Origin: a virus
Length of the DNA: 34,543 nucleotides
UHGV virus genome: UHGV-0068935
Reading direction: 5' to 3' (one strand)
In this document: piece after piece, positions 1 to 34,543 of the stretch
Position numbering within the stretch: the first letter of the stretch is position 1
Layout: each line of letters begins with the position of its first letter
Made by a program: the position numbers and the translations under genes
Notes under the pieces: generated by a model
The model's database searches: none
What the model was told of the DNA's origin: nothing
The model's input: the letters and a program-made list of their open reading frames with translations, nothing else

Positions 1-361
1 AGAATAAATAAGTTCTTCTAGCGCAATAACCCTGAACGCCGGGCTTCGGTTAGTAAGGGTTTTTTTATGCCCGCGATAAATAAACTCTCTATTCCACCAT
101 CATTATTCTCAGCGGTTGCAAGGCTTGAACGGTAAGAACAAGCAAACCCGACCACCATTTTGCTGTTCATAGCCACTTGCTGGAAGTTAGCCGACCTCAC
201 TCATACTCACCGTTCAAAGCGTGCCCCCGTTTTACCCCTGCACATTTGTGAACGCCAGCAGAGTTTTTTATGCGATTGCAGATATGGAAAGCGGCTCGGA
301 GAGAAAAGCAAAAGATGGAAAAGTTACAAAAAAAAATCGCGAGATACATCGCATAAAACAA

Positions 362-378
362 CGCCACCCGAAGGTGGC
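362..378. repeat. attL: Putative attL core (CGCCACCCGAAGGTGGC), left copy of 17-bp direct repeat
   Basis: Identical 17-mer recurs at 34460..34476; lies about 90 bp beyond the int stop codon, as expected for a P2-type attL. Confidence 0.45.
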
Positions 379-467
379 ATAGGGGGTAGCATGTACCGCA
401 CCACCCCTTTATATATCAAATAGTTACAAGTTCAAAGTGGTTCGAAATCGTGCCATTTAGTCCCCGT

Positions 468-1463
468 TTATGGGCAAAATCTGGACAACTCCGCAACCGG
501 ATTGAACCTTACCGCGTCCTGGAGATAATCAGGTGCAAAGTGCGCATAGGTCATTGTTTGCTGAATTGTGCTGTGCCCTAAAATACGCTGAAGGGTAATA
601 ATGTTCCCTCCATTTATCATGAAATGAGTTGCGAATGTGTGCCGTAAAACATGCACAGACTGACCGACTGGTAAATCAGGCCGCACAGTCCTTATTGCAC
701 TTCTGACTATCGCATAACTGGGGTTCATTAATCTTCCAGTCGCTTTGACTTTAATCAGAGATTCAAGATCTTTAGCTATAGGAATAACCCGCCGCGATCC
801 ATTCTTTGTCTCCATGAAAATAACCTTCCCACCAATTATGTGTTCACCTTTAATATTGGCAACTTCACCCCAGCGCCCGCCTGTAGCCAGGCTTAACAAT
901 ACAGCCTTAAGATTATCGCCAGATAAAAGTGCGGTTAGCCTGGGAATATCATCATGTGCAAGATAAGCCATTTCCGGCTGATTAATTGTTAGCTTGCGTA
1001 TCTCGTGAAACGGGTTATCACCCACAAACTCTTCAACATCAATCAGCTTTTCAAAGAAACCACTCATCATTGCACAATAACGATTTACCGTTGACTGCTT
1101 AATTCCGCGATTCATTAATTCAAGGCGATATCTGATAATATTTTTTCGGGTTAAGTGGTCACTTCTGTTAATACCAAGCTCTTGCATATCACGAAGAACC
1201 GCTTCAATTCTGACCCGATTCATCGCGCCATAACGATGATTCTTACCGTGGTACACCCACCACAGTTCCAGAAGATCGCTTAACGCTTTACGTTCAATAG
1301 GTTTTTCGACCCAGTCCTTATCGTGATAATGCGTCAGAACATGGCGTTCATACATCGCCGCTTCACCACGGGTAGGAAATCGCCGCCGAAATCTTCTTCC
1401 TTCAGATCCAGCAGGCCGCACGTCCACACAGTATTTGCCATCAGCGAGCTTCTTAATCGACAT
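468..1463 (-). CDS. int: Tyrosine integrase, P2 Int-like
   Basis: N-terminus MSIKKLADGKYCVDVRP and C-terminus HVLRHTFATHFMINGGNIITLQRILGHSTIQQTMTYAHFAPDYLQDA closely match my memory of P2 Int; start set at the internal Met matching the P2 N-terminus (track ORF extends to 1499). Confidence 0.9.
   Translation of the reverse strand: MSIKKLADGKYCVDVRPAGSEGRRFRRRFPTRGEAAMYERHVLTHYHDKDWVEKPIERKALSDLLELWWVYHGKNHRYGAMNRVRIEAVLRDMQELGINRSDHLTRKNIIRYRLELMNRGIKQSTVNRYCAMMSGFFEKLIDVEEFVGDNPFHEIRKLTINQPEMAYLAHDDIPRLTALLSGDNLKAVLLSLATGGRWGEVANIKGEHIIGGKVIFMETKNGSRRVIPIAKDLESLIKVKATGRLMNPSYAIVRSAIRTVRPDLPVGQSVHVLRHTFATHFMINGGNIITLQRILGHSTIQQTMTYAHFAPDYLQDAVRFNPVAELSRFCP
476..489. repeat. Putative Int arm-type site AAAATCTGGACAAC, left copy
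   Basis: 13 of 14 nt identical to AAAATGTGGACAAC at 34401..34414; both sit about 50-110 bp inside the proposed att cores. Confidence 0.3.
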
Positions 1464-1529
1464 AAGGAAGCCCCCCAATGAAAACATCATCTTGATCACA
1501 ATTTTGAGAAATAAAGGCCAGATGGACCG

Positions 1530-1829
1530 TTAACCAGTCTTCTTGCCGGAGTGGGATGATTCCGCTTCGCTTTGCCCAATGTGTGCGAGAGCCGGTACCA
1601 CCTGCCCGGCCTTTGGTTCGACCTCATCGAACAAAAACCAGTCACGGTATTTACGGAAACGAGCGTGCCGCAAAAGAAGGATCCCAAAATCAAGAGGCAT
1701 CTTAGATTTCCCACTTTCATAGCCATGATATGTATAGTAATTAATTCCAATTAAATCAGATAGTTCCTTCATTTTCATCCGTTCGGACTCTCTGATAAGT
1801 TTTAATTTCTCATTTTGCGGTATTGACAT
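1530..1829 (-). CDS. C: Immunity repressor C, P2 C-like (99 aa)
   Basis: C-terminal PALAHIGQSEAESSHSGKKTG matches P2 C (PALAHFGQNETTSPHSGQKTG); HTH in N-terminal half; start at internal Met MSIPQ to give the P2-like length. Confidence 0.85.
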   Translation of the reverse strand: MSIPQNEKLKLIRESERMKMKELSDLIGINYYTYHGYESGKSKMPLDFGILLLRHARFRKYRDWFLFDEVEPKAGQVVPALAHIGQSEAESSHSGKKTG

Positions 1830-1851
1830 AATTTTTCTAATCTCCAATAAT
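1823..1851 (+). promoter_or_regulatory. Putative early promoter Pe (TTGACA-N17-AATAAT) reading into cox
   Basis: Consensus -35 TTGACA at 1823..1828 and AATAAT 17 nt downstream, in the C-cox intergenic switch region; the -35 overlaps the C start codon. Confidence 0.4.
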
Positions 1852-1936
1852 TTTTGTGTATAGCAACACAAGAATAGTCGCAATTGGTTCTACATGGTCC
1901 CTATTCGAAAAAGGGGCCAATAACGGAGGATACCAG

Positions 1937-2362
1937 ATGCAAGAAGTCACTCAAAACGCGCCTGAATCGCCTGCCGAAACACAGTGCGATCAGTTGACAG
2001 ATGCGCCAGAAACCGCACACCTGAAGACCGGCCGCAAAGCCCCTGAACGCCAGGAAATCCGGCTTTCACAAAACCCTTCTCATCTCCTGTCAAAAGAAGG
2101 GTTTGCGATGTATATCGGCAAGACCGTTGACGCCATCGTGAGCATGGCAAAAGCAGGGAAATTACCCGCTGTGTACATGGCGGACCCTCTCAAGCCTGGC
2201 GGAAACGCCGAACTCTACATCAACCGGAAAGCGTGGGATGAAGCCTGCGATCGACTCACTGAAAACGCACCGCAAGAATGGCACGAATGGGAAAACCGAC
2301 TTTTTTTATTTAAGCCAGCAGCTGGTTCACGGAATAAACGCATCAGTAATAAAGCTGCGTGA
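1937..2362 (+). CDS. cox: Cox-like excisionase/early regulator with N-terminal extension
   Basis: Segment FAMYIGKTVDAIVSMAKAGKLPAVYMADPLKPGGNAELYINRKAWDE aligns with P2 Cox (FAKLIGKSTGAVRRMIDKGKLPVIDMTDPQSASGRAGEYWVYLPAWNN); GGAGGA RBS before ATG 1937; protein is about 50 aa longer than P2 Cox. Confidence 0.65.
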   Translation: MQEVTQNAPESPAETQCDQLTDAPETAHLKTGRKAPERQEIRLSQNPSHLLSKEGFAMYIGKTVDAIVSMAKAGKLPAVYMADPLKPGGNAELYINRKAWDEACDRLTENAPQEWHEWENRLFLFKPAAGSRNKRISNKAA

Positions 2363-2392
2363 TATAGAACTGGCAATCATTGGAGGGGCAAG

Positions 2393-2623
2393 ATGATTAA
2401 ACACACGGAAATCAGACAAAGAATAAAAATAAGCGACGACGCTTCAGTAATAATCTGTAATCAGAACTTAGATGCCATTGTTCGGGCTGGCAACGATTTG
2501 TATTTCCATTACCCGACCCATTGCATCGTTGTGACATTTGAAACAGAAGAGTCCTTAAAAAATGCAATGGAGCAGACAGGATTTCAGAATGAAACAGTAA
2601 TAAGAAAAGACAACTGGGCATAA
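2393..2623 (+). CDS. Hypothetical early protein (76 aa)
   Basis: ORF with GGAGG RBS upstream, in early operon. Confidence 0.5.
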   Translation: MIKHTEIRQRIKISDDASVIICNQNLDAIVRAGNDLYFHYPTHCIVVTFETEESLKNAMEQTGFQNETVIRKDNWA

Positions 2624-2675
2624 ATACCAATACACCGTTATTTCAATTCTTTTAACTTAAGCGGGTTTTTCCGAT

Positions 2676-3011
2676 ATGACACAGCGACGCAACTTCCGCA
2701 CTGGCACAGAACGCCACGCAGCCCGTTTCTCAACCAGTGCATCACGCAGCAACACGCACTACAGCCTGCAGGAAACGCACGCCACACCTGACGGGCATCC
2801 GGTTAAACAAACCGGTAAACACACCTGGCTGATTAATGATGCCGGAATTGTCATTCACCGGGGCGCACGCAACCCGATTACCGGGAATACCTGTTACTCC
2901 CTGACTCGCGGAGATGAGCAGTTCGGGCAGGATTTCACCCTGCACGAAGCATTAAGAACGGCAGACCGATTAATCAGCGGTCGCAGTTTTCAGCATCCAT
3001 GGGGGAATTAA
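2676..3011 (+). CDS. Hypothetical early protein (111 aa)
   Basis: ORF in early operon, no recognisable motif. Confidence 0.4.
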   Translation: MTQRRNFRTGTERHAARFSTSASRSNTHYSLQETHATPDGHPVKQTGKHTWLINDAGIVIHRGARNPITGNTCYSLTRGDEQFGQDFTLHEALRTADRLISGRSFQHPWGN

Positions 3012-3014
3012 TAC

Positions 3015-3269
3015 ATGGCAACAACGACAAAAGACATGGCAGAGATAGCATCAGCCTACACAATTATCATACACCGGCTCATAGCTAATAATGCCCGTAA
3101 TGCACTAAATACAGCAAAACCTTTATGGGAAACAAAAAAAGATATCATCAGCGCATTACAGGGGCTACAGAAATGCGCCGACCTCGCAGGCGATTACGCC
3201 GCATACATGGCTATTGAAGACACGATAGAGAAGATTGAATCAGGTAAATCATTAAGCGATTTTGTTTAA
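3015..3269 (+). CDS. Hypothetical early protein (84 aa)
   Basis: Tightly packed ORF in same orientation. Confidence 0.45.
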   Translation: MATTTKDMAEIASAYTIIIHRLIANNARNALNTAKPLWETKKDIISALQGLQKCADLAGDYAAYMAIEDTIEKIESGKSLSDFV

Positions 3270-3289
3270 TTGTTTTCCGGGGAAATACA

Positions 3290-3532
3290 ATGGACAAAGA
3301 ATATAAGGTTCTCATCAATAAAGCCCTTGAGCGCTTTAACTTTCGCCTGAGTATGTCAGGAGTTGCCGCAGAACATGCAGCAAGAGACTCACTGACCAGA
3401 GCAATTCGCAGCCTGTATGATGCAGCTTTTTACGCTGACGATCTGGATGCTCTCAATGAGCTGTCTGAGCTTGTTCGTGATGCAGAATGCGGAGTACATA
3501 TTGAGCCATACGCACTTGGGAATGCAGCATGA
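3290..3532 (+). CDS. Hypothetical early protein (80 aa)
   Basis: ORF in early operon. Confidence 0.45.
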   Translation: MDKEYKVLINKALERFNFRLSMSGVAAEHAARDSLTRAIRSLYDAAFYADDLDALNELSELVRDAECGVHIEPYALGNAA

Positions 3533-3654
3533 GCGTATTTCTTTCATGGGTGATTCTGATTATTTCCGTGCTTATGGCGATTGGCATTATGCGAATTATC
3601 GAAGCGCTGAAAAATATCGAATCTTTATTTACTGGCGAAGAACGCCGTAAATAA
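3529..3654 (+). CDS. Possible small hydrophobic peptide (41 aa, MSVFLSWVILIISVLMAIGIM...)
   Basis: ATGA start/stop overlap with upstream ORF; single predicted TM helix; below the 60-aa cut-off of the ORF track. Confidence 0.25.
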   Translation: MSVFLSWVILIISVLMAIGIMRIIEALKNIESLFTGEERRK

Positions 3655-3733
3655 ATAACCAACCGGACAGAAAACATTAAAACCATCCGCATCTGCGGAG
3701 GGCTTCACTCAATCCAGAAACGGAGAAACAGCT

Positions 3734-4012
3734 ATGAGCACCAATACACCTACAGAAATAAACAAACTATTTACCGACCCGGCGCATATTGAATTGACGC
3801 AAAAAACGCTAACTGAAATAACCAATGTACTGGATGAAAGAATATCAGAAATAGATAAAGACAAGCATTTTGCCACCTACATGGCCCTGCAAATGCAAAG
3901 CATGGCAATGGTGACAGCAAAACAGACCATCAGTGAACTCTATATGAAAAACCTGCGCCTCGAGCGCGAACTGGCAGAACTCCGGGCACAGTCCGGCCAG
4001 TTTTCAGCGTGA
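3734..4012 (+). CDS. Hypothetical protein (92 aa), coiled-coil-like C-terminus
   Basis: ORF in early operon. Confidence 0.45.
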   Translation: MSTNTPTEINKLFTDPAHIELTQKTLTEITNVLDERISEIDKDKHFATYMALQMQSMAMVTAKQTISELYMKNLRLERELAELRAQSGQFSA

Positions 4013-4266
4013 GGGGCAGGTCGATGAACAGCATATTTACCGCCACCATGCTGACGCGTTTCACCGATGCCGTGGGCCACGAGTTCATGGTGGAAAGTCA
4101 TTTGATCACAACGACCACGCCGTGCCCGTCAGACGCTGATTATCTCTACATCCATCTGGCTGACGGCACACAAATCACCGCGATTGCCAGTACCGTTCGC
4201 GAAGTAACGGCCATCAGAGGGGCATGGAAATCAGAAACACAAGCCCACGGAGAGCTGCGGCCATGA
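4009..4266 (+). CDS. Hypothetical protein (85 aa)
   Basis: ORF overlapping neighbours by 4 nt. Confidence 0.4.
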   Translation: MRGRSMNSIFTATMLTRFTDAVGHEFMVESHLITTTTPCPSDADYLYIHLADGTQITAIASTVREVTAIRGAWKSETQAHGELRP

Positions 4267-4475
4267 TCAGCAAGTACACCACCAACGCACGTAAACCCGG
4301 TAAAGACGCACGCCACCACATCGCCGTACTCCGCAATCTGTTACTGGAGGAAATCGACGACTTCACGGCAACGCTGAGCGGTCCGGGCGCACCAGTAACA
4401 CCAGGTGAGATCCACCGGGACCTTAAACGCCGTATTGAAAACGCCATTGATTACACCCTGAACCCGACCGAATAA
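4263..4475 (+). CDS. Hypothetical protein (about 70 aa)
   Basis: ATGA overlap with upstream ORF; alternative start at 4224. Confidence 0.35.
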   Translation: MISKYTTNARKPGKDARHHIAVLRNLLLEEIDDFTATLSGPGAPVTPGEIHRDLKRRIENAIDYTLNPTE

Positions 4476-4501
4476 CCGGAACAGTAACGGAGGTTATCGC
4501 G

Positions 4502-5056
4502 ATGAGACTTACACCTATGGGAATACCGGGCAAAGACCCGGCACATGTGAAGGCGTGGACACAGCAGGAAGATCGGTTACTCATCTCGCTTTATCAGGAA
4601 CACAACACACATCAGATGGCTGAACGAATTCAGCGAACCCGTAAAGCAGTTATGTACCGGATTCGTTTTTTACGTAATCGTGGGCTGATTGGCCGCAAGA
4701 GAAAAGCACCACTGAGTACAGAAGCCATAGCCTTTCTTATTAAAAACCGTCATGTAAAAACCGCACAGGAAATGGCTCTGGAAGTGGGATGCAGTGAGTG
4801 CACAGTGAGGTACACACTGCGTAAACGGGGTTACAACCTGAAAAAATGCGGTGAGAACCACCATTGCGCCAGATACAGCGATCATCTGGTTGAGCTGGTC
4901 ACGGAGCTACGCGACATACACAACATGACGTTCTGCATGATCGCTGAACACATCAACAGCACGATACAGATGCACATTAACGACGATGCGGCGTTTCATC
5001 TCTACCACCGCCGCACCGCAACTGACGCAGTGCTCTGTGAACTGTTACCGGGCTGA
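4502..5056 (+). CDS. Putative DNA-binding protein with two HTH-like segments (184 aa)
   Basis: Basic helix-turn-helix-like segments (RIQRTRKAVMYRIRFLRNRG and AQEMALEVGCSECTVRYTLRKRG); no firm family assignment. Confidence 0.45.
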   Translation: MRLTPMGIPGKDPAHVKAWTQQEDRLLISLYQEHNTHQMAERIQRTRKAVMYRIRFLRNRGLIGRKRKAPLSTEAIAFLIKNRHVKTAQEMALEVGCSECTVRYTLRKRGYNLKKCGENHHCARYSDHLVELVTELRDIHNMTFCMIAEHINSTIQMHINDDAAFHLYHRRTATDAVLCELLPG

Positions 5057-5376
5057 GTGATCATCATGCACACACAAAAAAACCGCTTGCCAGCGTTCGC
5101 CTGGTCGGGTTACAGTTTTCCCGCACCTCATAAAACGGGTGCCGGGATTACCACCCCGCCGACTACAAGAGCGCACAACCGCGCCAGCGGTTTTTTTGTG
5201 CGTACTGTATCGCCACGTCTTTTTCGCGTCAGAATTATGGCGGGGCGTACGGGGCCGACTTCGGTCGGGCCGGGATCTCTTGTAGCCGGTTGTGGTAACC
5301 CTGTACGTCTCGCCACCCTGAGATTACCGCCTCGGGTTGGTGAGTTTTCAGAACTTACTACAAGAGGCCAAACACC

Positions 5377-5604
5377 ATGGCAAACCGCAAACAACAGCGC
5401 GCCCGCGCTGAGCGTCTTCACATCCGCACTGAAATTAACCGCAGACTCCATCGGGCTGCATCTGTCACCTTCATCATGCAGTCAAACGCATTACATCGAC
5501 TTAACGATGGTATCGCTGCCGGGTATTACGCGGCAGTCTTCAGCTATCTGGCCGAAGACCTGGCAGAACTGCAGGACCTTATCAACCAGCAACACCACCA
5601 CTAA
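5377..5604 (+). CDS. Hypothetical protein (75 aa)
   Basis: ORF following a 320-bp structured non-coding region. Confidence 0.4.
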   Translation: MANRKQQRARAERLHIRTEINRRLHRAASVTFIMQSNALHRLNDGIAAGYYAAVFSYLAEDLAELQDLINQQHHH

Positions 5605-5672
5605 ACAACATCCTGAAGCCATCCCGCACCCGTGCGCGGGAGGCTTCCGCACGTCTGTTACCGGAGGTTCTC

Positions 5673-6083
5673 ATGAAGAGCGTTAAGGGACTTTCAGATA
5701 TTCAGGATTTTTTTAACTGGATGTGGGCAGTGGATCCCCGGCTGGCTTCCCGCCTGAACGACTGGCACGACTATTACCGCCGCGCCTGTAAACAGGCCGC
5801 CAGACACGTCACCACATACGGGGATTTCTCCTTCACCGTTGACGACCGTTACCGCGTGGACGTGAAAGGTGATGGTTTTGGTTTATTTCACATCAACGGA
5901 ACCGACAGCACCGCCATCAGTTGGTCGTCGTCAGAGATGACGCTTGTTCTGGAAATGACAAACCACAGCGTGGCCGTGAAAGGTATATACACCGCAGAAG
6001 ACTTTATCGGTGAATACCAGCGCCTTCTCGTGCTGTACCGCGCGGCGTTTCAGGCGGCGACTGCCGGGGAGTGCGACGCATGA
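5673..6083 (+). CDS. Hypothetical protein (136 aa) immediately upstream of and overlapping A
   Basis: ORF overlapping the A start; position corresponds to the replication-accessory region of P2-like phages. Confidence 0.45.
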   Translation: MKSVKGLSDIQDFFNWMWAVDPRLASRLNDWHDYYRRACKQAARHVTTYGDFSFTVDDRYRVDVKGDGFGLFHINGTDSTAISWSSSEMTLVLEMTNHSVAVKGIYTAEDFIGEYQRLLVLYRAAFQAATAGECDA

Positions 6084-8599
6084 GCGACCATAATGCACAA
6101 CTGGCGTACCCGTGGAACGCCCCGCTACCGGTTATCGATCCTGAAACGTTCGGCAGAGCGCAGCCAACCGCATTACGCCAGGCCATTCAGAGCTACATCA
6201 ACGAGGATATTCGCACTGACGCCAGACTGGATGAAGAAACCGTCGCCTTCCTGACAACCACAGACGAAGGGAAGCGAATTAATTCGCATCTTTACCACGA
6301 CGAAGAGCGTCGGATCAGGCTGGAAAAACTGGCGCGGCACAAACACGAGAATCCGCCAACACTGGTATCTGAAGCCATGGCAGAGCTGCGCGCCCTGCCG
6401 CCGTTTCTTGCCGGTCCGCTCATCCGTGACCTGGCGCGCCTGAGCCGCAAACAGGAGAGCGCACGCCGGGAAGGGCTTAAGAATAACAGCGCATATGCGG
6501 CGGATAACTTCGTTCGTCACGGGCTGCGTGCCCGCCTGAAACGTATCGCCCGTGTGAATGAACGCTTTGCCACCCCGGCCTTTAAGGCCACCGCCGCGCG
6601 CGAACGGCTGGATGAACTGCTTATGCTGCCACAGCTGAGCCGTGACGAAATCCAGCGCCTTGCCACCCTGACCGCCACCGCGTTTTCCACCGCACTGGAG
6701 CGCGCATGTGATGAAGTCATCGAAAAGACCGGCAGGGGTGACGATGACCTGCTCACCTGGTTACTGACCTACCAGCCACTGGCACACATGGCGTTAAAAC
6801 TGGGTATCACGCCACCCTGCTGGCCGTCGCTGGAAATCAGGCCCGACCGCCGCACCGACCCCGACCCGGAACGGGTGCCGGGTGCGGTCATGCGCCTTTC
6901 CTGTGCGACATGGTGGAACAGTCAGTTAAGACACCTCCGGGACATCTGGCGTGAAGAACTGTTACGCGCCGCAGGTCTGGTGTCACGTAAGACATCGGTA
7001 TATATCAGCCATGAAGCGTTACTGGACTGGCGCGAAAAACGCCAGCGCACCCGCGATTTTCTGAAGGCCTGGGACATCGAGAACGAAGAGGGAGAACGGT
7101 TCAGCCTTGAGGATATCTACTGGGCAGGTCTCTCTAATCCGCGTAACCGCCGTAACGAGATGATGACCTGCGCCCGGGGAATGGAGCAGGTCGCCGAAGC
7201 ACGCGGCGACGTGGCGTTTTTCGTCACCGTCACAGCCCCTTCCCGTTTTCACAGCGTGAACGATGACGGCAGCCTGAACCCGAAATACTGCGGAGCAACG
7301 GTACGCGATGCCAGTGATTATCTGGTTTACCGCTTTTTCGCCGCCGTCCGCAGGGCCATCGACAAGGCCGGGCTGGGCTGGTACGGCGTGCGCACCGTGG
7401 AGCCCCACCACGACGGTACACCGCACTGGCACATGCTGGTATTCACCAGCCAGGAAAACGAAGCCCGTATCACTGAAATCATGCGCAACGCCGCCATCAG
7501 GGAGGACCGCGCAGAGCTGGGTGATGATATCTCCCCGCGTTTTAAATGCAAAAAAATCGACCCGGCAAAAGGCACACCGACAAGCTATATCGCGACCTAT
7601 ATCGGTAAGAACCTGGACGCCAGCACCTTCATGGGGAATGACCCGAAAACCGGCAAACCTTACGTCGATAAGGAATCAGGCAAAACCATGGCCGAAACCG
7701 TGGAGAACGCCATCGGCTGGGCAGGCCTTCACCGCATCCACCAGTTCCAGTTCTTCGGTATCCCTCCCCGCCAGGTATGGCGCGAACTCCGCCGTCTTGC
7801 CGGGCAAATGGCCCGTAACCCGGCTGCCCCGCAGCGTCTGGACCATGACGACATTGACGCCATACTGGCCGCCGCCGACGTGGGATGTTTTGCCACCTAT
7901 ATCACCCGCCAGGGTGGTGTGCTCATTCCCCGCAACACGTACCTGGTCCGCACCGCATACGAAACTGCCGAAGAGGCCAACGACTACGGCGAATTCCCGC
8001 AACGCATTTACGGCGTCCGCGCCCCGTCACTCGGGGAGCGCTACACCATATGCACCCACCCGGACACCTGGAAACTGGTCAGACGTAAGCCGGAAAACGA
8101 AGACCGCACGGACGAGGGTTTTGACGTTGAGTGCGGCTTTGCCGCACCTTGGACTCGTGGCAATAACTGTCCCCCTGACCAGAATCTGACCATAAACGAC
8201 CCGCCAGAAAGGCAGCCGGACGGACGCAGGGAGCAGCGACTTACCCTGCCGGAAGGTGATTTGGGTGAATGGTTAAGGTCACTGACCCCTACAGAGCGAA
8301 AACAACTCACCAGGCAGCTGAAAAACCCGCCACCTGACACGGAAACCGTGAAAAACGGCGGCATCAGTGCGCCCGCTGGCGGCGTTCGCGTGAGTGTCGC
8401 ACTGACCGCTGAGCCACACATCACCGCACAAATCACCCGTGAGCTTGATGCTCTGGGCGTGCAGCTGCATGAAAGCGCCGTCGTTTCCGTCCGTCACGGT
8501 GCCCGCGTGCGCCTGGCTGACGGACGCACCGCGTACTGGAATGACAGCACCCGCCGCATTGATATCACCCCCGCACCGAATACGGAAGCGCCACAATGA
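6071..8599 (+). CDS. A: Rolling-circle replication initiator endonuclease, P2 gpA-like (HUH superfamily)
   Basis: HUH motif in EPHHDGTPHWHMLVF and catalytic tyrosine motif SYIATYIGKNLD as in phiX174/P2 A proteins; 842 aa. Confidence 0.85.
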   Translation: MRRMSDHNAQLAYPWNAPLPVIDPETFGRAQPTALRQAIQSYINEDIRTDARLDEETVAFLTTTDEGKRINSHLYHDEERRIRLEKLARHKHENPPTLVSEAMAELRALPPFLAGPLIRDLARLSRKQESARREGLKNNSAYAADNFVRHGLRARLKRIARVNERFATPAFKATAARERLDELLMLPQLSRDEIQRLATLTATAFSTALERACDEVIEKTGRGDDDLLTWLLTYQPLAHMALKLGITPPCWPSLEIRPDRRTDPDPERVPGAVMRLSCATWWNSQLRHLRDIWREELLRAAGLVSRKTSVYISHEALLDWREKRQRTRDFLKAWDIENEEGERFSLEDIYWAGLSNPRNRRNEMMTCARGMEQVAEARGDVAFFVTVTAPSRFHSVNDDGSLNPKYCGATVRDASDYLVYRFFAAVRRAIDKAGLGWYGVRTVEPHHDGTPHWHMLVFTSQENEARITEIMRNAAIREDRAELGDDISPRFKCKKIDPAKGTPTSYIATYIGKNLDASTFMGNDPKTGKPYVDKESGKTMAETVENAIGWAGLHRIHQFQFFGIPPRQVWRELRRLAGQMARNPAAPQRLDHDDIDAILAAADVGCFATYITRQGGVLIPRNTYLVRTAYETAEEANDYGEFPQRIYGVRAPSLGERYTICTHPDTWKLVRRKPENEDRTDEGFDVECGFAAPWTRGNNCPPDQNLTINDPPERQPDGRREQRLTLPEGDLGEWLRSLTPTERKQLTRQLKNPPPDTETVKNGGISAPAGGVRVSVALTAEPHITAQITRELDALGVQLHESAVVSVRHGARVRLADGRTAYWNDSTRRIDITPAPNTEAPQ

Positions 8600-9000
8600 C
8601 CCGCTTTTATTGCGCCATGCAGCGACAGCGTTTTGACGAAATGATGCGCCAGCGCACGCCCTTACTGACCCTGAACAACATTGCCACGAGACCGCAACCA
8701 GGCGATGAGCTGGAAATCACGGTCGTCAGTCCCGATCGCACCACCACGGCCATCATCACCGACATACTCAACGGACGACCGGACAGCACTAACCGCAGCT
8801 GGCTTGTCGCCGTTCGTCCGCGCCGTCCACCCAGGGAGCCGGAGCCGCTCACGCCTGCCGGAAAAATCATGCGGCAGTACCACGAAGAGCAGGCACACAA
8901 ACACAACGCAGAACTGACCAGAACACTGGCATCGATTAACCGCAAAGCGGCAATTGCCCGCTATGTGCATTCAGCCGCTGGCAGACAATCACGCAGGTAA
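8596..9000 (+). CDS. Hypothetical protein (134 aa)
   Basis: ATGA overlap with the A stop codon. Confidence 0.45.
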   Translation: MTRFYCAMQRQRFDEMMRQRTPLLTLNNIATRPQPGDELEITVVSPDRTTTAIITDILNGRPDSTNRSWLVAVRPRRPPREPEPLTPAGKIMRQYHEEQAHKHNAELTRTLASINRKAAIARYVHSAAGRQSRR

Positions 9001-9048
9001 ACAAAGACCATGAACATAACCAGAAACAGCCAACTAAAGGAGCGCACC

Positions 9049-9219
9049 ATGAACAGCACCAGGAGGATCAGCGACAGAGAGCTTACGAAAATGATTGAGT
9101 CGGCGCAGCAGCTGCTTTCACGACAAAACCCGGTCGTGGAAGAAACATGGTGGGAGAATTTACTGGCAGCACTGACCGAACTCCGGGAACGCCGGAACAA
9201 CGAAGGAGCCGCCAAATGA
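9049..9219 (+). CDS. Hypothetical small protein (56 aa; alternative start 9010)
   Basis: AAGGAG RBS 7 nt upstream of ATG 9049. Confidence 0.4.
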   Translation: MNSTRRISDRELTKMIESAQQLLSRQNPVVEETWWENLLAALTELRERRNNEGAAK

Positions 9220-9542
9220 AGACCCCAGGAATGACCGGAAAGGAAATCATTTTACGCTACCTGGAAACGCACGCACGTTTCAGCGCCCCAGAACTGGTAG
9301 AAAAACTGGGCGTGAAAAGAACCGTCATTAATCAGGCCGCCGGAAAAATGGTACGGGAAGGGTTGCTGGTTGTGGACGGGTACACGGACAAGATAACGCA
9401 TTACCGGAAGCCAACGGAAAAGGAACGACAGGAACTGGCGCAACGGGCTGAACAGCAGCAGGAAAAATCAGTCATCGAAGCCTGCAAGCGCAGCGAAATC
9501 ATGAAGCGAATTCTGTTTATCTACGGCGCTGCATTCCGTTAA
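9216..9542 (+). CDS. Putative winged-helix DNA-binding protein (108 aa)
   Basis: Predicted HTH (SAPELVEKLGVKRTVINQAAGKMVREGLL); ATGA overlap with upstream ORF. Confidence 0.45.
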   Translation: MKTPGMTGKEIILRYLETHARFSAPELVEKLGVKRTVINQAAGKMVREGLLVVDGYTDKITHYRKPTEKERQELAQRAEQQQEKSVIEACKRSEIMKRILFIYGAAFR

Positions 9543-9556
9543 AGGAGCTGGTGAGT

Positions 9557-9581
9557 CGGGGCAAAAATTCTTTTTGCCCCG
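9557..9581. terminator. Bidirectional intrinsic terminator (CGGGGCAAAAA-TTC-TTTTTGCCCCG)
   Basis: Perfect 11-bp inverted repeat with A/T tracts on both sides, between convergent genes. Confidence 0.6.
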
Positions 9582-9607
9582 GCGAAGCAGCAGACAAGCG
9601 AAGCGCG

Positions 9608-9871
9608 TCAGGAACGCCGCGACAGTAGTTCAAGCGCATACCGGCGATCTTCCGGGCACATGGCATCAACAAGAAACTTCACCATATTGCGACCGGAGCG
9701 GGCGCCGGGGCTGAGGGTATGGGAAAAGGTCATCGTACAGACGAAGGTATGCCCGCATTCGACATCACTGCATGCACAGTACAGATCCGCAAGTTCAGGG
9801 GTTTTCCAGTCTGTCTTCCGGATGACAGCAGGTGCGCCACAGTCCGGACACCGGGCTTTAAAAATCCGCAT
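9608..9871 (-). CDS. ogr: Ogr/Delta-family zinc-finger late-gene transcriptional activator
   Basis: C-x2-C-x22-C-x4-C spacing identical to P2 Ogr and the YCACSDVECGHTF motif matching P2 YHQCQNVNCSATF; GGGAGG RBS; start at internal Met MRIFKARCPDCG. Confidence 0.8.
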   Translation of the reverse strand: MRIFKARCPDCGAPAVIRKTDWKTPELADLYCACSDVECGHTFVCTMTFSHTLSPGARSGRNMVKFLVDAMCPEDRRYALELLSRRS

Positions 9872-9908
9872 CTTACCTCCCGATAACACGTATCCCGGGG
9901 AGGACATT

Positions 9909-10961
9909 TTACCCGACCGGCACCGCTTTTTCTTCCGCCACATGCCCGGCATCCACATCAAAACGAAGATAAAGGTGTTCCGGTATATCGGGATCGCTGT
10001 TCACGGCGTTCATGATTTTACGCTGAAGCGGTATCACCTCATCCTTGCGGTACGTTTCACGCGTCGTTTCCGGGTTAGGGATGGTGGCCCCGTTCGTGGG
10101 GATGATCCCCGCAAGACCGGCAGGAAAGCGGTGTGCCGTAAACACATCCTGGGCGCTGATCCCCTTGATGTTTGAAAATTCATCCTTGGCGCTCACCTCA
10201 CCAATCGGAATAATTTTCACCCCATCCGGCGAACCTTTGGGGATGTTGATGTACAGATTGCGGAAATTTCCCAGCCCCTTAGACTCCGCCACCTTCTCGC
10301 GGATCTCATCCTCCATCTCCGTGGTGATCCCCGGGTCGTTCGTATACAGCAAAAACCCCATATGCGCCCCGTTGTTGTAGTAACGGCGACGAAAAAGGCT
10401 GGCCTCGCTGTTCAGCAGCGCCGAGTGAATGCCACCGATATAATCCGGCAGCCCGTAAATTTGCTGACGCGGATCATACATCCGCAGAAAGATAATATCT
10501 TCCGGCGTATAGACCAGCGCGGGGCCTTCCTGAAGCACCACGAACTCACCGGTTTTGCGGCGCCGGAGATACAGCGACGGAAGCGGCTCAAGTGCCACGA
10601 CGTCGCCGAATACGTTACGCACCTTGAGCAGGGCGAGATCGCCGAACAACAGGTAGTCAAATACCGCCTGTTCCATCTGGTCCGTTGTGAGGCCACCACC
10701 GGTATAGCCCCCCGCCACCATGTTACGGCGGGCATACAACACCCCACCGTGCTGGGCGTTAAGGTTCGGGAGCTGCGCCAGTGCCAGGCGGTTAATCGGC
10801 AACTGCCAGTGGTTGTGTTCGTTGTCATACCAGATGTTATGGTAGTCCGTGCCGGTTGTCAGCACCGGTTCCGGCTGGCCAAAGGTGATTGTGCTGCCAC
10901 GTGCGGGCGTGAATGCTTTTTTCGTCACGCGTGACGTTTTGTTTCTGCGTTTCTTGCTCAT
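9909..10961 (-). CDS. Q: Portal protein, P2 gpQ-like
   Basis: 350 aa (P2 Q is 344), immediately downstream of terminase large subunit with ATGA overlap; start taken at internal Met MSKKRRNK. Confidence 0.8.
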   Translation of the reverse strand: MSKKRRNKTSRVTKKAFTPARGSTITFGQPEPVLTTGTDYHNIWYDNEHNHWQLPINRLALAQLPNLNAQHGGVLYARRNMVAGGYTGGGLTTDQMEQAVFDYLLFGDLALLKVRNVFGDVVALEPLPSLYLRRRKTGEFVVLQEGPALVYTPEDIIFLRMYDPRQQIYGLPDYIGGIHSALLNSEASLFRRRYYNNGAHMGFLLYTNDPGITTEMEDEIREKVAESKGLGNFRNLYINIPKGSPDGVKIIPIGEVSAKDEFSNIKGISAQDVFTAHRFPAGLAGIIPTNGATIPNPETTRETYRKDEVIPLQRKIMNAVNSDPDIPEHLYLRFDVDAGHVAEEKAVPVG

Positions 10962-12763
10962 GCGGCTTTCCCGAAGGCCCATGTGGACGGGCGTTCATAG
11001 TCATAATCTACAGGCTCATTAATCACGGCGTGCGAAATGGCAAAAAACACATCCGCATGCCCCGTAACATCCGACCGTTCCGCCACGAACGTCAGCGCGT
11101 TACCGCTTTTTGTGGTGGTGCGGCGTATGGACATGAACGACGCGGGGATCTCCGTGCGTTCACGGCTGGCCTCATCAATGGCGTCTTTCGCCCACTCGAT
11201 ACGCTTATGGGCCACCACGTCTATCATTTTCATCACCAGGCGGTTTTTGCTCTCCACGCTGTAAAGAATGGCGTTAGCCTCACGTGGCGCAAAGCGACTG
11301 ACGATATCAAACACCCCTTTCCCGATACCGGTGATATCTATGCCGATATAGGTAATGTTAAAACGCTGCATCAGTTCGCGGATCTGATCGGCCTGCCAGG
11401 TGAAGTTAAATCCCTGCCACTGCCAGACGGCGAGCACACGGAACCGCTCGCCCTCATGGACAGGCGGAGCCACAATTACAAACGTGGAATTATCCCCGGA
11501 CCTTGACGGGTCAAAGCCCGCCCACACCTCACGATTGCCGAACGGACGTGCCGCCGTGGGATCGTAGTCACCCCACGTCTCCATCTCCACCTCGCACCTG
11601 ACCAGTTCGGAGAACTTAAATACCGCATCCTTGCTGTCAACAAACTCGCAGCCGTACAGCATCGCGTAAGTGGTCGGATTGTAGCGGTTCCTGATACGTT
11701 CAATATCAACCCGAGCAGACAGGCCACCCGCCACCGCCTCTTCCAGCCGGATAATGTAGCGCCAGATCCCGTCAGGGCATTCACAGCCCACACGCATCGC
11801 GCTTTCTTTCGGAAACTCAACAGCACGACGCGCCGGGTCATCCCCGCGCCAGTCGTCACCATTCCAGACCAGATAAGCCTGGTGGGTTTTGGCGCTGGGT
11901 GTGGAAAAATACGTCGTGCGGTATTTGTCGTGGGTCGCCATTGCCGAGGCCACTTCATGCAGTCGCGTGAATTTTGGGATCCAGAACACCTCATCGCCGT
12001 AAAGGTGGCCGTTAAATCCCTGGGCGGTACTGGCATTGGTGGACAGGAAACGCAGCATTGCACCATTGCTCAGACGGATATGCTTACCCGTGAGCGTGAT
12101 CCCGAACTGCAGGGCGAAGTTAATAATATATTCACGGAAGATTTCCGCCTGTACCCGTGACGCAGAAAAGAAAATCTGGTTATCACCGGTCACCACCGCA
12201 TCTTCGAACGCCTCCCATGCAAAATACCAGGTCATGCCGATCTGGCGGCTCTTGAGGATGAAACGGCGCTCACGGTGCCGGTTCTCGCGGCAGTGCAGCT
12301 GGTAGGCATAAAGATTTTTACGCGCCCATTCATCCAGCATTTCAGCAGTCAGTCCGGAAACGTCGTTTTTCCGGTAGCGCCGCTTTTTCCCTTCTCCCCC
12401 GCCGCAGGTCCCCGCAGCCACGCCGTCCTCATGCCCTGCCGGACGCAGGGCGGCAATTTCCGCCATCCTTTCAGCGTGTTTGTTTTTCTGGGCGATGATC
12501 TTCACGTGCTGCGCGATAAGTTCACGCAGTTCGGCAAGTTCACACTCTGTCTTGCCCTCCCGTCCGGTCAGCACATCAATACGCCGGGCGATCACGTCCT
12601 CAACGGATTCAGCGGGCAGCAGGGTAGCCCACTGCCCCACATCACACCAGTGGTAAACCGTGCGCGGCGGAATACCGAGTTCCGCCGCAATATCGCGGGG
12701 GTGCCACCGCTTCAGGTAAAGCGATCGCGCCGCCTCTTTGATTTCATCAGAATATTTAGCCAT
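10958..12763 (-). CDS. P: Terminase large (ATPase) subunit, P2 gpP-like
   Basis: About 600 aa, divergent from the O-N-M-L operon as in P2; start ambiguous (12763 or 12784). Confidence 0.8.
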   Translation of the reverse strand: MAKYSDEIKEAARSLYLKRWHPRDIAAELGIPPRTVYHWCDVGQWATLLPAESVEDVIARRIDVLTGREGKTECELAELRELIAQHVKIIAQKNKHAERMAEIAALRPAGHEDGVAAGTCGGGEGKKRRYRKNDVSGLTAEMLDEWARKNLYAYQLHCRENRHRERRFILKSRQIGMTWYFAWEAFEDAVVTGDNQIFFSASRVQAEIFREYIINFALQFGITLTGKHIRLSNGAMLRFLSTNASTAQGFNGHLYGDEVFWIPKFTRLHEVASAMATHDKYRTTYFSTPSAKTHQAYLVWNGDDWRGDDPARRAVEFPKESAMRVGCECPDGIWRYIIRLEEAVAGGLSARVDIERIRNRYNPTTYAMLYGCEFVDSKDAVFKFSELVRCEVEMETWGDYDPTAARPFGNREVWAGFDPSRSGDNSTFVIVAPPVHEGERFRVLAVWQWQGFNFTWQADQIRELMQRFNITYIGIDITGIGKGVFDIVSRFAPREANAILYSVESKNRLVMKMIDVVAHKRIEWAKDAIDEASRERTEIPASFMSIRRTTTKSGNALTFVAERSDVTGHADVFFAISHAVINEPVDYDYERPSTWAFGKAA

Positions 12764-12811
12764 GCGCCCATTATGGCGGCGCATCCGGCCCGCATTCAGG
12801 CAGAAAATTTC

Positions 12812-12849
12812 GGCTGTGTTCGGCTATCCCGCGTTATCCGAAGACAGCC
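12812..12849. promoter_or_regulatory. 12-bp imperfect inverted repeat (GGCTGTGTTCGG ... CCGAAGACAGCC) in divergent P/O late promoter region
   Basis: 11 of 12 bp complementary arms separated by 14 bp, centred about 100 bp upstream of the O start codon. Confidence 0.3.
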
Positions 12850-12929
12850 GAATTCAGCCAGTAGCCCCCCGCTGTAAAAATCCCGACACTCACCGGAGTT
12901 CTTCAGATTTTCACGTAAAAGAGGCCACG

Positions 12930-13979
12930 ATGCCGCAGCCAACGTTGATGACCGACTGGATATGTATCGCCACATCAGGACCGACCGTTGACGGCCGCGA
13001 AATTGATCCGCAGTGGCTGACTGATGCCGCTGAAACCTATTCCCGCAACACTTACACGGCGCTGCTGTGGCCCTGGCATGAGGAAGAAATCGGACACCGC
13101 CAGTACACCAGTAATCTGGGTGAAGTGGACTCACTGAAAGCGGAAACCGGCGAGGACGGTAAAACCCGCCTCTACGCACGGCTGGTCCCTAACCAGTACC
13201 TGATTGAAGCCAACAGACTGGGGCAGAAGCTGTTCACATCCGCCGAGATAGTGGAGAACTTCGCCCGGAGCGGACGCGACTATCTCCTGGGCGTGGCGGT
13301 GACGGATATCCCTGCCAGTCTGGGGACGGAAAAAATCCGCTTCACCCTGAACAACGAGGAATACACGGCACAGAGGGCGAACTGCCAGACGTTCACGCTG
13401 GGCAGCCTGTCACCGGACACCTCCCCTGCCCCCCGTAAACCTGAATCATTCCTGAAACGCCTGTTCAGCGCAGGACAGACCGACAACACCGATACCAGTA
13501 AGCCTGATACAGGCGAGGACGCAAAAATGGACGAAATTAAAGCACTGCTTGAAAAGCTGATCACCCTGGTGGAAGGAGGCAGCGCCGCTGCCGCTGGCGA
13601 GGGCACAGCAGACACACCGGAAGAAGCAAAAGCCGAAGTCGCGGAAATCGCCGCCGAAATCGCCGATGCCGCCGCAGAGGTGGCAGAGCTGGCAGAAGAG
13701 GTGGAAGCCGCCCCGGAAGATGAGGTTAAGGCTGAAGCCTTCAGCGCCGCGAAAGCGAAGCTGGAAGACGCGATTAAAGCGTTCAGTGCCATCACACCGG
13801 AAAAAGGCGAACGTTACCGCCGCTTTGCCGCCCGTCGCCGGGACGACACCGACAAAGAAGAAATCAAAGCCATTGCCGAAAAACTTAACGACCTGACCAC
13901 GAAGCTGTCAGCCACCGGCATCACGCCACGCCCGGCTGGCACACCGGCAGAAAGCGAAAAACCGTTTGACTTTGTTTAA
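12930..13979 (+). CDS. O: Capsid scaffolding protein, P2 gpO-like
   Basis: Position between P and N; AAAAGAGG RBS; Ala/Glu-rich segment typical of scaffolds; ORF-track start 12738 rejected in favour of the RBS-supported ATG. Confidence 0.75.
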   Translation: MPQPTLMTDWICIATSGPTVDGREIDPQWLTDAAETYSRNTYTALLWPWHEEEIGHRQYTSNLGEVDSLKAETGEDGKTRLYARLVPNQYLIEANRLGQKLFTSAEIVENFARSGRDYLLGVAVTDIPASLGTEKIRFTLNNEEYTAQRANCQTFTLGSLSPDTSPAPRKPESFLKRLFSAGQTDNTDTSKPDTGEDAKMDEIKALLEKLITLVEGGSAAAAGEGTADTPEEAKAEVAEIAAEIADAAAEVAELAEEVEAAPEDEVKAEAFSAAKAKLEDAIKAFSAITPEKGERYRRFAARRRDDTDKEEIKAIAEKLNDLTTKLSATGITPRPAGTPAESEKPFDFV

Positions 13980-13990
13980 GGACACGCAAC

Positions 13991-15010
13991 ATGCAACTGA
14001 ACCAGAAAACCGAATCACTGCTTCGTAAGTACGCTGCCGGGCTGGGCGCGGCAAACGGGGTTGACGACGTCACACGCTATTTTGCGCTGTCTGACCCGAA
14101 GGAGACCGCGCTGCGTGACGCCATCATGCACTCCGACGAGTTTTTATCAAAACTGCCGAACGTGCTGGATGTTGAACAGGTGACAGGCCAGGTGGTTACC
14201 ACCGGCGTTCCGGGCCTCCATACCGGACGTAAAAAAAATGCCCGCTTCACCCTTCCGCTGGGTGTTACCGGGAATGAATACAAGCTGGCTGAAACCGATT
14301 CCGGCGCCCACCTCCTGTACACCACACTGGTCACCTGGGCGAACGCAGGAAGTGAAAACGAGTTCTTTAACCGCATTCAGAATTTCGTTAACAGACAGAT
14401 TGCGCTGGATATCCTGCGCATCGCCTTTAACGGTACCAGCGTGGCCGAAGATACCGACCCGGTAACCAACAAAAACGGCGAGGACGTCAACACCGGCTGG
14501 CATGCCATCGTCAAAGGCCGCAGCGCAAAACAGATCGTGGAGGCTGGCCCGACGCTGGGCAAGGGTGGCGACTTTATCGGGCTGGATGCAGCCGTGGCAG
14601 ACCTCGTGCATACCCTCATTGATGAGTCATATCGCGGTCATCCGGATCTGGTGGTACTGGTTGCGCCCGACCTTGTGGCACAGGACAAGGTGACGCTGCT
14701 TAACGCCATCGACGCCCCCACGGAAAAAGTGGCCGCACAGCTTATCGGTCGCCAGATCGCCGGGCTGACAGCATACACCCCGCCGTTCATGCCGGAAGGG
14801 CGCCTGATTGTCACCACGCTGGCAAACCTTCACATCTACACGCAGCGCGGCACCCGTCAGCGCCGTGCGGAGTGGAACGACGATCGCAAGCGTTTTGAAA
14901 ACAACTATCTGCGCATGGAAGGTTACGCCGTGGAGCACGACGAAATTTACGCGGCCTACGACAAACTGACCATCAAGGGCGCAGAAGCCGTACCAGGCGT
15001 CGGCGGCTGA
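13991..15010 (+). CDS. N: Major capsid protein, P2 gpN-like
   Basis: GKGGDFIGLDAAVADLVHTLIDESYRGHPDLVVLVAPDLVAQDK resembles my memory of the P2 N region GKGGDYASLDALVMDATNNLIEPWYQEDPDLVVIVG. Confidence 0.8.
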   Translation: MQLNQKTESLLRKYAAGLGAANGVDDVTRYFALSDPKETALRDAIMHSDEFLSKLPNVLDVEQVTGQVVTTGVPGLHTGRKKNARFTLPLGVTGNEYKLAETDSGAHLLYTTLVTWANAGSENEFFNRIQNFVNRQIALDILRIAFNGTSVAEDTDPVTNKNGEDVNTGWHAIVKGRSAKQIVEAGPTLGKGGDFIGLDAAVADLVHTLIDESYRGHPDLVVLVAPDLVAQDKVTLLNAIDAPTEKVAAQLIGRQIAGLTAYTPPFMPEGRLIVTTLANLHIYTQRGTRQRRAEWNDDRKRFENNYLRMEGYAVEHDEIYAAYDKLTIKGAEAVPGVGG

Positions 15011-15027
15011 GGACGGAGGGCGGCGCA

Positions 15028-15726
15028 ATGACACCCTGCCAGCGGCACCGGGCGAAAATCCGCACACAGGAGGCACTCGAACGCCGGGAGGCGCTGACGG
15101 CCTCCCCGGTCAGCTTCCACCTGTTACGCGCGGAGCTTGATCGCGATGTGGCACGGCTGCGCAGTCTTCCGGTCCGCGAAGAGCGGCTGGCGTTCAAGCG
15201 CGACATTCTCCTGCCGCGCTGGCTGCCCGTCGCGGAGCGCTATATCACTGACGGAAAGCGCCACGCCTGCCCGGTACTGGTGTACTGCATCATCTGGCTG
15301 TTCGACACGGGCGACCTGAGTCGCGCCCTTGACTGGGCAGACATTGCCATCAGTGAAGGCCAGGCCACACCGGACAACTTCCGCAGCACCCTGCCCGCCT
15401 TCGTGGCAGACACGGTGCTGCAGTGGGCCACCGACAACAGCGAGGCCGGACACAGCATAGAACCGTATTTTTCGCGCACCTTCAGGAACGTCACCACCTC
15501 GTGGCGGCTGCATGAGGAAATCCGCGCGAAGTGGTTCAGATTTGCCGGGCTGTATCTTCTGCGCGACGAGGCGGGCAAACCGAGAGCCACCGCGATTAAT
15601 GATACTGCCGTACTGGAAAAGGCAGACGCATACCTGGCACAGGCGGCAGCACTGAGCCGTACCGCTGGCGTAAAAAGTATCAGGGCGCGCATCAGGGCAC
15701 GCATCAGCGCCCTTAATGCAGCGTAA
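15028..15726 (+). CDS. M: Terminase small (endonuclease) subunit, P2 gpM-like
   Basis: 232 aa (P2 M is 247), position after N. Confidence 0.7.
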   Translation: MTPCQRHRAKIRTQEALERREALTASPVSFHLLRAELDRDVARLRSLPVREERLAFKRDILLPRWLPVAERYITDGKRHACPVLVYCIIWLFDTGDLSRALDWADIAISEGQATPDNFRSTLPAFVADTVLQWATDNSEAGHSIEPYFSRTFRNVTTSWRLHEEIRAKWFRFAGLYLLRDEAGKPRATAINDTAVLEKADAYLAQAAALSRTAGVKSIRARIRARISALNAA

Positions 15727-15833
15727 ACGACTACCCGCAGGGCCGGGCGGGCGCGGGAGGAGGCATCAGTGACGGAAACTGTATGGCCGTGGAATCCCGG
15801 ACAGCCCGCCTTTTTATTCATATGAGGCACGTC

Positions 15834-16307
15834 ATGAGCGAACCGAGCTTCAGCGTCAGCGGTAAACCGCTGAAATCCACACCGCAGACGGTGACAAACG
15901 GCGAGCCGTTCTGGCCGGACCTTGATCTGGCTGAGCTTCAGGGGTCACGCACGCTTCCGGCTGATTTACCCGACGACACGGCGGCCATGGCGCTGCTTGC
16001 CGCAGTGGCCGAGGTGAACACCACGCTGGCGCAGGTTGTGGTGCACTGGAAGGCGCAGGGGCATGAACGCGCCGCAGACGTACCGGGGGCCAGGCTGGGC
16101 GATGAAACCCAGCTGGTCGCACAGTACAAAAAGGCCGTTTATGCCCGTGCCAAGGCCGATCTTATGGGCGAGTTCGCCACCATTGGTCGCCGTGAAACCT
16201 ATCCGGGGCAGGAAAGCGAGGACACACGCGCCACCTTACTGGCTGAAGCCTCGCTGGTCATGCGTAACATGCTGGGGCACAGACGCGCGGGAGTGCACAT
16301 CATATGA
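15834..16307 (+). CDS. L: Head completion protein, P2 gpL-like
   Basis: 157 aa after M; GAGG RBS before internal ATG 15834 (track start 15783). Confidence 0.65.
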   Translation: MSEPSFSVSGKPLKSTPQTVTNGEPFWPDLDLAELQGSRTLPADLPDDTAAMALLAAVAEVNTTLAQVVVHWKAQGHERAADVPGARLGDETQLVAQYKKAVYARAKADLMGEFATIGRRETYPGQESEDTRATLLAEASLVMRNMLGHRRAGVHII

Positions 16308-16777
16308 ACCAGCTGGAAAGCCTGACCGCCTTCATTACCGAAAATCTGCCGCCTGACGCCATGCAGTTCTTCATGAGCAGTCAGGAAGACGCGCAGCTTA
16401 TCCGCAGTCAGAAGGCGCTGGGTAACGACCAGATCCGCATGGGCGTGATGACGTACACCGGCGTGATTGCATGGGATAACTTCCCGTTCCGCAAATACTC
16501 ACCGGGGCTGGTTTACGCGCTGGTCATGGCCTGGCTGGAAGAGCACGCGGACCCGCTGAGGGAGGAATTCCGCCCGGAGGATGTGAACGTCGACCCGCAG
16601 TTTAACGATGAGGACTCGTGCCTTCTCGATATCACGGTGGGACTGGCTGACCCGCTGATCATCCGGGTGCAGGAAGACGGCCCCGTTCCGTACAGGGGGA
16701 AACGCTGGACACTGGTTAACCCTGAAATCTGGACGGCGGAAACCATGGATCTGTTTGTCAGCAGGAGCCGCGAATGA
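16304..16777 (+). CDS. Tail completion protein, P2 gpR-like
   Basis: LVYALVMAWLEEHADPL resembles P2 R LIVPVLAWLRENQPDIM; 157 aa versus 155 in P2; ATGA overlap with L. Confidence 0.5.
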   Translation: MNQLESLTAFITENLPPDAMQFFMSSQEDAQLIRSQKALGNDQIRMGVMTYTGVIAWDNFPFRKYSPGLVYALVMAWLEEHADPLREEFRPEDVNVDPQFNDEDSCLLDITVGLADPLIIRVQEDGPVPYRGKRWTLVNPEIWTAETMDLFVSRSRE

Positions 16778-17484
16778 TAAGCGGCCAGCTGAACCCGCAG
16801 CAGCTGGCAGAAGCGCAGGCGATGCTTCAGTCGCTGGATCTGCCACCAAAAAAACGCCGTCGCCTGTTATGGCGTATTGCCCGGCACGGCATTATCGCCG
16901 CTGCCAGACGCCATCAGCGCGATCAGGCCGCACCGGACGGTACAGCATGGGCACCCAGGAAACGCGGTAAGGGGAAAATGTTCAGAAAGCTGCCGCGTCT
17001 TCTGGCGGTCCGTGAGATGCCCGGACAGGATGCCGTAAAGGTTTATTTCCGTAACGGCAATCACACCAGTGGCAGGAGCCGCATCAGTGCCGGTGCCGTG
17101 GGCTGGGTTCACCACAACGGCGCAGAAATCCGGGTCAGTGCTGACAGCTTCAGCGGTCAGGACCAGAGCGGACAGACCGCCACCCGCCGACAGGCAAAAC
17201 GACTGCGGGTGCTGGGCTTTAAGGTACGTCAGAAGGGGCGCTGGCGGAAAGCATCCATGAAATACCTGTTAACGCTTTCGCGGGCGCAGGCCGGGTTGCT
17301 GATCACCGTTATGGAAGATCAGATTATCGCCGGACCACGTCAGCAGAAGGCCCGGACATGGACCATTACCCTTCCGTCGCGCGTCTTTCTGGGGGTAACA
17401 AACGAAGAATTTTCACACATCCTGGCACGCCAGATGAACGCAATGGGCTACGGCCTGGACGTTGACGCACAGGATATCAGATAA
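16774..17484 (+). CDS. Putative virion morphogenesis / tail completion protein (gpS-like)
   Basis: Position after the R-like gene; basic 236-aa protein; ATGA overlap. Confidence 0.4.
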   Translation: MISGQLNPQQLAEAQAMLQSLDLPPKKRRRLLWRIARHGIIAAARRHQRDQAAPDGTAWAPRKRGKGKMFRKLPRLLAVREMPGQDAVKVYFRNGNHTSGRSRISAGAVGWVHHNGAEIRVSADSFSGQDQSGQTATRRQAKRLRVLGFKVRQKGRWRKASMKYLLTLSRAQAGLLITVMEDQIIAGPRQQKARTWTITLPSRVFLGVTNEEFSHILARQMNAMGYGLDVDAQDIR

Positions 17485-17495
17485 GGAGTCACACC

Positions 17496-18641
17496 GTGAG
17501 CTGGCCGAATGTAACCGTAAGCCATCAGAACCGTTTCAACGGTGCCACCCGTGAAGTGGAGCGCACGCTGCTTTTTGTGGGCTATGGCAAAAAGAACACA
17601 GGTAACACCCTTTCCGTCTCCCCTGAGACCGACCTGGACGACGTGCTGGGACCGGATGAAAGCCTGCTTAAATCCACGCTTACCGCCGCAATCGCCAACG
17701 GTGGCCAGAACTGGTTTGCCTATGTTCACGTTCTGTCTGAACCCAAACCCCCGGCACCGGAGGGCGGCGACGCTAACGCCGCATGGGTGGACGCGGTGAA
17801 AAAAGCGCAGACCATTGCTTCTGCCGAGGGCGTGGTGATTGCCATTGACATCACGGCCAAAGATGCCGTTAACCGCGCCACCGAAACCCGCGCCCTGCTT
17901 CAGTCCGCTTATGGCCGTTTTGTCTGGTTCATGCTGTGCGTGGCCGGACCGGGCAAGGATGAGGCATGGGCGGCATACGTCACCCGCATCAGTGCCATAC
18001 AGGACGGCGTGGCAGCACCTGGCGTGATGGTGGTTCCCCGCTTATGGGGAAATGAGCCCGGCGTACTGGCGGGCCGTCTCTGTAATCCTTCCGTCACCGT
18101 TGCGGACAGTCCGGCACGTGTGGCAACCGGTGCCCTGGTGGCGATGGGTAACGATGAGATCCCGCAGGACGGCAAGAAACAGCCCCTTGAGCTGGCCACG
18201 CTGCGCTCGCTGGAAGGCAAACGCTTCAGCGTGCCCATGTGGTATCACGATTTCGACGGGCTCTACTGGTCAGACGGACGCACCCTTGATGTGGAGGGGG
18301 GAGATTACCAGGTCATCGAAAACGTGCGCGTGGTGGATAAAGTCTCCCGCCGTGTACGTCTGCGCGCCATTGCCCGCCTTGCGGATCGCGCACTCAACAG
18401 CACACCGGGCAGCATTGCCGCCAGCCAGACATATTTCAGCCGCACGCTGCGTGAAATGGCGCTCGCCACGGAGATTAACGGCGTACCGTTCCCCGGCGAG
18501 GTTAAACCGCCACAGGACGGGGATATCACCATCGTCTGGACCAGCAGTACACACGTGCAGATTTACATTGTGGTACGCCCCTACGAGAGCGCAAAAGCCA
18601 TTGGCGTAAGTATTGAACTCGACACAGCACTGGAGATCTGA
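17496..18641 (+). CDS. Putative tail sheath protein (non-P2 type)
   Basis: 381 aa, GTG start with AAGGAG RBS, directly upstream of tube-like gene; no similarity to P2 FI noted. Confidence 0.4.
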   Translation: MSWPNVTVSHQNRFNGATREVERTLLFVGYGKKNTGNTLSVSPETDLDDVLGPDESLLKSTLTAAIANGGQNWFAYVHVLSEPKPPAPEGGDANAAWVDAVKKAQTIASAEGVVIAIDITAKDAVNRATETRALLQSAYGRFVWFMLCVAGPGKDEAWAAYVTRISAIQDGVAAPGVMVVPRLWGNEPGVLAGRLCNPSVTVADSPARVATGALVAMGNDEIPQDGKKQPLELATLRSLEGKRFSVPMWYHDFDGLYWSDGRTLDVEGGDYQVIENVRVVDKVSRRVRLRAIARLADRALNSTPGSIAASQTYFSRTLREMALATEINGVPFPGEVKPPQDGDITIVWTSSTHVQIYIVVRPYESAKAIGVSIELDTALEI

Positions 18642-18642
18642 C

Positions 18643-19104
18643 ATGGCCGGAAATGAACGTATCAGCGGCGGCGCGTTTGATATCAACTACGACGGGATCA
18701 TGATCCACGTGGAAAGCGCCACCGTCACCATCACCGACAACAGCGCCGTGGCACAGACGCGCGGCGTGCCGAACGGCTACACCCGTGGTTCCGTTTCTGC
18801 CGATGTGGAGGTGGAAGTCGACGCGCAGAACTTTAAAAAGTTTGGTGCCGTGGCCCGCTCTGCGGGGTCGTGGCGTGCCATTCCTGAAAAGGATTTTCTC
18901 TTTTATGCCAACAACGGCAGCGAGGAGGAAAAAATCGAGGTATTCGGCTGCGTCCCCATGTTGTCGGACGTGGTGAACATCAGCGCAGGTGAAGCCGGAA
19001 AGACCACGAAAAAAATCAAGTTCATGGTCACAAGCCCGGACTTTATCAGCATTGACGGCGTGCCCTACCTGTCAGCCCGTGACACCCGCGATCTGAAGGG
19101 GTGA
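18643..19104 (+). CDS. Putative tail tube protein
   Basis: About 153 aa, beta-rich, follows the sheath-like gene; GGAG RBS. Confidence 0.4.
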   Translation: MAGNERISGGAFDINYDGIMIHVESATVTITDNSAVAQTRGVPNGYTRGSVSADVEVEVDAQNFKKFGAVARSAGSWRAIPEKDFLFYANNGSEEEKIEVFGCVPMLSDVVNISAGEAGKTTKKIKFMVTSPDFISIDGVPYLSARDTRDLKG

Positions 19105-19108
19105 TGCC

Positions 19109-19414
19109 ATGCCGGACGGTCAGACTTCACTCCTGGCAAAACTGATTATCATCGGTGCTGCCATCGGGCTGGGGCGTCTCATGGTGAGCCGCGATCGCAT
19201 CACAGCCCGTCTGCTTATCGGGCGAATGATTATGGGCTCTGCCGTGGCACCGGTTGCCGCCATTCCGCTGTTTAAATTTCCGGACATGCCGGAGCTGGTT
19301 GTGGTCGGTCTGGCGTGCGCGCTGGGCATTATGGGCAGCGCCTTTATTGAAGAATGCTTTTGCCGTCTGGCAGACCGCTACCTGAAGCAGAAGGAACGCA
19401 GAAATGACCCATAA
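19109..19414 (+). CDS. Putative holin / small membrane protein (101 aa, multiple TM segments)
   Basis: Hydrophobic segments LLAKLIIIGAAIGLG, IMGSAVAPVAAIPLF and LVVVGLACALGIMGSAFI; located upstream of the endolysin. Confidence 0.4.
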   Translation: MPDGQTSLLAKLIIIGAAIGLGRLMVSRDRITARLLIGRMIMGSAVAPVAAIPLFKFPDMPELVVVGLACALGIMGSAFIEECFCRLADRYLKQKERRNDP

Positions 19415-20156
19415 GCCTTACATTTCGCCTTTCCTGAGCCTGTATCACGCGCAGGCGCATGACGTTCTGCGAATGCTGCCGGAAAACAGTGTGGACGCGC
19501 TCATCACAGACCCGCCATACAGTTCAGGTGCCACACACAAGGCGGGGCGGACATGCCAGGGCAGCCACGCCAAATACATCAACGATGAAGATCTTCACCG
19601 CTTTGAAGGCTTCGAAGGCGAGAACATGGACGCCCGTTCATGGGAATACTGGACGCATCTGTGGATGACACAGGCATGGCGCACGGTACGACCCGGTGGT
19701 TACGCCCTGGTCTTCACCGACTGGCGGCAGTTGCCCGCGCTGACGGACGCATTCCAGGCCGCCGGTTTTACCTGGCGGGGGATCGTGGCATGGAACAAGG
19801 GACGGGCCTCAAGAACACCGCATACCGGTTATTTTCGTCACCAGTGCGAATATGTGGTCTGGGGCAGTAAAGGCGCGCTGGGCAAATCCCCTTCCGGGCC
19901 GTTCGACGGCTGCATCACGCACCACACACGCCCACAGGAGAAACAGCACCCGACAGGTAAACCGGAATCGTTGATGAATGAGCTTGTGCGCGTGTGTGAA
20001 CCCGGAGGGCTGATCCTCGATCCGTTTATGGGGTCCGGCACCACGGGCGTGGCCGCCCTTCGCCGGGGCTGCCGTTTTACGGGTATTGAACTGAACGCCC
20101 ACTATTTCAGCGTGGCACAGGCGCGCCTTACGGGGACGGAACAGAGGAGTGACTGA
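19404..20156 (+). CDS. Orphan DNA methyltransferase (N6-adenine or N4-cytosine, beta class)
   Basis: DPPY catalytic motif near the N-terminus (ITDPPYSS) and FMGSGTTGVAA AdoMet-binding motif near the C-terminus. Confidence 0.8.
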   Translation: MTHKPYISPFLSLYHAQAHDVLRMLPENSVDALITDPPYSSGATHKAGRTCQGSHAKYINDEDLHRFEGFEGENMDARSWEYWTHLWMTQAWRTVRPGGYALVFTDWRQLPALTDAFQAAGFTWRGIVAWNKGRASRTPHTGYFRHQCEYVVWGSKGALGKSPSGPFDGCITHHTRPQEKQHPTGKPESLMNELVRVCEPGGLILDPFMGSGTTGVAALRRGCRFTGIELNAHYFSVAQARLTGTEQRSD

Positions 20157-20494
20157 TGAAACTGAGCGAAAAACAACAACTGTTTGCCGTCATGATTGCC
20201 GATCTCATCCACTGGGCACAGGAGCACGGCTATCGCCTGACCTTCGGCGAGGCATACCGCACGCCGGAGCAGGCCGCACTGAATGCGAAAAGCGGAAAAG
20301 GCATTCGCAACAGCCTTCACACGCTGCGCCTCGCGGTGGACTTCAACCTGTTCATTAACGGCAAATACCAGGCCGACACCGACGCCTACAGGCCGCTGGG
20401 GGAATACTGGGAATCCATCGGCGGCACATGGGGCGGACGCTTCAGCCGGGCAGACGGCAATCATTTCAGCCTTGAGCACAACGGGATGAAATGA
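20156..20494 (+). CDS. Endolysin, M15-family zinc peptidase
   Basis: Zn-ligand pattern SLHTLRLAVDFN ... DGNHFSLEH typical of M15 peptidases; ATGA overlap; followed by spanins. Confidence 0.7.
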   Translation: MKLSEKQQLFAVMIADLIHWAQEHGYRLTFGEAYRTPEQAALNAKSGKGIRNSLHTLRLAVDFNLFINGKYQADTDAYRPLGEYWESIGGTWGGRFSRADGNHFSLEHNGMK

Positions 20495-20877
20495 TGAAAC
20501 AGCTGGCGGGCTGCCTGGTGATCCTCTTTGCCGCCATGTGGGCAGGCTGGCTGGCCCATGACTGGCATGACGCCAGGGTGGCACTTGCCGAACAGGAAGC
20601 CATGGAAGCCACGCGACGGGCGGTGACAGAAGCCGGGCAGCAGTCCGCCCGCATACTGGAAAAACGGCTGGAGGCGTTAAAGGGCAATGAAATTCACACT
20701 GAACGCGTTATTCACACGGAAACCGTCCGCCCGGTATTCCGCAATGTGTGCGCTACTGATGATTACGTCCGGCTGTTCAACGCCCGTGCTGAAGCCGCTG
20801 AACGTACCCTGGCAGGAAAACCAGCTGACGGAATGCCCGAAGACACTGCCGAGACTGGCAGGCCCGACGGGCGCTGA
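20491..20877 (+). CDS. i-spanin (Rz-like)
   Basis: N-terminal TM helix (LAGCLVILFAAMWAGWLA) followed by charged coiled-coil region; directly after endolysin. Confidence 0.55.
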   Translation: MMKQLAGCLVILFAAMWAGWLAHDWHDARVALAEQEAMEATRRAVTEAGQQSARILEKRLEALKGNEIHTERVIHTETVRPVFRNVCATDDYVRLFNARAEAAERTLAGKPADGMPEDTAETGRPDGR

Positions 20878-20980
20878 TTTTGATGCGGCACTGCGAACCC
20901 TCACGAGCCGCTACACCGAATGCGCCGCCAGGCATAACAGCCTGGTGGAAACCATACGAAACACGGAGAAACTGCAATGA
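20744..20980 (+). CDS. o-spanin (Rz1-like lipoprotein), overlapping the end of the i-spanin gene in another frame
   Basis: Lipobox-like LMITSGC after internal Met; extends past the i-spanin stop. Confidence 0.45.
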   Translation: MCALLMITSGCSTPVLKPLNVPWQENQLTECPKTLPRLAGPTGADFDAALRTLTSRYTECAARHNSLVETIRNTEKLQ

Positions 20981-21252
20981 CCACGAAGAACACCGGCACC
21001 ATCATCCTGTCCGTTGCGGGCGTAACCCTGAGCTTTGAACCGAACAAAACGGCATTTAACAACCTCATCAACGAAATCACGATGACCAACAAGGTGGCGC
21101 CGATGAGCACCTATCTTAACCGCATCGTGACGCCTGCCAGCCGCGACGCACTGGCTGACCTGATTGCGCGTTATCCGGGCTGTGAGATGCAGATCGTCGA
21201 GAAGATTAACGAGGTTTACTCCCCGAAACTGGAGATTGAGTTAAAAAACTGA
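20977..21252 (+). CDS. Tail assembly chaperone (gpE-like, 91 aa)
   Basis: 91 aa, same size as P2 E, immediately upstream of tape measure; ends in slippery heptamer A_AAA_AAC. Confidence 0.55.
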   Translation: MTTKNTGTIILSVAGVTLSFEPNKTAFNNLINEITMTNKVAPMSTYLNRIVTPASRDALADLIARYPGCEMQIVEKINEVYSPKLEIELKN

Positions 21253-21440
21253 CCGCGCGGGTCGAAAGCATCCGCCGCAATCCCCTTGAGCAGTATCTGG
21301 CATTGCGGCGTCACTACCTCCCCGGAGAGCCGGACGACGAAGAGAGCATCGCCCGTGCCATCTGGCTGGATGAATATTTTGCCCGTACCCGCGCCAACAA
21401 GACCGCTGAAGGTATAGCGATCGCATTTAACGGAAGGTGA
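20977..21440 (+). CDS. Predicted -1 frameshift fusion product of the tail chaperone (E+E'-like, about 152 aa)
   Basis: Slippery A_AAA_AAC at 21243..21249; the -1 frame is open for 62 codons and stops 1 nt before the tape-measure ATG. Confidence 0.5.
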
Positions 21441-21441
21441 C

Positions 21442-23628
21442 ATGGCCAGCCAGCTGGATTTCATTATCAATCTGACAGACCAGCTTACCCGCCCGCTGCG
21501 GCAGGTTCAGGAATCCGTGACGGGATTCGCCGAACGCTCGCAGGGCGCGTTCGCGCGTATCGGTGTGGGTGTGGCCGGACTGTGGGGCGTGGCCGAAGGT
21601 ATCCGCGCCGCGATGGATCCGGCGTGGGAGATGCAGAAGGCGCTGGGCGAGCTTGAGGCCAAAGGCGTCGGGGCGCAGGCGCTGACCGCCCTCACCACGC
21701 AGGCCATGAAACTGGGGACCGCATTCGGTCAGTCTTCCACGGAGATCATCCGTTCCGCATGGCATATTCGCGGCGCACTGGACGGACTGAGCGACGGGGA
21801 TTTACCCCGTGTGACGGCAGCAACCAGCACCCTGGCCGTGGCTGCCCGCGTCAGCAGCGAAGAGGCGAGCGGCTACCTTGCCGCCATGGGTGCCCGTTTC
21901 CGCAGTGAGTTTTCTGCCATGGGTGCCGTGGGGTTTGCTGAAGATCTGGCAGGTAAAACCGCGTGGATGGTTCAGCAGTTCGGCGTGGAAATGAGCACCA
22001 TGCAGGAGCTTATTGAGGGCACCAAAAACGCGGGCGCGGATTTTGGCGTCAGCATGGCAGAGCAGTTTGCCATACTGGGCACCCTGTCACGGACCATGGG
22101 CACCGAGGCATCGGGCATCTATGAGGAATTCCTGCGCAGTGCCCCCGCTGCCGCACAAAAAATGGGGATGAGTTTTGTTGATGCCACCGGGAAGATTTTA
22201 CCCATGGGTGACATCCTCGACCGTCTGCAGGCGAGGTTCGGCAGGAACATCGAGGGTAACGTGGCGGCACAACAGGCGCTGGATGACGCCTTCGGCAGTG
22301 GCGCGGACGTGATTAAAAAACTCTGGGGACAGCAGGAAATGCTTAACCGGAGCATATCAGCGCTGGGGCGTAATGACGGCATGAAGCGTGCCACGGAAAT
22401 GGCGGAAGCCATGACTGACCCGTGGGACCGCCTTGTGGCCTCCTTCTACAACATCCGGGCCGCCATCGGTAACGCCCTCTACCCCATTCTCGCACCACTG
22501 GCTGGCCGTTTTGCCGATATCGGCGCGACGTTCGTGCGCTGGCTGAACATGTTCCCGAACATCGCCCGCTGGCTGGGTTACATCACGCTGACCATGCTGG
22601 CGCTGGGCGCAGCCGGTGCGGTCACGAACATCGTGCTGGGTGTGTTCAGCTTCATCATGGAAGGCCATAAGGCCATCATAAAGGGCGCCAGGGCAGCCTG
22701 GAGTCTGTACACGCTTGCACTCACAAAAGTACGCAGTGCCATCATTGCCACCAGTCTTGCCGCGCGTCTGGCGGGCGTGTCGTTTCTGACCATGAGCGCC
22801 CCGGTCCTCCTGGTTGCCGCCGCCATCGCTGCTCTGGTGGTGGTGGCCATTAAGTTCTGGCAGCCCATCAAAGCCTTTATTCGCGGCTTTATTGATGGTT
22901 TTACCAGCGCACTGGACGCCATGAGCCCGGTGACTGCCGCGTTCGGTGACATTGCCCGGGCGCTGGCCCCGGTATGGCAGGGCATAAAAACACTGTTCAG
23001 TGCCTTCTCCGATCTGTTTGCACCGGTACAGCTGACCACGGGACAGATGAACAGCGTCACCCGTGCCGGGGAAACATGCGGTCGCGTGGTGGCCGCAGCG
23101 GTAAGCATGATATCCCCCGCGCTGGAGGTGGTTATCAGCGTGATCAGAACCCTGATCGACATCTTCGCCATCGTCATCAGAGGGTGGCAGGACGTGGTGG
23201 CTGCATTTGACCCGACCGCCCCGGTCGAATCCTTCCGGAAAATGGCGGGGATCATCGGTAACGTCTTCGGGGACTTATGGAACGTCATTAAAAACTCGTT
23301 TAACCGGACGTGGAACTGGCTTGCGGAAAAGCTGAACAAAATCCCCGGTATCAGTATCGACATGAAGCCCACGGAGCAGGTGAACACCATGACGCGGGGC
23401 GCAACAGGCAGCACCGTACCTCCGCAGATTGCAGAAACCGCCGTCCCGGCACTGGCAGGCAACCGCATCAGCGCAGAGCTGCCACCCGGAGGCATACGCA
23501 ACCAGATACGCACGGACACCTCAACCCGTATCGACAACAGCCGGACGTTCGGCAATCTGACAATCAACACGCAGAACCCGATGACGCCGGGGCAACTGGA
23601 TGAATGGACGGAGCTTTACGCGGGATGA
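21442..23628 (+). CDS. Tail tape measure protein (728 aa)
   Basis: Large Ala/Gly-rich protein with hydrophobic central segments, downstream of chaperone frameshift pair. Confidence 0.8.
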   Translation: MASQLDFIINLTDQLTRPLRQVQESVTGFAERSQGAFARIGVGVAGLWGVAEGIRAAMDPAWEMQKALGELEAKGVGAQALTALTTQAMKLGTAFGQSSTEIIRSAWHIRGALDGLSDGDLPRVTAATSTLAVAARVSSEEASGYLAAMGARFRSEFSAMGAVGFAEDLAGKTAWMVQQFGVEMSTMQELIEGTKNAGADFGVSMAEQFAILGTLSRTMGTEASGIYEEFLRSAPAAAQKMGMSFVDATGKILPMGDILDRLQARFGRNIEGNVAAQQALDDAFGSGADVIKKLWGQQEMLNRSISALGRNDGMKRATEMAEAMTDPWDRLVASFYNIRAAIGNALYPILAPLAGRFADIGATFVRWLNMFPNIARWLGYITLTMLALGAAGAVTNIVLGVFSFIMEGHKAIIKGARAAWSLYTLALTKVRSAIIATSLAARLAGVSFLTMSAPVLLVAAAIAALVVVAIKFWQPIKAFIRGFIDGFTSALDAMSPVTAAFGDIARALAPVWQGIKTLFSAFSDLFAPVQLTTGQMNSVTRAGETCGRVVAAAVSMISPALEVVISVIRTLIDIFAIVIRGWQDVVAAFDPTAPVESFRKMAGIIGNVFGDLWNVIKNSFNRTWNWLAEKLNKIPGISIDMKPTEQVNTMTRGATGSTVPPQIAETAVPALAGNRISAELPPGGIRNQIRTDTSTRIDNSRTFGNLTINTQNPMTPGQLDEWTELYAG

Positions 23629-23975
23629 ACACGCCATCGCTTTACATCGACCTGCTTATCACTGACGGCAGTTTTACGCTGAACAGCGGAAACGAGCCAC
23701 AGCGATGTGATAACCGGGTCAGCATCGGCCAGGACGTGGTGCACAGCATTATCGAAAGCGGGATCGCCGCCCTGCTTATCGGCGAACGCAGCCCGACGCT
23801 GCGCAGCGACATCATTACCCGGCTTATCCTCCTGGTTGAGGATGATGAACGGCTGGTTCCGGGGACGGTGTTCATTAACGAAGAGGCACCGGGCAGGCTG
23901 CATGTGACGGCAGAGACACAGGATTTTGGACGCATAAACACCAGGGTGAACTATGAAAGGGAAACCGGACGTTGA
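23625..23975 (+). CDS. Putative tail/baseplate protein (116 aa)
   Basis: ATGA overlap with tape-measure stop; position between tape measure and baseplate J-like gene. Confidence 0.4.
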   Translation: MNTPSLYIDLLITDGSFTLNSGNEPQRCDNRVSIGQDVVHSIIESGIAALLIGERSPTLRSDIITRLILLVEDDERLVPGTVFINEEAPGRLHVTAETQDFGRINTRVNYERETGR

Positions 23976-25137
23976 TTTTAATCAGGTATTCCGTGAAAGC
24001 GGTATGCCGGAAACAGAAGAAGAGATCGCCACCCTCTTTCATGAGGATGTACAGAAAACCGGACTCATCACCAACACCTCGCCCATGAGTCCCTTCTGGC
24101 GGCTCATTCTGACCATTGTCATACGACCCGTTCAGTGGCTGCGTGATGCGCTGGTTGACGTTGTGCTGCCCGGTATGTTTGTCGCCACGGCTGACCGGTC
24201 ACTTCTTCTGCTTCATGCGCACGACGTCAACATCACCCCAAAACCGGCCAGTAAGGCCAGTGGCGTGATCTGGTTTGCCAAAACCAGGGCAAATGATGAT
24301 GTTCTCATCCCCGAAGGGACCATCGTCCAGACCGCCAGAATTAACGGCGTGATATACAGCATGGCCGTCACGGAGGAAACGCTTATCAGCAGCGGTAAAA
24401 GCGGCGCATCCGTTCCCGTGGAAGCCACCACCGAAGGCAGCGGGCACAACCTCGCGCCGGGGTACTTCCGTATCCTTCCCGTTGCCATTCCCGGCATTGC
24501 ATCCGTGGTGAACCGGGAAGACTGGCTGACCGTACCGGGTGCCGATGAGGAAAGCGACGACGAACTGCGCGACAGAATACGCAACCAGTTTAACCTCGTG
24601 AGCAGTTACCACACGGATGCCGTCTACCGGGGACTTATCGCCAGCGTGGCAGGCCTGAGCATCGACCGGATCTACTTTCAGCACGACGCCCCGAGAGGAC
24701 CGGGAACGGCCAACGCCTACCTGTTACTGGACAGCGGCGAGGCCTCTGCCCCTTTCATTGAAGCAGTCAACCGCTACATCAACGAAGAGGGGCACCACGG
24801 ACACGGGGATGATTTGCAGTGTTTCGCCATGCCGGAGACGCGTCACCGTCTGGACGTCACCGCATACATCAGAAGTTCCACCACCCTGCCACCGGACGGC
24901 GCGGAAGGGCTGAAACAGGATATCGGCGACCTGATACGCTGCGCTTTCCGGGAGAACGCCCGCTTTAATGTGAAAAAAGTCTGGCCCTATTCGCGCTTTT
25001 CGTTTTCCACGCTGGGCAAGGAAATTCATCAGACCTTCCCGGTGGTGGCTTCGGTTCAGTTTTCACTGGAAGACATCATCAGCGATCTGGCCGTGCCACG
25101 GCTCGAATCCCTGACAGTGGAGGTGGTCATTGAATGA
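23953..25137 (+). CDS. Baseplate J-like protein (gpJ/gp47 family)
   Basis: 394 aa; position and size fit baseplate J proteins. Confidence 0.5.
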   Translation: MKGKPDVDFNQVFRESGMPETEEEIATLFHEDVQKTGLITNTSPMSPFWRLILTIVIRPVQWLRDALVDVVLPGMFVATADRSLLLLHAHDVNITPKPASKASGVIWFAKTRANDDVLIPEGTIVQTARINGVIYSMAVTEETLISSGKSGASVPVEATTEGSGHNLAPGYFRILPVAIPGIASVVNREDWLTVPGADEESDDELRDRIRNQFNLVSSYHTDAVYRGLIASVAGLSIDRIYFQHDAPRGPGTANAYLLLDSGEASAPFIEAVNRYINEEGHHGHGDDLQCFAMPETRHRLDVTAYIRSSTTLPPDGAEGLKQDIGDLIRCAFRENARFNVKKVWPYSRFSFSTLGKEIHQTFPVVASVQFSLEDIISDLAVPRLESLTVEVVIE

Positions 25138-25678
25138 CTTTTTGCAGCGGCTTCGCTCGCTGAAACTGCCCTCCTGGATGGACAGGGGGGAACCCGACAA
25201 ACTGCTGCGGGCCGCGCAGGCGTTCTGGTCCCGCGTATGGGAATGGATCACCTGGCCCGTGCGCCAGTTTGACCCCATGACATGTGCAGAGCCCGTACTT
25301 GATTTACTGGCATGGGAGCGGGACATCACCCGTTTTAAAGGTGAACCCACATCACTGTACCGCCGCCGTATCGCCCACGCCTTTGTCAATGCACAGGACG
25401 CCGGAGAGGTGGCAGGATTTATTGCCATTTTTGAACGGCTGGGCATTGGACATGTGGAGTTGCAGGAGCGCAAGCCCGGCGTGGACTGGGATGTGATCCT
25501 GGTGCAGGTGACAGACAGCCAGATAGCCGACAACAGCGATCTTCTTCTGGAGATCATCCGCAAATATGGCAGGACATGCCGCCGTTACCGTTTTGAGGTG
25601 GAAACCCTTAACCCCTTCATCATCCATTATGGCGCATACGAAGGGGAGTATATCTGCTGGACGGCCAGGGCAGAGTGA
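25130..25678 (+). CDS. Tail protein I-like
   Basis: 182 aa (P2 I is 176), between J-like gene and tail fiber; TTG start in track. Confidence 0.45.
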   Translation: MNDFLQRLRSLKLPSWMDRGEPDKLLRAAQAFWSRVWEWITWPVRQFDPMTCAEPVLDLLAWERDITRFKGEPTSLYRRRIAHAFVNAQDAGEVAGFIAIFERLGIGHVELQERKPGVDWDVILVQVTDSQIADNSDLLLEIIRKYGRTCRRYRFEVETLNPFIIHYGAYEGEYICWTARAE

Positions 25679-25700
25679 ATGACTGAAGGAGTATGACTTT

Positions 25701-27761
25701 ATGGCGAAATCTGTAATTACCAGCGCCTTTATCCGGCTCAAGGCACAGCAGGCGGCGGAAGGCACCCCCGTTGTGCTGGATGAGTTTGTTTTTGCAAACG
25801 TCCCGGACCTCAACCCGGAAACACCGGTATCCCCCGACGAAACCCTGCCACCTGAAGATCAGATTGTTCACCGCCAGGCCGTTGGCAAAACCGGCGTGGT
25901 GAATGAGAATGCCGTGGTTTATTCGGTCACCCTGGGGGCAGAGCTGGGTGATTTTGAATTTAACTGGGTGGGACTGGTCAGCAAAGCAACCAGCACGCTG
26001 GCCATGATTGTTCACGCCCCCACACAGAAAAAAATCAGAACCCACAACGGTAACGAAGGTAATGTGCTGGTCCGTTCCATGCTCATGGAGTACAGCGGTG
26101 CGAAGGAAGCCACAGGTATCACCACCCCGGCGCAGACCTGGCAGATAGACTTCACGGCACGCCTGGCGGCCATGGACGAGCGCCAGCGCCGGGAAAACAT
26201 CGATATTTACGGTAACGCTGCATTCTTTGGGGACGGCTGGCTGGTTAAAAAAGGCGAAAGATGGTCACTCTGCAAAGGGACCGGTTACGTGGAGGGATTA
26301 CGCGCAGAGCTGACCGAAGACATACCGCTGACCACGCCAGACTTCCCGTCCCGTATCTGGCTGACAGTATGGTGGACCGGTACGCTCACCAGTGAATGGA
26401 CGGTGGAGCACGATATTATCATGGCCGACCCCGCCGCCACGGAAGAGATCCTGCTGGAGGCACACAGGAAGGAGGCCGCCCGGCAATATTTTTTTGCCCT
26501 TGCTGACATTGATGAAGACGGCAACGTGACTGACCTGCGCCCCAGAGGAACGCCGGAAGAACGCCGCTGGCTGGACGCTCTGAAAAAACACGAGAAATCA
26601 CGCAACCACCCGGACGCAACGCTGAAAGAAAAGGGCTTCACACAGTTAAGCAGCGCCACCACCAGTACATCAGAGACACAGGCAGCCACGCCAAAGGCTA
26701 TAAAGATCGCCATGGACAACGCCGATGGTCGGCTTGCGAAAAACCGCAATGGTGAGGACATCCCCAACAAGGAGCTGTTCCTGATCAACGTGGGCGCACC
26801 ACGCGTTTATGCAAAAGACGGGTACGTGGGTGAAGCAGGGCAACGCTGGACAACAGAACAATTCGTGGAATGGCTGAATGAACGTGGCGCCTTCAGACCA
26901 GGACTCTGGATATTCAAAGCCAATATTTCACTTTCCCGGCACAGCGTGCTCACTGATACGGGCTATGGTGATATCTGCCTTGGAGGCTGCCTTATCGAAG
27001 TATCAGGCGACATCAACGGGGGGATCATCAGGATCACGACAGGTCTCGAAAGCCCAAACCCTGCCGACATGTACCTCCGCACACAGTTCACCGGGGTTGT
27101 TTTAAATAAAGGGAAAAGCACCATCTGGTACCGCACTTACACGGACAAAAACAAACCCACACCACAGGACATCGGCGCACTGCCTGCAAGTGAGTTGTTA
27201 CCCGCAGGCGTTCCCCTGCCGTGGCCGTCAGACACCCCACCTGCCGGTTACGCCATCATGGTGGGGCAGACATTCGATAAAGCACGATATCCCCTGCTGG
27301 CAAAAGCCTATCCGGATGGTCGTATCCCGGATATGCGTGGCTGGACAATCAAGGGAAAACCTGCCAGCGGTCGTGCGGTATTGTCACAGGAGCAGGACGG
27401 CATCAAATCGCACACCCACGGAGGGAGCGTCTCAAATACTGACCTTGGCACAAAAACGACCTCATCCTTCAATTACGGCACAAAAACAACAAACAGCGCG
27501 GGGCCGTTCAGCGCAACAATATCATTAAGAACCGCCACCGCGTCACCGGAAGGCAGCGGTGACTGGACCGCATACGGGCCGGGCTCCGGGGCGAACCTGA
27601 TCGCCAGAGTTTCGGAACACACACATTCGGTAAGCATTGGCGAACACATCCACACGCTCGCACTGGGTCAACATGGCCACGGCCTGACCATTAACCCCAC
27701 CGGTAATGCGGAAAACACCGTCAAAAACATCGCATTTAACTACATCGTGAGGCTTGCATAA
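25701..27761 (+). CDS. Tail fiber protein
   Basis: 686 aa; C-terminal His-rich repeats ([23 protein letters not shown]) typical of fiber tips; followed by fiber assembly gene; GAAGGAG RBS. Confidence 0.75.
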
Positions 27762-28357
27762 TGACCTTTAAAATGAGCGAACACCCACAGACAATTAAAA
27801 TCTACAACCTGTCAGCCGGAACAAATGAATTTATCGGCGGAGGCGATGCCTGGATCCCTCCGCATACCGGACTGCCTGCGCACTCAACGGACATTGCCCC
27901 GCCTGACATTCCTGAAGGACACGTGGCTATCTTTGATGAGGATGAAAACACCTGGCACCTCATGGAAGATCACCGGGGTAAAACCGTCTGGCGTCTGGAG
28001 TCGGGAAGCGCCTTACTGATTACTGAGCCGGGCCCGTTACCGGAAAACGTGACCATAATAAAACCGGACGGGGAGTTCTGCCGCTGGGACGGGTCATCAT
28101 GGGCTAAGGATGAAGCGGCAGAACAGGCTTACCGGGTGAGCGAGGCGGAGAACAAAAAACGGGAATTAATACAGGAAGCAACAAATACAATAAACATCCT
28201 TCAGGATGCCGTGGATTTAAATATGGCGACCGACGATGAAAGCGCCCTGCTTCCCCTGTGGAAAAAATACCGGGTATTACTGAGCCGGACAGACACGGGC
28301 AACGCACCGGATATTGTCTGGCCGGAATCCCCTTCGCCGGATCATCACGCAGGCTGA
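27761..28357 (+). CDS. Tail fiber assembly protein (Tfa/gpG family)
   Basis: C-terminal [45 protein letters not shown] motif characteristic of Tfa chaperones. Confidence 0.75.
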
Positions 28358-28368
28358 CCGGAGGCACC

Positions 28369-29094
28369 ATGACGTGGACAAGAAAAACAATCAGCGTCAG
28401 CGCAGACATGCCCCCGCTGAGCTGTTCCGTCATCCCCGTCACACCGTGGACTTACGGGCTGGGACGATATGAAGAATCGGGGGTATATTTAAGCCCCCCG
28501 AACGCCATAAACTGGCTGGCCGGGAAAATGGCCGGAAGCCGTGCATCCGGCGACGTGACCATTATCATGATTGCCGAAAACACCCACGATCTTTTTATAC
28601 AGTCAATGGCGGCACTGACCGCCGTTCTGCCCGTGCCGGTATTCACGCAGGCACAGCGCATGGCACAGGCTGCCGCCAGTCTGAGCACTGACAAAATGCA
28701 AATCCCGATCACCACCGACACCCTGCCCGCACCTGTTCATTTTTCCGTTGCCACAATACGCAGCGCAGTCAGTGCCGCCCGTGCAGCACAGGCCAGGCAG
28801 CTGGCAGCACAACGCCCGGATGCCGCAGGGCTTCGCCGCCAGATAAGCCGCTTTATCAGCAGACGGGCTGGCGCACTTGCCGGACTGGAAGAGGGGATCA
28901 GAACACTGGCAGAACAGAAGGCGCAGGCCTGGGTATTTCAGTACCGGGGGTATCACCGCGCCGCAGCGGCGGCCATGGTGAAGGATATCCCGGCACCGAC
29001 CGCCGTACATACTGTGGCCGCACTCCTGGCGGCAGACTCATTAACCGAACTGGGGAAAATGATCCATGAGCCAGACCGCACTGCTCGCCCTTGA
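28369..29094 (+). CDS. Hypothetical tail-associated protein (242 aa)
   Basis: GGAGG RBS; Ala/Arg-rich; in late operon. Confidence 0.35.
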   Translation: MTWTRKTISVSADMPPLSCSVIPVTPWTYGLGRYEESGVYLSPPNAINWLAGKMAGSRASGDVTIIMIAENTHDLFIQSMAALTAVLPVPVFTQAQRMAQAAASLSTDKMQIPITTDTLPAPVHFSVATIRSAVSAARAAQARQLAAQRPDAAGLRRQISRFISRRAGALAGLEEGIRTLAEQKAQAWVFQYRGYHRAAAAAMVKDIPAPTAVHTVAALLAADSLTELGKMIHEPDRTARP

Positions 29095-29110
29095 TGGTGA
29101 GGGTATTTTC

Positions 29111-29608
29111 ATGCAGAACATGGTGATTTCGCCCTCGATGCAGTTCCAGGAAAAGGACCAGTCCGGTCAGACATCGAGCACCGCGAACGCCGAGCAGGGC
29201 ATCAAGGCCAAAGAGCTTCGCGTAACCGGGATGATCACCTTTGACAATGAGCGGGCCCTTCAGCGCATTTTCCAGCTGGCCTCTGCCACCACCGGGGACG
29301 GTGCCCTGAAAGTTTACCGTATCGCAAACGCCACCGCTGCCGCCATTAACTTTCGTGAAGGGACATTTTCCGGGCAGATAGACGCACAGCAGCAGACCGA
29401 CCGCCTCGCCTGGCAGGTCAGCTTCACATTACGCGAAAGACGAAGCGTACCGGAAAAACGCCAGGCACGCGCCGCACCCGCCAGCAGCCGTAAACAGACA
29501 CCGCAGACGCCCGGCGCAAAAGGCAAAACCGTGGCCGACGAAACACCGGAGAAAATGACCTGGTTCGAAGAAAAGGTCCTCAAACCCGTCAATGATGCGC
29601 TGGAGTAA
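29111..29608 (+). CDS. Putative tail protein (gpU-like size, 165 aa)
   Basis: Position before the large terminal tail gene; start uncertain (29066 or 29111). Confidence 0.3.
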   Translation: MQNMVISPSMQFQEKDQSGQTSSTANAEQGIKAKELRVTGMITFDNERALQRIFQLASATTGDGALKVYRIANATAAAINFREGTFSGQIDAQQQTDRLAWQVSFTLRERRSVPEKRQARAAPASSRKQTPQTPGAKGKTVADETPEKMTWFEEKVLKPVNDALE

Positions 29609-29610
29609 CC

Positions 29611-31284
29611 ATGAACCCCACTAAACGTCTGTTACTGGGTAACGACACCATTCAGCTGGTCAGTTGTTCCGTCATGCTTGAGCTGAACGCGTGCGGACGC
29701 GGATTTATCACGGCCAGAACAGAGCAGAACTACACCGGGCGCCCCGTTCGTCTCGATATCGGATACGGAAACGACCTGGTGCGCTGGTTTACCGGATACG
29801 TTGAACGCAGCCAGCCCGCTGAAAACGGCTCGGTGCGACTTCTGATTCGTGAAATGGCGGGGATCCTTGATCACCCCTTCCCCTGTTCATTTCAGCACCC
29901 GACAATGCGCACGGTCACACAGTGGCTGAGTGAGACCAGCGGGCTGGAAATCATCCTGCCGGACAACGCGGCTTACACTGACAGACCCGTTCCGCATTTC
30001 ACACACAGCGGCACGGGCTACGAACTGCTGGCCAGTCTGGGGCGTATTTTCTCCGTACCGGATTACATCTGGCATCCGTTACCGGACGGCGGCATTATGG
30101 CCGCTGCTGCCGCGCAGGGGATGTTTTCCGGTCGCCCCGTCACCATCCCGCACGAGTTCAGCCAGGCATCAACGGGCGGGCACAGTATGACCCTCCCGAT
30201 GATTCAGACGCTGCGACCGGGTGTGGAGGTGAACGGTCAGCGCCTGACGATGGTCATGCTGGAAGATGACAACATGACCATCACGTGGACACCGCGCAAT
30301 AAAGCCACCGGCGCTCCCCTCCAGAAGTCCCCTTTCCGTCGCCAGGCTGAAAAGGCCTTCCCTGAGCTGGCATCAGGGCTTCACCTGCCCAAACTGGCAC
30401 GTGTTGAGGCACCGACCGAAGCCGTCAGCGCGGGCAATATTGCCGACCCGTTCAGACCCCGCTACGCGGTGAATCTCCAGCTGCTTGACGAGAACGGCAA
30501 CCCGGCAGCAGATACGCCCGTCTATAACGCCGTTCCCCTCCCCGTTCCCATGGCGGGCAGTGAGTCCGGCATGTTCCAGTTCCCGCCACCCGGAACCCTG
30601 GTGGAAGTGGGATTTGTGGAAGGCCGGGCGGATAAGCCCTTCATCCGCCAGATAATGGCAGAGGGCCACAATCTGCCCGACGTGAAGCCGGGCGAGCAGT
30701 TGCAGCAACAGCGCGACGGCGTATCGCAGCGCGTGACGGTCGCCGGAGACTGGGAGCGCCAGACAGACCAGCGGATACAGGAGACATCACGCGAGCGCGT
30801 GGTGAGCGCAGACGAGGAAAAGCGGAGCCTGACCAGCCGGGAGACCACCATACAGGCAACCGACACAACCACCGTCCTGGGCGTATCCACGCTTCAGGCT
30901 GGCGCGGTCACCCATATCACTGAAGAGAACTACAGCATCAGCACGGGCGGGCACATGATGGTGGTTGCCGGTACCTGTGAGCGCGACGTGGAAGGCGACA
31001 CCCAGGACACCGTGGGCGGCAGCCTTACCGAAAAGATTAAGGGCGTCCGTCACAGTATTGCGCAGGCGCAGAAGCTGGTTGGCGATACGGTGAAGCTGGG
31101 AAACGAGGGCATTAATGTACTGACCATGCTGACGGACCTTGCCGATGTGGTGGAAGAGCTGGCAGATATTACAGCATCACATACCCACCCAAAAACGGGC
31201 ACGTCTCCGCAGGCCGCACAGTTCAGCCAGGTCGCTCAGGAGTGCCGCCAGCTAAAAAATAAATATTCGCCAATAATCGAATAG
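29611..31284 (+). CDS. Putative baseplate hub / late control D-like tail protein (557 aa)
   Basis: Last gene of late operon, same position as P2 D; assignment by position only. Confidence 0.35.
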   Translation: MNPTKRLLLGNDTIQLVSCSVMLELNACGRGFITARTEQNYTGRPVRLDIGYGNDLVRWFTGYVERSQPAENGSVRLLIREMAGILDHPFPCSFQHPTMRTVTQWLSETSGLEIILPDNAAYTDRPVPHFTHSGTGYELLASLGRIFSVPDYIWHPLPDGGIMAAAAAQGMFSGRPVTIPHEFSQASTGGHSMTLPMIQTLRPGVEVNGQRLTMVMLEDDNMTITWTPRNKATGAPLQKSPFRRQAEKAFPELASGLHLPKLARVEAPTEAVSAGNIADPFRPRYAVNLQLLDENGNPAADTPVYNAVPLPVPMAGSESGMFQFPPPGTLVEVGFVEGRADKPFIRQIMAEGHNLPDVKPGEQLQQQRDGVSQRVTVAGDWERQTDQRIQETSRERVVSADEEKRSLTSRETTIQATDTTTVLGVSTLQAGAVTHITEENYSISTGGHMMVVAGTCERDVEGDTQDTVGGSLTEKIKGVRHSIAQAQKLVGDTVKLGNEGINVLTMLTDLADVVEELADITASHTHPKTGTSPQAAQFSQVAQECRQLKNKYSPIIE

Positions 31285-31298
31285 TTATTCATTTTAAC

Positions 31299-31326
31299 AG
31301 GCCGCGCAATGTGGCCTTTTTTATTC
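31299..31326 (+). terminator. Putative intrinsic terminator after the last tail gene
   Basis: Hairpin AGGCCGCGCAATGTGGCCT followed by TTTTTTATT. Confidence 0.4.
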
Positions 31327-31399
31327 CCCCGATAATAAAAAATATTCATCACAGGACATCACCCGCCACGAAAAAACCGCCCGCAGCAGAAAAAAAGAT

Positions 31400-31995
31400 G
31401 GACGAAACGCCCCACGTAATCCCCACGTAAAACGTCGCGTAACGCCACGTAACGAAGAGATAACCCCGCCAGCCCGATTCGATCCCCTGACATCGGAAAA
31501 CGATTTCTGCGCCCCAAAATCGCCGCAAATGGCCGGAAATTTTCGGGGGCGACGTAACGCGTAAAGTGACGTAATCGGCGCTACCCCGCACACGCCTCCG
31601 GTATTTGTGTACGATAAATTTTGCAAATCGAAAGGGGTGCAAAACACCCCGCCAGGGCGCGCCATTACTGAGGTTTTCCCTTCTGAATGGTTTTGCACTT
31701 TGTGCAAGGTTTTGCAAAAGTGTGCAAAAACTCCGGCTTTCTGAGGATCCCGAAAAATTTTAATGCACTGAATAACAAGAGATTTTTAAAATTACGTCAC
31801 GATCGAAGATCTGAAAAAGGATCCGGCGACGAAAACGAAAAAATCAGGAAAGCCAGAACTGGCGCGGCCTGGCGGGGAGTGGCAGCAAAAATCACTTTTG
31901 CACACTTTTGCACAACTGCTCCGAAAAAGGATGGCGAAGGGGAAGGAAAAACAGCCACGTCATCCGTTGCACGTAACGGACGTAAAAGGTAAATT
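31400..31995. repeat. Repeat-rich non-coding region: phased CGTAA repeats, TTTGCAC/GTGCAAA repeats, GATC cluster
   Basis: At least 9 CGTAA copies in phased groups (10-12 bp spacing at 31414..31453), tandem CTTTTGCACA x2 at 31895..31914, palindrome GGGGTGCAAAACACCCC at 31634..31650, five GATC sites in 31481..31824; no convincing ORF. Confidence 0.45.
31967..31995 (+). promoter_or_regulatory. Putative promoter of hok copy 1 (TTGCAC-N17-TAAATT)
   Basis: Sigma70-like hexamers just upstream of the start of the duplicated hok unit. Confidence 0.3.
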
Positions 31996-32147
31996 ACGCG
32001 CGGGTGCCTTTCGGCTGACGGCTGGAAGGATTACCTGAAGGCCGGATGTGGAAAGGCCCCGAGTCAAACATTTGTTTAACCCGAGGCCCTGACCATCTAC
32101 CTCGCAAGTGGAAGGTTAGCGCCTCCCTGTAAAAGGAGTCAAGCGCT

Positions 32148-32288
32148 ATGCCGCAAAAAACGATCATAGTGAGCATTTTATGCATAACTATTTTGATGAT
32201 TGTCTGGATGATACACAAGTCACCGTGTGAGTTCAGGCTTAACATCATGTGGTCACAATTTGCGGCGTTCTTGCAGTGTAAACAGTAA
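32148..32288 (+). CDS. hok: Hok/Gef-family type I toxin (46 aa, HokA-like)
   Basis: MPQKTIIVSILCITILMIVWMIHKSPCEFRLNIMWSQFAAFLQCKQ matches my memory of HokA (MPQKYRLLSLIVICFTLLFFTWMIRDSLCELHIKQESYELAAFLACKLKE): shared MPQK, TM helix, SxCE and AAFLxCK; AAAAGGAG RBS. Confidence 0.8.
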   Translation: MPQKTIIVSILCITILMIVWMIHKSPCEFRLNIMWSQFAAFLQCKQ

Positions 32289-32378
32289 GAAACCGCAGCG
32301 GGGGTGAAAGCCCCCGCTATCCGGTTGCCGGGTTCGGTCGATATGGCACCCTTTCTCCGTTGGATTACAGACGTATTT

Positions 32379-32401
32379 GCCCGCAATATGCGGGCTTTTT
32401 T
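32379..32401 (+). terminator. Intrinsic terminator of hok copy 1
   Basis: GCCCGCAATATGCGGGC hairpin followed by TTTTTT. Confidence 0.6.
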
Positions 32402-32403
32402 GT

Positions 32404-32607
32404 TCAGTTGTATTTATTGTGGTCGTTACTGGCAGTGGTATTAACTGATTTTGCATGAATAGCACAAATTTTTTCCACGATAACACCACACGCTTCAAGA
32501 TCTTCCGGGCGTGAAACCTTTATTTTTGTAACCGTCTCAGGATTATCAGCCGTTCCACTTTGCACAACCTCAATTTCAATTTTTTTTCTTGAAAGAATCA
32601 TTTTCAT
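32404..32607 (-). CDS. Possible small ORF (67 aa) between the hok copies
   Basis: AT-rich ORF from the track, weak RBS; no recognised motif. Confidence 0.2.
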   Translation of the reverse strand: MKMILSRKKIEIEVVQSGTADNPETVTKIKVSRPEDLEACGVIVEKICAIHAKSVNTTASNDHNKYN

Positions 32608-32686
32608 CGCCCCGACACAGGACAGAGTAAGCCTGTGCGAAAGAATATCACCAGTGCGATAGCGTTGTCTGCTTCAACGCCAGGCA

Positions 32687-32715
32687 TTGCGCACACAAAG
32701 GGAAATCAGTACATT
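32687..32715 (+). promoter_or_regulatory. Putative promoter of hok copy 2 (TTGCGC-N17-TACATT)
   Basis: Same architecture and position as the copy 1 promoter. Confidence 0.3.
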
Positions 32716-32870
32716 ACACGCGGGTGCCTTTCGGCTGATGGCTGGAAGGATTACCTGAAGGCCGGATGTGGAAAGGCCCCGAGTCAACTTAAATGTTAAC
32801 CCGAGGCCCTAACACTTCCTACCGTGACAAGTGGAAGGTTAGCGCCTCCCTGTAAAAGGAGTCAAGCGCT

Positions 32871-33011
32871 ATGCCGCAAAAAACGATCATCGTGAGCATT
32901 TTATGCTTAACCATGTTGTTGACCGTCTGGATGATACACCGTTCTCCGTGTGAGTTCAGACTTAACATCATGTGGTCAGAATTTGCGGCGTTCTTGCAGT
33001 GTAAACCGTAA
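32871..33011 (+). CDS. hok: Hok/Gef-family type I toxin (46 aa), second copy
   Basis: MPQKTIIVSILCLTMLLTVWMIHRSPCEFRLNIMWSEFAAFLQCKP; same RBS and frame as copy 1. Confidence 0.8.
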   Translation: MPQKTIIVSILCLTMLLTVWMIHRSPCEFRLNIMWSEFAAFLQCKP

Positions 33012-33101
33012 GAAACCGCAGCGGGGGTGAAAGCCCCCGCTATCCGGTTGCCGGGTTCGGTCGATATGGCACCCTTTCTCCGTTGAATTACATAGACATT
33101 T

Positions 33102-33134
33102 GCCCGCGATATGCGGGCTATATTTTTATTTTTT
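33102..33134 (+). terminator. Intrinsic terminator of hok copy 2, abutting the stop of the convergent 398-aa gene
   Basis: GCCCGCGATATGCGGGC hairpin followed by T-rich tract. Confidence 0.55.
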
Positions 33135-34322
33135 GAATAGGTTAATAAATTCAGGTTTTTTCTTATCTCCTGCTTCCCTTCGTTTAACCCAACAACACCC
33201 TGACTGAAGTAAACAGACAAATTCATCCTGCTTCAGCTCTAAGGTGTCTTTAAGTTTTAATTGTTTTTTCGCAGCATCAGGAACAAAAACATCAACAATA
33301 ATCTTTCCGGGGTCATACAGTTGAGTTTCAATCAGCACAGGTAATTTATGGACAGGTCTGGGTTCCATACGAGAAAAAGAAAACTCACCATCCATCACAC
33401 CATCAAAAGTACTTACAGAATCGTAACCAGAAAAGCACTCATATTTCACCTGAAGAACAACAGCATCATCAAGCTTTAAAAAATCGCAATAAGAATCATA
33501 CGCCAGGCGATCACTATAAAAAACATCACCGCGATTAAACTGAAAGGAATCCCCTTGCGTCCAAATTTCATAATTAAAAAACTCTGTTTTTACTGGGGTA
33601 AGTTTTATATCCAAAGAATCCTTGTAACACTCTTTTACAGCAAAGCGCCAACCAGCTGCGTAACCATCAACAAATACCGCAATCAACGCATTACTACGGC
33701 GAAACTCCCTTACAGTACGGATAGAAAGCGAGAACTCATCTATCATACTCTTGTAAGTGTTAACATCCTTCTCAAGCGATTTACTGATATCATTCTCAAC
33801 CACGCAGTCTTGCTCAAGAGGAATTTCACCAGTATCAATAAAATTGATAAATTGTTCTTCTGTCAGAATAATTACGCCATAATCGCTGGCTTTCTGAACT
33901 TTCCGCCACCCTTTGTTCTTTCCTACACAAAGGAAAAACAAACTTTTTCCAACATCAGACTTAACATCAATACCATTTTCTTTTGCAAGAGCACTTAAGC
34001 GAGATTTATCAGACTGGTCAAATCCGGTAAAACAAATTGAAATTGAATTCTTTTTGGGTGAAGATTTTCGGGGGGGGGGGGCAATATACTGACTGAAATC
34101 AGTTTCAGACGCAACCTTATTCAACTCCTGGTCGCTAGAAAACATCTGAATAACACGGTCTTTCAAAAAGGTACGAAATGCGCGACGAGTTAAAGAGAAT
34201 CCTTGTAAATAATCCCCTTTTTCAGCCACCTTTATCACGCATTGAGCCGACAACTCCCCTCTACCGTTAACATACAGAAAAAACGCCTCTTTATTTTCGT
34301 TTATCATTTCCCTATCAAACAT
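33126..34322 (-). CDS. Cargo protein with WYL-like N-terminal motif, Pro-rich linker, BRCT-like domain and uncharacterised C-terminal domain (398 aa)
   Basis: Residues about 93-165 (ICFTGFDQSDKSRLSALAKENGIDVKSDVGKSLFFLCVGKNKGWRKVQKASDYGVIILTEEQFINFI) follow the BRCT pattern of the NAD-ligase C-terminus; residues about 37-58 (DYLQGFSLTRRAFRTFLKDRVI) resemble the WYL signature; markedly AT-rich; GGGGG SD-like element upstream. Confidence 0.6.
   Translation of the reverse strand: MFDREMINENKEAFFLYVNGRGELSAQCVIKVAEKGDYLQGFSLTRRAFRTFLKDRVIQMFSSDQELNKVASETDFSQYIAPPPRKSSPKKNSISICFTGFDQSDKSRLSALAKENGIDVKSDVGKSLFFLCVGKNKGWRKVQKASDYGVIILTEEQFINFIDTGEIPLEQDCVVENDISKSLEKDVNTYKSMIDEFSLSIRTVREFRRSNALIAVFVDGYAAGWRFAVKECYKDSLDIKLTPVKTEFFNYEIWTQGDSFQFNRGDVFYSDRLAYDSYCDFLKLDDAVVLQVKYECFSGYDSVSTFDGVMDGEFSFSRMEPRPVHKLPVLIETQLYDPGKIIVDVFVPDAAKKQLKLKDTLELKQDEFVCLLQSGCCWVKRREAGDKKKPEFINLFKK
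34070..34081. repeat. Homopolymeric G tract (about 12 nt; C12 on coding strand) inside the 398-aa gene
   Basis: Run of G in the sequence; the ORF track reads it in frame as Ala-Pro-Pro-Pro-Arg. My hand count of the printed text gave 11 G, but the track translation requires 12, so exact length is uncertain by 1. Confidence 0.75.
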
Positions 34323-34357
34323 AGGACCCCCGTATCAGGCTTAACATTTTGTATATG

Positions 34358-34385
34358 CTTAGCCCGCGAATCATTACGGGCTAAG
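34358..34385. promoter_or_regulatory. Perfect 9-bp inverted repeat (CTTAGCCCG-N10-CGGGCTAAG) upstream of the 398-aa gene
   Basis: Located 36-63 bp upstream of the start codon on the minus strand; operator-like geometry. Confidence 0.3.
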
Positions 34386-34400
34386 ATGTATCGCTATGGC

Positions 34401-34414
34401 AAAATGTGGACAAC
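34401..34414. repeat. Putative Int arm-type site AAAATGTGGACAAC, right copy
   Basis: Near-identical to 476..489; lies 46 bp inside the proposed attR core. Confidence 0.3.
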
Positions 34415-34459
34415 GAGAAAAATAATCCTTTATTTTTCATTGCATTACATCAATTTTCG

Positions 34460-34476
34460 CGCCACCCGAAGGTGGC
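34460..34476. repeat. attR: Putative attR core (CGCCACCCGAAGGTGGC), right copy of 17-bp direct repeat
   Basis: Identical to 362..378; here forms a terminator-like hairpin (CGCCACC-CGAA-GGTGGCG) followed by a T-rich tract. Confidence 0.45.
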
Positions 34477-34543
34477 GTGCTTTTATTATTACTTATCCCT
34501 GTCTAACCAGTCGCCGCTTTCAATTAGCTTTAATCCATCGACG

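Follow-up and report, generated by a model that had tools for sequence, protein, structure and literature searches.

A P2-family prophage bounded by 17-bp repeats in the terminator-like hairpin behind ytfP of Escherichia coli

A 34-kb P2-family prophage situated in the ytfP terminator-like hairpin does begin and end at the 17-bp direct repeats at 362-378 and 34460-34476 of the window (the whole 34,543-nucleotide stretch of DNA that was analysed). The element at 362-34476 is a complete-looking P2-family (Peduoviridae) prophage of ~34.1 kb, lying between ppa and ytfP of E. coli. We hold with high confidence that a P2-type integrase recombined attP with attB in the terminator-like hairpin behind ytfP, and that the prophage comprises exactly this interval. 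The finding is an ordinary one, and the att core is not new, as it is contained in the 2017 publication on phage P88 (PMC5285337).

The 17-mer CGCCACCCGAAGGTGGC occurs exactly twice on the plus strand of the window. A third copy was not found there with up to two mismatches allowed, the shuffle expectation being 0.01 matches. The repeat identity stops at exactly 17 bp: the left copy is flanked by A on both sides and the right copy by G on both sides. The features at the two ends are as follows.

1-11, plus strand: 3' end of the host inorganic diphosphatase gene ppa, stop codon at 9-11, after the RefSeq annotation of an identical empty site (L001)
12-361, no strand: host left flank, ppa-ytfP intergenic DNA; chpSB, esiB or licT occupy this slot in other strains
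362-378, plus strand: attL core CGCCACCCGAAGGTGGC, part of a terminator-like hairpin on the minus strand that includes the left flank, has UUGUUUUAU after it and lies downstream of int
34460-34476, plus strand: attR core CGCCACCCGAAGGTGGC, part of a terminator-like hairpin on the plus strand that includes the right flank and has CTTTTATTAT after it
34489-34543, minus strand: 3' end of host ytfP, stop codon at 34489-34491, mapped from L001

The left-flank slot between ppa and ytfP differs from strain to strain.

The predicted empty site was assembled from positions 1-378 and 34477-34543, giving 445 nt with one copy of the core. It is found with 100% identity, as an ungapped single piece, between ppa and ytfP in many E. 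coli genomes, an example being NZ_AP018784.2. At least 80% of its length is covered in 2321 of the 5426 complete genomes, and the core together with the ytfP flank is matched in all 5426. In the unoccupied genomes among the matches listed, the match to the attR junction starts at the first core base, 34460. The attL junction with int is present in 33 genomes and the attR junction in 35, a related prophage occupying the ppa-ytfP junction in about 35 genomes. The first-pass annotation had placed the prophage ends at the two repeats and had suggested a search for the empty site in related genomes. An uninterrupted site does exist there with its junction at the predicted bases, and its intact, single-piece identity bears out these boundaries.

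The right end of the element carries three cargo genes.

32148-32288, plus strand: hok/gef toxin ORF, copy 1, in a 723-nt tandem duplication
32871-33011, plus strand: hok/gef toxin ORF, copy 2
33126-34322, minus strand: BRCT-domain cargo gene, 398 aa, BRCT at residues 91-160, oriented as ytfP

The hok ORFs score 26.0 and 27.8 bits against Pfam HOK_GEF, for which the gathering cut-off is 22; no Rfam family was found at threshold for an antisense RNA of these loci. In Pfam the 398-aa protein matches BRCT (E=1.3e-8) and PTCB-BRCT alone, even at E<=10, so that the "WYL" label previously given to this ORF has no support from Pfam; a distant WYL-like fold may be present in its N-terminal ~80 residues. 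The gene contains a G12 tract at 34070-34081 that is length-polymorphic (G12/G15). Both hok loci and the BRCT gene had been assigned to the mobile element, correctly, as they are inside attR. It is extremely improbable that the mobile unit extends beyond 362-34476 or stops short of it, with the hok/BRCT block or positions 70-361, for instance, forming a separate abutting island. Such an arrangement might be read from the right-end cargo, which varies among lysogens, and from the left flank, which varies between strains. However, the empty sites join 378 straight to 34477 with nothing missing or added, the cargo is located inside attR, with the late genes on one side of it and the conserved P arm on the other, in every lysogen examined, and the circular genome record of P88 also contains hok and one further gene.

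Among eight natural attP alleles, the identity between attP and attB amounts to 17, 15, 14, 12 or 11 bp and is always nested around CACCCGAAGGT. Judged from these alleles, the functional identity block is at most 11 bp, CACCCGAAGGT, spanning the hairpin loop. In two related lysogens the attL and attR cores differ by a single mismatch inside the 11-bp block, which may reflect heterology at integration or later mutation.

The two arms of attP, now separated by the prophage, contain the following elements.

383-407, minus strand: second hairpin in the P' arm, adjoining the core; P88 has a hairpin of different sequence at the same position
414-426, plus strand: putative IHF site TATCAAATAGTTA, a perfect match to the consensus WATCAANNNNTTR, present in eight of eight attP alleles with A or T at one position
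469-487, plus strand: P' arm-type sites TATGGGCA (469-476) and TCTGGACA (480-487), 11 bp apart, overlapping the int stop and last codons
34395-34412, plus strand: P arm-type sites TATGGCAA (34395-34402) and TGTGGACA (34405-34412), 10 bp apart, the outermost conserved attP element
34418-34442, plus strand: A/T-rich block AAAAATAATCCTTTATTTTTCATTG, conserved, on the core side of the P arm sites and resembling the equivalent stretch of the P2-type attP

By this resemblance the A/T-rich block AAAAATAATCCTTTATTTTTCATTG is presumed to be a bending or IHF region. The arm sites had been noticed as a pair of 14-mers, AAAATCTGGACAAC at 476-489 and AAAATGTGGACAAC at 34401-34414, both on the plus strand, and proposed as candidate integrase arm sites. 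The distances given for them hold: the core is 89 nt from the int stop codon (468-470), 45 bp lie between the end of the right 14-mer and the core, and the left 14-mer begins 98 bp beyond the core. Either 14-mer makes up the inner half of two P2-type arm half-sites arranged in tandem. The 14-mers match the P2-type consensus tgTGGaCa (Nilsson et al. 2011, PMC3448106), to which the outer half-sites agree at just 5-6 of 8 positions. The proposal is further supported by the conservation of the arm repeats in the eight attP alleles, even beside differing cargo. The layout, tandem pairs with a spacing of 10-11 bp, is the same as that of the P2-type attP of NC_070906. Compared with L045, a prophage whose cargo differs, the P arm shows homology from the repeat onwards.

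The final six codons of int (...ELSRFCP*) contain the left 14-mer, and this overlap with coding sequence confounds the conservation seen for the P' arm repeat. One could therefore suppose that the 14-mers are something other than arm sites for Int: the left copy would be kept as code for the Int C-terminus, and the right copy would have another role, such as the -35 element of a promoter directed outwards. The right 14-mer does overlap a weak sigma-70-like match, TGGACA-18-TATTTT. We regard this as quite unlikely. The right copy is non-coding yet kept in all eight alleles, with unrelated L045 DNA beyond it, both copies fit the P2 consensus in tandem pairs, as in the P2-type attP with its P' pair over the int end, and shuffling the two 150-bp arms 300 times never produced a 13/14 match.

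When the outer flanks are joined, they form a hairpin, ACGCCACC-CGAA-GGTGGCGT, with T tracts on either side. The hairpin has an 8-bp GC-rich stem and a 4-nt loop (UUCG in the ytfP sense), and is situated ~10 nt past the ytfP stop. The tract following it is TGTTTTATGC in the ytfP sense and GCTTTTATTA in the opposite sense. Its z-scores against shuffles are -3.8 and -4.4. Hairpin folds combined with terminator scans gave terminator-like calls on both strands at attB, on the minus strand only at attL and on the plus strand only at attR. Each junction retains a 6-9-bp version of the hairpin, and integration splits off the flanking T/A tracts. On these predictions attB is a bidirectional intrinsic-terminator-like hairpin behind ytfP, and after integration each junction would keep only the outward-facing predicted terminator. 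The first-pass description of the attB core as an intrinsic terminator agrees with the stem, the loop, the T tracts and the distance from the ytfP stop; it needs correction in that the hairpin is not merely "reconstructed" in the empty site, the junctions keeping 6-9 bp of it.

In some strains a second copy of the attB hairpin is found beside the esiB cassette, which would suit a repeat element. The hairpin could accordingly be a palindromic protein-binding or repeat element that is targeted for its dyad symmetry alone and is no terminator, but this has a low probability. The second copy, as seen in L002, is itself directly behind a gene end, that of esiB, and is followed by a T run. At attB the GC-rich stem, its loop reading UUCG in the ytfP sense, the UUGUUUUAU that follows and the position so close behind the ytfP stop, as well as both z-scores, argue for the terminator.

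Between the arms lies the gene content of a P2-family phage.

468-1463, minus strand: int, P2-type tyrosine integrase, 331 aa (Pfam Int_N, E=1.1e-19; Phage_integrase, E=3.3e-15)
1530-1883, minus strand: candidate C-type immunity repressor (HTH), with a weak Pfam HTH_19 match below the curated cut-off and homologues annotated as HTH regulators
1937-2362, plus strand: Cox family protein (Pfam Phage_Cox, E=1.6e-27, and the annotation of relatives)
6071-8599, plus strand: gpA-family replication endonuclease (Pfam Phage_GPA, E=3.5e-105)
9608-31284, no strand: late region, GC content 55-63%
9608-9961, minus strand: ogr, in the late region
9909-10982, minus strand: portal, in the late region
10958-12784, minus strand: large terminase, in the late region
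after the terminase gene within 9608-31284, plus strand: scaffold, P2-family capsid, gpM, sheath, tape measure, baseplate and tail fibre

The C-type repressor candidate is read leftward and is located upstream of int. The Cox family protein is presumed to be both the excision directionality factor and a switch repressor. Int is 80% identical to the Int of P88 and 58% identical to that of NC_070906 (labelled Peduovirus P2). The catalytic motifs R...K...HxxR...H...Y are readable in the alignments as TGGRWGE, KTKNG, HVLRHTF, LGH and TYAHF. The N-terminal stretch GKYCVDVR has Y at residue 11, D at 14 and R at 16, spaced 3+2 like alignment positions 16, 19 and 21; this register is assumed by analogy with the P2-type Int of NC_070906. 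It has been proposed that Y, D and R at these places, as opposed to W, E and Y, set P2-type arm binding apart from that of the 186 type (PMC3448106).

In the two closest relatives, L003 and L050, the tail-fibre gene is a split pseudogene, and some members of the lineage are therefore defective. A contiguous attP junction of this type had no match in IMG/VR or in JGI metagenome contigs, although absence from these collections is weak evidence, and both attP arms are joined only in the P88 record. The excised form is, as a result, documented only through the P88 record and paper. Both observations would fit a prophage whose boundaries are right but which is a fixed, defective relic, with no excision or particles and with the repeats as historical scars. 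This is possible, if rather doubtful. The two cores agree at all 17 bp, int, cox, C, gpA, portal, terminase and capsid are all full-length ORFs in the window, the tail-fibre ORF is intact (686 aa), the catalytic motifs of Int are readable, and the related phage P88 is inducible.

In the mechanism that we propose for the formation of this prophage, the P2-type tyrosine integrase would recombine phage attP with the chromosomal attB hairpin. Strand exchange would take place within CACCCGAAGGT, that is, in the hairpin loop and the inner stem, while the stem arms would supply dyad-symmetric core-type Int sites. The attP would extend from about -65 to +126 relative to the first core base, with the consensus IHF site at +53, and Int would probably bind the tandem P2-type arm sites on each arm. 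Excision would presumably require Int, IHF and the prophage Cox, as it does in P2. Because the crossover would fall inside a bidirectional terminator, one outward predicted terminator would remain at each junction, attL keeping the one behind int and attR the one towards ytfP, and the inward-facing directions would lose their U tracts. The repeat, the empty and occupied sites, the gene content, the conservation of the motifs and the predicted hairpins are observations; from the sequence we infer the binding of Int to the arms, the exact cleavage positions, the activity of the terminator in vivo and the ability of this prophage to excise.

A more speculative suggestion, to which we give little credence, is that integration into the loop of the bidirectional terminator rewires transcription at attL and attR alike. 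The tamAB-ytfP transcript of the host would then lose its U tract at attR and read into the prophage, where the first gene met would be the co-oriented BRCT cargo gene; there is no terminator-like site in front of this gene in the window. At attL the int mRNA would gain the host U tract only when integrated, which would give it a sib-like, state-dependent 3' end. Lysogeny would in this manner link a cargo gene that varies with an envelope operon of the host, and the expression of int with the state of integration.

Escherichia phage P88 (Xuanwuvirus; NC_026014) is inducible and infectious and has a 14-bp attP core, GCCACCCGAAGGTG (Front Microbiol 2017, PMC5285337), which is nested inside the 17-mer of the present element. 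The two have a common attP layout, with arm repeats at -54 and ~+120, the IHF consensus at +53/54, an A/T-rich block and a core-adjacent hairpin. The gene order int-C-cox-...-gpA is the same, and a hok gene adjoins the P arm in both, but only ~10% of the genome aligns (megablast). Unlike P88, this element has a GC-rich late module (DUF2586-type sheath, HP1_ORF34 baseplate) with ogr adjoining the portal gene, an attB identity of 17 bp instead of 14 bp, and a cargo of two hok loci and a BRCT protein. The P88 paper gives the 14-mer only (PMC5285337), and neither a name for the P88 host site nor a mention of its terminator nature was found in the literature searched.

The likeness to phage P2, with its Int, IHF and Cox (PMC3448106), extends to a tyrosine integrase having an N-terminal arm-binding domain with the P2-type Y/D/R, at the 58% Int identity noted above, to two tandem repeats per arm with the P' pair overlapping the int end, to integration between genes and not into a tRNA gene, and to a Cox-family gene divergent from C-int. 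The element differs from P2 in its core sequence and host site, in its larger Cox (141 aa) and in that no cox-box-like repeats are recognisable in its attP.

Some integrases target dyad-symmetric hairpins of RNA genes or terminators; with the tRNA- and tmRNA-targeting phage integrases, such as those of 186, HP1 and Fels-2, a host stem-loop serves as the symmetric core. As there, the phage brings a copy of the core and the host structure is largely restored at one junction. The target here, in contrast, is the predicted terminator of a protein-coding operon, and the duplication is only 11-17 bp. The U tracts are not duplicated, and predicted terminator function would therefore be kept in one direction only at each junction. 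In the sib retroregulation of lambda int, an RNase III target is lost on integration. There, as here, the att crossover separates int from RNA signals further downstream, such that the 3' end of the int transcript differs between phage and prophage; unlike in lambda, a host U tract is predicted to be gained upon integration.

The prophage occupies positions 362-34476 of the window and is bounded by the 17-mer CGCCACCCGAAGGTGGC, which occurs in exactly two copies, as proposed in the first-pass annotation. A third copy is absent from the window, even at two mismatches, and shuffles give an expectation of 0.01 matches. The left and right cores are identical over exactly 17 bp, and the match extends no further in either direction. 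The two junctions, attL (left) and attR (right), are composed as follows.

Position 11: end of ppa, mapped back from the empty site of NZ_AP018784.2
362-378, plus strand: left core
468-1463, minus strand: int, as annotated in relatives; its open reading frame ends 89 nt from the left core
34460-34476, plus strand: right core
34489-34491, minus strand: stop codon of ytfP, mapped back from NZ_AP018784.2

The empty host site (attB) was reconstructed by joining window 1-378 to 34477-34543, and the resulting 445-nt construct was searched in 5426 complete E. coli genomes, as the first-pass annotation had advised. Many of these contain it as a single ungapped piece with 100% identity, and at least 80% of its length is covered in 2321 of the 5426. 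In NZ_AP018784.2 it is situated between ppa and ytfP. A second search, using the attR junction (34395-34543), matched the core and the ytfP flank in every one of the 5426 genomes. In the listed prophage-free genomes the alignment starts with the core, whose first base (34460) is base 66 of the query. The phage arm was also matched in 35 genomes, and attL together with int in 33; the target is occupied in only about 0.6% of the complete genomes. The uninterrupted site at the predicted junction supports the boundaries, and both the earlier observation and its interpretation are correct.

A tRNA or tmRNA target was rejected, there being none in the window. The left flank also contains a 29-codon open reading frame (270-356), which was discounted as a gene since a stop interrupts it at codon 3 in the flanks of other strains. 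The slot to the left of attB is variable and holds chpSB, esiB or licT depending on the strain. In some strains a 1.6-kb cassette carrying esiB (secretory IgA-binding protein) is found between ppa and ytfP, with a copy of the terminator hairpin on each side. The copies in the E. coli locus L002 (NZ_CP128255.1) are at 3365-3381 and 5020-5036, the first of them having the loop variant CGCA.

An 8-bp stem and a 4-nt loop, which reads UUCG in the ytfP sense, make up the hairpin of the empty site. In that sense UUGUUUUAU comes after it, and in the opposite sense CUUUUAUUAU does. Its folding energies are -19.9 and -17.4 kcal/mol (z-scores -3.8 and -4.4), and a consensus terminator scan reported it on both strands. 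The prediction thus agrees with the earlier suggestion that the attB core is an intrinsic terminator. In the lysogen the hairpin is kept at both junctions, with differing tails. The same scan found attL to be terminator-like on the minus strand only, behind int, and attR on the plus strand only; read in the ytfP sense, the attR hairpin has CGAAAAUUGAUG behind it. Because the tails differ in this manner, transcription leaving the prophage should still terminate. Transcription entering from ytfP or from the left flank would meet a hairpin without a U tract.

The cargo gene nearest to attR is co-oriented with ytfP in the window and its closest relatives, L003 and L050 (the BRCT gene), in L044 and L047 (DUF4177, yidD), and in L048, L049 and the inducible P2-family phage P88 (gp53; NC_026014). 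It is not so oriented in L045, a lysogen with different cargo. A minus-strand terminator-like hairpin is present just inside the P arm (the phage side of the attR core) in P88 and L048, and none was detected there in the window by the terminator scan. Functional read-through from ytfP into the cargo is possible but unproven. A second stable hairpin, at window 383-407 in the minus-strand sense, precedes the core hairpin by 3-4 nt on the int transcript. Both Int subtypes have a hairpin at this position (about 20-50 in L004), of unrelated sequence, GGGGUGGU...GCUACCCC versus GGGAGGCC...GGCCUCC.

The excised phage site (attP) was rebuilt from the attL and attR of seven lysogens, with P88 in addition, and the length of its identity with attB was measured.

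17 bp: window, L003, L045, L050
15 bp: L048, L049
14 bp: P88
12 bp: L047
11 bp: L044

The blocks of identity are nested around CACCCGAAGGT in every allele. If the flanking differences predate integration, strand exchange would occur inside the 11-bp block, which comprises the loop CGAA and the inner stem. This natural series, from 17 down to 11 bp, offers a sequence-based limit on the crossover without experiment. In two lysogens attL and attR differ at one base of the block: the attR of L003 reads CACCGGAAGGT, and L045 has CACCCGCAGGT, a variant that is also a host allele, in L002. These mismatches could represent heterology at integration or later mutation, and the comparison could not decide between the two.

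The 14-mers AAAATCTGGACAAC (476-489) and AAAATGTGGACAAC (34401-34414) had been put forward as integrase arm sites. When the two 150-bp arms were shuffled 300 times, a 13/14 match never arose. Both 14-mers belong to tandem pairs, in which they form the inner repeat. The P' arm is the phage side of the attL core, overlapping the end of int. The last three features listed here are conserved in an alignment of eight attP alleles.

34395-34412: P-arm pair, TATGGCAA and TGTGGACA, 10 bp apart
469-487: P'-arm pair, TATGGGCA and TCTGGACA, 11 bp apart
34418-34442: A/T-rich block
Adjoining the core: TTTTCG
414-426: TATCAA(A/T)TAGTTA, an exact IHF consensus

The arm repeats are likewise conserved across the eight alleles. 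Since coding constraint partly explains the conservation of the P' repeat, the non-coding P-arm copy carries most weight. The P-arm homology with L045 starts at the repeat, which therefore marks the outer edge of attP. The tandem arrangement and the conservation are what would be expected of integrase arm sites. The residues Y/D/R versus W/E/Y in the Int N-terminus have been proposed to separate P2-type from 186-type arm binding (PMC3448106); the N-terminus encoded here, GKYCVDVR, has Y, D and R at the expected spacing. A search for Cox boxes found k-mers common to attP and the C/cox switch region to be no more frequent than in shuffles, and neither the att sites nor the hok loci matched an RNA family in Rfam.

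The boundaries place a variable set of cargo genes inside the element, between the end of the last baseplate gene at 31284 and attR.

Between 31284 and attR: 101-aa open reading frame with no family match
31989-32404 and 32709-33127: two hok/gef loci in a 723-nt tandem duplication (period 720-723 nt, 92-96% identity)
33126-34322, minus strand: 398-aa open reading frame with a BRCT domain at residues 91-160

Most related prophages at the ytfP site have a single hok next to attR. The slot varies between lysogens, containing hok alone, hok with yidD and DUF4177, the YafO toxin, or others. The first-pass annotation was right to place the hok loci and the 398-aa gene within the element and to recognize the BRCT domain, but its WYL label is not supported by Pfam, which gave no WYL domain even at E<=10. 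PADLOC produced only a weak match, to the candidate PDC-S48, confined to the BRCT domain, and the sequence matches in the PDB are to ligase and RFC BRCT domains only. The protein falls in phrog_36782, a family of unknown function. Other P2-like phages, from Escherichia, Yersinia, Burkholderia and Vibrio, encode relatives of its N-terminal ~170 residues (28-36% identity), and in several of these records the neighbour of the match is a gene for late control D or for a late transcriptional activator, which suggests that the relatives occupy the same right-end slot. A G12 homopolymer (34070-34081) codes for PPP in the linker that precedes the BRCT domain. The tract is G15 in the 98.7%-identical prophage L003 (34403-34417) and G12 in L050 (33428-33439), both lengths being in frame. 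The tract may be a slipped-strand hot spot or make this a phase-variable cargo gene.

The remaining genes were assigned from the annotation of a near-identical prophage in NZ_CP148318.1 and from Pfam and PHROG searches of the window's own open reading frames.

Early genes: int, HTH repressor, Cox, DUF4761, DUF4754, gpA replication endonuclease
ogr, portal, large terminase
GPO scaffold, P2-family capsid, gpM, sheath, tape measure, baseplate, tail fibre

This gene set identifies the element, about 34.1 kb long, as a P2-family prophage. GC content is 55-63% in the late region, versus 40-49% at both ends, and by megablast only some 10% of the genome can be aligned with any sequenced phage. The AT-richer int/C/cox/attP module (379-2400 and 34390-34459) is joined in the window, L003, L050 and L047 to a backbone of 55-63% GC (window 9600-31300) with a DUF2586-type sheath and an HP1_ORF34 baseplate. 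The identical integrase, WP_001561241.1, and the same attP arms are also found in L045 on a backbone with canonical P2 late-gene order, so the int/att module has been exchanged between backbones. One module on at least two late-gene backbones illustrates such exchange in Peduoviridae. Window 1662-1916 does not align with L003 2460-2713, a stretch that covers the N-terminal half of the C repressor gene together with the C/cox intergenic switch, suggesting a different immunity specificity on this 98%-identical relative. In the early region Rfam detected, above the gathering score, isrK (5123-5197, plus strand, 65 bits) and, adjoining it, C4 antisense RNA (5233-5320, plus strand, 80 bits). The pair lies upstream of the gene whose counterpart in relatives is annotated as a 'derepression protein', an order resembling the P1/P7-type antisense immunity module, here within a P2-family prophage.

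The main value of these results is in annotation: the prophage ends are fixed to the base, and the hok toxins and the BRCT gene are placed among phage cargo. The biology is ordinary and will not surprise a phage biologist. The additions are descriptive, namely the identity of the host site, the probable 11-bp crossover limit, the putative paired arm sites and the predicted direction-specific retention of the terminator. The integrase/attP pair is small and its target is present in all E. coli genomes examined, so that it could serve as a chromosomal integration tool.

With its P88-type integrase and attachment core, the window prophage adds another mosaic to the P2 family. Its Int is 80% identical to that of P88 and 58% identical to that of NC_070906, a record labelled Peduovirus P2. 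In a one-genome-per-species collection the best match to Int was 54% identical, and no other species was shown to use the ytfP site. Pattern scans of IMG/VR and JGI metagenomes did not find the excised attP junction, a looser IMG/VR scan giving only another attL (L005). P88 is an infectious phage recovered by chemical induction, and its attP was stated to be the 14-bp GCCACCCGAAGGTG (PMC5285337), which falls inside the window 17-mer. In the open-access literature the core string occurs in the P88 paper only, neither ytfP nor a terminator is named as a P88-type target, and no paper links ytfP to prophage integration. The P88 paper gave no account of the host target, here identified as the hairpin of the ytfP terminator. 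The P88 record begins at the core, and both its ends carry the arm motifs of the window at the same distances. The attP of NC_070906 has the same layout of tandem arm pairs, its P' pair likewise lying over the last codons of int.

Follow-up and report, generated by a model that had tools for sequence, protein, structure and literature searches.

Phage P2 carries its lysis genes (Y-K-lysA-lysB-lysC) between the head-completion (L, X) and tail-completion (R, S) genes, and its tail genes FI, FII, E and T are contiguous. In the 34,543-nucleotide stretch of viral DNA analysed here (virus genome UHGV-0068935, hereafter the window) the order is different, as a holin, a DNA methyltransferase (MTase), an endolysin and a spanin pair stand after the tail tube gene and before a frameshifting tail chaperone. 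A first-pass annotation took this cassette to have been inserted into the tail cluster, and saw in it one sign of a mosaic genome. The locus thus raises the question of whether a lysis module has moved into a foreign tail operon, or whether it lies where phages of this kind normally keep it. Our answer is that the window is very probably a complete HP1-like temperate prophage of Escherichia coli, within the Peduoviridae, with its lysis module in the slot typical of that clade.

Composition of the lysis cassette

The five genes named in the first-pass annotation are all present, with family matches, on the plus strand within 19109–20980, and at every junction the start and stop codons either overlap or lie no more than 4 nt apart. 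GC content stays level throughout the cassette, and the antisense open reading frames over it have no PHROG family match. The first gene (19109–19414) encodes a predicted gpY-type holin, homologous to P2 Y (39% identity): its product matches PF04550 at 71 bits (cut-off 25) and phrog_175, and a hydropathy scan finds hydrophobic stretches at residues 5–28 and 35–84 followed by a charged C-terminal tail, KQKERRND. Beyond the MTase gene (19404–20156), which is considered separately below, lies a gene (20156–20494) whose product is classed from its sequence as an M15 (LAS-type) zinc peptidase endolysin, with a PF13539 match of 40.8 bits (cut-off 25), matches to phrog_1768 and phrog_465, and zinc ligands at H55-x6-D62 (HxxxxxxD) and His103/His108. 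A sequence scan of this protein found no signal, SAR or transmembrane segment, and a search of the PDB returned only a chance match. P2 differs here in having a K-type endolysin and LysA.

The last two genes are predicted to encode a two-component spanin of the overlapped architecture, which is also that of the P2 spanins. The putative i-spanin (Rz-like; 20491–20877) matches phrog_1152 with an E-value of 5.5e-31 and has an N-terminal transmembrane anchor at residues 1–24, and the o-spanin lipoprotein (Rz1/LysC-like; 20687–20980) starts inside Rz in the +1 frame and ends beyond it. Rz1 matches phrog_2425 and phrog_456, has a weak, below-threshold match to PF23793 (LysC), and aligns with P2 LysC at about 30% identity with the lipidated Cys in register. 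Its lipoprotein signal, ITSGC with Cys30, is non-canonical at position −3 (T), and such departures from the strict lipobox consensus have been recorded (PMC6139136). Judged by these families, lysis would begin with the gpY-like holin building up in the inner membrane and then opening holes, through which the cytoplasmic M15 zinc peptidase would cross to cut the peptide links of peptidoglycan, and would end with disruption of the outer membrane by the Rz/Rz1 pair.

Flanking tail genes and the HP1-type order

Directly upstream of the cassette are two further plus-strand genes. The product of the first (17496–18641), a protein of 381 aa, is a putative HP1-type tail sheath on the basis of family names and position (PF10758, DUF2586, 432 bits; phrog_907, ‘tail sheath’), with 48% identity to HP1 orf23, and that of the second (18643–19104) belongs to the HP1 Orf24 family of tail tubes (PF10772, 173.8 bits; 52% identity to the HP1 protein). 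Neither has detectable similarity to P2 FI or FII by BLASTP or by hhalign of profiles, and the description of the pair as non-P2 therefore stands. If the two were in truth head or lysis accessory proteins, the gene order would be conventional, and some of the labels leave room for that: the Pfam name of the sheath family is still DUF2586, RefSeq calls both proteins ‘phage protein’, and when the tube and sheath alignments were run against the PDB, neither the sequence nor the profile search went beyond chance matches. We nevertheless find such a miscall barely credible, given that an AlphaFold model of the tube protein (pLDDT 79) retrieves hardly anything but Hcp and tail-tube folds, that PHROGs labels the pair tail sheath and tail protein, and that they are framed by gpR-like and gpS-like tail completion genes just upstream and by the chaperone and tape measure downstream. 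Homology keeps both tail assignments and the fold search that of the tube, and the tube fold, confirmed at the level of a predicted model, settles the position of the cassette.

On the other side, the start codon of the plus-strand gene for the tail assembly chaperone (20977–21252; Phage_TAC_10, PF10963, 106 bits), an analogue of gpE that is unrelated in sequence to P2 E, overlaps the stop codon of Rz1 (ATGA). The frameshifting claimed for it by the first-pass annotation is borne out as a prediction of the gpE/E' (G/GT) type, with a slippery heptamer, A_AAA_AAC (21243–21249), near the 3' end of the gene and a −1 extension of 63 codons, the E' analogue (21243–21440, plus strand), that reaches to 1 nt before the start codon of the tape measure gene (21442–23628, plus strand; phrog_28, phrog_19166). 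In the annotation of E. coli strain Bongo this extension appears as a DUF6890 protein. Chaperone and tape measure have 36% and 30% identity to their HP1 counterparts (the latter over 724 aa, against orf27), and the window also holds HP1-type baseplate families (PF10761, PF25759).

The late operon of HP1 (Hpunavirus) runs orf23-orf24-hol-lys-orf25-orf26-orf27, so that hol and lys directly follow the tube gene, between ORF24 (tube) and ORF25 (PMC7312051), in the very slot occupied in the window. The contents of the slot differ, since HP1 lyses with a pinholin and a SAR muramidase (PMC7312051), neither of them similar in sequence to the holin or the M15 enzyme of the window, and the HP1 cassette has no MTase. 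The order sheath, tube, lysis genes, chaperone, tape measure is found in seven named phages from seven genera (HP1, K139, phiO18P, ESSI-2, phi3, YenM324 and SW3), and the prophage of E. coli strain Bongo has the same order as the window. We also surveyed IMG/VR, taking the 80 best out of at least 579 tube matches, which gave 75 loci with a tube of this kind. In 73 of these 75, tube and chaperone are separated by a gap of at least 1 kb (median 1400 nt), and recognised holin, lysin or Rz genes lie within it in 62. In 11 of the surveyed loci the gap holds proteins of unknown function, so that lysis genes are verified in 62 of the 75 and not in 73, and in two others (L085 and L086) the tube is followed directly by the chaperone, so that the slot is not universal. 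This arrangement, on record for HP1 (PMC7312051; PMC2771037), is the standard, long-known order of the HP1-like relatives of P2, a genus whose tail genes are known to be unlike those of P2 (PMC2771037), and the position of the cassette, being the normal one, is an ordinary finding.

Of the named phages in this clade, the window is nearest to SW3 and SI7 (Salmonella; genus Irrigatiovirus). These relatives were recovered by protein search only, as a megablast of 17496–21500 against deposited phages gave no nucleotide match, and among 5426 complete E. coli genomes the cassette was found in 12. In SW3, SW5 and SI7 (Peduoviridae, Irrigatiovirus) the cassette likewise lies between tube and chaperone and ogr beside the portal gene, with amino acid identities to the window of 85% for the tube, 84% for the M15 endolysin, 69% for the holin, 60% for Rz, 61% for Rz1 and 73% for the chaperone; in SW3 all genes from capsid to baseplate are homologous to those of the window and collinear with them, the MTase excepted. 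The window also has a head and packaging module of P2 type, with portal and terL divergent from scaffold, capsid, terS and head completion (PHROG matches), at 29–41% identity to the P2 genes by tblastn. A P2-like head together with a tail of HP1 type is a long-standing feature of the whole clade.

The lysis module probably lies within one long late operon, from the scaffold to the baseplate genes, that Ogr would activate, and the P2 lysis genes are also expressed from a late operon. The window's Ogr/Delta-type zinc-finger activator (9608–9871, minus strand; PF04606, 56.8 bits) resembles P2 Ogr in the zinc finger, with 32% identity there. As the first-pass annotation had it, the gene is indeed away from att, downstream of the portal gene, but its place says nothing for mosaicism, as it is shared with SW3, where the gene in the same position encodes a product of 56% identity. 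Matches to P2-style Ogr sites (TGT-N12-ACA) number 7, against 7.2 expected by chance, and a promoter and terminator scan of the plus strand over 12.5–24 kb gave no excess above chance level, which, like the overlapping gene junctions, is in keeping with a single operon.

These comparisons bear on the idea of a novel mosaic, made by a recent move of the cassette into a tail operon of P2 type. The order is indeed unlike that of P2, the similarity of the holin to P2 Y and of Rz1 to LysC implies that the cassette has common ancestry with that of P2, and the two loci in which the chaperone directly follows the tube make an ancestral contiguous state conceivable. Set against this are the sharing of the position by seven genera and the gap of at least 1 kb in 73 of the 75 loci surveyed (from the best 80 of at least 579 matches), an HP1 order known since the genome paper of that phage (PMC7312051), flanking tail genes that are all of HP1 type and none of P2 type, and the even GC content. 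We regard a recent move as very unlikely, and that reading as largely refuted. Neither the insertion proposed in the first-pass annotation nor the idea of a notable mosaic is supported, the order being common to the clade and the place of ogr being shared with SW3.

A methyltransferase at the holin/endolysin junction

What does vary locally is the MTase gene, the sole local variable of the cassette, which shares its first 11 nt with the end of the holin gene and its last nucleotide with the start of the endolysin gene. Its product (PF01555, 97.8 bits; phrog_67) has a DPPY motif at residue 36, N-terminal to FMGSG at residue 208, and the combination of this motif order with the PF01555 match places it among the beta-class amino (N6_N4) DNA methyltransferases. 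Among solved structures it comes closest to CcrM and DpnA-type enzymes, and its PDB relatives include both m6A and m4C enzymes; the DPPY motif favours m6A. No cognate restriction endonuclease was found beside the gene, its neighbours being the holin and the M15 endolysin, and the MTase is therefore an orphan.

The gene looks like a local insertion. In SW3 the holin overlaps the M15 gene directly, with no MTase between holin and endolysin, and a near-identical IMG/VR contig (L012), whose tube is 100% identical, has 19456–20155 replaced by 9 bp and keeps MTase codons 1–17 only. SW3 does carry three MTases in its early region, and a ‘DNA methylase’ from there proved unrelated to the window MTase. 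From sequence comparison the MTase is best described as a putative cargo gene that entered precisely between holin and endolysin. The holin/endolysin junction holds a different MTase in phiO18P (Aeromonas, Bielevirus) and three IMG/VR relatives. The phiO18P order is tube, zinc finger, hol, met, lys, Rz, chaperone, tape measure, and thus has holin, MTase and endolysin in the window's order between tube and chaperone, and there too the MTase is present or absent among close relatives. The phage differs from the window in having one more gene, of the DksA zinc-finger type, behind that for the tube, in its endolysin family and in the MTase itself, which has 358 aa and has only the family motifs in common with that of the window, in the DPPY and FxGSG regions.

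Homologues of the window MTase occur in other settings as well. The nearest in a phage (73%) is that of the P2-like phage Chuche, where it is located elsewhere, in the att-proximal cargo region beside a Com-like gene and int, and in an unrelated viral contig (L093) a 60%-identical MTase lies directly upstream of an endolysin and an Rz/Rz1 pair. When the MTase was compared with the species-representative genomes of GTDB, its homologues there, all in unrelated bacteria, did not exceed 56% identity, and no more cases of the holin-MTase-M15 order came up. We tentatively put forward the possibility that the HP1-like holin/endolysin junction is a recurrent landing site for orphan MTases, which would have gained at least two unrelated subtypes, in the E. 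coli and Aeromonas phiO18P lineages, and later lost at least one (in L012).

As to function, overlap of its start and stop codons with both neighbours makes translational coupling likely, and an MTase inserted in the cassette and so coupled would be made late, during replication and packaging of progeny DNA. It most likely methylates phage DNA, probably at adenine N6, against restriction in the next host. It might instead be a remnant of a restriction-modification or other defence system, or might be expressed from the lysogen to regulate genes of host or prophage epigenetically, and for these alternatives one can cite best PADLOC matches to Type II MTase models, the regulatory MTase CcrM as closest solved relative, and the Chuche homologue, which sits in its cargo region with a Com-like regulator. 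They are, however, hard to square with a gene that lies inside the presumed late operon and overlaps both of its neighbours, with no restriction endonuclease or other defence gene adjacent, and with no promoter-like site found upstream of it in the 12.5–24 kb scan, and we hold them to be improbable beside the role as anti-restriction cargo.

Implications for HP1-like prophages

The apparent anomaly of this locus stems from the use of P2 as the only reference for the Peduoviridae, as the layout is standard for the HP1 type. The window documents an uncharacterised lineage of HP1-like prophages in E. coli, which is of minor value in itself. The cassette indicates that an orphan MTase can sit among lysis genes with overlapping start and stop codons, an arrangement that seems to have arisen independently in two lineages, and would provide an example of late-timed anti-restriction cargo. 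If the holin/endolysin junction is indeed a recurrent landing site, the methylation of progeny DNA would thereby be linked to the late programme, timed with lysis, and the junction would count as a minor hotspot for cargo genes, in the spirit of the defence hotspots of P2.

Prophage content and the tail–lysis gene string

The whole window is a prophage. Its identified genes include those for an integrase, a repressor and Cox, an A-type replication nuclease, the portal and large terminase proteins (minus strand), scaffold, capsid and small terminase, HP1-type baseplate proteins (DUF2590, baseplate J and HP1 ORF34), and a tail fibre with its assembly protein. An Ogr/Delta zinc-finger gene (9608-9871, minus strand) lies just downstream of the portal gene. 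The lysis region is 98-99.7% identical to prophages of 12 of 5426 complete E. coli genomes, and as a query it matches two places in each of three genomes (H62, H68 and H72). In E. coli strain Bongo (L004) a prophage of the same type, annotated by PGAP, sits between dmsA and serS, but the window copy adjoins ytfP. No deposited phage genome gave a nucleotide-level match.

The right end of the window (31285-34543), beside the host gene ytfP at the window edge, is a prophage cargo region with two Hok/Gef toxin genes, several ORFs without a family match and a gene for a 398-aa BRCT-domain protein (33126-34322, minus strand; PF00533, phrog_36782), which weakly matches PADLOC PDC-S48 (E 3e-7). The entire stretch is carried by only 2 of 5426 E. 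coli genomes and could be a hotspot for defence or cargo genes.

The plus strand from 15.8 to 23.6 kb is a single, closely packed run of genes, identified with Pfam and PHROGs. It begins with a head–tail adaptor (15783-16307; phrog_71), a gpR-like tail terminator (16304-16777; PF06891), a gpS-like tail completion protein (16774-17484; PF05069), the sheath (17496-18641; DUF2586, 432 bits; phrog_907 'tail sheath') and the tube (18643-19104; PF10772 'Bacteriophage HP1 Orf24', 173.8 bits). The holin (19109-19414; PF04550, phrog_175), a DNA methyltransferase (19404-20156; PF01555, phrog_67), an M15 peptidase (20156-20494; PF13539 and endolysin PHROGs), an Rz-like i-spanin (20491-20877; phrog_1152) and an Rz1/LysC-like o-spanin (20687-20980; phrog_2425, phrog_456, PF23793 weakly) follow, and then come the tail assembly chaperone (20977-21252; PF10963) and tape measure (21442-23628; phrog_28, phrog_19166). 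The gene junctions all overlap or are at most 4 nt apart, and antisense ORFs had no family match.

Sequence features are consistent with these calls. The holin is hydrophobic at residues 5-28 and 35-84 with a charged tail; the M15 protein has H55-x6-D62 and His103/His108, and no membrane segment was found in it; Rz has an N-terminal transmembrane segment; Rz1 has Cys30 within ITSGC, and its gene begins within Rz and runs on past the Rz stop, an overlapped architecture; and in the methyltransferase DPPY (residue 36) precedes FMGSG (residue 208), the beta-class motif order. The chaperone gene carries at its 3' end a perfect A_AAA_AAC heptamer (21243-21249), where a -1 shift gives a 63-codon extension stopping at 21440, right before the tape-measure ATG. 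The lysis cassette that the first-pass annotation placed between tube and chaperone, with exactly these genes, is therefore present in full; its gene calls are good and the observation is correct.

The first-pass annotation had named the identity of the tube as the point on which its reading could be refuted. Since PDB sequence searches with the tube were empty, homologues were collected, 28 of them were aligned and the structure was predicted (pLDDT 79, pTM 0.70); the folds that this model resembles are nearly all Hcp and tail-tube folds.

A lysis slot common to HP1-like phages

The proposed synteny comparison was made against P2, whose order is Q P / O N M L X Y K lysA lysB lysC R S / V W J I H G / FI FII E E' T U D ogr, and the order differs. 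By tblastn, int, A, portal, large terminase, scaffold, capsid, small terminase and L are P2-similar, as are S and the tape measure (both weakly), the holin (about 40%) and portions of the tail fibre and fibre-assembly proteins, whereas sheath, tube, chaperone and baseplate show no P2 similarity, and hhalign likewise gave no relationship for the sheath or the tube. BLASTP identity is 39% between the holin and P2 gpY and about 30% between Rz1 and LysC. These results uphold the contrasts with P2 that had been described, namely a different order and a non-P2 sheath and tube.

At the protein level every relative of the tube belongs to the HP1-like Peduoviridae: Salmonella phages SW3, SW5 and SI7 (Irrigatiovirus; 85%) come closest, followed at ~46-56% by HP1, HP2, K139, Kappa, phiO18P, F108, ESSI-2 and phi3. 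The order sheath, tube, lysis genes, chaperone, tape measure is found in annotated records of seven genera: HP1 (orf23, orf24, hol, lys, orf25, orf26, orf27) is matched by K139, SW3, phiO18P, ESSI-2, phi3 and YenM324. In HP1, hol and lys have been placed between ORF24 (the tube) and ORF25 (PMC7312051), and 'HP1-like viruses' are described as having capsid genes in P2 order and tail genes generally unlike those of P2 (PMC2771037).

IMG/VR loci with this tube type were surveyed by fetching the best 80 of at least 579 hits and placing panel proteins by tblastn. A chaperone was recognisable in 75 of these 80, and in 73 of the 75 it starts at least 1 kb past the tube (median 1400 nt); in 62 of the 73, holin, lysin or Rz genes could be recognised within the gap. 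The other 11 loci are mostly Vibrio-like and have there a zinc-finger gene together with small membrane proteins and others of unknown function; an endolysin was verified in one (L075). The only exceptions among the 75 are L085 (5992-7014) and L086, where an HP1-type sheath and tube are followed directly by chaperone (phrog_1214) and tape measure with no lysis slot, a layout that may be the ancestral contiguous state.

The slot is conserved within the clade and its content is not, as is usual for phage lysis modules; by tblastn neither the pinholin nor the SAR-lysozyme of HP1 is similar to the holin and M15 protein of the window. In five Vibrio-like HP1-type loci (L038, L042, L050, L074 and L083; ~6450-7900) the slot contains a DksA-type zinc-finger gene and phrog_1501, 21044, 7885, 1544 and 3108, proteins of unknown function. 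Several of them have transmembrane segments, and from where they lie they are candidate lysis proteins that have gone unannotated. A DksA/TraR-type C4 zinc-finger gene also lies between tube and holin in K139, phiO18P, phi3 and many relatives (for example L003 5477-5686, L005 3957-4166 and L007 3944-4153). It occurs in 35 of the 75 loci drawn from the best 80 of at least 579 hits, and the lineages of the window, SW3 and HP1 lack it.

The arrangement is thus the known HP1-type layout, standard for the clade, of which the window phage is a new, uncharacterised representative. The ogr gene, which had been noted as relocated, lies downstream of portal, and SW3 has a 56%-identical gene in the same place. 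Gene order, tail type and ogr placement are clade traits and not evidence of a fresh mosaic here.

The methyltransferase and proposed late expression

The methyltransferase is the one local variable of the cassette. SW3 is collinear and homologous for all genes from capsid to baseplate except this one, and there the holin stop directly overlaps the M15 start. In the viral locus L012 tube and holin are 100% identical to the window's and the DNA about 97%, with 700 bp (window 19456-20155) replaced by 9 bp; because it retains methyltransferase codons 1-17, with the fold's conserved LY..Q strand among them, L012 is a deletion derivative. A methyltransferase lies at the same holin/endolysin junction in phiO18P and three IMG/VR loci (L045, L081 and L089), and about 20 close relatives have none there. 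The phiO18P-type enzyme (358 aa) resembles that of the window only in the regions of the two catalytic motifs, which, from sequence comparison, indicates a separate acquisition.

Among phages, the nearest homologue (73%) comes from Chuche, a P2-like E. coli phage (L009 3796-4738), where it has a different location, beside a Com-like gene and int. There an overlapping Mu Com-like zinc-finger gene precedes the methyltransferase, suggesting Com-type translational control, unlike the window, where its start overlaps the holin stop. An unrelated 36 kb viral contig (L093, 2860-4801) offers a further methyltransferase–lysis adjacency, the gene for a 60%-identical enzyme directly preceding that for an endolysin (phrog_7) whose N-terminus is hydrophobic; next comes an Rz-like gene in which a lipoprotein ORF is embedded. 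SW3 (L166, 3392-9238) lacks a methyltransferase gene in its lysis cassette but has three in its early region (Dam, Dcm-type and another 'DNA methylase'), whereas none was found among the window's early ORFs scanned; the 230-aa SW3 methylase is unrelated to the window's. GTDB species-representative genomes held no close homologue.

Of the solved structures, those of CcrM and DpnA-type enzymes are closest, with N4-cytosine enzymes also among the matches; DPPY favours N6-adenine. With no restriction enzyme gene adjacent, the methyltransferase is an orphan.

Gene identities, order and overlapping junctions are observed directly, and the plus strand from 12.5 to 24 kb showed no promoter-like or terminator-like excess. 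Established knowledge of these families suggests that a single long operon would be transcribed late under Ogr. The chaperone would undergo G/GT-type -1 frameshifting; triggering of the holin would free the cytoplasmic M15 peptidase through holin holes, and the spanin would disrupt the outer membrane. A methyltransferase at the holin/endolysin junction is recurrent and independently acquired, and is only a modest point of interest; made late, it would methylate progeny DNA before packaging, which may allow restriction to be resisted in the next host.

What the first reader, a model, noticed from the sequence alone, without database searches (positions are those of the whole stretch)
21243..21440. 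Programmed -1 ribosomal frameshift site in the tail assembly chaperone
The 91-aa chaperone ORF ends ...GAG TTA AAA AAC TGA. The heptamer A_AAA_AAC (21243..21249) is a canonical -1 slippery site, and the -1 frame is open for 62 codons, terminating 1 nt before the tape-measure start codon. This mirrors the conserved E/E' (G/GT-type) frameshift of tailed phages and supports the tail-module annotation; the extension is invisible to an ATG-initiated ORF track.
Basis: partly seen in the sequence, partly recalled or inferred. Interest (0 to 1): 0.4.

Follow-up and report, generated by a model that had tools for sequence, protein, structure and literature searches.

The report
Tail chaperone -1 ribosomal frameshift site
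This E. coli prophage makes its tail assembly chaperone in a short and a long form by letting a few ribosomes slip back one base at A_AAA_AAC; this is the ordinary trick of long-tailed phages, but databases do not annotate it for this phage group.

Summary
The 91-aa ORF 20977..21252 (Pfam Phage_TAC_10, E=9e-31) ends GAG TTA AAA AAC TGA. The heptamer A_AAA_AAC (21243..21249) is in X_XXY_YYZ phase. The -1 frame opens only at 21240 and runs 63 sense codons, not 62, to TGA 21438..21440, one base before the tape-measure ATG at 21442.

The extension is a conserved protein domain (Pfam DUF6890, E=4e-21). In 120 related loci, from E. coli prophages to HP1, K139 and phiO18P, the heptamer lies directly against the 0-frame stop: AAAAAAC 115, AAAAAAA 3, AAAAAAG 1. 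The preceding codon always ends in A, even where the residue changes. Protein conservation starts at the first codon after the slip. In 11 of 32 lineages the first 30 extension codons hold no start codon.

The best explanation is a low-level -1 programmed frameshift giving a 154-aa chaperone-DUF6890 fusion. It is the functional analogue of P2 gpE+E' and lambda gpGT, with no detectable sequence homology to P2 E/E'. A downstream hairpin is well supported in a sister clade but not in this window. No fetched GenBank or RefSeq record annotates the slippage. This is a new member of a known kind, of low interest.

The parts
20977..21252 (+). Tail assembly chaperone ORF, 0 frame, 91 aa. This is the short, abundant product.
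   Evidence: Pfam PF10963 Phage_TAC_10 E=9.2e-31 and phrog_1214. RefSeq names the identical protein 'putative phage tail assembly chaperone'. The AlphaFold model has pLDDT 81; its best fold matches are weak (E>=0.007, TM 0.5-0.6), and several of the named BFVD matches are tail assembly chaperones.
21237..21239 (+). TGA in the -1 frame. It is the 5' limit of the region where a shift can give a long product.
   Evidence: the -1 frame opens at 21240, giving a 13-nt overlap with the chaperone ORF.
21243..21249 (+). Slippery heptamer A_AAA_AAC in X_XXY_YYZ phase.
   Evidence: It is identical in 115 of 120 related loci; 4 of the other 5 carry A_AAA_AAA or A_AAA_AAG. The preceding codon is always xxA.
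21250..21252 (+). 0-frame stop codon TGA directly abutting the heptamer. It is a possible pause element.
   Evidence: A stop follows the heptamer directly in the 119 of 120 loci that carry an A-rich heptamer. Its identity varies between TGA, TAA and TAG.
21249..21440 (+). -1 frame extension: 63 sense codons plus TGA. It forms the C-terminal domain of the 154-aa fusion, join(20977..21249,21249..21440).
   Evidence: Pfam PF21830 DUF6890 E=4.3e-21 and phrog_7050 E=4.5e-25. Protein conservation begins at the first codon after the slip, and substitutions concentrate at the third position of the -1 frame. GC by codon position in the -1 frame resembles that of the neighbouring genes.
21303..21440 (+). 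Stretch annotated in RefSeq as a separate 45-aa 'DUF6890 family protein' starting at TTG. I read it as part of the fusion, not as a gene of its own.
   Evidence: One search gives the annotation. The TTG is kept in only 7 of 32 lineages, and 11 of 32 have no ATG/GTG/TTG in the first 30 extension codons.
21257..21275 (+). Candidate hairpin GCGGGUC-GAAA-GcAUCCGC, 7 nt after the heptamer. Its role as a stimulator is not established.
   Evidence: -10.8 kcal/mol, z=-0.75 against shuffles and z=-0.34 against the local background. In the window's clade 93 % of cells are paired but there are no compensatory changes.
21442..23628 (+). Tape-measure protein gene, the presumed binding partner of the chaperone domain.
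   Evidence: Pfam PhageMin_Tail and phrog_28 'tail length tape measure protein'.

Best explanation
[quoted passage not shown] Most ribosomes read 20977..21252 and stop at TGA, giving the 91-aa chaperone. A small fraction slips one base 5' onto AAA (21243-45) and AAA (21246-48). At that moment peptidyl-tRNA-Lys is on AAA (21244-46) and tRNA-Asn is on AAC (21247-49). These ribosomes then read CTG (21249-51) and 62 further codons to TGA 21438-40. The product is a 154-aa fusion, ...EIELKN-LTARVES...NGR, whose C-terminal part is the DUF6890 domain. By analogy with lambda gpG/gpGT and P2 gpE/gpE+E', the shared N-terminal domain coats the tape-measure protein encoded immediately downstream. The rare extension would recruit the tail tube, and the fixed low ratio of the two products would matter for tail assembly. 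Shown here: the anatomy of the site, the nucleotide-level conservation of the heptamer, the coding nature of the extension, and the lack of a conserved start codon for it. Inferred: that the slip occurs, its efficiency, the stimulators (the abutting stop codon and perhaps the hairpin at 21257..21275), and the protein partners.
For: (1) Anatomy: the heptamer is in phase inside a 13-nt overlap and the extension ends 1 nt before the tape-measure ATG. (2) Families: Phage_TAC_10 (E=9e-31) followed by DUF6890 (E=4e-21), with phrog_1214 and phrog_7050. (3) Comparative, sampled with peptide patterns from the N-terminal part of the chaperone and so blind to the shift site: across 120 loci the 7 nt before the stop are AAAAAAC 115, AAAAAAA 3, AAAAAAG 1 and AAAGGTA 1. 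The last still has A_AAG one codon upstream. (4) Nucleotide-level constraint: in 32 lineages below 90 % identity, codon -3 is GTA 26, ATA 5 and TTA 1 (CTA in K139). Elsewhere in the same genes GTA is 15 % of Val codons and ATA 2 % of Ile codons. Codon -2 is AAA in 31 of 32. Other third positions vary freely. (5) The first 18 extension codons are conserved as the peptide LTxRVxAIxxNxLEQYL. Pairwise differences are 5610 at the third codon position against 3230 and 2912 at the first and second. Eleven of 32 lineages have no ATG/GTG/TTG in the first 30 codons. (6) All five fetched E. coli, Salmonella, Aeromonas, Haemophilus and Vibrio phage relatives checked place the extension in the -1 frame, and it abuts or overlaps the tape-measure start in most lineages. 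(7) The architecture equals the annotated P2 E/E' frameshift. (8) A_AAA_AAC is a proven bacterial shift site in IS1 and is shift-prone but weak in E. coli reporters (0.16-0.74 %). P2's U_UUU_UUG is similarly weak (0.12-0.77 %), which fits a low-ratio product (PMC4066793).
Against: There is no direct evidence of the fusion protein. In reporter assays the heptamer alone is barely above background (0.16 %). The hairpin downstream of the window's heptamer is no more stable than shuffled or neighbouring sequence and shows no covariation. No conserved upstream Shine-Dalgarno-like element exists: codon -6 is GAG in 12 and GAA in 17 of 32 lineages. No in-frame fused homologue was found among 50 database hits. 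RefSeq annotates the downstream part as a separate gene.
Confidence: 0.88

Rival explanations
1. The A6 run causes transcriptional slippage. RNA polymerase adds one A, so a fraction of mRNAs encodes the fusion in one frame (junction ...ELKK-LTAR) and the ribosome does not shift.
For: An inserted A would put the extension in frame and would give a fusion of the same length. Three relatives have A7.
Against: From established knowledge (the Atkins et al. 2016 review covers the topic; I did not check the run lengths in it), productive slippage in bacteria uses runs of about 8-9 or more A or T, and six is short. The run never expands beyond 7 in 120 loci. The base after it is C in 115 of 120. The motif is always in X_XXY_YYZ phase with an xxA codon in front. 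Those are features of a ribosomal heptamer and not of a polymerase slippage tract.
Confidence: 0.06
2. The downstream ORF is an independent small gene (the 45-aa 'DUF6890 family protein' starting at TTG 21303), as RefSeq annotates it, and the heptamer is incidental.
For: PGAP and several phage records annotate a separate small ORF. A TTG exists at 21303.
Against: That codon is TTG in only 7 of 32 lineages and is CTG, TTA, CTC and others elsewhere. Annotated starts differ between relatives. Eleven of 32 lineages have no start codon in the first 30 codons. The 18 codons upstream of it are conserved as protein with third-position substitution bias. By eye, no Shine-Dalgarno sequence precedes 21303. 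HP1, K139, YenM_324 and ev015 records leave the region unannotated.
Confidence: 0.03
3. The two-frame arrangement is an artefact or a decaying gene: a sequencing error in the A run, or a pseudogenised single ORF.
For: Homopolymer runs are error-prone in some sequencing chemistries.
Against: The same frame relation holds in 120 independently sequenced loci, including complete genomes and isolated phages. Among 50 database hits, all chaperone homologues end at 89-91 aa.
Confidence: 0.01

Closest known systems
Bacteriophage P2 gpE / gpE+E' (-1 frameshift in the FETUD tail operon)
   Same: Both belong to Peduoviridae. The chaperone is 91 aa in both. A -1 shift near its end adds a 50-60 aa extension (142 aa against 154 aa) that ends at the start of the tape-measure gene. 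Both use heptamers that are weak in E. coli reporters.
   Different: P2 uses T_TTT_TTG six codons before the stop; here it is A_AAA_AAC flush with the stop. The Pfam families differ (Phage_TAC_7 + Phage_P2_GpE against Phage_TAC_10 + DUF6890). BLASTP gives E=15 and hhalign gives a probability below 1 %. In P2 gene E directly follows the tube gene FII; here a lysis cassette and a methyltransferase lie between.
Lambda gpG / gpGT and the conserved tail-chaperone frameshift of long-tailed phages (Xu, Hendrix and Duda 2004, as summarised in PMC5009743)
   Same: Two overlapping ORFs lie just upstream of the tape-measure gene. [quoted passage not shown] The model is that the chaperone domain binds the tape measure and the extension recruits the tube protein.
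   Different: The heptamer is G_GGA_AAG in lambda. Lambda is a siphovirus. There is no sequence relationship. The function of the extension is untested here.
IS1 insA-insB' frameshift
   Same: It uses the identical heptamer A_AAA_AAC, is a proven low-efficiency -1 site in E. coli and has no established stimulator (PMC4066793).
   Different: The product is a transposase, not a chaperone, and the stop codon is not described as abutting the heptamer.
HP1 orf26, K139 orf30 and phiO18P gp36/gp37 loci
   Same: They are true homologues of this site, with the same heptamer-plus-stop design and the same extension domain.
   Different: None of these records annotates the slippage. I could not verify in the held literature whether the early surveys of P2-like phages described it for HP1 or K139.

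Membership tests
Tailed-phage tail assembly chaperone frameshift (lambda G/GT type) | Two overlapping ORFs immediately upstream of the tape-measure gene, within the tail module | tested here: met
   Chaperone 20977..21252, extension to 21440, tape measure from 21442. Sheath and tube genes lie upstream and baseplate genes downstream.
Tailed-phage tail assembly chaperone frameshift (lambda G/GT type) | The second ORF lies in a shifted frame and has no conserved start codon of its own | tested here: met
   It is in the -1 frame in all loci examined. There is no start codon in the first 30 codons in 11 of 32 lineages, and conservation begins at the shift site.
Tailed-phage tail assembly chaperone frameshift (lambda G/GT type) | A conserved slippery sequence in the overlap | tested here: met
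   A_AAA_AAC/A/G in 119 of 120 loci, with synonymous-site constraint on the flanking codon.
Tailed-phage tail assembly chaperone frameshift (lambda G/GT type) | Both products are made at a fixed low ratio, are needed for tail assembly and are absent from virions | not testable with these tools
   This needs protein analysis and genetics.
Canonical -1 PRF signal (heptamer, spacer, downstream RNA structure) | A stable, conserved stem-loop or pseudoknot 5-9 nt 3' of the heptamer | tested here: inconclusive
   Window hairpin 21257..21275: z=-0.75 and z=-0.34, no covariation. The sister Evevirus-like clade has an 8-bp hairpin 8 nt downstream that is 100 % paired, has two covarying pairs and scores z=-4.4. 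Several clades have no hairpin. There is no Rfam match.
Pfam Phage_TAC_10 (PF10963) | Score above the gathering threshold | tested here: met
   106.3 bits against a cut-off of 25.7.
Pfam DUF6890 (PF21830) | Score above the gathering threshold | tested here: met
   74.8 bits against a cut-off of 23.6, on the -1 frame translation.
P2 gpE/gpE' protein families (PF10109 Phage_TAC_7 + PF06528 Phage_P2_GpE) | Detectable sequence homology to P2 E and E' | tested here: not met
   There is no Pfam hit to these families. BLASTP gives E=15. hhalign of 32-sequence profiles against 9- and 10-sequence profiles gives a probability below 1 %.
P2 gpE/gpE' protein families (PF10109 Phage_TAC_7 + PF06528 Phage_P2_GpE) | T_TTT_TTG shift site several codons before the E stop | tested here: not met
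   P2 and most P2-like loci fetched carry a GGT TTT TTG-type T-run (Mannheimia phage has A_GGG_AAA_G). Here the site is A_AAA_AAC, flush with the stop.
Tail assembly chaperone fold | Structural similarity to known chaperones | tested here: inconclusive
   The model has pLDDT 81. The best BFVD and PDB matches have E>=0.007 and TM 0.5-0.6. Several of the named BFVD matches are tail assembly chaperones, but none is significant.

The most novel reading that the evidence does not exclude
In this HP1/K139/phiO18P-type chaperone family the conserved stimulator may be the 0-frame stop codon placed flush against a deliberately weak heptamer, not an RNA structure. Ribosomes pausing at AAC_UGA would slip -1 with peptidyl-tRNA-Asn in the P site. 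The short-to-long product ratio would then be set by termination kinetics, that is by release-factor availability and stop context, and the hairpin would be a lineage-specific add-on. That would be a termination-coupled variant of -1 PRF conserved across a whole phage group.
Probability: 0.2. Interest if true: 0.45.

Novelty: new member of a known kind. Interest (0 to 1): 0.2.

Why it matters
The main value is for annotation. Pfam DUF6890 and phrog_7050, both listed as of unknown function, are the frameshift-encoded C-terminal domain of Phage_TAC_10 chaperones. The separate 'DUF6890 family protein' genes called by PGAP, and the unannotated 190-nt gaps in the HP1, K139 and related phage records, should be one joined CDS with ribosomal slippage. 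The family also offers a clean natural series for studying how weak heptamers are tuned: an invariant A_AAA_AAC directly followed by a stop, with a covarying hairpin in one clade and none in others. The biology itself, a chaperone and its frameshift fusion, is textbook.

Tried and rejected
- Upstream Shine-Dalgarno-like stimulator: GGAG lies 8 nt before the heptamer in the window, but the synonymous position is not conserved (GAG 12, GAA 17 of 32). Rejected as a family feature.
- Single consensus RNA structure for the whole family: the hairpins differ between clades and are absent in several, so I analysed clades separately. RNAalifold on the window's clade gives -4.9 kcal/mol with no covariation.
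- Rfam scan of 20900..21600 at E<=1: no match.
- Homology of DUF6890 to P2 GpE' and of TAC_10 to P2 E: BLASTP and hhalign were negative.
- In-frame fused homologues: none among 50 hits, all of 89-91 aa. That search returns only the best hits and is not exhaustive.
- Literature on this family's frameshift: nothing was found for DUF6890, PF10963, phiO18P, HP1 or K139 combined with frameshift. Xu et al. 2004 and Christie et al. 2002 are not held, so prior description for HP1 or K139 cannot be excluded.
- Fold search of the chaperone model: only weak, non-significant matches.
- My first fusion string (...ELKK-LTAR, used for the Pfam and PHROG scans) assumed re-reading of AAA. After a classical tandem slip the A-site tRNA has already decoded AAC, so the expected junction is ...ELKN-LTAR. 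The length is 154 aa either way and the domain hits are unaffected.

Full report
**Observation**

The window contains a 91-aa ORF at 20977..21252 that ends GAG TTA AAA AAC TGA. AAAAAAC lies at 21243..21249 and is phased A|AAA|AAC, the X_XXY_YYZ arrangement needed for tandem -1 slippage. The -1 frame carries a TGA at 21237..21239, so it opens only at 21240. The two frames therefore overlap by 13 nt, and the heptamer fills most of that overlap.

One base separates this stop from the ATG of a 728-aa ORF at 21442. AAAAAAC is not rare in the window: there are 20 copies on both strands against 7.0 +/- 3.0 in shuffles. Even so, one copy in phase inside a given 13-nt overlap is expected at roughly 1e-3.

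**What the pieces are**

- The 91-aa product matches Pfam Phage_TAC_10 (E=9e-31).
- The -1 translation matches Pfam DUF6890 (E=4e-21) and phrog_7050.
- The next ORF is a tape-measure protein (PhageMin_Tail, phrog_28).
- Upstream lie a DUF2586 sheath-like protein and an HP1 Orf24-type tube protein. Downstream lie DUF2590 and baseplate J.

The DNA is 96-100 % identical to a prophage present in 12 of 5426 complete E. coli genomes. It is related to Peduoviridae of the Irrigatiovirus (SI7), Bielevirus (phiO18P) and Evevirus (ev239) genera. By protein search of the extension it is also related to Haemophilus HP1/HP2, Vibrio K139/Kappa and Pasteurella F108.

RefSeq annotates the chaperone and a separate 45-aa 'DUF6890 family protein' starting at TTG 21303. 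Other records call a small ORF with a different start or leave the 190 nt unannotated. None of the fetched records carries a joined slippage feature.

**Comparative test**

I collected 115 loci: four from annotated records, 80 from IMG/VR and 31 from GTDB genomes. The two collection scans used peptide patterns from the N-terminal part of the chaperone, so the sample is blind to the shift site. Five further phage records were added later.

In all 120 loci the extension is in the -1 frame. The seven bases before the 0-frame stop are AAAAAAC in 115, AAAAAAA in 3 and AAAAAAG in 1. The remaining locus, a Saccharospirillaceae MAG, has GTA AAG GTA TAA. That still offers the shift-prone tetramer A_AAG one codon upstream.

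The stop codon varies (TGA, TAA, TAG) but abuts the heptamer in all 119 loci that carry an A-rich heptamer.

In 32 lineages below 90 % identity, the codon before the Lys codon is GTA (26), ATA (5) or TTA (1), and CTA in K139. So the residue changes but the third base stays A. Elsewhere in the same genes GTA is 15 % of Val codons and ATA 2 % of Ile codons. Neighbouring third positions vary freely. This is selection on the nucleotide sequence and not on the protein.

**The extension is translated from the shift site**

- The first 18 codons after the slip are conserved as LTxRVxAIxxNxLEQYL across the family.
- Pairwise differences number 5610 at the third position of the -1 frame, against 3230 and 2912 at the first and second.
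- The codon homologous to the annotated TTG start is TTG in only 7 of 32 lineages.
- Eleven of 32 lineages have no ATG, GTG or TTG in the first 30 extension codons.
- GC by codon position in the -1 frame (0.65/0.48/0.67) matches the sheath and tape-measure genes; the other two frames do not.
- The extension stop abuts or overlaps the tape-measure start in most lineages.
- A database search with the fusion found only 89-91-aa chaperones and no in-frame fusions. The short product therefore always ends at this stop.

**Mechanism**

The best-supported reading is a low-level -1 programmed ribosomal frameshift. tRNA-Lys on AAA and tRNA-Asn on AAC re-pair on AAA AAA, and translation continues in the -1 frame to give a 154-aa fusion. 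Because the A-site tRNA has already decoded AAC, the expected junction is ...ELKN-LTAR. A Lys at that position would indicate either a P-site slip with an empty A site or transcriptional slippage.

In E. coli reporters A_AAA_AAC gives 0.16 % shifting without a stimulator, 0.19 % with the IS911 stimulator and 0.74 % with the IS3 stimulator. A_AAA_AAG gives 0.29, 4.3 and 39 %. P2's U_UUU_UUG gives 0.12, 0.25 and 0.77 % (PMC4066793 Table S3). A_AAA_AAC is the proven IS1 shift site and has no known stimulator. The near-exclusive retention of the weak C-ending heptamer (115 of 120) fits a requirement for a rare long product, as with the 30:1 gpG:gpGT ratio of lambda (PMC5009743).

**Stimulators**

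For the window itself the evidence for a stimulator is weak. A hairpin at 21257..21275 (GCGGGUC GAAA G c AUCCGC, spacer 7 nt) folds at -10.8 kcal/mol. Its z-score is only -0.75 against shuffles and -0.34 against other windows of the locus. In the window's clade 93 % of cells are paired, with no compensatory change and no excess over shuffles.

In the Evevirus-like sister clade an 8-bp stem 8 nt downstream is paired in all 25 distinct sequences and has two covarying pairs. One of them splits AU 13 / GC 12 and links a synonymous Asn site to a His/Gln-Arg replacement. The stem scores z=-4.4.

Several other clades have no hairpin. An upstream GGAG is not conserved at its synonymous site. The only features shared by almost the whole family are the heptamer and the stop codon flush against it, so the stop may itself be the pause element. 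That is inference only.

**Comparison with known systems**

P2 gpE is also 91 aa. Its annotated -1 shift occurs at GGT TTT TTG six codons before the stop, gpE+E' is 142 aa, and E' overlaps the start of T by 8 nt. The T-run is kept in most of the nine further P2-like loci fetched.

The architecture is therefore the same, but the proteins are not detectably related. P2 hits Phage_TAC_7 and Phage_P2_GpE. BLASTP between the two fusions gives E=15. Profile-profile comparison gives a probability below 1 % for both domains.

An AlphaFold model of the chaperone domain (pLDDT 81) gives only weak fold matches (E>=0.007, TM 0.5-0.6), although several of the named BFVD matches are tail assembly chaperones.

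The site thus works like P2 E/E' and lambda G/GT. It is a member of Phage_TAC_10 plus DUF6890, not of the P2 E/E' protein families.

**Rivals**

- Transcriptional slippage on A6 would give a fusion of the same length. The run is short, never exceeds seven, is followed by C in 115 of 120 loci and is always in heptamer phase.
- Independent initiation at TTG 21303 is contradicted by the missing or variable start codons and by the conserved upstream peptide.
- Sequencing error is excluded by 120 concordant loci.

**Novelty**

The phenomenon is textbook. For this family I found no record annotation and no paper in the held library. The two key surveys, Xu et al. 2004 and Christie et al. 2002, are not held. 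As I recall, they covered P2-like phages including HP1 and K139, so an earlier description cannot be excluded.

I rate the finding a new member of a known kind, interest 0.2. Its practical yield is that DUF6890 and phrog_7050 can be renamed as the frameshift extension of Phage_TAC_10 chaperones.

Noticed in passing
window 20687..20980 (probable start near 20744): An ORF in another frame overlaps the Rz-like spanin gene (20491..20877) and ends in an ATGA overlap with the chaperone start. It contains ...MCALLMITSGC..., which looks like a lipoprotein signal, and weakly matches NCBIfam P2_Rz1 LysC (E=1.2e-3, below the cut-off). It is not annotated in the RefSeq record of the identical prophage. 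It is probably the o-spanin.
   Followed up: partly
window 19109..20980: A lysis cassette (holin-like 19109..19414, M15 peptidase 20156..20494, spanins) and a DNA methyltransferase (19404..20156) sit between the tail tube gene and the chaperone gene. In P2 gene E follows the tube gene FII directly. SI7 and ev239 have the cassette without the methylase, and phiO18P has a larger methylase.
   Followed up: partly
window 21273..21281 with 21302..21310: A perfect 9-bp stem (CGCCGCAAU / AUUGCGGCG) lies 23 nt after the heptamer and dominates the fold of 21250..21310 (z=-1.6). By eye the pairing is absent in the SI7-like relative, so it looks lineage-specific. It is too far downstream for a canonical stimulator. 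A pseudoknot with the proximal hairpin was not examined.
   Followed up: partly
L004, L038-L043, L051-L097 (Evevirus-like loci), 8 nt after the heptamer: A conserved 8-9-bp hairpin CGAGUCC(A/G)...(U/C)GGACUCG shows compensatory changes: A-U 13 and G-C 12 at one pair, and G-C changed to A-U in L063. All cells of the 8 core pairs are paired. It is a good candidate frameshift stimulator in that clade.
   Followed up: yes
L114 1761..1770 (Saccharospirillaceae MAG): This is the only locus without an A-rich heptamer. The chaperone ends TCG GTA AAG GTA TAA, with the extension still in the -1 frame. It may use the A_AAG tetramer one codon before the last sense codon.
   Followed up: no
whole window: AAAAAAC occurs 20 times on both strands against 7.0 +/- 3.0 expected from dinucleotide shuffles. 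The other copies, for example 22315 inside the tape-measure gene, were not examined for phase or alternative frames.
   Followed up: no
window 18613..19104: The longest ORF for the tube protein starts at TTG 18613 and overlaps the sheath gene end by 29 nt. RefSeq starts it at 18643. This is a minor start-codon ambiguity.
   Followed up: no

Follow-up and report, generated by a model that had tools for sequence, protein, structure and literature searches.

In HP1-like phages, cos adjoins attP and not the portal gene (PMC2771037), and in the relative PV94, a Vibrio phage, 16-nt 5' overhangs have been mapped experimentally (PMC3986222). Two further systems offer points of comparison for sequences that guide terminase: lambda cosB has R sites together with IHF, and N15 has an inverted rR2 site about 200 bp away (PMC4669245), while at P1 pac, with its GATC hexamers, cleavage is controlled by Dam (PMC10028697).

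We analysed a stretch of 34,543 nucleotides, the virus genome UHGV-0068935 (hereafter, the window), which is a complete HP1-like Peduoviridae prophage with P2-type int, C, cox, A, ogr, portal, terminase, and capsid genes and an HP1-type tail. Between its last tail gene, a homolog of HP1 orf35, and attP/int lies a region dense in short repeats (31400–31995). The sequence-only reading took this region to be an origin or partition-like element, a regulator array of the downstream hok promoter, or a methylation-sensitive switch. Its general description, a non-coding, cis-acting array of short and probably protein-bound repeats, remains apt, but none of the three functions emerges as the main one. 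Judged from its sequence, the region is most probably (with a probability of about 0.86) the cos site of the prophage. The identification as cos is carried by position, by homology to mapped termini, by conservation across the family, and by sharing with satellites.

Genomic position and predicted cohesive ends

The orf35 homolog of the window (38 per cent identical to that of HP1 and 67 per cent to that of SI7) ends at 31284 and is followed by a Rho-independent terminator (Table 1), which relatives have at the equivalent place; int occupies 468–1499, and attR lies at approximately 34460–34476. The annotations of the Haemophilus phage HP1 and the Aeromonas phage phiO18P give the same gene order: cosL is base 1 of the HP1 record, 192 nt past the orf35 stop, and cosR of phiO18P is 200 nt past the orf35 homolog. 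The order orf35-type tail gene, cos, attP/int is also that of HP2, PV94, ESSI-2, and the Salmonella phages SI7 and SW5. Unlike in these relatives, a cargo island of two hok/sok loci and a BRCT-domain gene parts cos from attP in the window. The small terminase (TerS, 15028–15726) is of the gpM type (PF05944) and the large subunit (10958–12784, minus strand) of the gpP type; TerL and the portal protein are 76–78 per cent identical to their SI7 counterparts. P2 has homologous terminase and head genes, but its cos adjoins the portal gene and carries a 19-nt end of another sequence, and this P2-type cos (GGCGNGGCGGGGAAAGCA) is absent from the window at up to three mismatches. Megablast and blastn searches against a phage collection returned no match, and a DNA search against a plasmid collection returned just one record of 1.2 Mb; the loci of relatives used below reach at most 10 kb on either side of the match.

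Table 1. Features in and next to the predicted cos region (window coordinates; signed offsets relate to cosN)
Feature	Position	Strand	Basis
Rho-independent terminator at the end of the late tail operon	31299..31325	+	terminator scan, 8-bp stem and T-run
Distal array, four CACGTAA/CGCGTAA, period ~11 bp (10–12)	31413..31452	+	repeat family D4
Proximal repeats GACGTAA, CGCGTAA, GACGTAA, abutting cosN on the left	31551..31574	+	alignment A1, columns 271–295
cosN, predicted 16-nt cohesive end CTACCCCGCACACGCC	31581..31596	+	homology to family consensus and mapped termini
Right-hand elements AAATTTTGCAAAT, hairpin GGGGTG-CAAAA-CACCCC, CCGCCAG	31616..31655	+	alignment A1, columns 337–375
39-bp dyad TTTTGCAC-N-GTGCAA / TTTTGCAAAA-N-GTGCAAAA	31691..31729 (+110 to +148)	+	inverted repeats I5, I17, I18
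GATC cluster (31746, 31801, 31808, 31820) and inverted GACGTAA (TTACGTC, 31792–31798)	31746..31823	.	alignment A1, columns 501–540
Distal right-hand elements CTGGCGCGGCCTGGCGGGG and tandem CTTTTGCACA x2	31854..31914	.	alignment A1, columns 580–648
Probable hok1 promoter TTGCAC-17 nt-TAAATT	31967..31995	+	read from the sequence; missed by the consensus scan

The predicted cosN is identical at 14 of 16 positions to the family consensus CTACACCGCACCCGCC. This consensus is found in more than 120 IMG/VR contigs, and its first 15 nt show no variation across 24 genome loci from approximately 15 genera, although the flanks have diverged. The predicted cosN also matches the annotated 16-nt cosL/cosR of phiO18P at 11 of 16 positions and, save for two substitutions, the 15-nt terminal repeat in the record of the Cronobacter phage ESSI-2; the virion-derived records of SW5 and ESSI2_ev129 terminate inside the homologous sequence. 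A homologous, G+C-rich cohesive-end sequence of 15–16 nt is thus common to the HP1-like cos sites. Within the window, 31581–31596 is the best match and the sole one with at most two mismatches, and the site is therefore single copy.

The termini are predicted here from homology, and unlike its HP1-like relatives the window has the substitutions A5C and C12A (2 of 16 positions) relative to an otherwise invariant enteric consensus. This variant is identical in 12 Escherichia coli genomes and in five IMG/VR contigs of the lineage (the 16-mer has nine matches in IMG/VR, four of them unrelated chance matches). Two substitutions could, in principle, mark a decaying site; the variant is fixed in the 12 genomes, whose packaging genes are otherwise intact.

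Repeats around the predicted cosN

The repeat-dense, non-random character attributed to 31400–31995 is borne out. CGTAA occurs on the plus strand at 31415, 31426, 31438, and 31448 (spacing 11, 12, and 10), at 31553, 31560, and 31570 (spacing 7 and 10), and again at 31972 and 31981, with a single inverted copy at 31792. Exact TTTGCAC (31692, 31897, and 31907) and GTGCAAA (31637 and 31722) make five copies, and the six originally counted are reached only if one near-copy is included. The tandem pair of CTTTTGCACA is present (31895–31914), whereas GGGGTGCAAAACACCCC (31634–31650), which had been called a palindrome, is an imperfect one that forms a hairpin with a 6-bp stem. All five GATC sites reported for 31481..31824 are there, the first at 31481 and the other four inside 78 bp. 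Shuffling had been named as the check that might overturn these counts, but they lie well above those in 2000 dinucleotide-preserving shuffles of 31400–31995: 10 against 1.36 for CGTAA, 8 against 0.32 for ACGTAA, 5 against 0.14 for TTTGCAC, and 9 against 0.71 for TTTGCA (0 of 2000 shuffles with as many in each case), and 5 against 1.40 for GATC (fraction reaching the count, 0.0095). Because the motifs were picked after inspection of the sequence, these fractions cannot be taken as clean P-values; the excess is nonetheless large. The region carries 8 of the 19 ACGTAA and 5 of the 8 TTTGCAC copies of the entire window.

The statement that the region holds no credible ORF also stands. ORFs of 101 and 128 amino acids (31687–31992 on the plus strand and 31321–31707 on the minus strand, respectively) have no Pfam match, PGAP calls differing 'hypothetical proteins' over the region in near-identical genomes, and indels among relatives break the frame, their lengths not being multiples of three (e.g. 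13 nt).

The architecture flanking cos is conserved in alignments A1 and A4, in the group-B alignment, and in histograms over 127 non-redundant sequences. Repeats adjoin cosN in both orientations, a layout shared by HP1 and phiO18P; throughout the HP1-like cos sites, CACGGAA or ACGTAA abuts the cut and has an inverted copy at about +210 to +220, and the attP side has a GGATC cluster as well as T-rich elements (TTGCAA or TTCAGT). In the window's own lineage, 3 of 278 positions vary in 31548–31825 versus 29 of 448 elsewhere (Fisher P = 0.0003).

The extent of the core signal is suggested by P4-like satellites (among them L079 and L137), which encode integrase, alpha-type primase, and Ogr/Delta or Ash proteins and carry the canonical cosN. 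As with P2 and P4, satellites share the cos segment only: their resemblance to the phages is limited to −25 to +150 (identity 0.57–0.93 inside and approximately 0.25–0.3 outside), from which we place the core packaging signal at 31556–31731. A hijacked packaging signal is expected by the P2/P4 precedent (PMC9122126), and the sharing has the pattern that such hijacking would be expected to leave. No satellites with the window's own cosN variant were found; second genomic copies of it belong to sister prophages.

Within this core, the proximal repeat nearest to cosN falls in the satellite-shared segment. The proximal repeats are homologous to GACGGAA in enteric relatives and to CCACGGAA(A) in HP1 and phiO18P, and the position histogram over the 127 sequences has 104 hits between −20 and −1 and a further 89 between −40 and −21; we propose that they may serve as terminase-binding or positioning sites. 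The elements at 31616..31655, whose hairpin contains one GTGCAAA copy, are common to satellites, and B-type lineages have TTTTTCAGTTTT, TTTTCTACAAA, and CGCCAG at matching offsets; these elements are probably a cosB-like part of the core signal. The arms of the 39-bp dyad are kept in 16 of 16 sequences (RNAalifold, alignment A4), both sides being changed in 7 of the 16 (TTTTGCA/TGCAAAA versus AACTGAA/TTCAGTT). More generally, the TTTTGCA(A/C) dyad elements lie at +35 to +150, positions that TTTCAGT takes in other lineages. Satellite-to-phage identity is 0.67–0.78 over the dyad and drops to 0.27 just beyond, as would suit the right edge of the core signal. We propose that the dyad may be the binding site of a multimeric protein, with the small terminase as the leading candidate.

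Beyond the core, the GATC cluster and its inverted repeat correspond to AAAAGGATC-N13-TTTCCGTCACGATC in seven relatives, to GGATCTGAAAGGATC and an inverted TTTCCGTG at about +215 in phiO18P, and to TTTTCCGTG at about +222 in HP1, and a perfect 10-nt inverted repeat (I11) links 31566–31575 with 31791–31800. Kept among phages and not common to satellites, this part is proposed as an accessory element that possibly confers sensitivity to Dam. The elements at 31854..31914, which have the same distribution, would be accessory at most; CTGGCGCGGCCTGGCGGGG pairs inversely with 31644–31670 (I1, 27 nt, 85 per cent) and the tandem CTTTTGCACA with 31709–31729 (I2, 21 nt, 95 per cent).

The array at 31413..31452 is an expansion in this E. 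coli lineage, relatives having only partial GTAA(A/C) matches, and the left flank that includes it is more variable within the lineage than the core. That it might be an accessory terminase site or a termination (cosQ-like) site is a guess. Neither this array, nor the hok-promoter copies, nor the stretch from +150 to +415 belongs to the satellite-shared core, and any role for them in packaging is likewise conjectural. The window also differs from its HP1-like relatives in that its conserved repeats are all ACGTAA and not ACGGAA, and in that the copies have grown to 10. Across the family, however, the AC..AA copies to the left of cosN show no more than loose co-variation with those to its right, which tempers any claim of a 'specificity switch'.

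Alternative functions

Short, phased direct repeats beside a GATC cluster have a superficial likeness to iteron origins such as P1 oriR. Yet a replication origin or a partition (centromere-like) site, as suggested in the sequence-only reading, is barely credible in an integrated element whose P2-type initiator has an origin-like site of its own. In P2 and PV94, the origin is inside the A-type endonuclease gene, and the P2 A-type rolling-circle endonuclease gene of the window (6071–8599) contains a 30-mer (8136–8165) that is identical at 23 of 30 positions to the annotated nick region of P2 and has the same relative position in the gene, where the origin is predicted. Iteron origins come with a cognate Rep gene, whereas the annotation of a sister prophage includes no Rep-iteron or ParA/ParB genes, and the repeat region corresponds to known virion termini in relatives. 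A structured RNA gene between cos and the cargo, to which the long-range inverted repeats I1, I2, and I11 and the two-sided changes in some pairs of alignment A4 might point, appears extremely unlikely. Rfam returned nothing over 31330–32000 at the gathering threshold or at E <= 1, and a scan of 31200–32200 for sigma-70 consensus promoters had no match. Nor do the long inverted repeats nest within one another, and the I11 'helix' would cross the cos cut. We dropped this reading on the weakness of the consensus fold of the right flank: across 356 columns, its energy is only −11 kcal/mol and its covariation term −0.93, and just two short helices are predicted.

Control of the downstream hok/sok toxin locus, which starts at about 32002 (an Rfam sok match at 32002–32159 scores 50.7 bits, under the gathering score), is suggested by two ACGTAA copies, CACGTAA (31970–31976) and GACGTAA (31979–31985), that sit in the −35 element and the spacer of the putative hok1 promoter. 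However, only these last two copies overlap the apparent promoter, most repeats being 100–580 bp away from it, and a regulatory array fails to account for most of the region. A like promoter geometry (TTGCGC-17 nt-TACATT) is seen at the second hok copy, which lacks such repeats, and the same architecture is found in relatives with AbiH cargo or none (phage SI7) and in HP1 and phiO18P; we therefore regard this function as very unlikely. A Dam-dependent epigenetic switch with no bearing on packaging, as at pap, agn43, or gtr, would account for four GATC sites inside 78 bp and for their enrichment at recurring offsets across the family. It is nevertheless highly improbable, since those offsets are fixed relative to cosN, no adjacent regulated gene exists family-wide (the cargo differs or is absent), and the promoter scan found no promoter-like site. 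Nor is the phage's methyltransferase of the Dam type: a methyltransferase gene is indeed present (19404–20156), but its product is an N6_N4_Mtase (PF01555) of unknown specificity outside the Dam family, with no homolog in SI7, ESSI-2, or HP1. The proposed methylation-sensitive switch thus retains the enrichment of GATC at recurring cos offsets and loses its link to the phage's own enzyme.

A probable cos packaging signal and what it would mean

As a cos site, the region would work as follows; the assignment of repeats to proteins, the polarity of packaging, and the effect of methylation are what we infer. The gpM-type and gpP-type terminase would recognize circular or concatemeric phage DNA at cos and introduce staggered nicks into both strands of the 16-bp cosN, producing the cohesive ends of the virion DNA ahead of its loading into capsids. 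The core signal (approximately 31556–31731) would comprise at least one AC(G/A)(G/T/A)AA repeat abutting cosN on the tail-gene side and, on the other side, a TTTTGCA element, the GC hairpin with CCGCCAG, and the 39-bp TTTTGCAC/GTGCAAAA dyad. By analogy with the R sites of lambda cosB, the repeats would position or bind the small terminase, possibly together with a DNA-bending host factor. An accessory role, comparable to that of rR2 in N15, would fall to the distal tandem repeats, the GATC cluster, and the inverted ACGTAA near +210. As in lambda (cosQ-cosN-cosB) and N15, short repeats of both orientations flank a nicking site, here a predicted one, and would guide the positioning of terminase; in N15, an accessory inverted copy lies about 200 bp off. 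Unlike in lambda, TerS is PF05944 (gpM-type) and not a Nu1 winged helix-turn-helix protein, the predicted overhang is 16 nt instead of 12, the repeats flank cosN on both sides, and the IHF consensus (WATCARNNNNTTR) has no match in 31330–32000; near +180, this consensus is found in just 18 of 127 family sequences.

The motif classes TTGCAA and TTCAGT switch jointly at several positions. TerS similarity carried no signal about motif class past general phylogeny: over the full length or the first 62 residues, TerS of phiO18P (A-type) is no nearer to that of A-type than to that of B-type enteric phages. We have left the repeat-binding protein unassigned because TerS similarity does not follow motif class. 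Cox or C is an unlikely binder, given that A-type phages have common motifs, yet Cox/C proteins only 33–46 per cent identical over partial lengths, and that cargo insertions put the repeats apart from attP.

GATC sites average 3.3 across the family in −100 to +260 against 0.82 expected (approximately 4-fold), with peaks at +140 to +179 and +220 to +239 in the 127 non-redundant sequences. As at P1 pac, a GATC cluster flanks a (predicted) terminase cleavage site, and Dam methylation of these sites could influence cleavage; unlike at pac, the window's sites are mostly (A)GGATC and not TGATCA/G hexamers, and the system is cos and not headful. An effect of Dam methylation on packaging is possible. 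A bolder combination, in which the E. coli lineage has a private packaging specificity (suggested by the two cosN substitutions, the ACGTAA in place of ACGGAA in the conserved repeats, and the 10 copies, two of them inside the hok1 promoter) and cos cleavage is Dam-gated family-wide at the fixed-offset GATC sites, strikes us as doubtful. If true, it would link occupancy by packaging proteins with the state of methylation and, possibly, with expression of the toxin, and it would insulate the phage from P4-like satellites that parasitize the canonical cos.

A cos site is an ordinary and expected phage element, and that of the window adds a new example to a known type. Recognizing the repeat block as such avoids its annotation as an origin or a regulatory switch and yields a base-level map of cos architecture for HP1-, ESSI-2-, and Irrigatiovirus-type phages. 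The satellites that share only −25 to +150 amount to a natural 'deletion analysis' of the signal, and the two interchangeable motif classes, together with GATC at fixed offsets, are testable determinants of packaging specificity. Variable cargo (hok, the BRCT-domain gene, and AbiH) adjoins cos as in P2 and P4 (PMC9122126), which places these genes in a cos-adjacent hotspot.

Prophage context and repeat content

The window is a complete prophage, with a 17-bp direct repeat, CGCCACCCGAAGGTGGC, near both ends, adjoined by integrase arm motifs resembling TGTGGACA. This repeat, the putative att core, forms a terminator-like hairpin. P2-type genes are found in an annotated Escherichia coli sister prophage (integrase, C, Cox, replication endonuclease A, Ogr, portal, terminase, scaffold, capsid, and gpM), and the tail of the window prophage is HP1-type. 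The last tail gene, a homolog of HP1 orf35 (38 per cent identical to HP1, 40 per cent to phiO18P, 58 per cent to ESSI-2, and 67 per cent to Salmonella phage SI7), is followed by a terminator, the non-coding stretch, two hok/sok loci, a BRCT-domain gene, and attR. One E. coli strain carries a ytfP-adjacent copy of the same prophage and cargo. Two Rfam matches in the early region, isrK (65 bits) and C4 antisense RNA (80 bits), are above gathering score.

The non-coding region at 31400-31995 is a real, strongly non-random element. The CGTAA repeats, the tandem, and the five GATC sites described in the sequence-only reading are all where it had placed them; the recurrence of TTTGCAC/GTGCAAA also holds, with five exact copies rather than six, and TTTGCA/TGCAAA occurs nine times. 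Against 2000 dinucleotide-preserving shuffles of the region, every motif exceeds expectation: CGTAA (10 observed, 1.36 expected), ACGTAA (8, 0.32), TTTGCAC (5, 0.14), TTTGCA (9, 0.71), and GATC (5, 1.40; fraction of shuffles reaching 5 = 0.0095). The absence of a credible open reading frame (ORF) was borne out, with no Pfam match for ORFs in the region, whose annotation also differs between near-identical genomes.

A predicted cos site

We interpret the region as the cos packaging site of this HP1-like prophage, with a probability of roughly 0.86. In HP1-like phages, cos adjoins attP and not the portal gene (PMC2771037). The annotated cosL of HP1 is base 1 of its record, 192 nt past the orf35 stop, and the annotated 16-nt cosR/cosL of phiO18P, CTCATCCGCTCCCGCC, lies 200 nt past the orf35 homolog. 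A 15-mer, CTACACCGCACCCGC, is present at both ends of the ESSI-2 record; the SW5 record begins and ends within it, as does the junction of Nextera adapter and phage sequence in the ESSI2_ev129 record. This 15-mer is invariant in 24 genome loci despite diverging flanks and, with four further bases, is found in >120 IMG/VR contigs. Its window counterpart, CTACCCCGCACACGCC, has two substitutions relative to the consensus, is the best and sole 2-mismatch match in the window, and shows no variation among 12 E. coli genomes and five IMG/VR contigs. No P2-type cos was found in the window. In the Vibrio relative PV94, 16-nt 5' overhangs were mapped by experiment (PMC3986222).

Two public records have problems at this site: that of ESSI2_ev129 (NC_049394.1; loci L045 and L046) has the Nextera adapter CTGTCTCTTATACACATCT at both ends, and that of SI7 (NC_049460.1; locus L033, 5885-5900) lacks 9 nt of cosN, ctacaccgc, which are kept in SW5 and all prophage relatives.

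A replication origin or partition site, as the sequence-only reading had proposed, is disfavored by a P2-ori-like 30-mer, GCTTTGCCGCACCTTGGACTCGTGGCAATA, inside the A gene. Because 23/30 bases match around the annotated ori nick of P2 and the relative position in the A protein is the same, this 30-mer is the probable rolling-circle origin; the PV94 ori likewise lies inside its rep gene. The proposed regulator array for hok could apply to two ACGTAA copies (31970-31985), which sit within TTGCAC-17 nt-TAAATT, a promoter-like sequence preceding hok1, but it fails for most of the region: in an E. coli prophage at yegQ, AbiH replaces hok and a similar non-coding block follows the same tail gene, and a repeat-rich block occupies this position in all 26 related loci compared from other Enterobacterales. 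By this comparison, the block is part of the phage core and not of the hok locus. Against a reading as a non-coding RNA, the region has no Rfam match, its consensus RNA fold is weak, and no promoter-like site was found for such a transcript.

Conserved architecture, satellites, and cargo

The 26 loci fall into two sets: A-type loci carry TTTTGCA(A/C) 7-10 times together with GACGGAA(A), and B-type loci have AAACTGAAA/TTTCAGTTT. In an alignment of the window with seven A-type loci from six genera, and further in a B-type and a mixed (A4) alignment, the repeats first noticed correspond to what we take to be conserved cos architecture. TTTCAGT-type elements of B-type phages occupy the exact positions of the A-type TTGCA-type elements, and the swap includes both dyad arms (both sides changed in 7/16 sequences of A4). 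HP1 and phiO18P follow the same plan as the window, with CCACGGAA(A) and C(T/C)ACGTAA directly before the cut and an inverted CACGGAAA copy at ~+215-222 from cosN; phiO18P carries TTTTTTGCAAAAG at +22, its GGATC cluster, GGATCTGAAAGGATC, parallels GATCTGAAAAAGGATC of the window, and HP1 has TTTTTTCAGTT near +45. Across 127 non-redundant cos regions, motifs peak sharply at fixed offsets, and GATC averages 3.3 per 360 bp in family cos regions vs 0.82 expected. Within the window lineage, 3 of 278 sites vary in 31548-31825 vs 29 of 448 elsewhere (p = 0.0003).

Features of the window prophage
Feature	Position	Details
Direct repeat CGCCACCCGAAGGTGGC	~362-378; ~34460-34476	17 bp
Arm-type motifs (A)T(C/G)TGGACA	479-487; 34405-34412	beside both prophage ends
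isrK	5123-5197 (+)	Rfam
C4 antisense RNA	5233-5320 (+)	Rfam
Probable rolling-circle origin	8136-8165 (+)	GCTTTGCCGCACCTTGGACTCGTGGCAATA
DNA methyltransferase	19404-20156 (+)	PF01555 (N6/N4)
orf35 homolog	29611-31284	last tail gene
CGTAA, + strand	31415, 31426, 31438, 31448, 31553, 31560, 31570, 31972, 31981	nine copies
CGTAA, inverted	31792	opposite to + strand copies
GATC	31481, 31746, 31801, 31808, 31820	
Left of cosN	31551-31574	relatives, two GACGGAA; window, GACGTAA, CGCGTAA, GACGTAA
Predicted cosN	31581-31596	CTACCCCGCACACGCC
Right of cosN, 1st		CTGC...TTTGGATC; its GATC lost in window
2nd	31616-31628	AAATTTTGCAAAAG
3rd	31634-31650	TTTTGTGCAAAC; window hairpin GGGGTG-CAAAA-CACCCC
4th		CCGCCAG
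5th	31691-31729	dyad TTTGCAC...GCGCAA TTTTGCA...TTTTGCAAAA
6th	31792-31805	AAAAGGATC-N13-TTTCCGTCACGATC (inverted GACGGAAA); window TTACGTCACGATCG
7th		GAAGCCTTGCG...GGCTGGCGG
8th	31895-31914	TTTTGCAAAAnnTTGCGCA; window CTTTTGCACA x2
9th		AAAAGGATC
hok/sok units	32002-32400; 32715-33120	tandem duplication
sok	32002-32159	Rfam, 50.7 bits (below gathering score, 59)
Hok proteins	32148-32288; 32871-33011	Pfam HOK_GEF
67-aa ORF	32404-32607 (-)	between hok/sok copies; no Pfam match
BRCT-domain gene	33126-34322 (-)	398 aa, low GC

About a dozen IMG/VR loci lack an orf35-like gene left of cos, and the two examined, L079 and L137, are both P4-like satellites. L079, with cos at 5310-5328, has genes for an Ash protein, a P4-type integrase, and a Toprim/DUF927 primase; L137, whose cos is minus-strand and near 9830-9845, has those for an Ogr/Delta protein, a D5-type primase, and an integrase. 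Both have the canonical HP1/ESSI-2-type cosN and ~150 bp of right flank. A P2-family major capsid protein (PF05125) is also encoded in L079, and SLATT and reverse-transcriptase cargo adjoins cos in L137. Seven orf35-less loci match eight phage loci at 0.57-0.93 identity between -25 and +150 and at ~0.25-0.3 outside, so that the satellites would delimit a core signal at about 31556-31731. This sharing mirrors that of P2 and P4, whose sole common segment is cos (PMC9122126).

The cos-attP space (31996-34322) is a cargo hotspot, paralleling the cos-adjacent defense hotspot of P2 and P4. At serS, sister prophages lack the BRCT-domain gene and carry two or three copies of hok, the yegQ prophage has AbiH (L004, 6431-7396), and SI7 has no cargo.

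Proposed packaging model and lineage-specific features

By analogy with lambda, in which TerS binds the cosB sites R3, R2, and R1 and IHF bends the DNA (PMC4669245), the AC(G/A)(G/T/A)AA repeats and TTGCA dyads would position the gpM/gpP terminase at cosN. The elements from +150 to +415 (inverted ACGTAA, GATC cluster, and tandem CTTTTGCACA) may be accessory; N15 has an accessory inverted rR2 ~200 bp off (PMC4669245). This model is tempered by three results: motif class is not mirrored in TerS similarity, the AC..AA copies on the left and right show only loose co-variation family-wide, and no IHF consensus is present.

Because the GATC sites keep fixed offsets, Dam sensitivity is possible, as in P1 pac (PMC10028697). 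The phage does encode a methyltransferase, as the sequence-only reading had stated, but the enzyme is not Dam-type, which tempers this idea. The holin and endolysin genes flank the inserted methyltransferase gene, which has no homolog in SI7, ESSI-2, or HP1; the phiO18P 'met' gene occupies the matching slot.

Specific to the window lineage are a cosN with two substitutions and ACGTAA repeats that are both uniform and amplified. Points of moderate interest are limited to the conserved GATC offsets and the core that satellites share.

Follow-up and report, generated by a model that had tools for sequence, protein, structure and literature searches.

A prophage cargo gene of Escherichia coli encoding a BRCT domain between a putative WYL-like domain and an apparently undescribed C-terminal domain, a candidate exclusion or defence protein

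The WYL proteins PafBC and DriD are damage-response regulators activated by single-stranded DNA. They share with other WYL sensors (BrxR, CapW, the CRISPR-associated WYL1 and the WYL domain of Pif1) an Sm/SH3-like five-stranded barrel and the signature YL-x-G...R-x-F-R-x-D-R-[IV], and the group is tied to both defence and DNA-damage sensing. BRCT domains of the RFC1/LigA class bind 5'-phosphate DNA ends and nicks, T/S-G and Lys being the residues of the phosphate pocket. Makarova et al. 2014 (PMC4012209) drew attention to WYL-BRCT fusions and to the association of WYL with defence.

In P2-like prophages, variable foreign genes occupy cargo and defence hotspots, such as old, tin and Z/fun (Rousset et al. 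2022, PMC9122126; PMC13586616), and two minor defence hotspots lie between the integrase and att and between the integrase and primase (PMC13586616). Homopolymer contingency loci, such as the poly-G/C tracts of Campylobacter, Neisseria and Haemophilus, including those of phase-variable restriction-modification, feature a long intragenic G/C run in which isolates differ in length by numbers not divisible by three, so that the frame switches.

The window considered here, that is, the whole analysed stretch of 34,543 nt (UHGV-0068935), is a complete P2/HP1-family prophage of E. coli encoding an integrase, a cI-like HTH protein, GPA, portal, terminase and the HP1_ORF34 baseplate protein. The 17-bp direct repeat CGCCACCCGAAGGTGGC is present at both prophage borders, and the host gene ytfP is situated just beyond the border. 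The gene in question, encoding a protein of 398 amino acids, is placed past the last tail and baseplate genes and two hok loci, and its start is 138 bp from attR, on the prophage side. In the circular form of the phage, cI and int are followed on the minus strand by attP and then by this gene. The features of the region are as follows.

33126..34322, minus strand: the 398-aa ORF, comprising from the N-terminus a WYL-like part, BRCT, a helical linker and the new domain (ORF list, Pfam, homologues, AF2)
34098..34322, minus strand: putative divergent WYL-like N-domain, aa 1-75, a predicted five-stranded beta-barrel with strands at aa 13-61 (AF2 secondary structure)
34070..34081, minus strand: C12 homopolymer (G12 on the plus strand) in the WYL-BRCT linker, encoding A-P-P-P-R, a candidate slipped-strand on/off switch
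33819..34052, minus strand: BRCT domain, probably of the RFC1/LigA DNA-binding type, aa 91-168 (Pfam, PDB profile search, Foldseek, conserved columns)
33714..33818, minus strand: acidic linker, aa 169-203, with a long predicted helix at aa 175-200 (AF2)
33129..33713, minus strand: beta-rich domain at the C-terminus, aa 204-398, conserved as the core of a wider family
33102..33118, plus strand: terminator-like hairpin and T-run at the end of the hok transcript, the T-run overlapping the stop codon of the 398-aa ORF
33019..33042, minus strand: terminator-like hairpin of the 398-aa gene, 84 nt 3' of its stop codon
34460-34476, no strand: attR, a copy of the 17-bp att core, the attL copy being at 362-378

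The ORF is complete, with an ATG start, a stop codon at 33126-33128 and a length of 1197 nt, and its coordinates are exactly those given in the original prediction. Its GC content is 0.382 (GC3 0.331), compared with 0.582 in the backbone (5001-31284). Since an ORF of 1197 nt at 38% GC has homologues 34-58% identical in several genera, a chance ORF is ruled out. The GC values and the att repeats agree with the earlier description of the gene as compositionally foreign cargo between the tail genes and attR. Its convergence with hok (32871-33011, plus strand) was also described correctly.

A LigA-like BRCT domain at residues about 93-165 had been proposed, and it is confirmed by several methods. 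The Pfam threshold for PF00533 is passed (35.4 bits versus 21.3, E=1.3e-8, aa 91-160), and the AF2 model shows the BRCT fold, beta-alpha-beta-beta-alpha-beta-alpha, at aa 95-164. Foldseek yields dozens of solved BRCT domains with probability 1.00, RFC1 being the first (E about 1e-4). The best matches of the BRCT profile among PDB sequences are RFC1 (2.6e-5) and LigA (1.6e-4), the alignments including the TG and K columns; F-T-G and G-x-x-K-x-x-K-A line up with both proteins. Across the family, G100 and K141 do not vary, and T99 reaches at least 90% conservation. By its pocket residues the domain probably belongs to the DNA-end-binding RFC1/LigA subclass. Unlike LigA and RFC1, the 398-aa protein has no ligase or AAA+ module, and its BRCT sits between the WYL-like part and the new domain.

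Short homologues are annotated as DNA ligases in phage records, and NCBIfam LigA models and PHROG "DNA ligase" families do match the 398-aa protein. However, the TIGR00575 match scores 30.3 bits against the cut-off of 444 and covers profile positions 542-652 only, that is, the BRCT end, whereas the adenylation, OB, zinc-finger and HhH domains are absent (Pfam). The domain content refutes the identification with NAD-dependent ligase LigA, and we give next to no credence to a ligase or a ligase fragment. The "DNA ligase" label on the short WYL-BRCT phage genes is a misannotation, and many such genes in the records of P2-like phages would prove mis-annotated.

The N-terminal stretch had been likened to the WYL signature. 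This likeness stands: the protein contains YLQGFS...RAFRTFLKDRV, and YLQG(Y/F)S...RTFRKDRV is conserved across the family. The three best matches of the N-domain profile among PDB sequences are all WYL proteins (PafC, 0.0057; 8bnv, 0.011; PafBC, 0.048), these E-values being marginal, and the Foldseek match is PafBC (9fnd_Y, E=8.8e-3, probability 0.99). On the other hand, the Pfam gathering threshold for WYL (PF13280) is missed, the score being 12.2 bits versus 21.8 (E=0.19, aa 37-58 only). The family profile, the predicted fold and the signature agree in suggesting, at a marginal level, that the N-terminus is a divergent WYL domain. In contrast to the WYL sensors listed above, this very divergent, sub-threshold domain is not accompanied by a wHTH or any other transcription-factor module, and it heads a BRCT and an undescribed domain rather than a regulator.

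The C-terminal 195-230 residues, approximately, have no relative in Pfam, PADLOC or solved structures, as had been expected. Their motifs are R-S-x-x-L-I-A-x-F-x-D-G-Y-A-x-G-W, A-L-D-I-K-L-T, W-T-Q-G and F-L-Q-T-G. The family of this domain comprises 345 cluster representatives, mostly stand-alone proteins of about 200 aa. Thus the C-terminal 195 residues or so appear to define an undescribed, widespread domain. The invariant polar residues are R, D, T and Q only, with no catalytic-type His, Glu, Lys, Ser or Cys, and hence a binding, occluding or oligomerising role seems favoured over a nuclease or an NADase. A PD-(D/E)xK nuclease, suggested by "D...D-I-K", was rejected, as the first Asp and the Lys vary across family A3 and no nuclease fold was found. 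A similarity to an ABM/Dabb-like beta-hairpin (2omo, E=0.51; one A3 member versus PF03992, E=0.092) was judged to be noise.

The C-terminal domain occurs in varying company. It is fused to BRCT (P0060, P0112, L088), to WYL-like modules (P0038, P0070) or to SWIM (P0129, L089). Elsewhere the C-domain gene is adjoined by a separate gene for SWIM (L023, L025, L082), WYL (L019, L095; PADLOC WYL E=0.0023) or BRCT (L021; hhalign E=3.6e-5). In some phages, a TerB-like/BRCT partner gene adjoins a homologue of the 398-aa protein itself. Hence the function, predicted to be that of a single gene, is not a single-gene function in general. C-domain loci are often found again in the repressor-integrase slot or by toxin-antitoxin genes, and the stand-alone genes are present also in bacterial chromosomes, outside phages, beside toxin-antitoxin modules.

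The full-length homologues are rare and gammaproteobacterial, and at every locus whose context was read they are inside P2-like prophages. They are situated either at the ogr/tail-hok-att end or within a cI-X-gene-int operon on the same strand, where they are tightly packed with int (2-bp gaps or a 4-bp overlap). The latter placement implies expression together with the lysogeny genes. The genome-contig search with profile A1 yielded only eight loci, and the word-indexed search with aa 1-170 as a query produced near-identical fragments only. The gene is present in two of the 5426 complete E. coli genomes, and the intact protein in 45 blocks of the contig collection. In other E. coli the slot between hok and ytfP may be empty (H13), contain an allele with 58% identity (P0002), or be filled by a 138-aa gene unrelated to the 398-aa protein (H3; the slot occupant in NZ_AP045178). 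The same gene occurs on HP1-like and P2-like backbones (L026/L027 versus L028) and at another att site (L016). Being inside the prophage borders, deviant in GC and variably present at a fixed position, the gene is prophage cargo (a "moron"). As in the known P2-like hotspots, this is a variable foreign gene of a P2-family prophage with alternative cargo in related prophages, and the integrase/att-adjacent slot corresponds to a reported minor defence hotspot. However, it lies outside the main GpA-GpQ hotspot and goes unrecognised by the PADLOC models.

P2-like phages more often encode a short WYL-BRCT protein lacking the C-domain, which was recovered by phage tblastn and IMG/VR and is seen at about 40 of 73 IMG/VR loci. 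Its gene is located right after cI or is convergent with ogr. As WYL-BRCT alone is common in these phages, a role in the phage's own biology is a live rival to defence: the protein would be a sensor of DNA damage, gaps or ends serving the lysis-lysogeny decision, induction, integration, excision or replication rather than an anti-phage device. The frequency and placement of the short form fit such a role at least as well as defence. The full-length homologues embedded, in translationally close packing, in the cI-int operon, and the precedent of PafBC and DriD also speak for it. At the same time, the gene is dispensable, as seen from the state of its slot in related prophages and its rarity in complete genomes, and its composition is foreign to the backbone. 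No HTH or other output domain links the protein to transcription, and the C-domain occurs outside phages, beside toxin-antitoxin genes. We consider a phage-serving role unlikely, while retaining it as a serious competitor.

The earlier account of the gene does not mention the poly-C tract. This C12 run is the only G/C run of at least 8 in the window. Beyond the window, tract lengths were taken from IMG/VR loci, two Logan contigs and protein calls. Those read from DNA are C12 (the window), C15, C10 in three cases, C5 and CCTC11, all three IMG/VR copies having C10; the protein calls imply C8, C9, C10, C11 and C13. Two of the odd lengths were read in Logan assemblies, which are minimally processed. 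A variable-gap scan of metagenomes for the tract gave no match.

A homopolymer of at least 8 within an ORF, with frame-changing length differences between isolates, is what characterises contingency loci, and by its sequence the tract is a putative member of this class. The difference from the known loci is that the candidate switch is seen here in differences between assemblies, which perhaps are partly an assembly artefact. Switches of this kind are rarely known from E. coli or from prophage cargo.

Alternatively, the E. coli allele could be mostly a non-functional remnant, the homopolymer being a site prone to mutation and in part a product of sequencing error, not a regulatory switch. Indeed, among the cluster members listed, most copies are frameshifted: the 328-aa call (C10) is found on 81 contigs, versus 19 for the intact 398-aa protein, and many "partial" calls start just past the tract. 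The uniform C10 of the IMG/VR copies and the origin of the two odd lengths point in the same direction. However, the copies are 99-100% identical outside the tract and have no other disabling lesions, and the in-frame lengths C9, C12 and C15 coexist with out-of-frame ones, as reversible slippage predicts. The preservation of the intact protein in the 45 blocks and the good conservation of the wider family, which has 47 invariant columns, also speak against decay, which we regard as quite improbable.

In PADLOC-DB v2.0.0, the 398-aa protein has no full-length system match, and the C-domain relatives have no match at all. The only defence-database model retrieved is the candidate PDC-S48 (27.8 bits, profile positions 313-406 of 411), with which the protein shares a common BRCT domain. 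About 94 of the 411 profile positions are aligned, all in the BRCT, whereas the WYL part and the C-domain are not covered. Hence the statement that no described defence system has this architecture holds for this database. In the searchable literature we found no report linking BRCT to anti-phage defence.

Our preferred reading, held tentatively and at somewhat less than even chances, is that the 398-aa protein is a lysogen-expressed, nucleic-acid-sensing superinfection-exclusion or defence protein, possibly phase-variable. The WYL barrel would bind single-stranded nucleic acid, similar to the WYL domains of PafBC, DriD and Pif1, and the RFC1/LigA-type BRCT would bind DNA at a 5'-phosphate end, nick or recessed junction, so that together they might detect a competitor phage, as it enters or replicates, by its gaps, ends or replication intermediates. 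The response would be made by the C-domain, the core of a family combined with interchangeable small sensors (SWIM, WYL, TerB-like/BRCT). It may act by binding, occluding or oligomerising, for instance by preventing ligation, replication or packaging or by setting off growth arrest. As the domain has neither recognisable effector chemistry nor a fold relative, the word "effector" is an argument from architecture alone. In the E. coli allele, the output would be gated by slipped-strand changes of C12.

The same BRCT of the DNA-end-binding RFC1/LigA type, the lack of a catalytic signature and the fact that the protein is phage-encoded are compatible also with counter-defence or DNA protection, in which the protein would cap ends or gaps of phage DNA against host nucleases or defence, or hinder end recognition of the LigA or clamp-loader type. 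However, a gene placed among the lysogeny genes or next to att, and away from the early lytic genes, is what one typically sees for cargo expressed in the lysogen rather than for early anti-defence genes, and the stand-alone C-domain genes by toxin-antitoxin modules of bacterial chromosomes do not fit. This explanation seems very unlikely.

A broader version of the defence reading is doubtful. Here the C-domain would define a new and widespread family that serves temperate phages and other mobile elements as immune or exclusion modules without enzymatic activity, wired to interchangeable WYL, BRCT, SWIM or TerB-like readers, and the E. coli P2-type version, reading ssDNA or 5'-phosphate junctions via WYL and BRCT and switched by poly-C, would be a phase-variable prophage defence gene. 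If the defence reading is true, a new sensor-effector architecture and a domain of at least 345 sequence clusters are added to prophage-borne immunity, along with the first bacterial anti-phage role of BRCT found in the searchable literature. Contingency-locus control of E. coli prophage cargo becomes a possibility, and the natural ON/OFF alleles of the C-tract offer a simple genetic handle. Even if the function is phage-intrinsic damage sensing, the modular family would be a tractable entry to the coupling of WYL/BRCT readers with outputs.

Finally, we considered the expression of the gene. The original prediction had it sharing a terminator with hok, but there are two separate terminator-like hairpins facing each other, one at 33042..33019 (minus strand) for this gene and the other at 33102-33118 (plus strand) for hok. 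Rfam identifies neither Sok nor any other RNA family in 31200-34543, and no sigma-70-like promoter is seen upstream of the gene on the minus strand. The att core forms a hairpin on the minus strand, which is followed by a T-run at attL only; thus integration would part ytfP from the T-run of its terminator. Since the attR hairpin is left without a T-run on integration, transcription of the gene in the prophage state may come in from the host ytfP.

The gene content identifies the window as a complete prophage of the P2/HP1 family (Peduoviridae-like), which also carries genes for the GPA replication protein, portal, terminase, tape-measure protein, tail fibres and HP1_ORF34 baseplate protein. 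The 398-aa ORF is present exactly as originally predicted, and its foreign composition and placement between the tail genes and attR hold as well: its GC content is 38.2% (GC3 33.1%) against 58.2% in the phage backbone, and since the 17-bp direct repeat marks the prophage border, the gene lies 138 bp inside attR. The last baseplate/tail gene is followed by two tandem loci of the hok toxin and then by the 398-aa gene.

362-378 and 34460-34476, att direct repeat of 17 bp, CGCCACCCGAAGGTGGC, at the prophage borders
338-380, putative ytfP terminator, with the att core as its stem-loop
468-1499, minus strand, integrase
1530-1883, minus strand, cI-like HTH protein
29611-31284, last baseplate/tail gene
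32148-32288 and 32871-33011, plus strand, tandem hok/gef toxin loci, 46 aa each
33126-34322, minus strand, the 398-aa ORF

The surroundings of the two hok loci (~413 bp) are 91% identical to each other, and the copy number in related prophages ranges from one to three. A search of 31200-34543 at the Rfam gathering thresholds gave no Sok or hok RNA family. The GPA replication gene and the portal gene are separated by two short ORFs of 134 and 131 aa (8596-9542); for P2-like phages, the literature places the main defence hotspot here.

No sigma-70 consensus is seen upstream of the 398-aa gene on its own strand. In a near-identical complete genome, where the ORF is labelled only "BRCT domain-containing protein", the prophage is flanked by the host gene ytfP. 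Read on the minus strand, a T-run comes after the att-core hairpin at attL only, downstream of int, whereas at attR the hairpin is followed by AAAATTGATG. Hence integration separates ytfP from the T-run of its terminator, which stays at attL, and since no T-run is left at attR, this arrangement makes it plausible that ytfP transcription enters the 398-aa gene after integration. The terminator thought to be shared with hok is in fact two separate terminator-like hairpins, situated face to face between the genes.

Full-length homologues, that is, those with the WYL-like part, BRCT and the C-domain (the C-terminal ~195 aa, residues 204-398), form 26 clusters at 90% identity and are 34–58% identical to the window protein. 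The named sources are Escherichia, Salmonella, Enterobacter, Pectobacterium, Yersinia, Aeromonas and, additionally, Serratia, Oceanisphaera and Vibrio; the gene is present in two of 5426 complete E. coli genomes. The survey of homologues, proposed earlier as a check, placed them in a P2-like prophage wherever the context could be read, in a variable cargo slot and at either of two positions. In E. coli, the homologue is next to hok at the att end; this holds for the HP1-like as well as the ogr/gpD P2-like backbone, one such copy adjoining rpoD in place of ytfP. In Pectobacterium, Aeromonas and many IMG/VR contigs, the homologue lies within a same-strand cI-X-gene-int arrangement, with a 2-bp gap to int or a 4-bp overlap with it. 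The minus strand of the circular phage form of the window reads cI, int, attP, 398-aa gene; the att-end and lysogeny-operon positions amount to a single neighbourhood. For P2-like phages, a 2026 survey counts the stretches between integrase and att and between integrase and primase as minor defence hotspots (PMC13586616). The slot at ytfP is empty in some related E. coli prophages; others have there an unrelated gene of 138 aa or an allele with 58% identity. For instance, NZ_AP045178.1 has the 138-aa hypothetical gene between hok and attR (locus L101, 3594-4010), and in NZ_AP045180.1 the same slot is empty.

The BRCT assignment, suspected earlier from a fold signature, is secure. The score with Pfam PF00533 is 35.4 bits (cut-off 21.3), the family profile matches the BRCT domains of RFC1 (E=2.6e-5) and LigA (E=1.6e-4) among PDB sequences, with coinciding F-T-G and G-x-x-K-x-x-K-A columns, and many solved BRCT structures, RFC1 foremost, can be superposed with the AlphaFold2 model (pLDDT 78). 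The domain is followed by a linker with an acidic helix (residues 175-200). One family member of 485 aa (P0022) has about 90 additional C-terminal residues that by eye resemble a second BRCT (…ITITGTF…GGSV…NILIFG…).

The proposed WYL similarity fared less evenly. The Pfam WYL score is just 12.2 bits (E=0.19), and thus formal membership cannot be claimed. However, residues ~10-62 are modelled as a five-stranded barrel with the conserved signature YLQG(Y/F)S...RTFRKDRV, the three best PDB matches of the N-domain profile are WYL proteins (PafC, 0.0057; 8bnv, 0.011; PafBC, 0.048), and Foldseek matches the model to PafBC (E=8.8e-3). Since both the profile and Foldseek find WYL proteins, we accept, with moderate confidence, a divergent WYL-like domain.

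The beta-rich C-domain is a truly uncharacterised domain. When the C-domain alone served as query in an exhaustive phmmer search, 345 cluster representatives came up at E≤1e-3, of which 84 reached E≤1e-10; these are mostly stand-alone proteins of about 160–240 aa. Its partners, from family members (P) and loci read for gene context (L), are as follows.

P0060, P0112, L088: fusion to BRCT in permuted order
P0038, P0070: fusion to WYL-like barrels
P0129, L089: fusion to SWIM zinc fingers
L023, L025, L082: separate small SWIM protein alongside
L019, L095: separate WYL protein alongside (PADLOC WYL, E=0.0023)
L021, 2447-3064: separate BRCT protein beside a stand-alone C-domain gene (hhalign E=3.6e-5)
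L031, 7233-8150; L032-L036; L043, 5053-5940: ~300-aa partner with C-terminal BRCT after the full-length gene, in one phage group

The ~300-aa partner is 42% identical to that of L021, an unrelated genome, which suggests a conserved two-gene variant. The helical N-terminal part of this partner looks TerB-like by eye. Several C-domain variants sit in the repressor-integrase slot of temperate elements, and chromosomal copies adjoin ParE, HicA or BrnA toxin-antitoxin genes. Among the polar residues of the core, only R, D, T and Q are invariant, a set that speaks against a classical hydrolase. Defence systems often combine a constant effector core with swappable small nucleic-acid-binding parts; by analogy, the C-domain core may be an effector with exchangeable partners of this kind.

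The coding sequence of the linker between the WYL-like and BRCT parts contains a C homopolymer, the only G/C run of at least 8 in the whole window. Its length varies, as read from DNA.

34070-34081, G12 on the plus strand: C12 in the coding strand, shared with ten contigs picked for encoding the identical protein
NZ_CP148318: C15
Three IMG/VR contigs with three different backbones: C10, frameshifted
One Logan contig: C5
One Logan contig: CCTC11, interrupted

From protein calls in the 90% cluster, C8, C9, C11 and C13 can be deduced as well, and many "partial" calls start right after the tract. Rare, modular and well defined, this cargo gene has an unexpected hypervariable tract, a candidate slipped-strand contingency (phase-variation) switch. 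The C10 state has two overlapping ORFs, WYL-only and BRCT-C-domain, resembling the two-gene arrangements of the C-domain elsewhere. Among listed cluster members, the frameshifted 328-aa form (C10) is the commonest, with 81 contigs to the 19 of the intact form; the tract is absent from other alleles of the family. The length differences may instead reflect homopolymer assembly errors or simple decay; that the gene as such is a decaying remnant in E. coli seems improbable.

The observation behind the original prediction is thus confirmed, and its interpretation, an accessory or defence function, is supported in part. The gene is prophage hotspot cargo and a sensor-effector candidate. The best-supported reading, a tentative one, is a lysogen-expressed exclusion or defence protein. 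Many defence candidates of similar standing exist, and a literature search found no paper tying BRCT to anti-phage defence. The WYL-like and BRCT parts would sense ssDNA together with 5'-phosphate ends or gaps, the C-domain would carry out the action and, in this allele, the tract would gate the output. A counter-defence factor protecting DNA ends is an improbable reading of the same protein.

The commonest relative in P2-like phages has WYL and BRCT but no C-domain; this ~160-aa protein is encoded convergently with ogr or just after cI (L002, 3998-4480, gp44 of Escherichia phage 500465-1; about 40 IMG/VR loci, L045-L087). The abundance of these effector-less genes favours a phage-intrinsic damage or end sensor, which we nevertheless consider unlikely for the 398-aa protein. 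The short proteins are labelled "DNA ligase" or "putative exonuclease", the sole domain behind the label being BRCT; the domain content of the 398-aa protein excludes a DNA ligase. WYL-BRCT fusions were mentioned in passing in 2014 (PMC4012209).

Follow-up and report, generated by a model that had tools for sequence, protein, structure and literature searches.

The gene neuO, carried by prophage CUS-3 of E. coli K1, has been described as a 'mobile contingency locus' (PMC3046976, citing Deszo et al. 2005). Its slippage repeat lies within the coding region, only frame-keeping copy numbers give a full-length product, and in-frame variants alter a variable peptide segment. In Neisseria, Haemophilus, Campylobacter and Bordetella, poly-G/C contingency loci carry runs of roughly 8–15 nt inside an ORF; their length varies among close relatives and the frame decides between ON and OFF (PMC5084427, PMC1891110). 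Type III mod genes (PMC3152355) and pglX/brxX of the Pgl/BREX systems (PMC6326788) likewise contain a homopolymer inside a horizontally acquired gene, which is thought to mix expressing and non-expressing cells in the population. Finally, WYL-BRCT fusions have been noted in a survey of WYL domains, in mobile elements and defence contexts (PMC4012209).

We describe here a run of 12 identical nucleotides inside a cargo gene of an E. coli prophage that shares features with each of these systems. We call the window the whole stretch of viral DNA analysed, 34,543 nucleotides long. By analogy, neuO appears to be the closest E. coli precedent: all of its above-mentioned properties would have a counterpart in the tract. 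The neuO repeat, however, has a 7-nt unit in 2–93 copies placed directly after the start codon, whereas the tract repeats a single nucleotide within an internal linker, and its OFF alleles would accordingly still encode a folded N-domain. Moreover, capsule O-acetylation and switching have been shown experimentally for neuO, while the BRCT gene is known from sequence alone. The poly-G/C species have dozens of loci with documented switching; our tract belongs to one allele family of one prophage gene. In contrast to mod and pglX/brxX, with their known methyltransferase activities, the BRCT cargo protein is a candidate by its position and its domains: the prophage-end location and domain content suggest a role in defence. 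Like the WYL-BRCT fusions, it places a WYL-like beta domain at the N-terminus, ahead of a BRCT domain; it differs from them in falling below the Pfam WYL threshold and in an extra C-terminal domain of 200 aa. Neither the gene nor its tract turned up in our searches of the literature.

The comparisons reported below support the view that the tract is a simple-repeat locus of the contingency type, unusual in that its repeat is a mononucleotide and lies in the cargo gene of an E. coli prophage. By the usual account, few such loci exist in this species, whose classic phase switches are invertases or Dam methylation; beside neuO, this would be a second prophage-borne repeat switch in the species, of the mononucleotide type. 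P2/HP1-like prophages have a variable cargo position at their end, a common place for anti-phage genes, and the gene occupies it. Should the switching prove real, it would mean that cargo delivered by temperate phages can come with stochastic expression already built in, and the locus would offer a natural ON/OFF allelic series for probing the role of the WYL-like/BRCT family. It would also be a warning that automated annotation mislabels one locus in three ways: as a 'BRCT domain-containing protein' of 305–330 aa, as a 'hypothetical protein' of 100–109 aa, or as a contig end.

The cargo gene at the prophage end

PHROG and Pfam matches identify the window as a P2/HP1-like prophage, with an integrase, a replication nickase, portal, terminase, major head and tape measure proteins, baseplate J, Tail_P2_I, a tail fibre, HP1_ORF34 and a 557-aa baseplate protein. 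The tail genes are followed by two tandem hok/gef modules, the BRCT gene and the chromosomal ytfP and tamB. Another copy of this prophage end, beside rpoD, is homologous up to about 34478, which makes the BRCT gene the last one of the prophage, transcribed inward from its end.

Table 1 Features of the BRCT cargo gene and its surroundings (window coordinates).
Feature	Position	Strand	Remarks
hok/gef module (Hok/Sok-type), first	31989..32404		92–96% identical to the second, about 720 bp apart
hok/gef module (Hok/Sok-type), second	32709..33127		
Cargo gene, 398 aa	33126..34322	-	phrog_36782, 3e-74, full length
C-terminal beta-rich domain, residues 205–394	33141..33710	-	conserved in the family
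BRCT domain, residues 91–165	33828..34052	-	Pfam, fold and profile searches
TAA stop	33995..33997	-	reached with 3k+2 (C8, C11, C14); products 107–110 aa
TGA stop	34018..34020	-	reached with 3k+1 (C7, C10, C13, C16); products 99–102 aa
Disordered inter-domain linker with the tract, residues 80–91	34050..34085	-	pLDDT below 50
Homopolymeric tract	34070..34081	-	last 2 nt of codon 81, codons 82–84 (Pro-Pro-Pro), first nt of codon 85
Alternative-frame TTG	34112..34114	-	with 3k+1, opens a 327–330-aa ORF (MRLKLISVSILPPP...); GGAG 10 nt upstream
N-terminal beta domain, WYL/SH3-like, residues 13–61	34140..34286	-	pLDDT about 80–87
5' flank up to prophage end	34323..34478	-	kept in relatives without the gene; homology limits 34288 and 34478
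Perfect 9-bp inverted repeat (hairpin), CTTAGCCCG..CGGGCTAAG	34358..34385	-	36–63 nt upstream of the ATG

In the AlphaFold model, the protein is built of the WYL-like N-domain, the linker, the BRCT domain, a long helix and the C-terminal beta domain. The second domain matches Pfam PF00533 over residues 91–160 with 35.4 bits, against a cut-off of 21.3, and adopts the BRCT fold over residues 95–165 of the model; the BRCT domains of RFC1 and LigA are its closest counterparts in family-profile and fold searches. For the C-terminal domain, a search of the PDB returned no structural neighbour. Pfam WYL (PF13280) is matched by 6 of the 25 family members, with a best E of 1e-4, and gives no match to the window protein itself at E ≤ 1; Foldseek returned a single PafBC match (9fnd_Y, E 4.5e-3, aligned region not reported). 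Of the two domain labels proposed in a sequence-only reading of this DNA, BRCT stands, above the Pfam cut-off, and WYL-like holds weakly, through six homologues and not the window protein. We keep the latter term on these profile matches and the model, as a tentative description of the N-domain.

Two identities were rejected. Against NAD-dependent DNA ligase LigA, the protein scores 30.3 bits where the NCBIfam cut-off is 444, and only the C-terminal BRCT of that model is covered; the PHROG label 'DNA ligase' on phrog_2561 rests on the same BRCT. Similarly, the PADLOC candidate defence protein PDC-S48 aligns only residues 71–163 with positions 313–406 of a 411-position profile, a common BRCT. 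As a minor point, the window allele has Phe (TTC, 34196–34198) at residue 42, in a QG[YF]S motif that is conserved in the N-domain; Tyr is the usual residue there, both among E. coli alleles and across the family.

The tract consists of exactly 12 consecutive G on the plus strand (...TTTTC GGGGGGGGGGGG CAATATAC...), that is, C12 on the coding strand, read as GCC CCC CCC CCC CGA (A81-P82-P83-P84-R85). The window contains this one run of 12, where 100 dinucleotide-preserving shuffles give an expectation of 0.01, and the second-longest run of G or C in the 34.5 kb is 6. The gene has 38% G+C, compared with 56% for the remaining prophage, and from its own composition about 2e-5 runs of 12 or more are predicted. 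The sequence-only reading had located about 12 G inside the ORF, coding for Pro-Pro-Pro between the domains, and had hesitated over one base; both count and coordinates prove correct, and 12 is the number that keeps the frame.

We translated the gene in silico with n = 7–17. Lengths of 3k give proteins of 396–400 aa, with one to five prolines for C6, C9, C12, C15 and C18, and other lengths lead to one of two early stops (Table 1). The truncation after about 84 residues that had been foreseen for a change of +1 or -1 is borne out, as 84 native residues followed by 15–26 out-of-frame ones. Translation of out-of-frame alleles from the gene's own ATG would yield one folded part only, the N-terminal beta domain. 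The predicted TTG ORF of 3k+1 alleles spans the tract into the BRCT and C-terminal domains, and carries the NCBI label 'BRCT domain-containing protein' with 328 or 329 aa. The frame-dependent products predicted for each length are present in public annotations.

The region upstream of the gene has its own pattern of conservation. Sister prophages at ytfP without the BRCT gene (L027, L036, L049, L050) retain its first 35 nt and everything upstream, with about 280 bp of unrelated sequence in place of the rest of the gene; these alignments suggest that cassettes are exchanged behind a 5' flank that stays conserved. The flank folds more strongly than its shuffles (z = -2.9), and the inverted repeat may, judging from its sequence, serve as an operator or attenuator or as a stabilising hairpin. 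A promoter scan upstream of the ATG, on the strand of the gene, gave no sigma-70-like site.

The same right end, made of the 557-aa baseplate gene and hok, adjoins varied chromosomal genes, namely ytfP, rpoD, serS and flk (L013, L019, L021, L024, L035, L044, L047); one genome has two such ends, with the BRCT gene at ytfP and without it at serS. Relatives have one to three hok/gef copies (one in L042 and L046, three in L035), and the second Hok protein is too widespread to anchor loci. At 32091–32092, upstream of the first hok ORF, the window reads G where 7 of 7 aligned relatives read AC, a 1-nt deletion together with a substitution.

Tract length in relatives and public contigs

Using the exact window protein and neighbouring window proteins, we retrieved related loci and read the tract directly in their DNA. 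Near-identical genes display seven lengths: C8, C9, C10, C11, C12, C13 and C15. On the haplotype of the window gene (0 SNPs over 1185 nt), C12 is found at 13 loci, the window included, next to C9 (L032), C11 (L028), C13 (L034) and C15 (L033); loci of this haplotype are identical over 32100–34478 except for the tract. C10 recurs on 4 haplotypes and C12 on 3, while C13 and C15 each occur on at least 2. Five lengths on a zero-SNP haplotype and their recurrence across haplotypes imply that the site changes far faster than by base substitution, and repeatedly.

The tract is long and uninterrupted in all 27 related sequences read. C12 comes from 10 different samples, three metagenome assemblies among them, C13 from a 5.3-Mb contig and C10 from three IMG/VR contigs. 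The BRCT gene is present in only 2 of 5,426 complete E. coli genomes, once with C15 (399 aa) and once with C12 followed by A, not G. The INPHARED phage collection contains no DNA match to it, and flank-anchored pattern scans of genome contigs (one genome per species) and metagenome contigs returned no matches.

For a broader census, the predicted product of each tract length was built and looked up by exact sequence. Twelve lengths, C6–C16 and C18, occur across roughly 800 public contigs. Those in frame are C6 (1 contig), C9 (24), C12 (66, of which 19 encode the window's exact protein), C15 (11) and C18 (1); those out of frame are C7 (22), C8 (55), C10 (240), C11 (244), C13 (78), C14 (42) and C16 (3). 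The mode lies at C10–C11, and about 103 of 787 contigs (13%) are in frame, a fraction computed on contigs that are not independent isolates, with a marker that varies by class (full-length protein, N-fragment or TTG ORF), and one in which in-frame alleles are undercounted, since a match over 398 aa splits them over more haplotypes than one over about 108 aa splits the N-fragments. Both frame states are widespread and the window's ON allele is in the minority, which carries no claim on enrichment or depletion of in-frame lengths. An initial surplus of 3k+1 over 3k+2 alleles vanished after N-fragment products were counted.

Some single-length classes are large, for instance one C10 product with 155 contigs and one C11 product with 173; classes of this size argue that length calls are reproducible and not noise. 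Hundreds of further contigs end at the tract, with 'partial' proteins that stop at residues 71–80 or start 5–30 codons past the run (46, 74, 39 and 36 contigs in example classes). The site is therefore hard to sequence, and such breaks probably censor long lengths in the census.

The comparison across related prophages that the sequence-only reading had recommended returns lengths from C6 to C18, not a uniform one. Both of the alternatives it had raised have their alleles in public sequences: in-frame variants with linkers of one to five prolines, and truncating ones (C7, C8, C10, C11, C13, C14, C16). Its caution about a hotspot of sequencing or assembly error was justified as well, given the contigs that end there.

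Explanations of the length variation

The tract is probably a hypermutable mononucleotide repeat, acting as a slipped-strand ON/OFF switch of a prophage cargo gene. During replication the G12/C12 run would misalign, and bases would be gained or lost. At 6, 9, 12, 15 or 18 nt, the frame would be kept and the full WYL-like/BRCT/C-domain protein made; with 3k+1 or 3k+2, it would shift past residue 84 and ribosomes would halt at the TGA or the TAA, respectively. From the gene's own start, this OFF state would produce only an N-domain fragment of 99–110 aa, with the BRCT and C-terminal domains absent, and later slips could restore the frame. The window carries what would be the ON allele (C12). In-frame changes should be tolerated, since they fall in a linker that lacks both order and conservation. 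From the aligned alleles we infer that replication slippage is the cause, that it would be reversible within a strain, and that the switch may be adaptive, for instance where a toxic or defence-type cargo protein is costly to express. The locus has the attributes of described contingency loci: a long uninterrupted repeat in an ORF, recurrent length differences, and a full-length product that is on or off in silico. Counting against a switch, E. coli coding regions generally avoid simple repeats (PMC3315296). So does the low share of in-frame contigs, about 13% of those resolved with no in-frame enrichment, which also fits gene loss.

Homopolymers of about 12 nt are error-prone on all sequencing platforms, and some length calls may be wrong by one base. 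That only one or very few true lengths exist, the database spread being homopolymer miscalls, is nevertheless very unlikely. Many contigs do end at the tract, and several long-contig records come from projects whose sequencing platform was unchecked, but differences of 3 to 6 bases (C9, C12, C15, C18) are not typical miscalls, single lengths are repeated in 150–240 contigs from many projects, C12 recurs in ten samples, metagenome assemblies included, and the chromosomes of the complete genomes differ (C12 versus C15). A better case can be made for neutral decay, in which a recent mutational hotspot is inactivating a cargo gene that is dispensable, leaving young pseudogenes as the OFF alleles, although we still regard it as unlikely. 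Out-of-frame contigs make up about 87% of those resolved, with a mode at C10–C11, in-frame lengths are not enriched, the tract is lineage-specific, and the gene is missing entirely from some sister prophages inserted at this site. Against this, the 25 loci contain 15 substitutions, 12 of them synonymous, and downstream of the tract 11 are synonymous and 1 nonsynonymous where 21% synonymous is expected (binomial P of about 2e-6 for an assumed synonymous fraction of 0.25, and 8e-5 for 0.35, from a small sample that leaves out the cluster protein variants V345I, Y231H, S104P and E318D). A search of the OFF alleles for a second disabling lesion found none. This synonymous excess, together with intact downstream sequence, favours selection on the downstream frame over plain pseudogenisation. 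In-frame C9, C12 and C15 moreover recur on several haplotypes, the tract is long and uninterrupted in all 27 sequences, and pseudogenes are reported to be rare among recognisable defence genes in P2-like hotspots (PMC13586616).

The downstream frame shows purifying selection while most alleles are OFF, in line with out-of-frame alleles that might still yield the BRCT and C-terminal domains, the tract tuning the dose or splitting the protein; we consider such leaky recoding highly improbable. Possible routes are +1/+2 ribosomal slippage on CCC-CG, RNA polymerase slippage, or initiation at the TTG. Runs of Pro codons stall ribosomes, and the 3k+1 alleles have the long TTG ORF through the tract, with GGAG upstream. 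The tract also terminates in CCC-CG, a motif on which tRNA-Pro makes +1 and +2 shifts, up to about 1% in E. coli (PMC4519876). However, low efficiencies are to be expected, in-frame alleles are common, and the length varies where a programmed site would keep one out-of-frame value. A conserved programmed frameshift or transcriptional-slippage site was rejected: CCC-CG is present, but the length is unfixed, in-frame alleles are common and homologues are without the run. In a related reading, quite unlikely in our estimate, the tract is a three-state device and not a plain ON/OFF switch, with a different product set for each frame. Frame 0 would give the fused sensor-effector protein (WYL-like, BRCT and C-domain); 3k+1 would give a free N-domain plus an N-terminally truncated BRCT/C-domain protein, via the TTG or +1 slippage on CCC-C; and 3k+2 would give either the N-domain alone or, through +2 slippage, full-length protein in trace amounts only. 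The dose would then depend on the length of the tract, or the length would uncouple the regulatory domain from the effector, which would explain why purifying selection acts downstream although natural alleles are mostly OFF in name.

Homologues and the origin of the tract

Homologues of the protein, 35–58% identical, occur in E. coli, Salmonella, Enterobacter, Pectobacterium, Yersinia, Serratia and Aeromonas. The linker is the least conserved part of the family in both length and sequence (alignment columns 80–110). None of 24 homologues has PPP at the tract site, and only P0003 has it elsewhere, in a longer insert; a conserved poly-proline requirement was rejected on this count (0 of 24). 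The closest paralogue, 58% identical, occupies the same slot from ytfP to hok in P2-like and HP1-like prophages, and reads ATT CCT CCC AAG at the homologous site, with a longest run of 6. In about 70 homologous loci from genome and IMG/VR collections, no G/C run is longer than 6; as a regulatory element, the tract is thus not conserved, which counts against the switch reading.

An interrupted tract in homologues, which the sequence-only reading would have taken as a mark of stable coding sequence, is found in distant relatives only (at most 58% identity), as CCTCCC or as complete absence. This distribution indicates a recently gained, lineage-specific tract, and is not evidence of stability. 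Plausibly, judging by the aligned site, the run expanded from a Pro-Pro seed in one E. coli allele family.

Several distant homologues have an A8 run of Lys codons in or just past the same linker, at coding nucleotides ~220–335 (L063, L066–L068, L088, L089, L102, L104, L108), a slippery run shorter than the tract and in the equivalent place. The family is modular: many IMG/VR contigs encode the N-domain and BRCT only, in proteins of about 160 aa that belong to phrog_2561 (L077–L113), often as the very last gene on the contig, and a relative of the C-terminal domain occurs alone in others (L085, L114, L121–L124, L127, L129).
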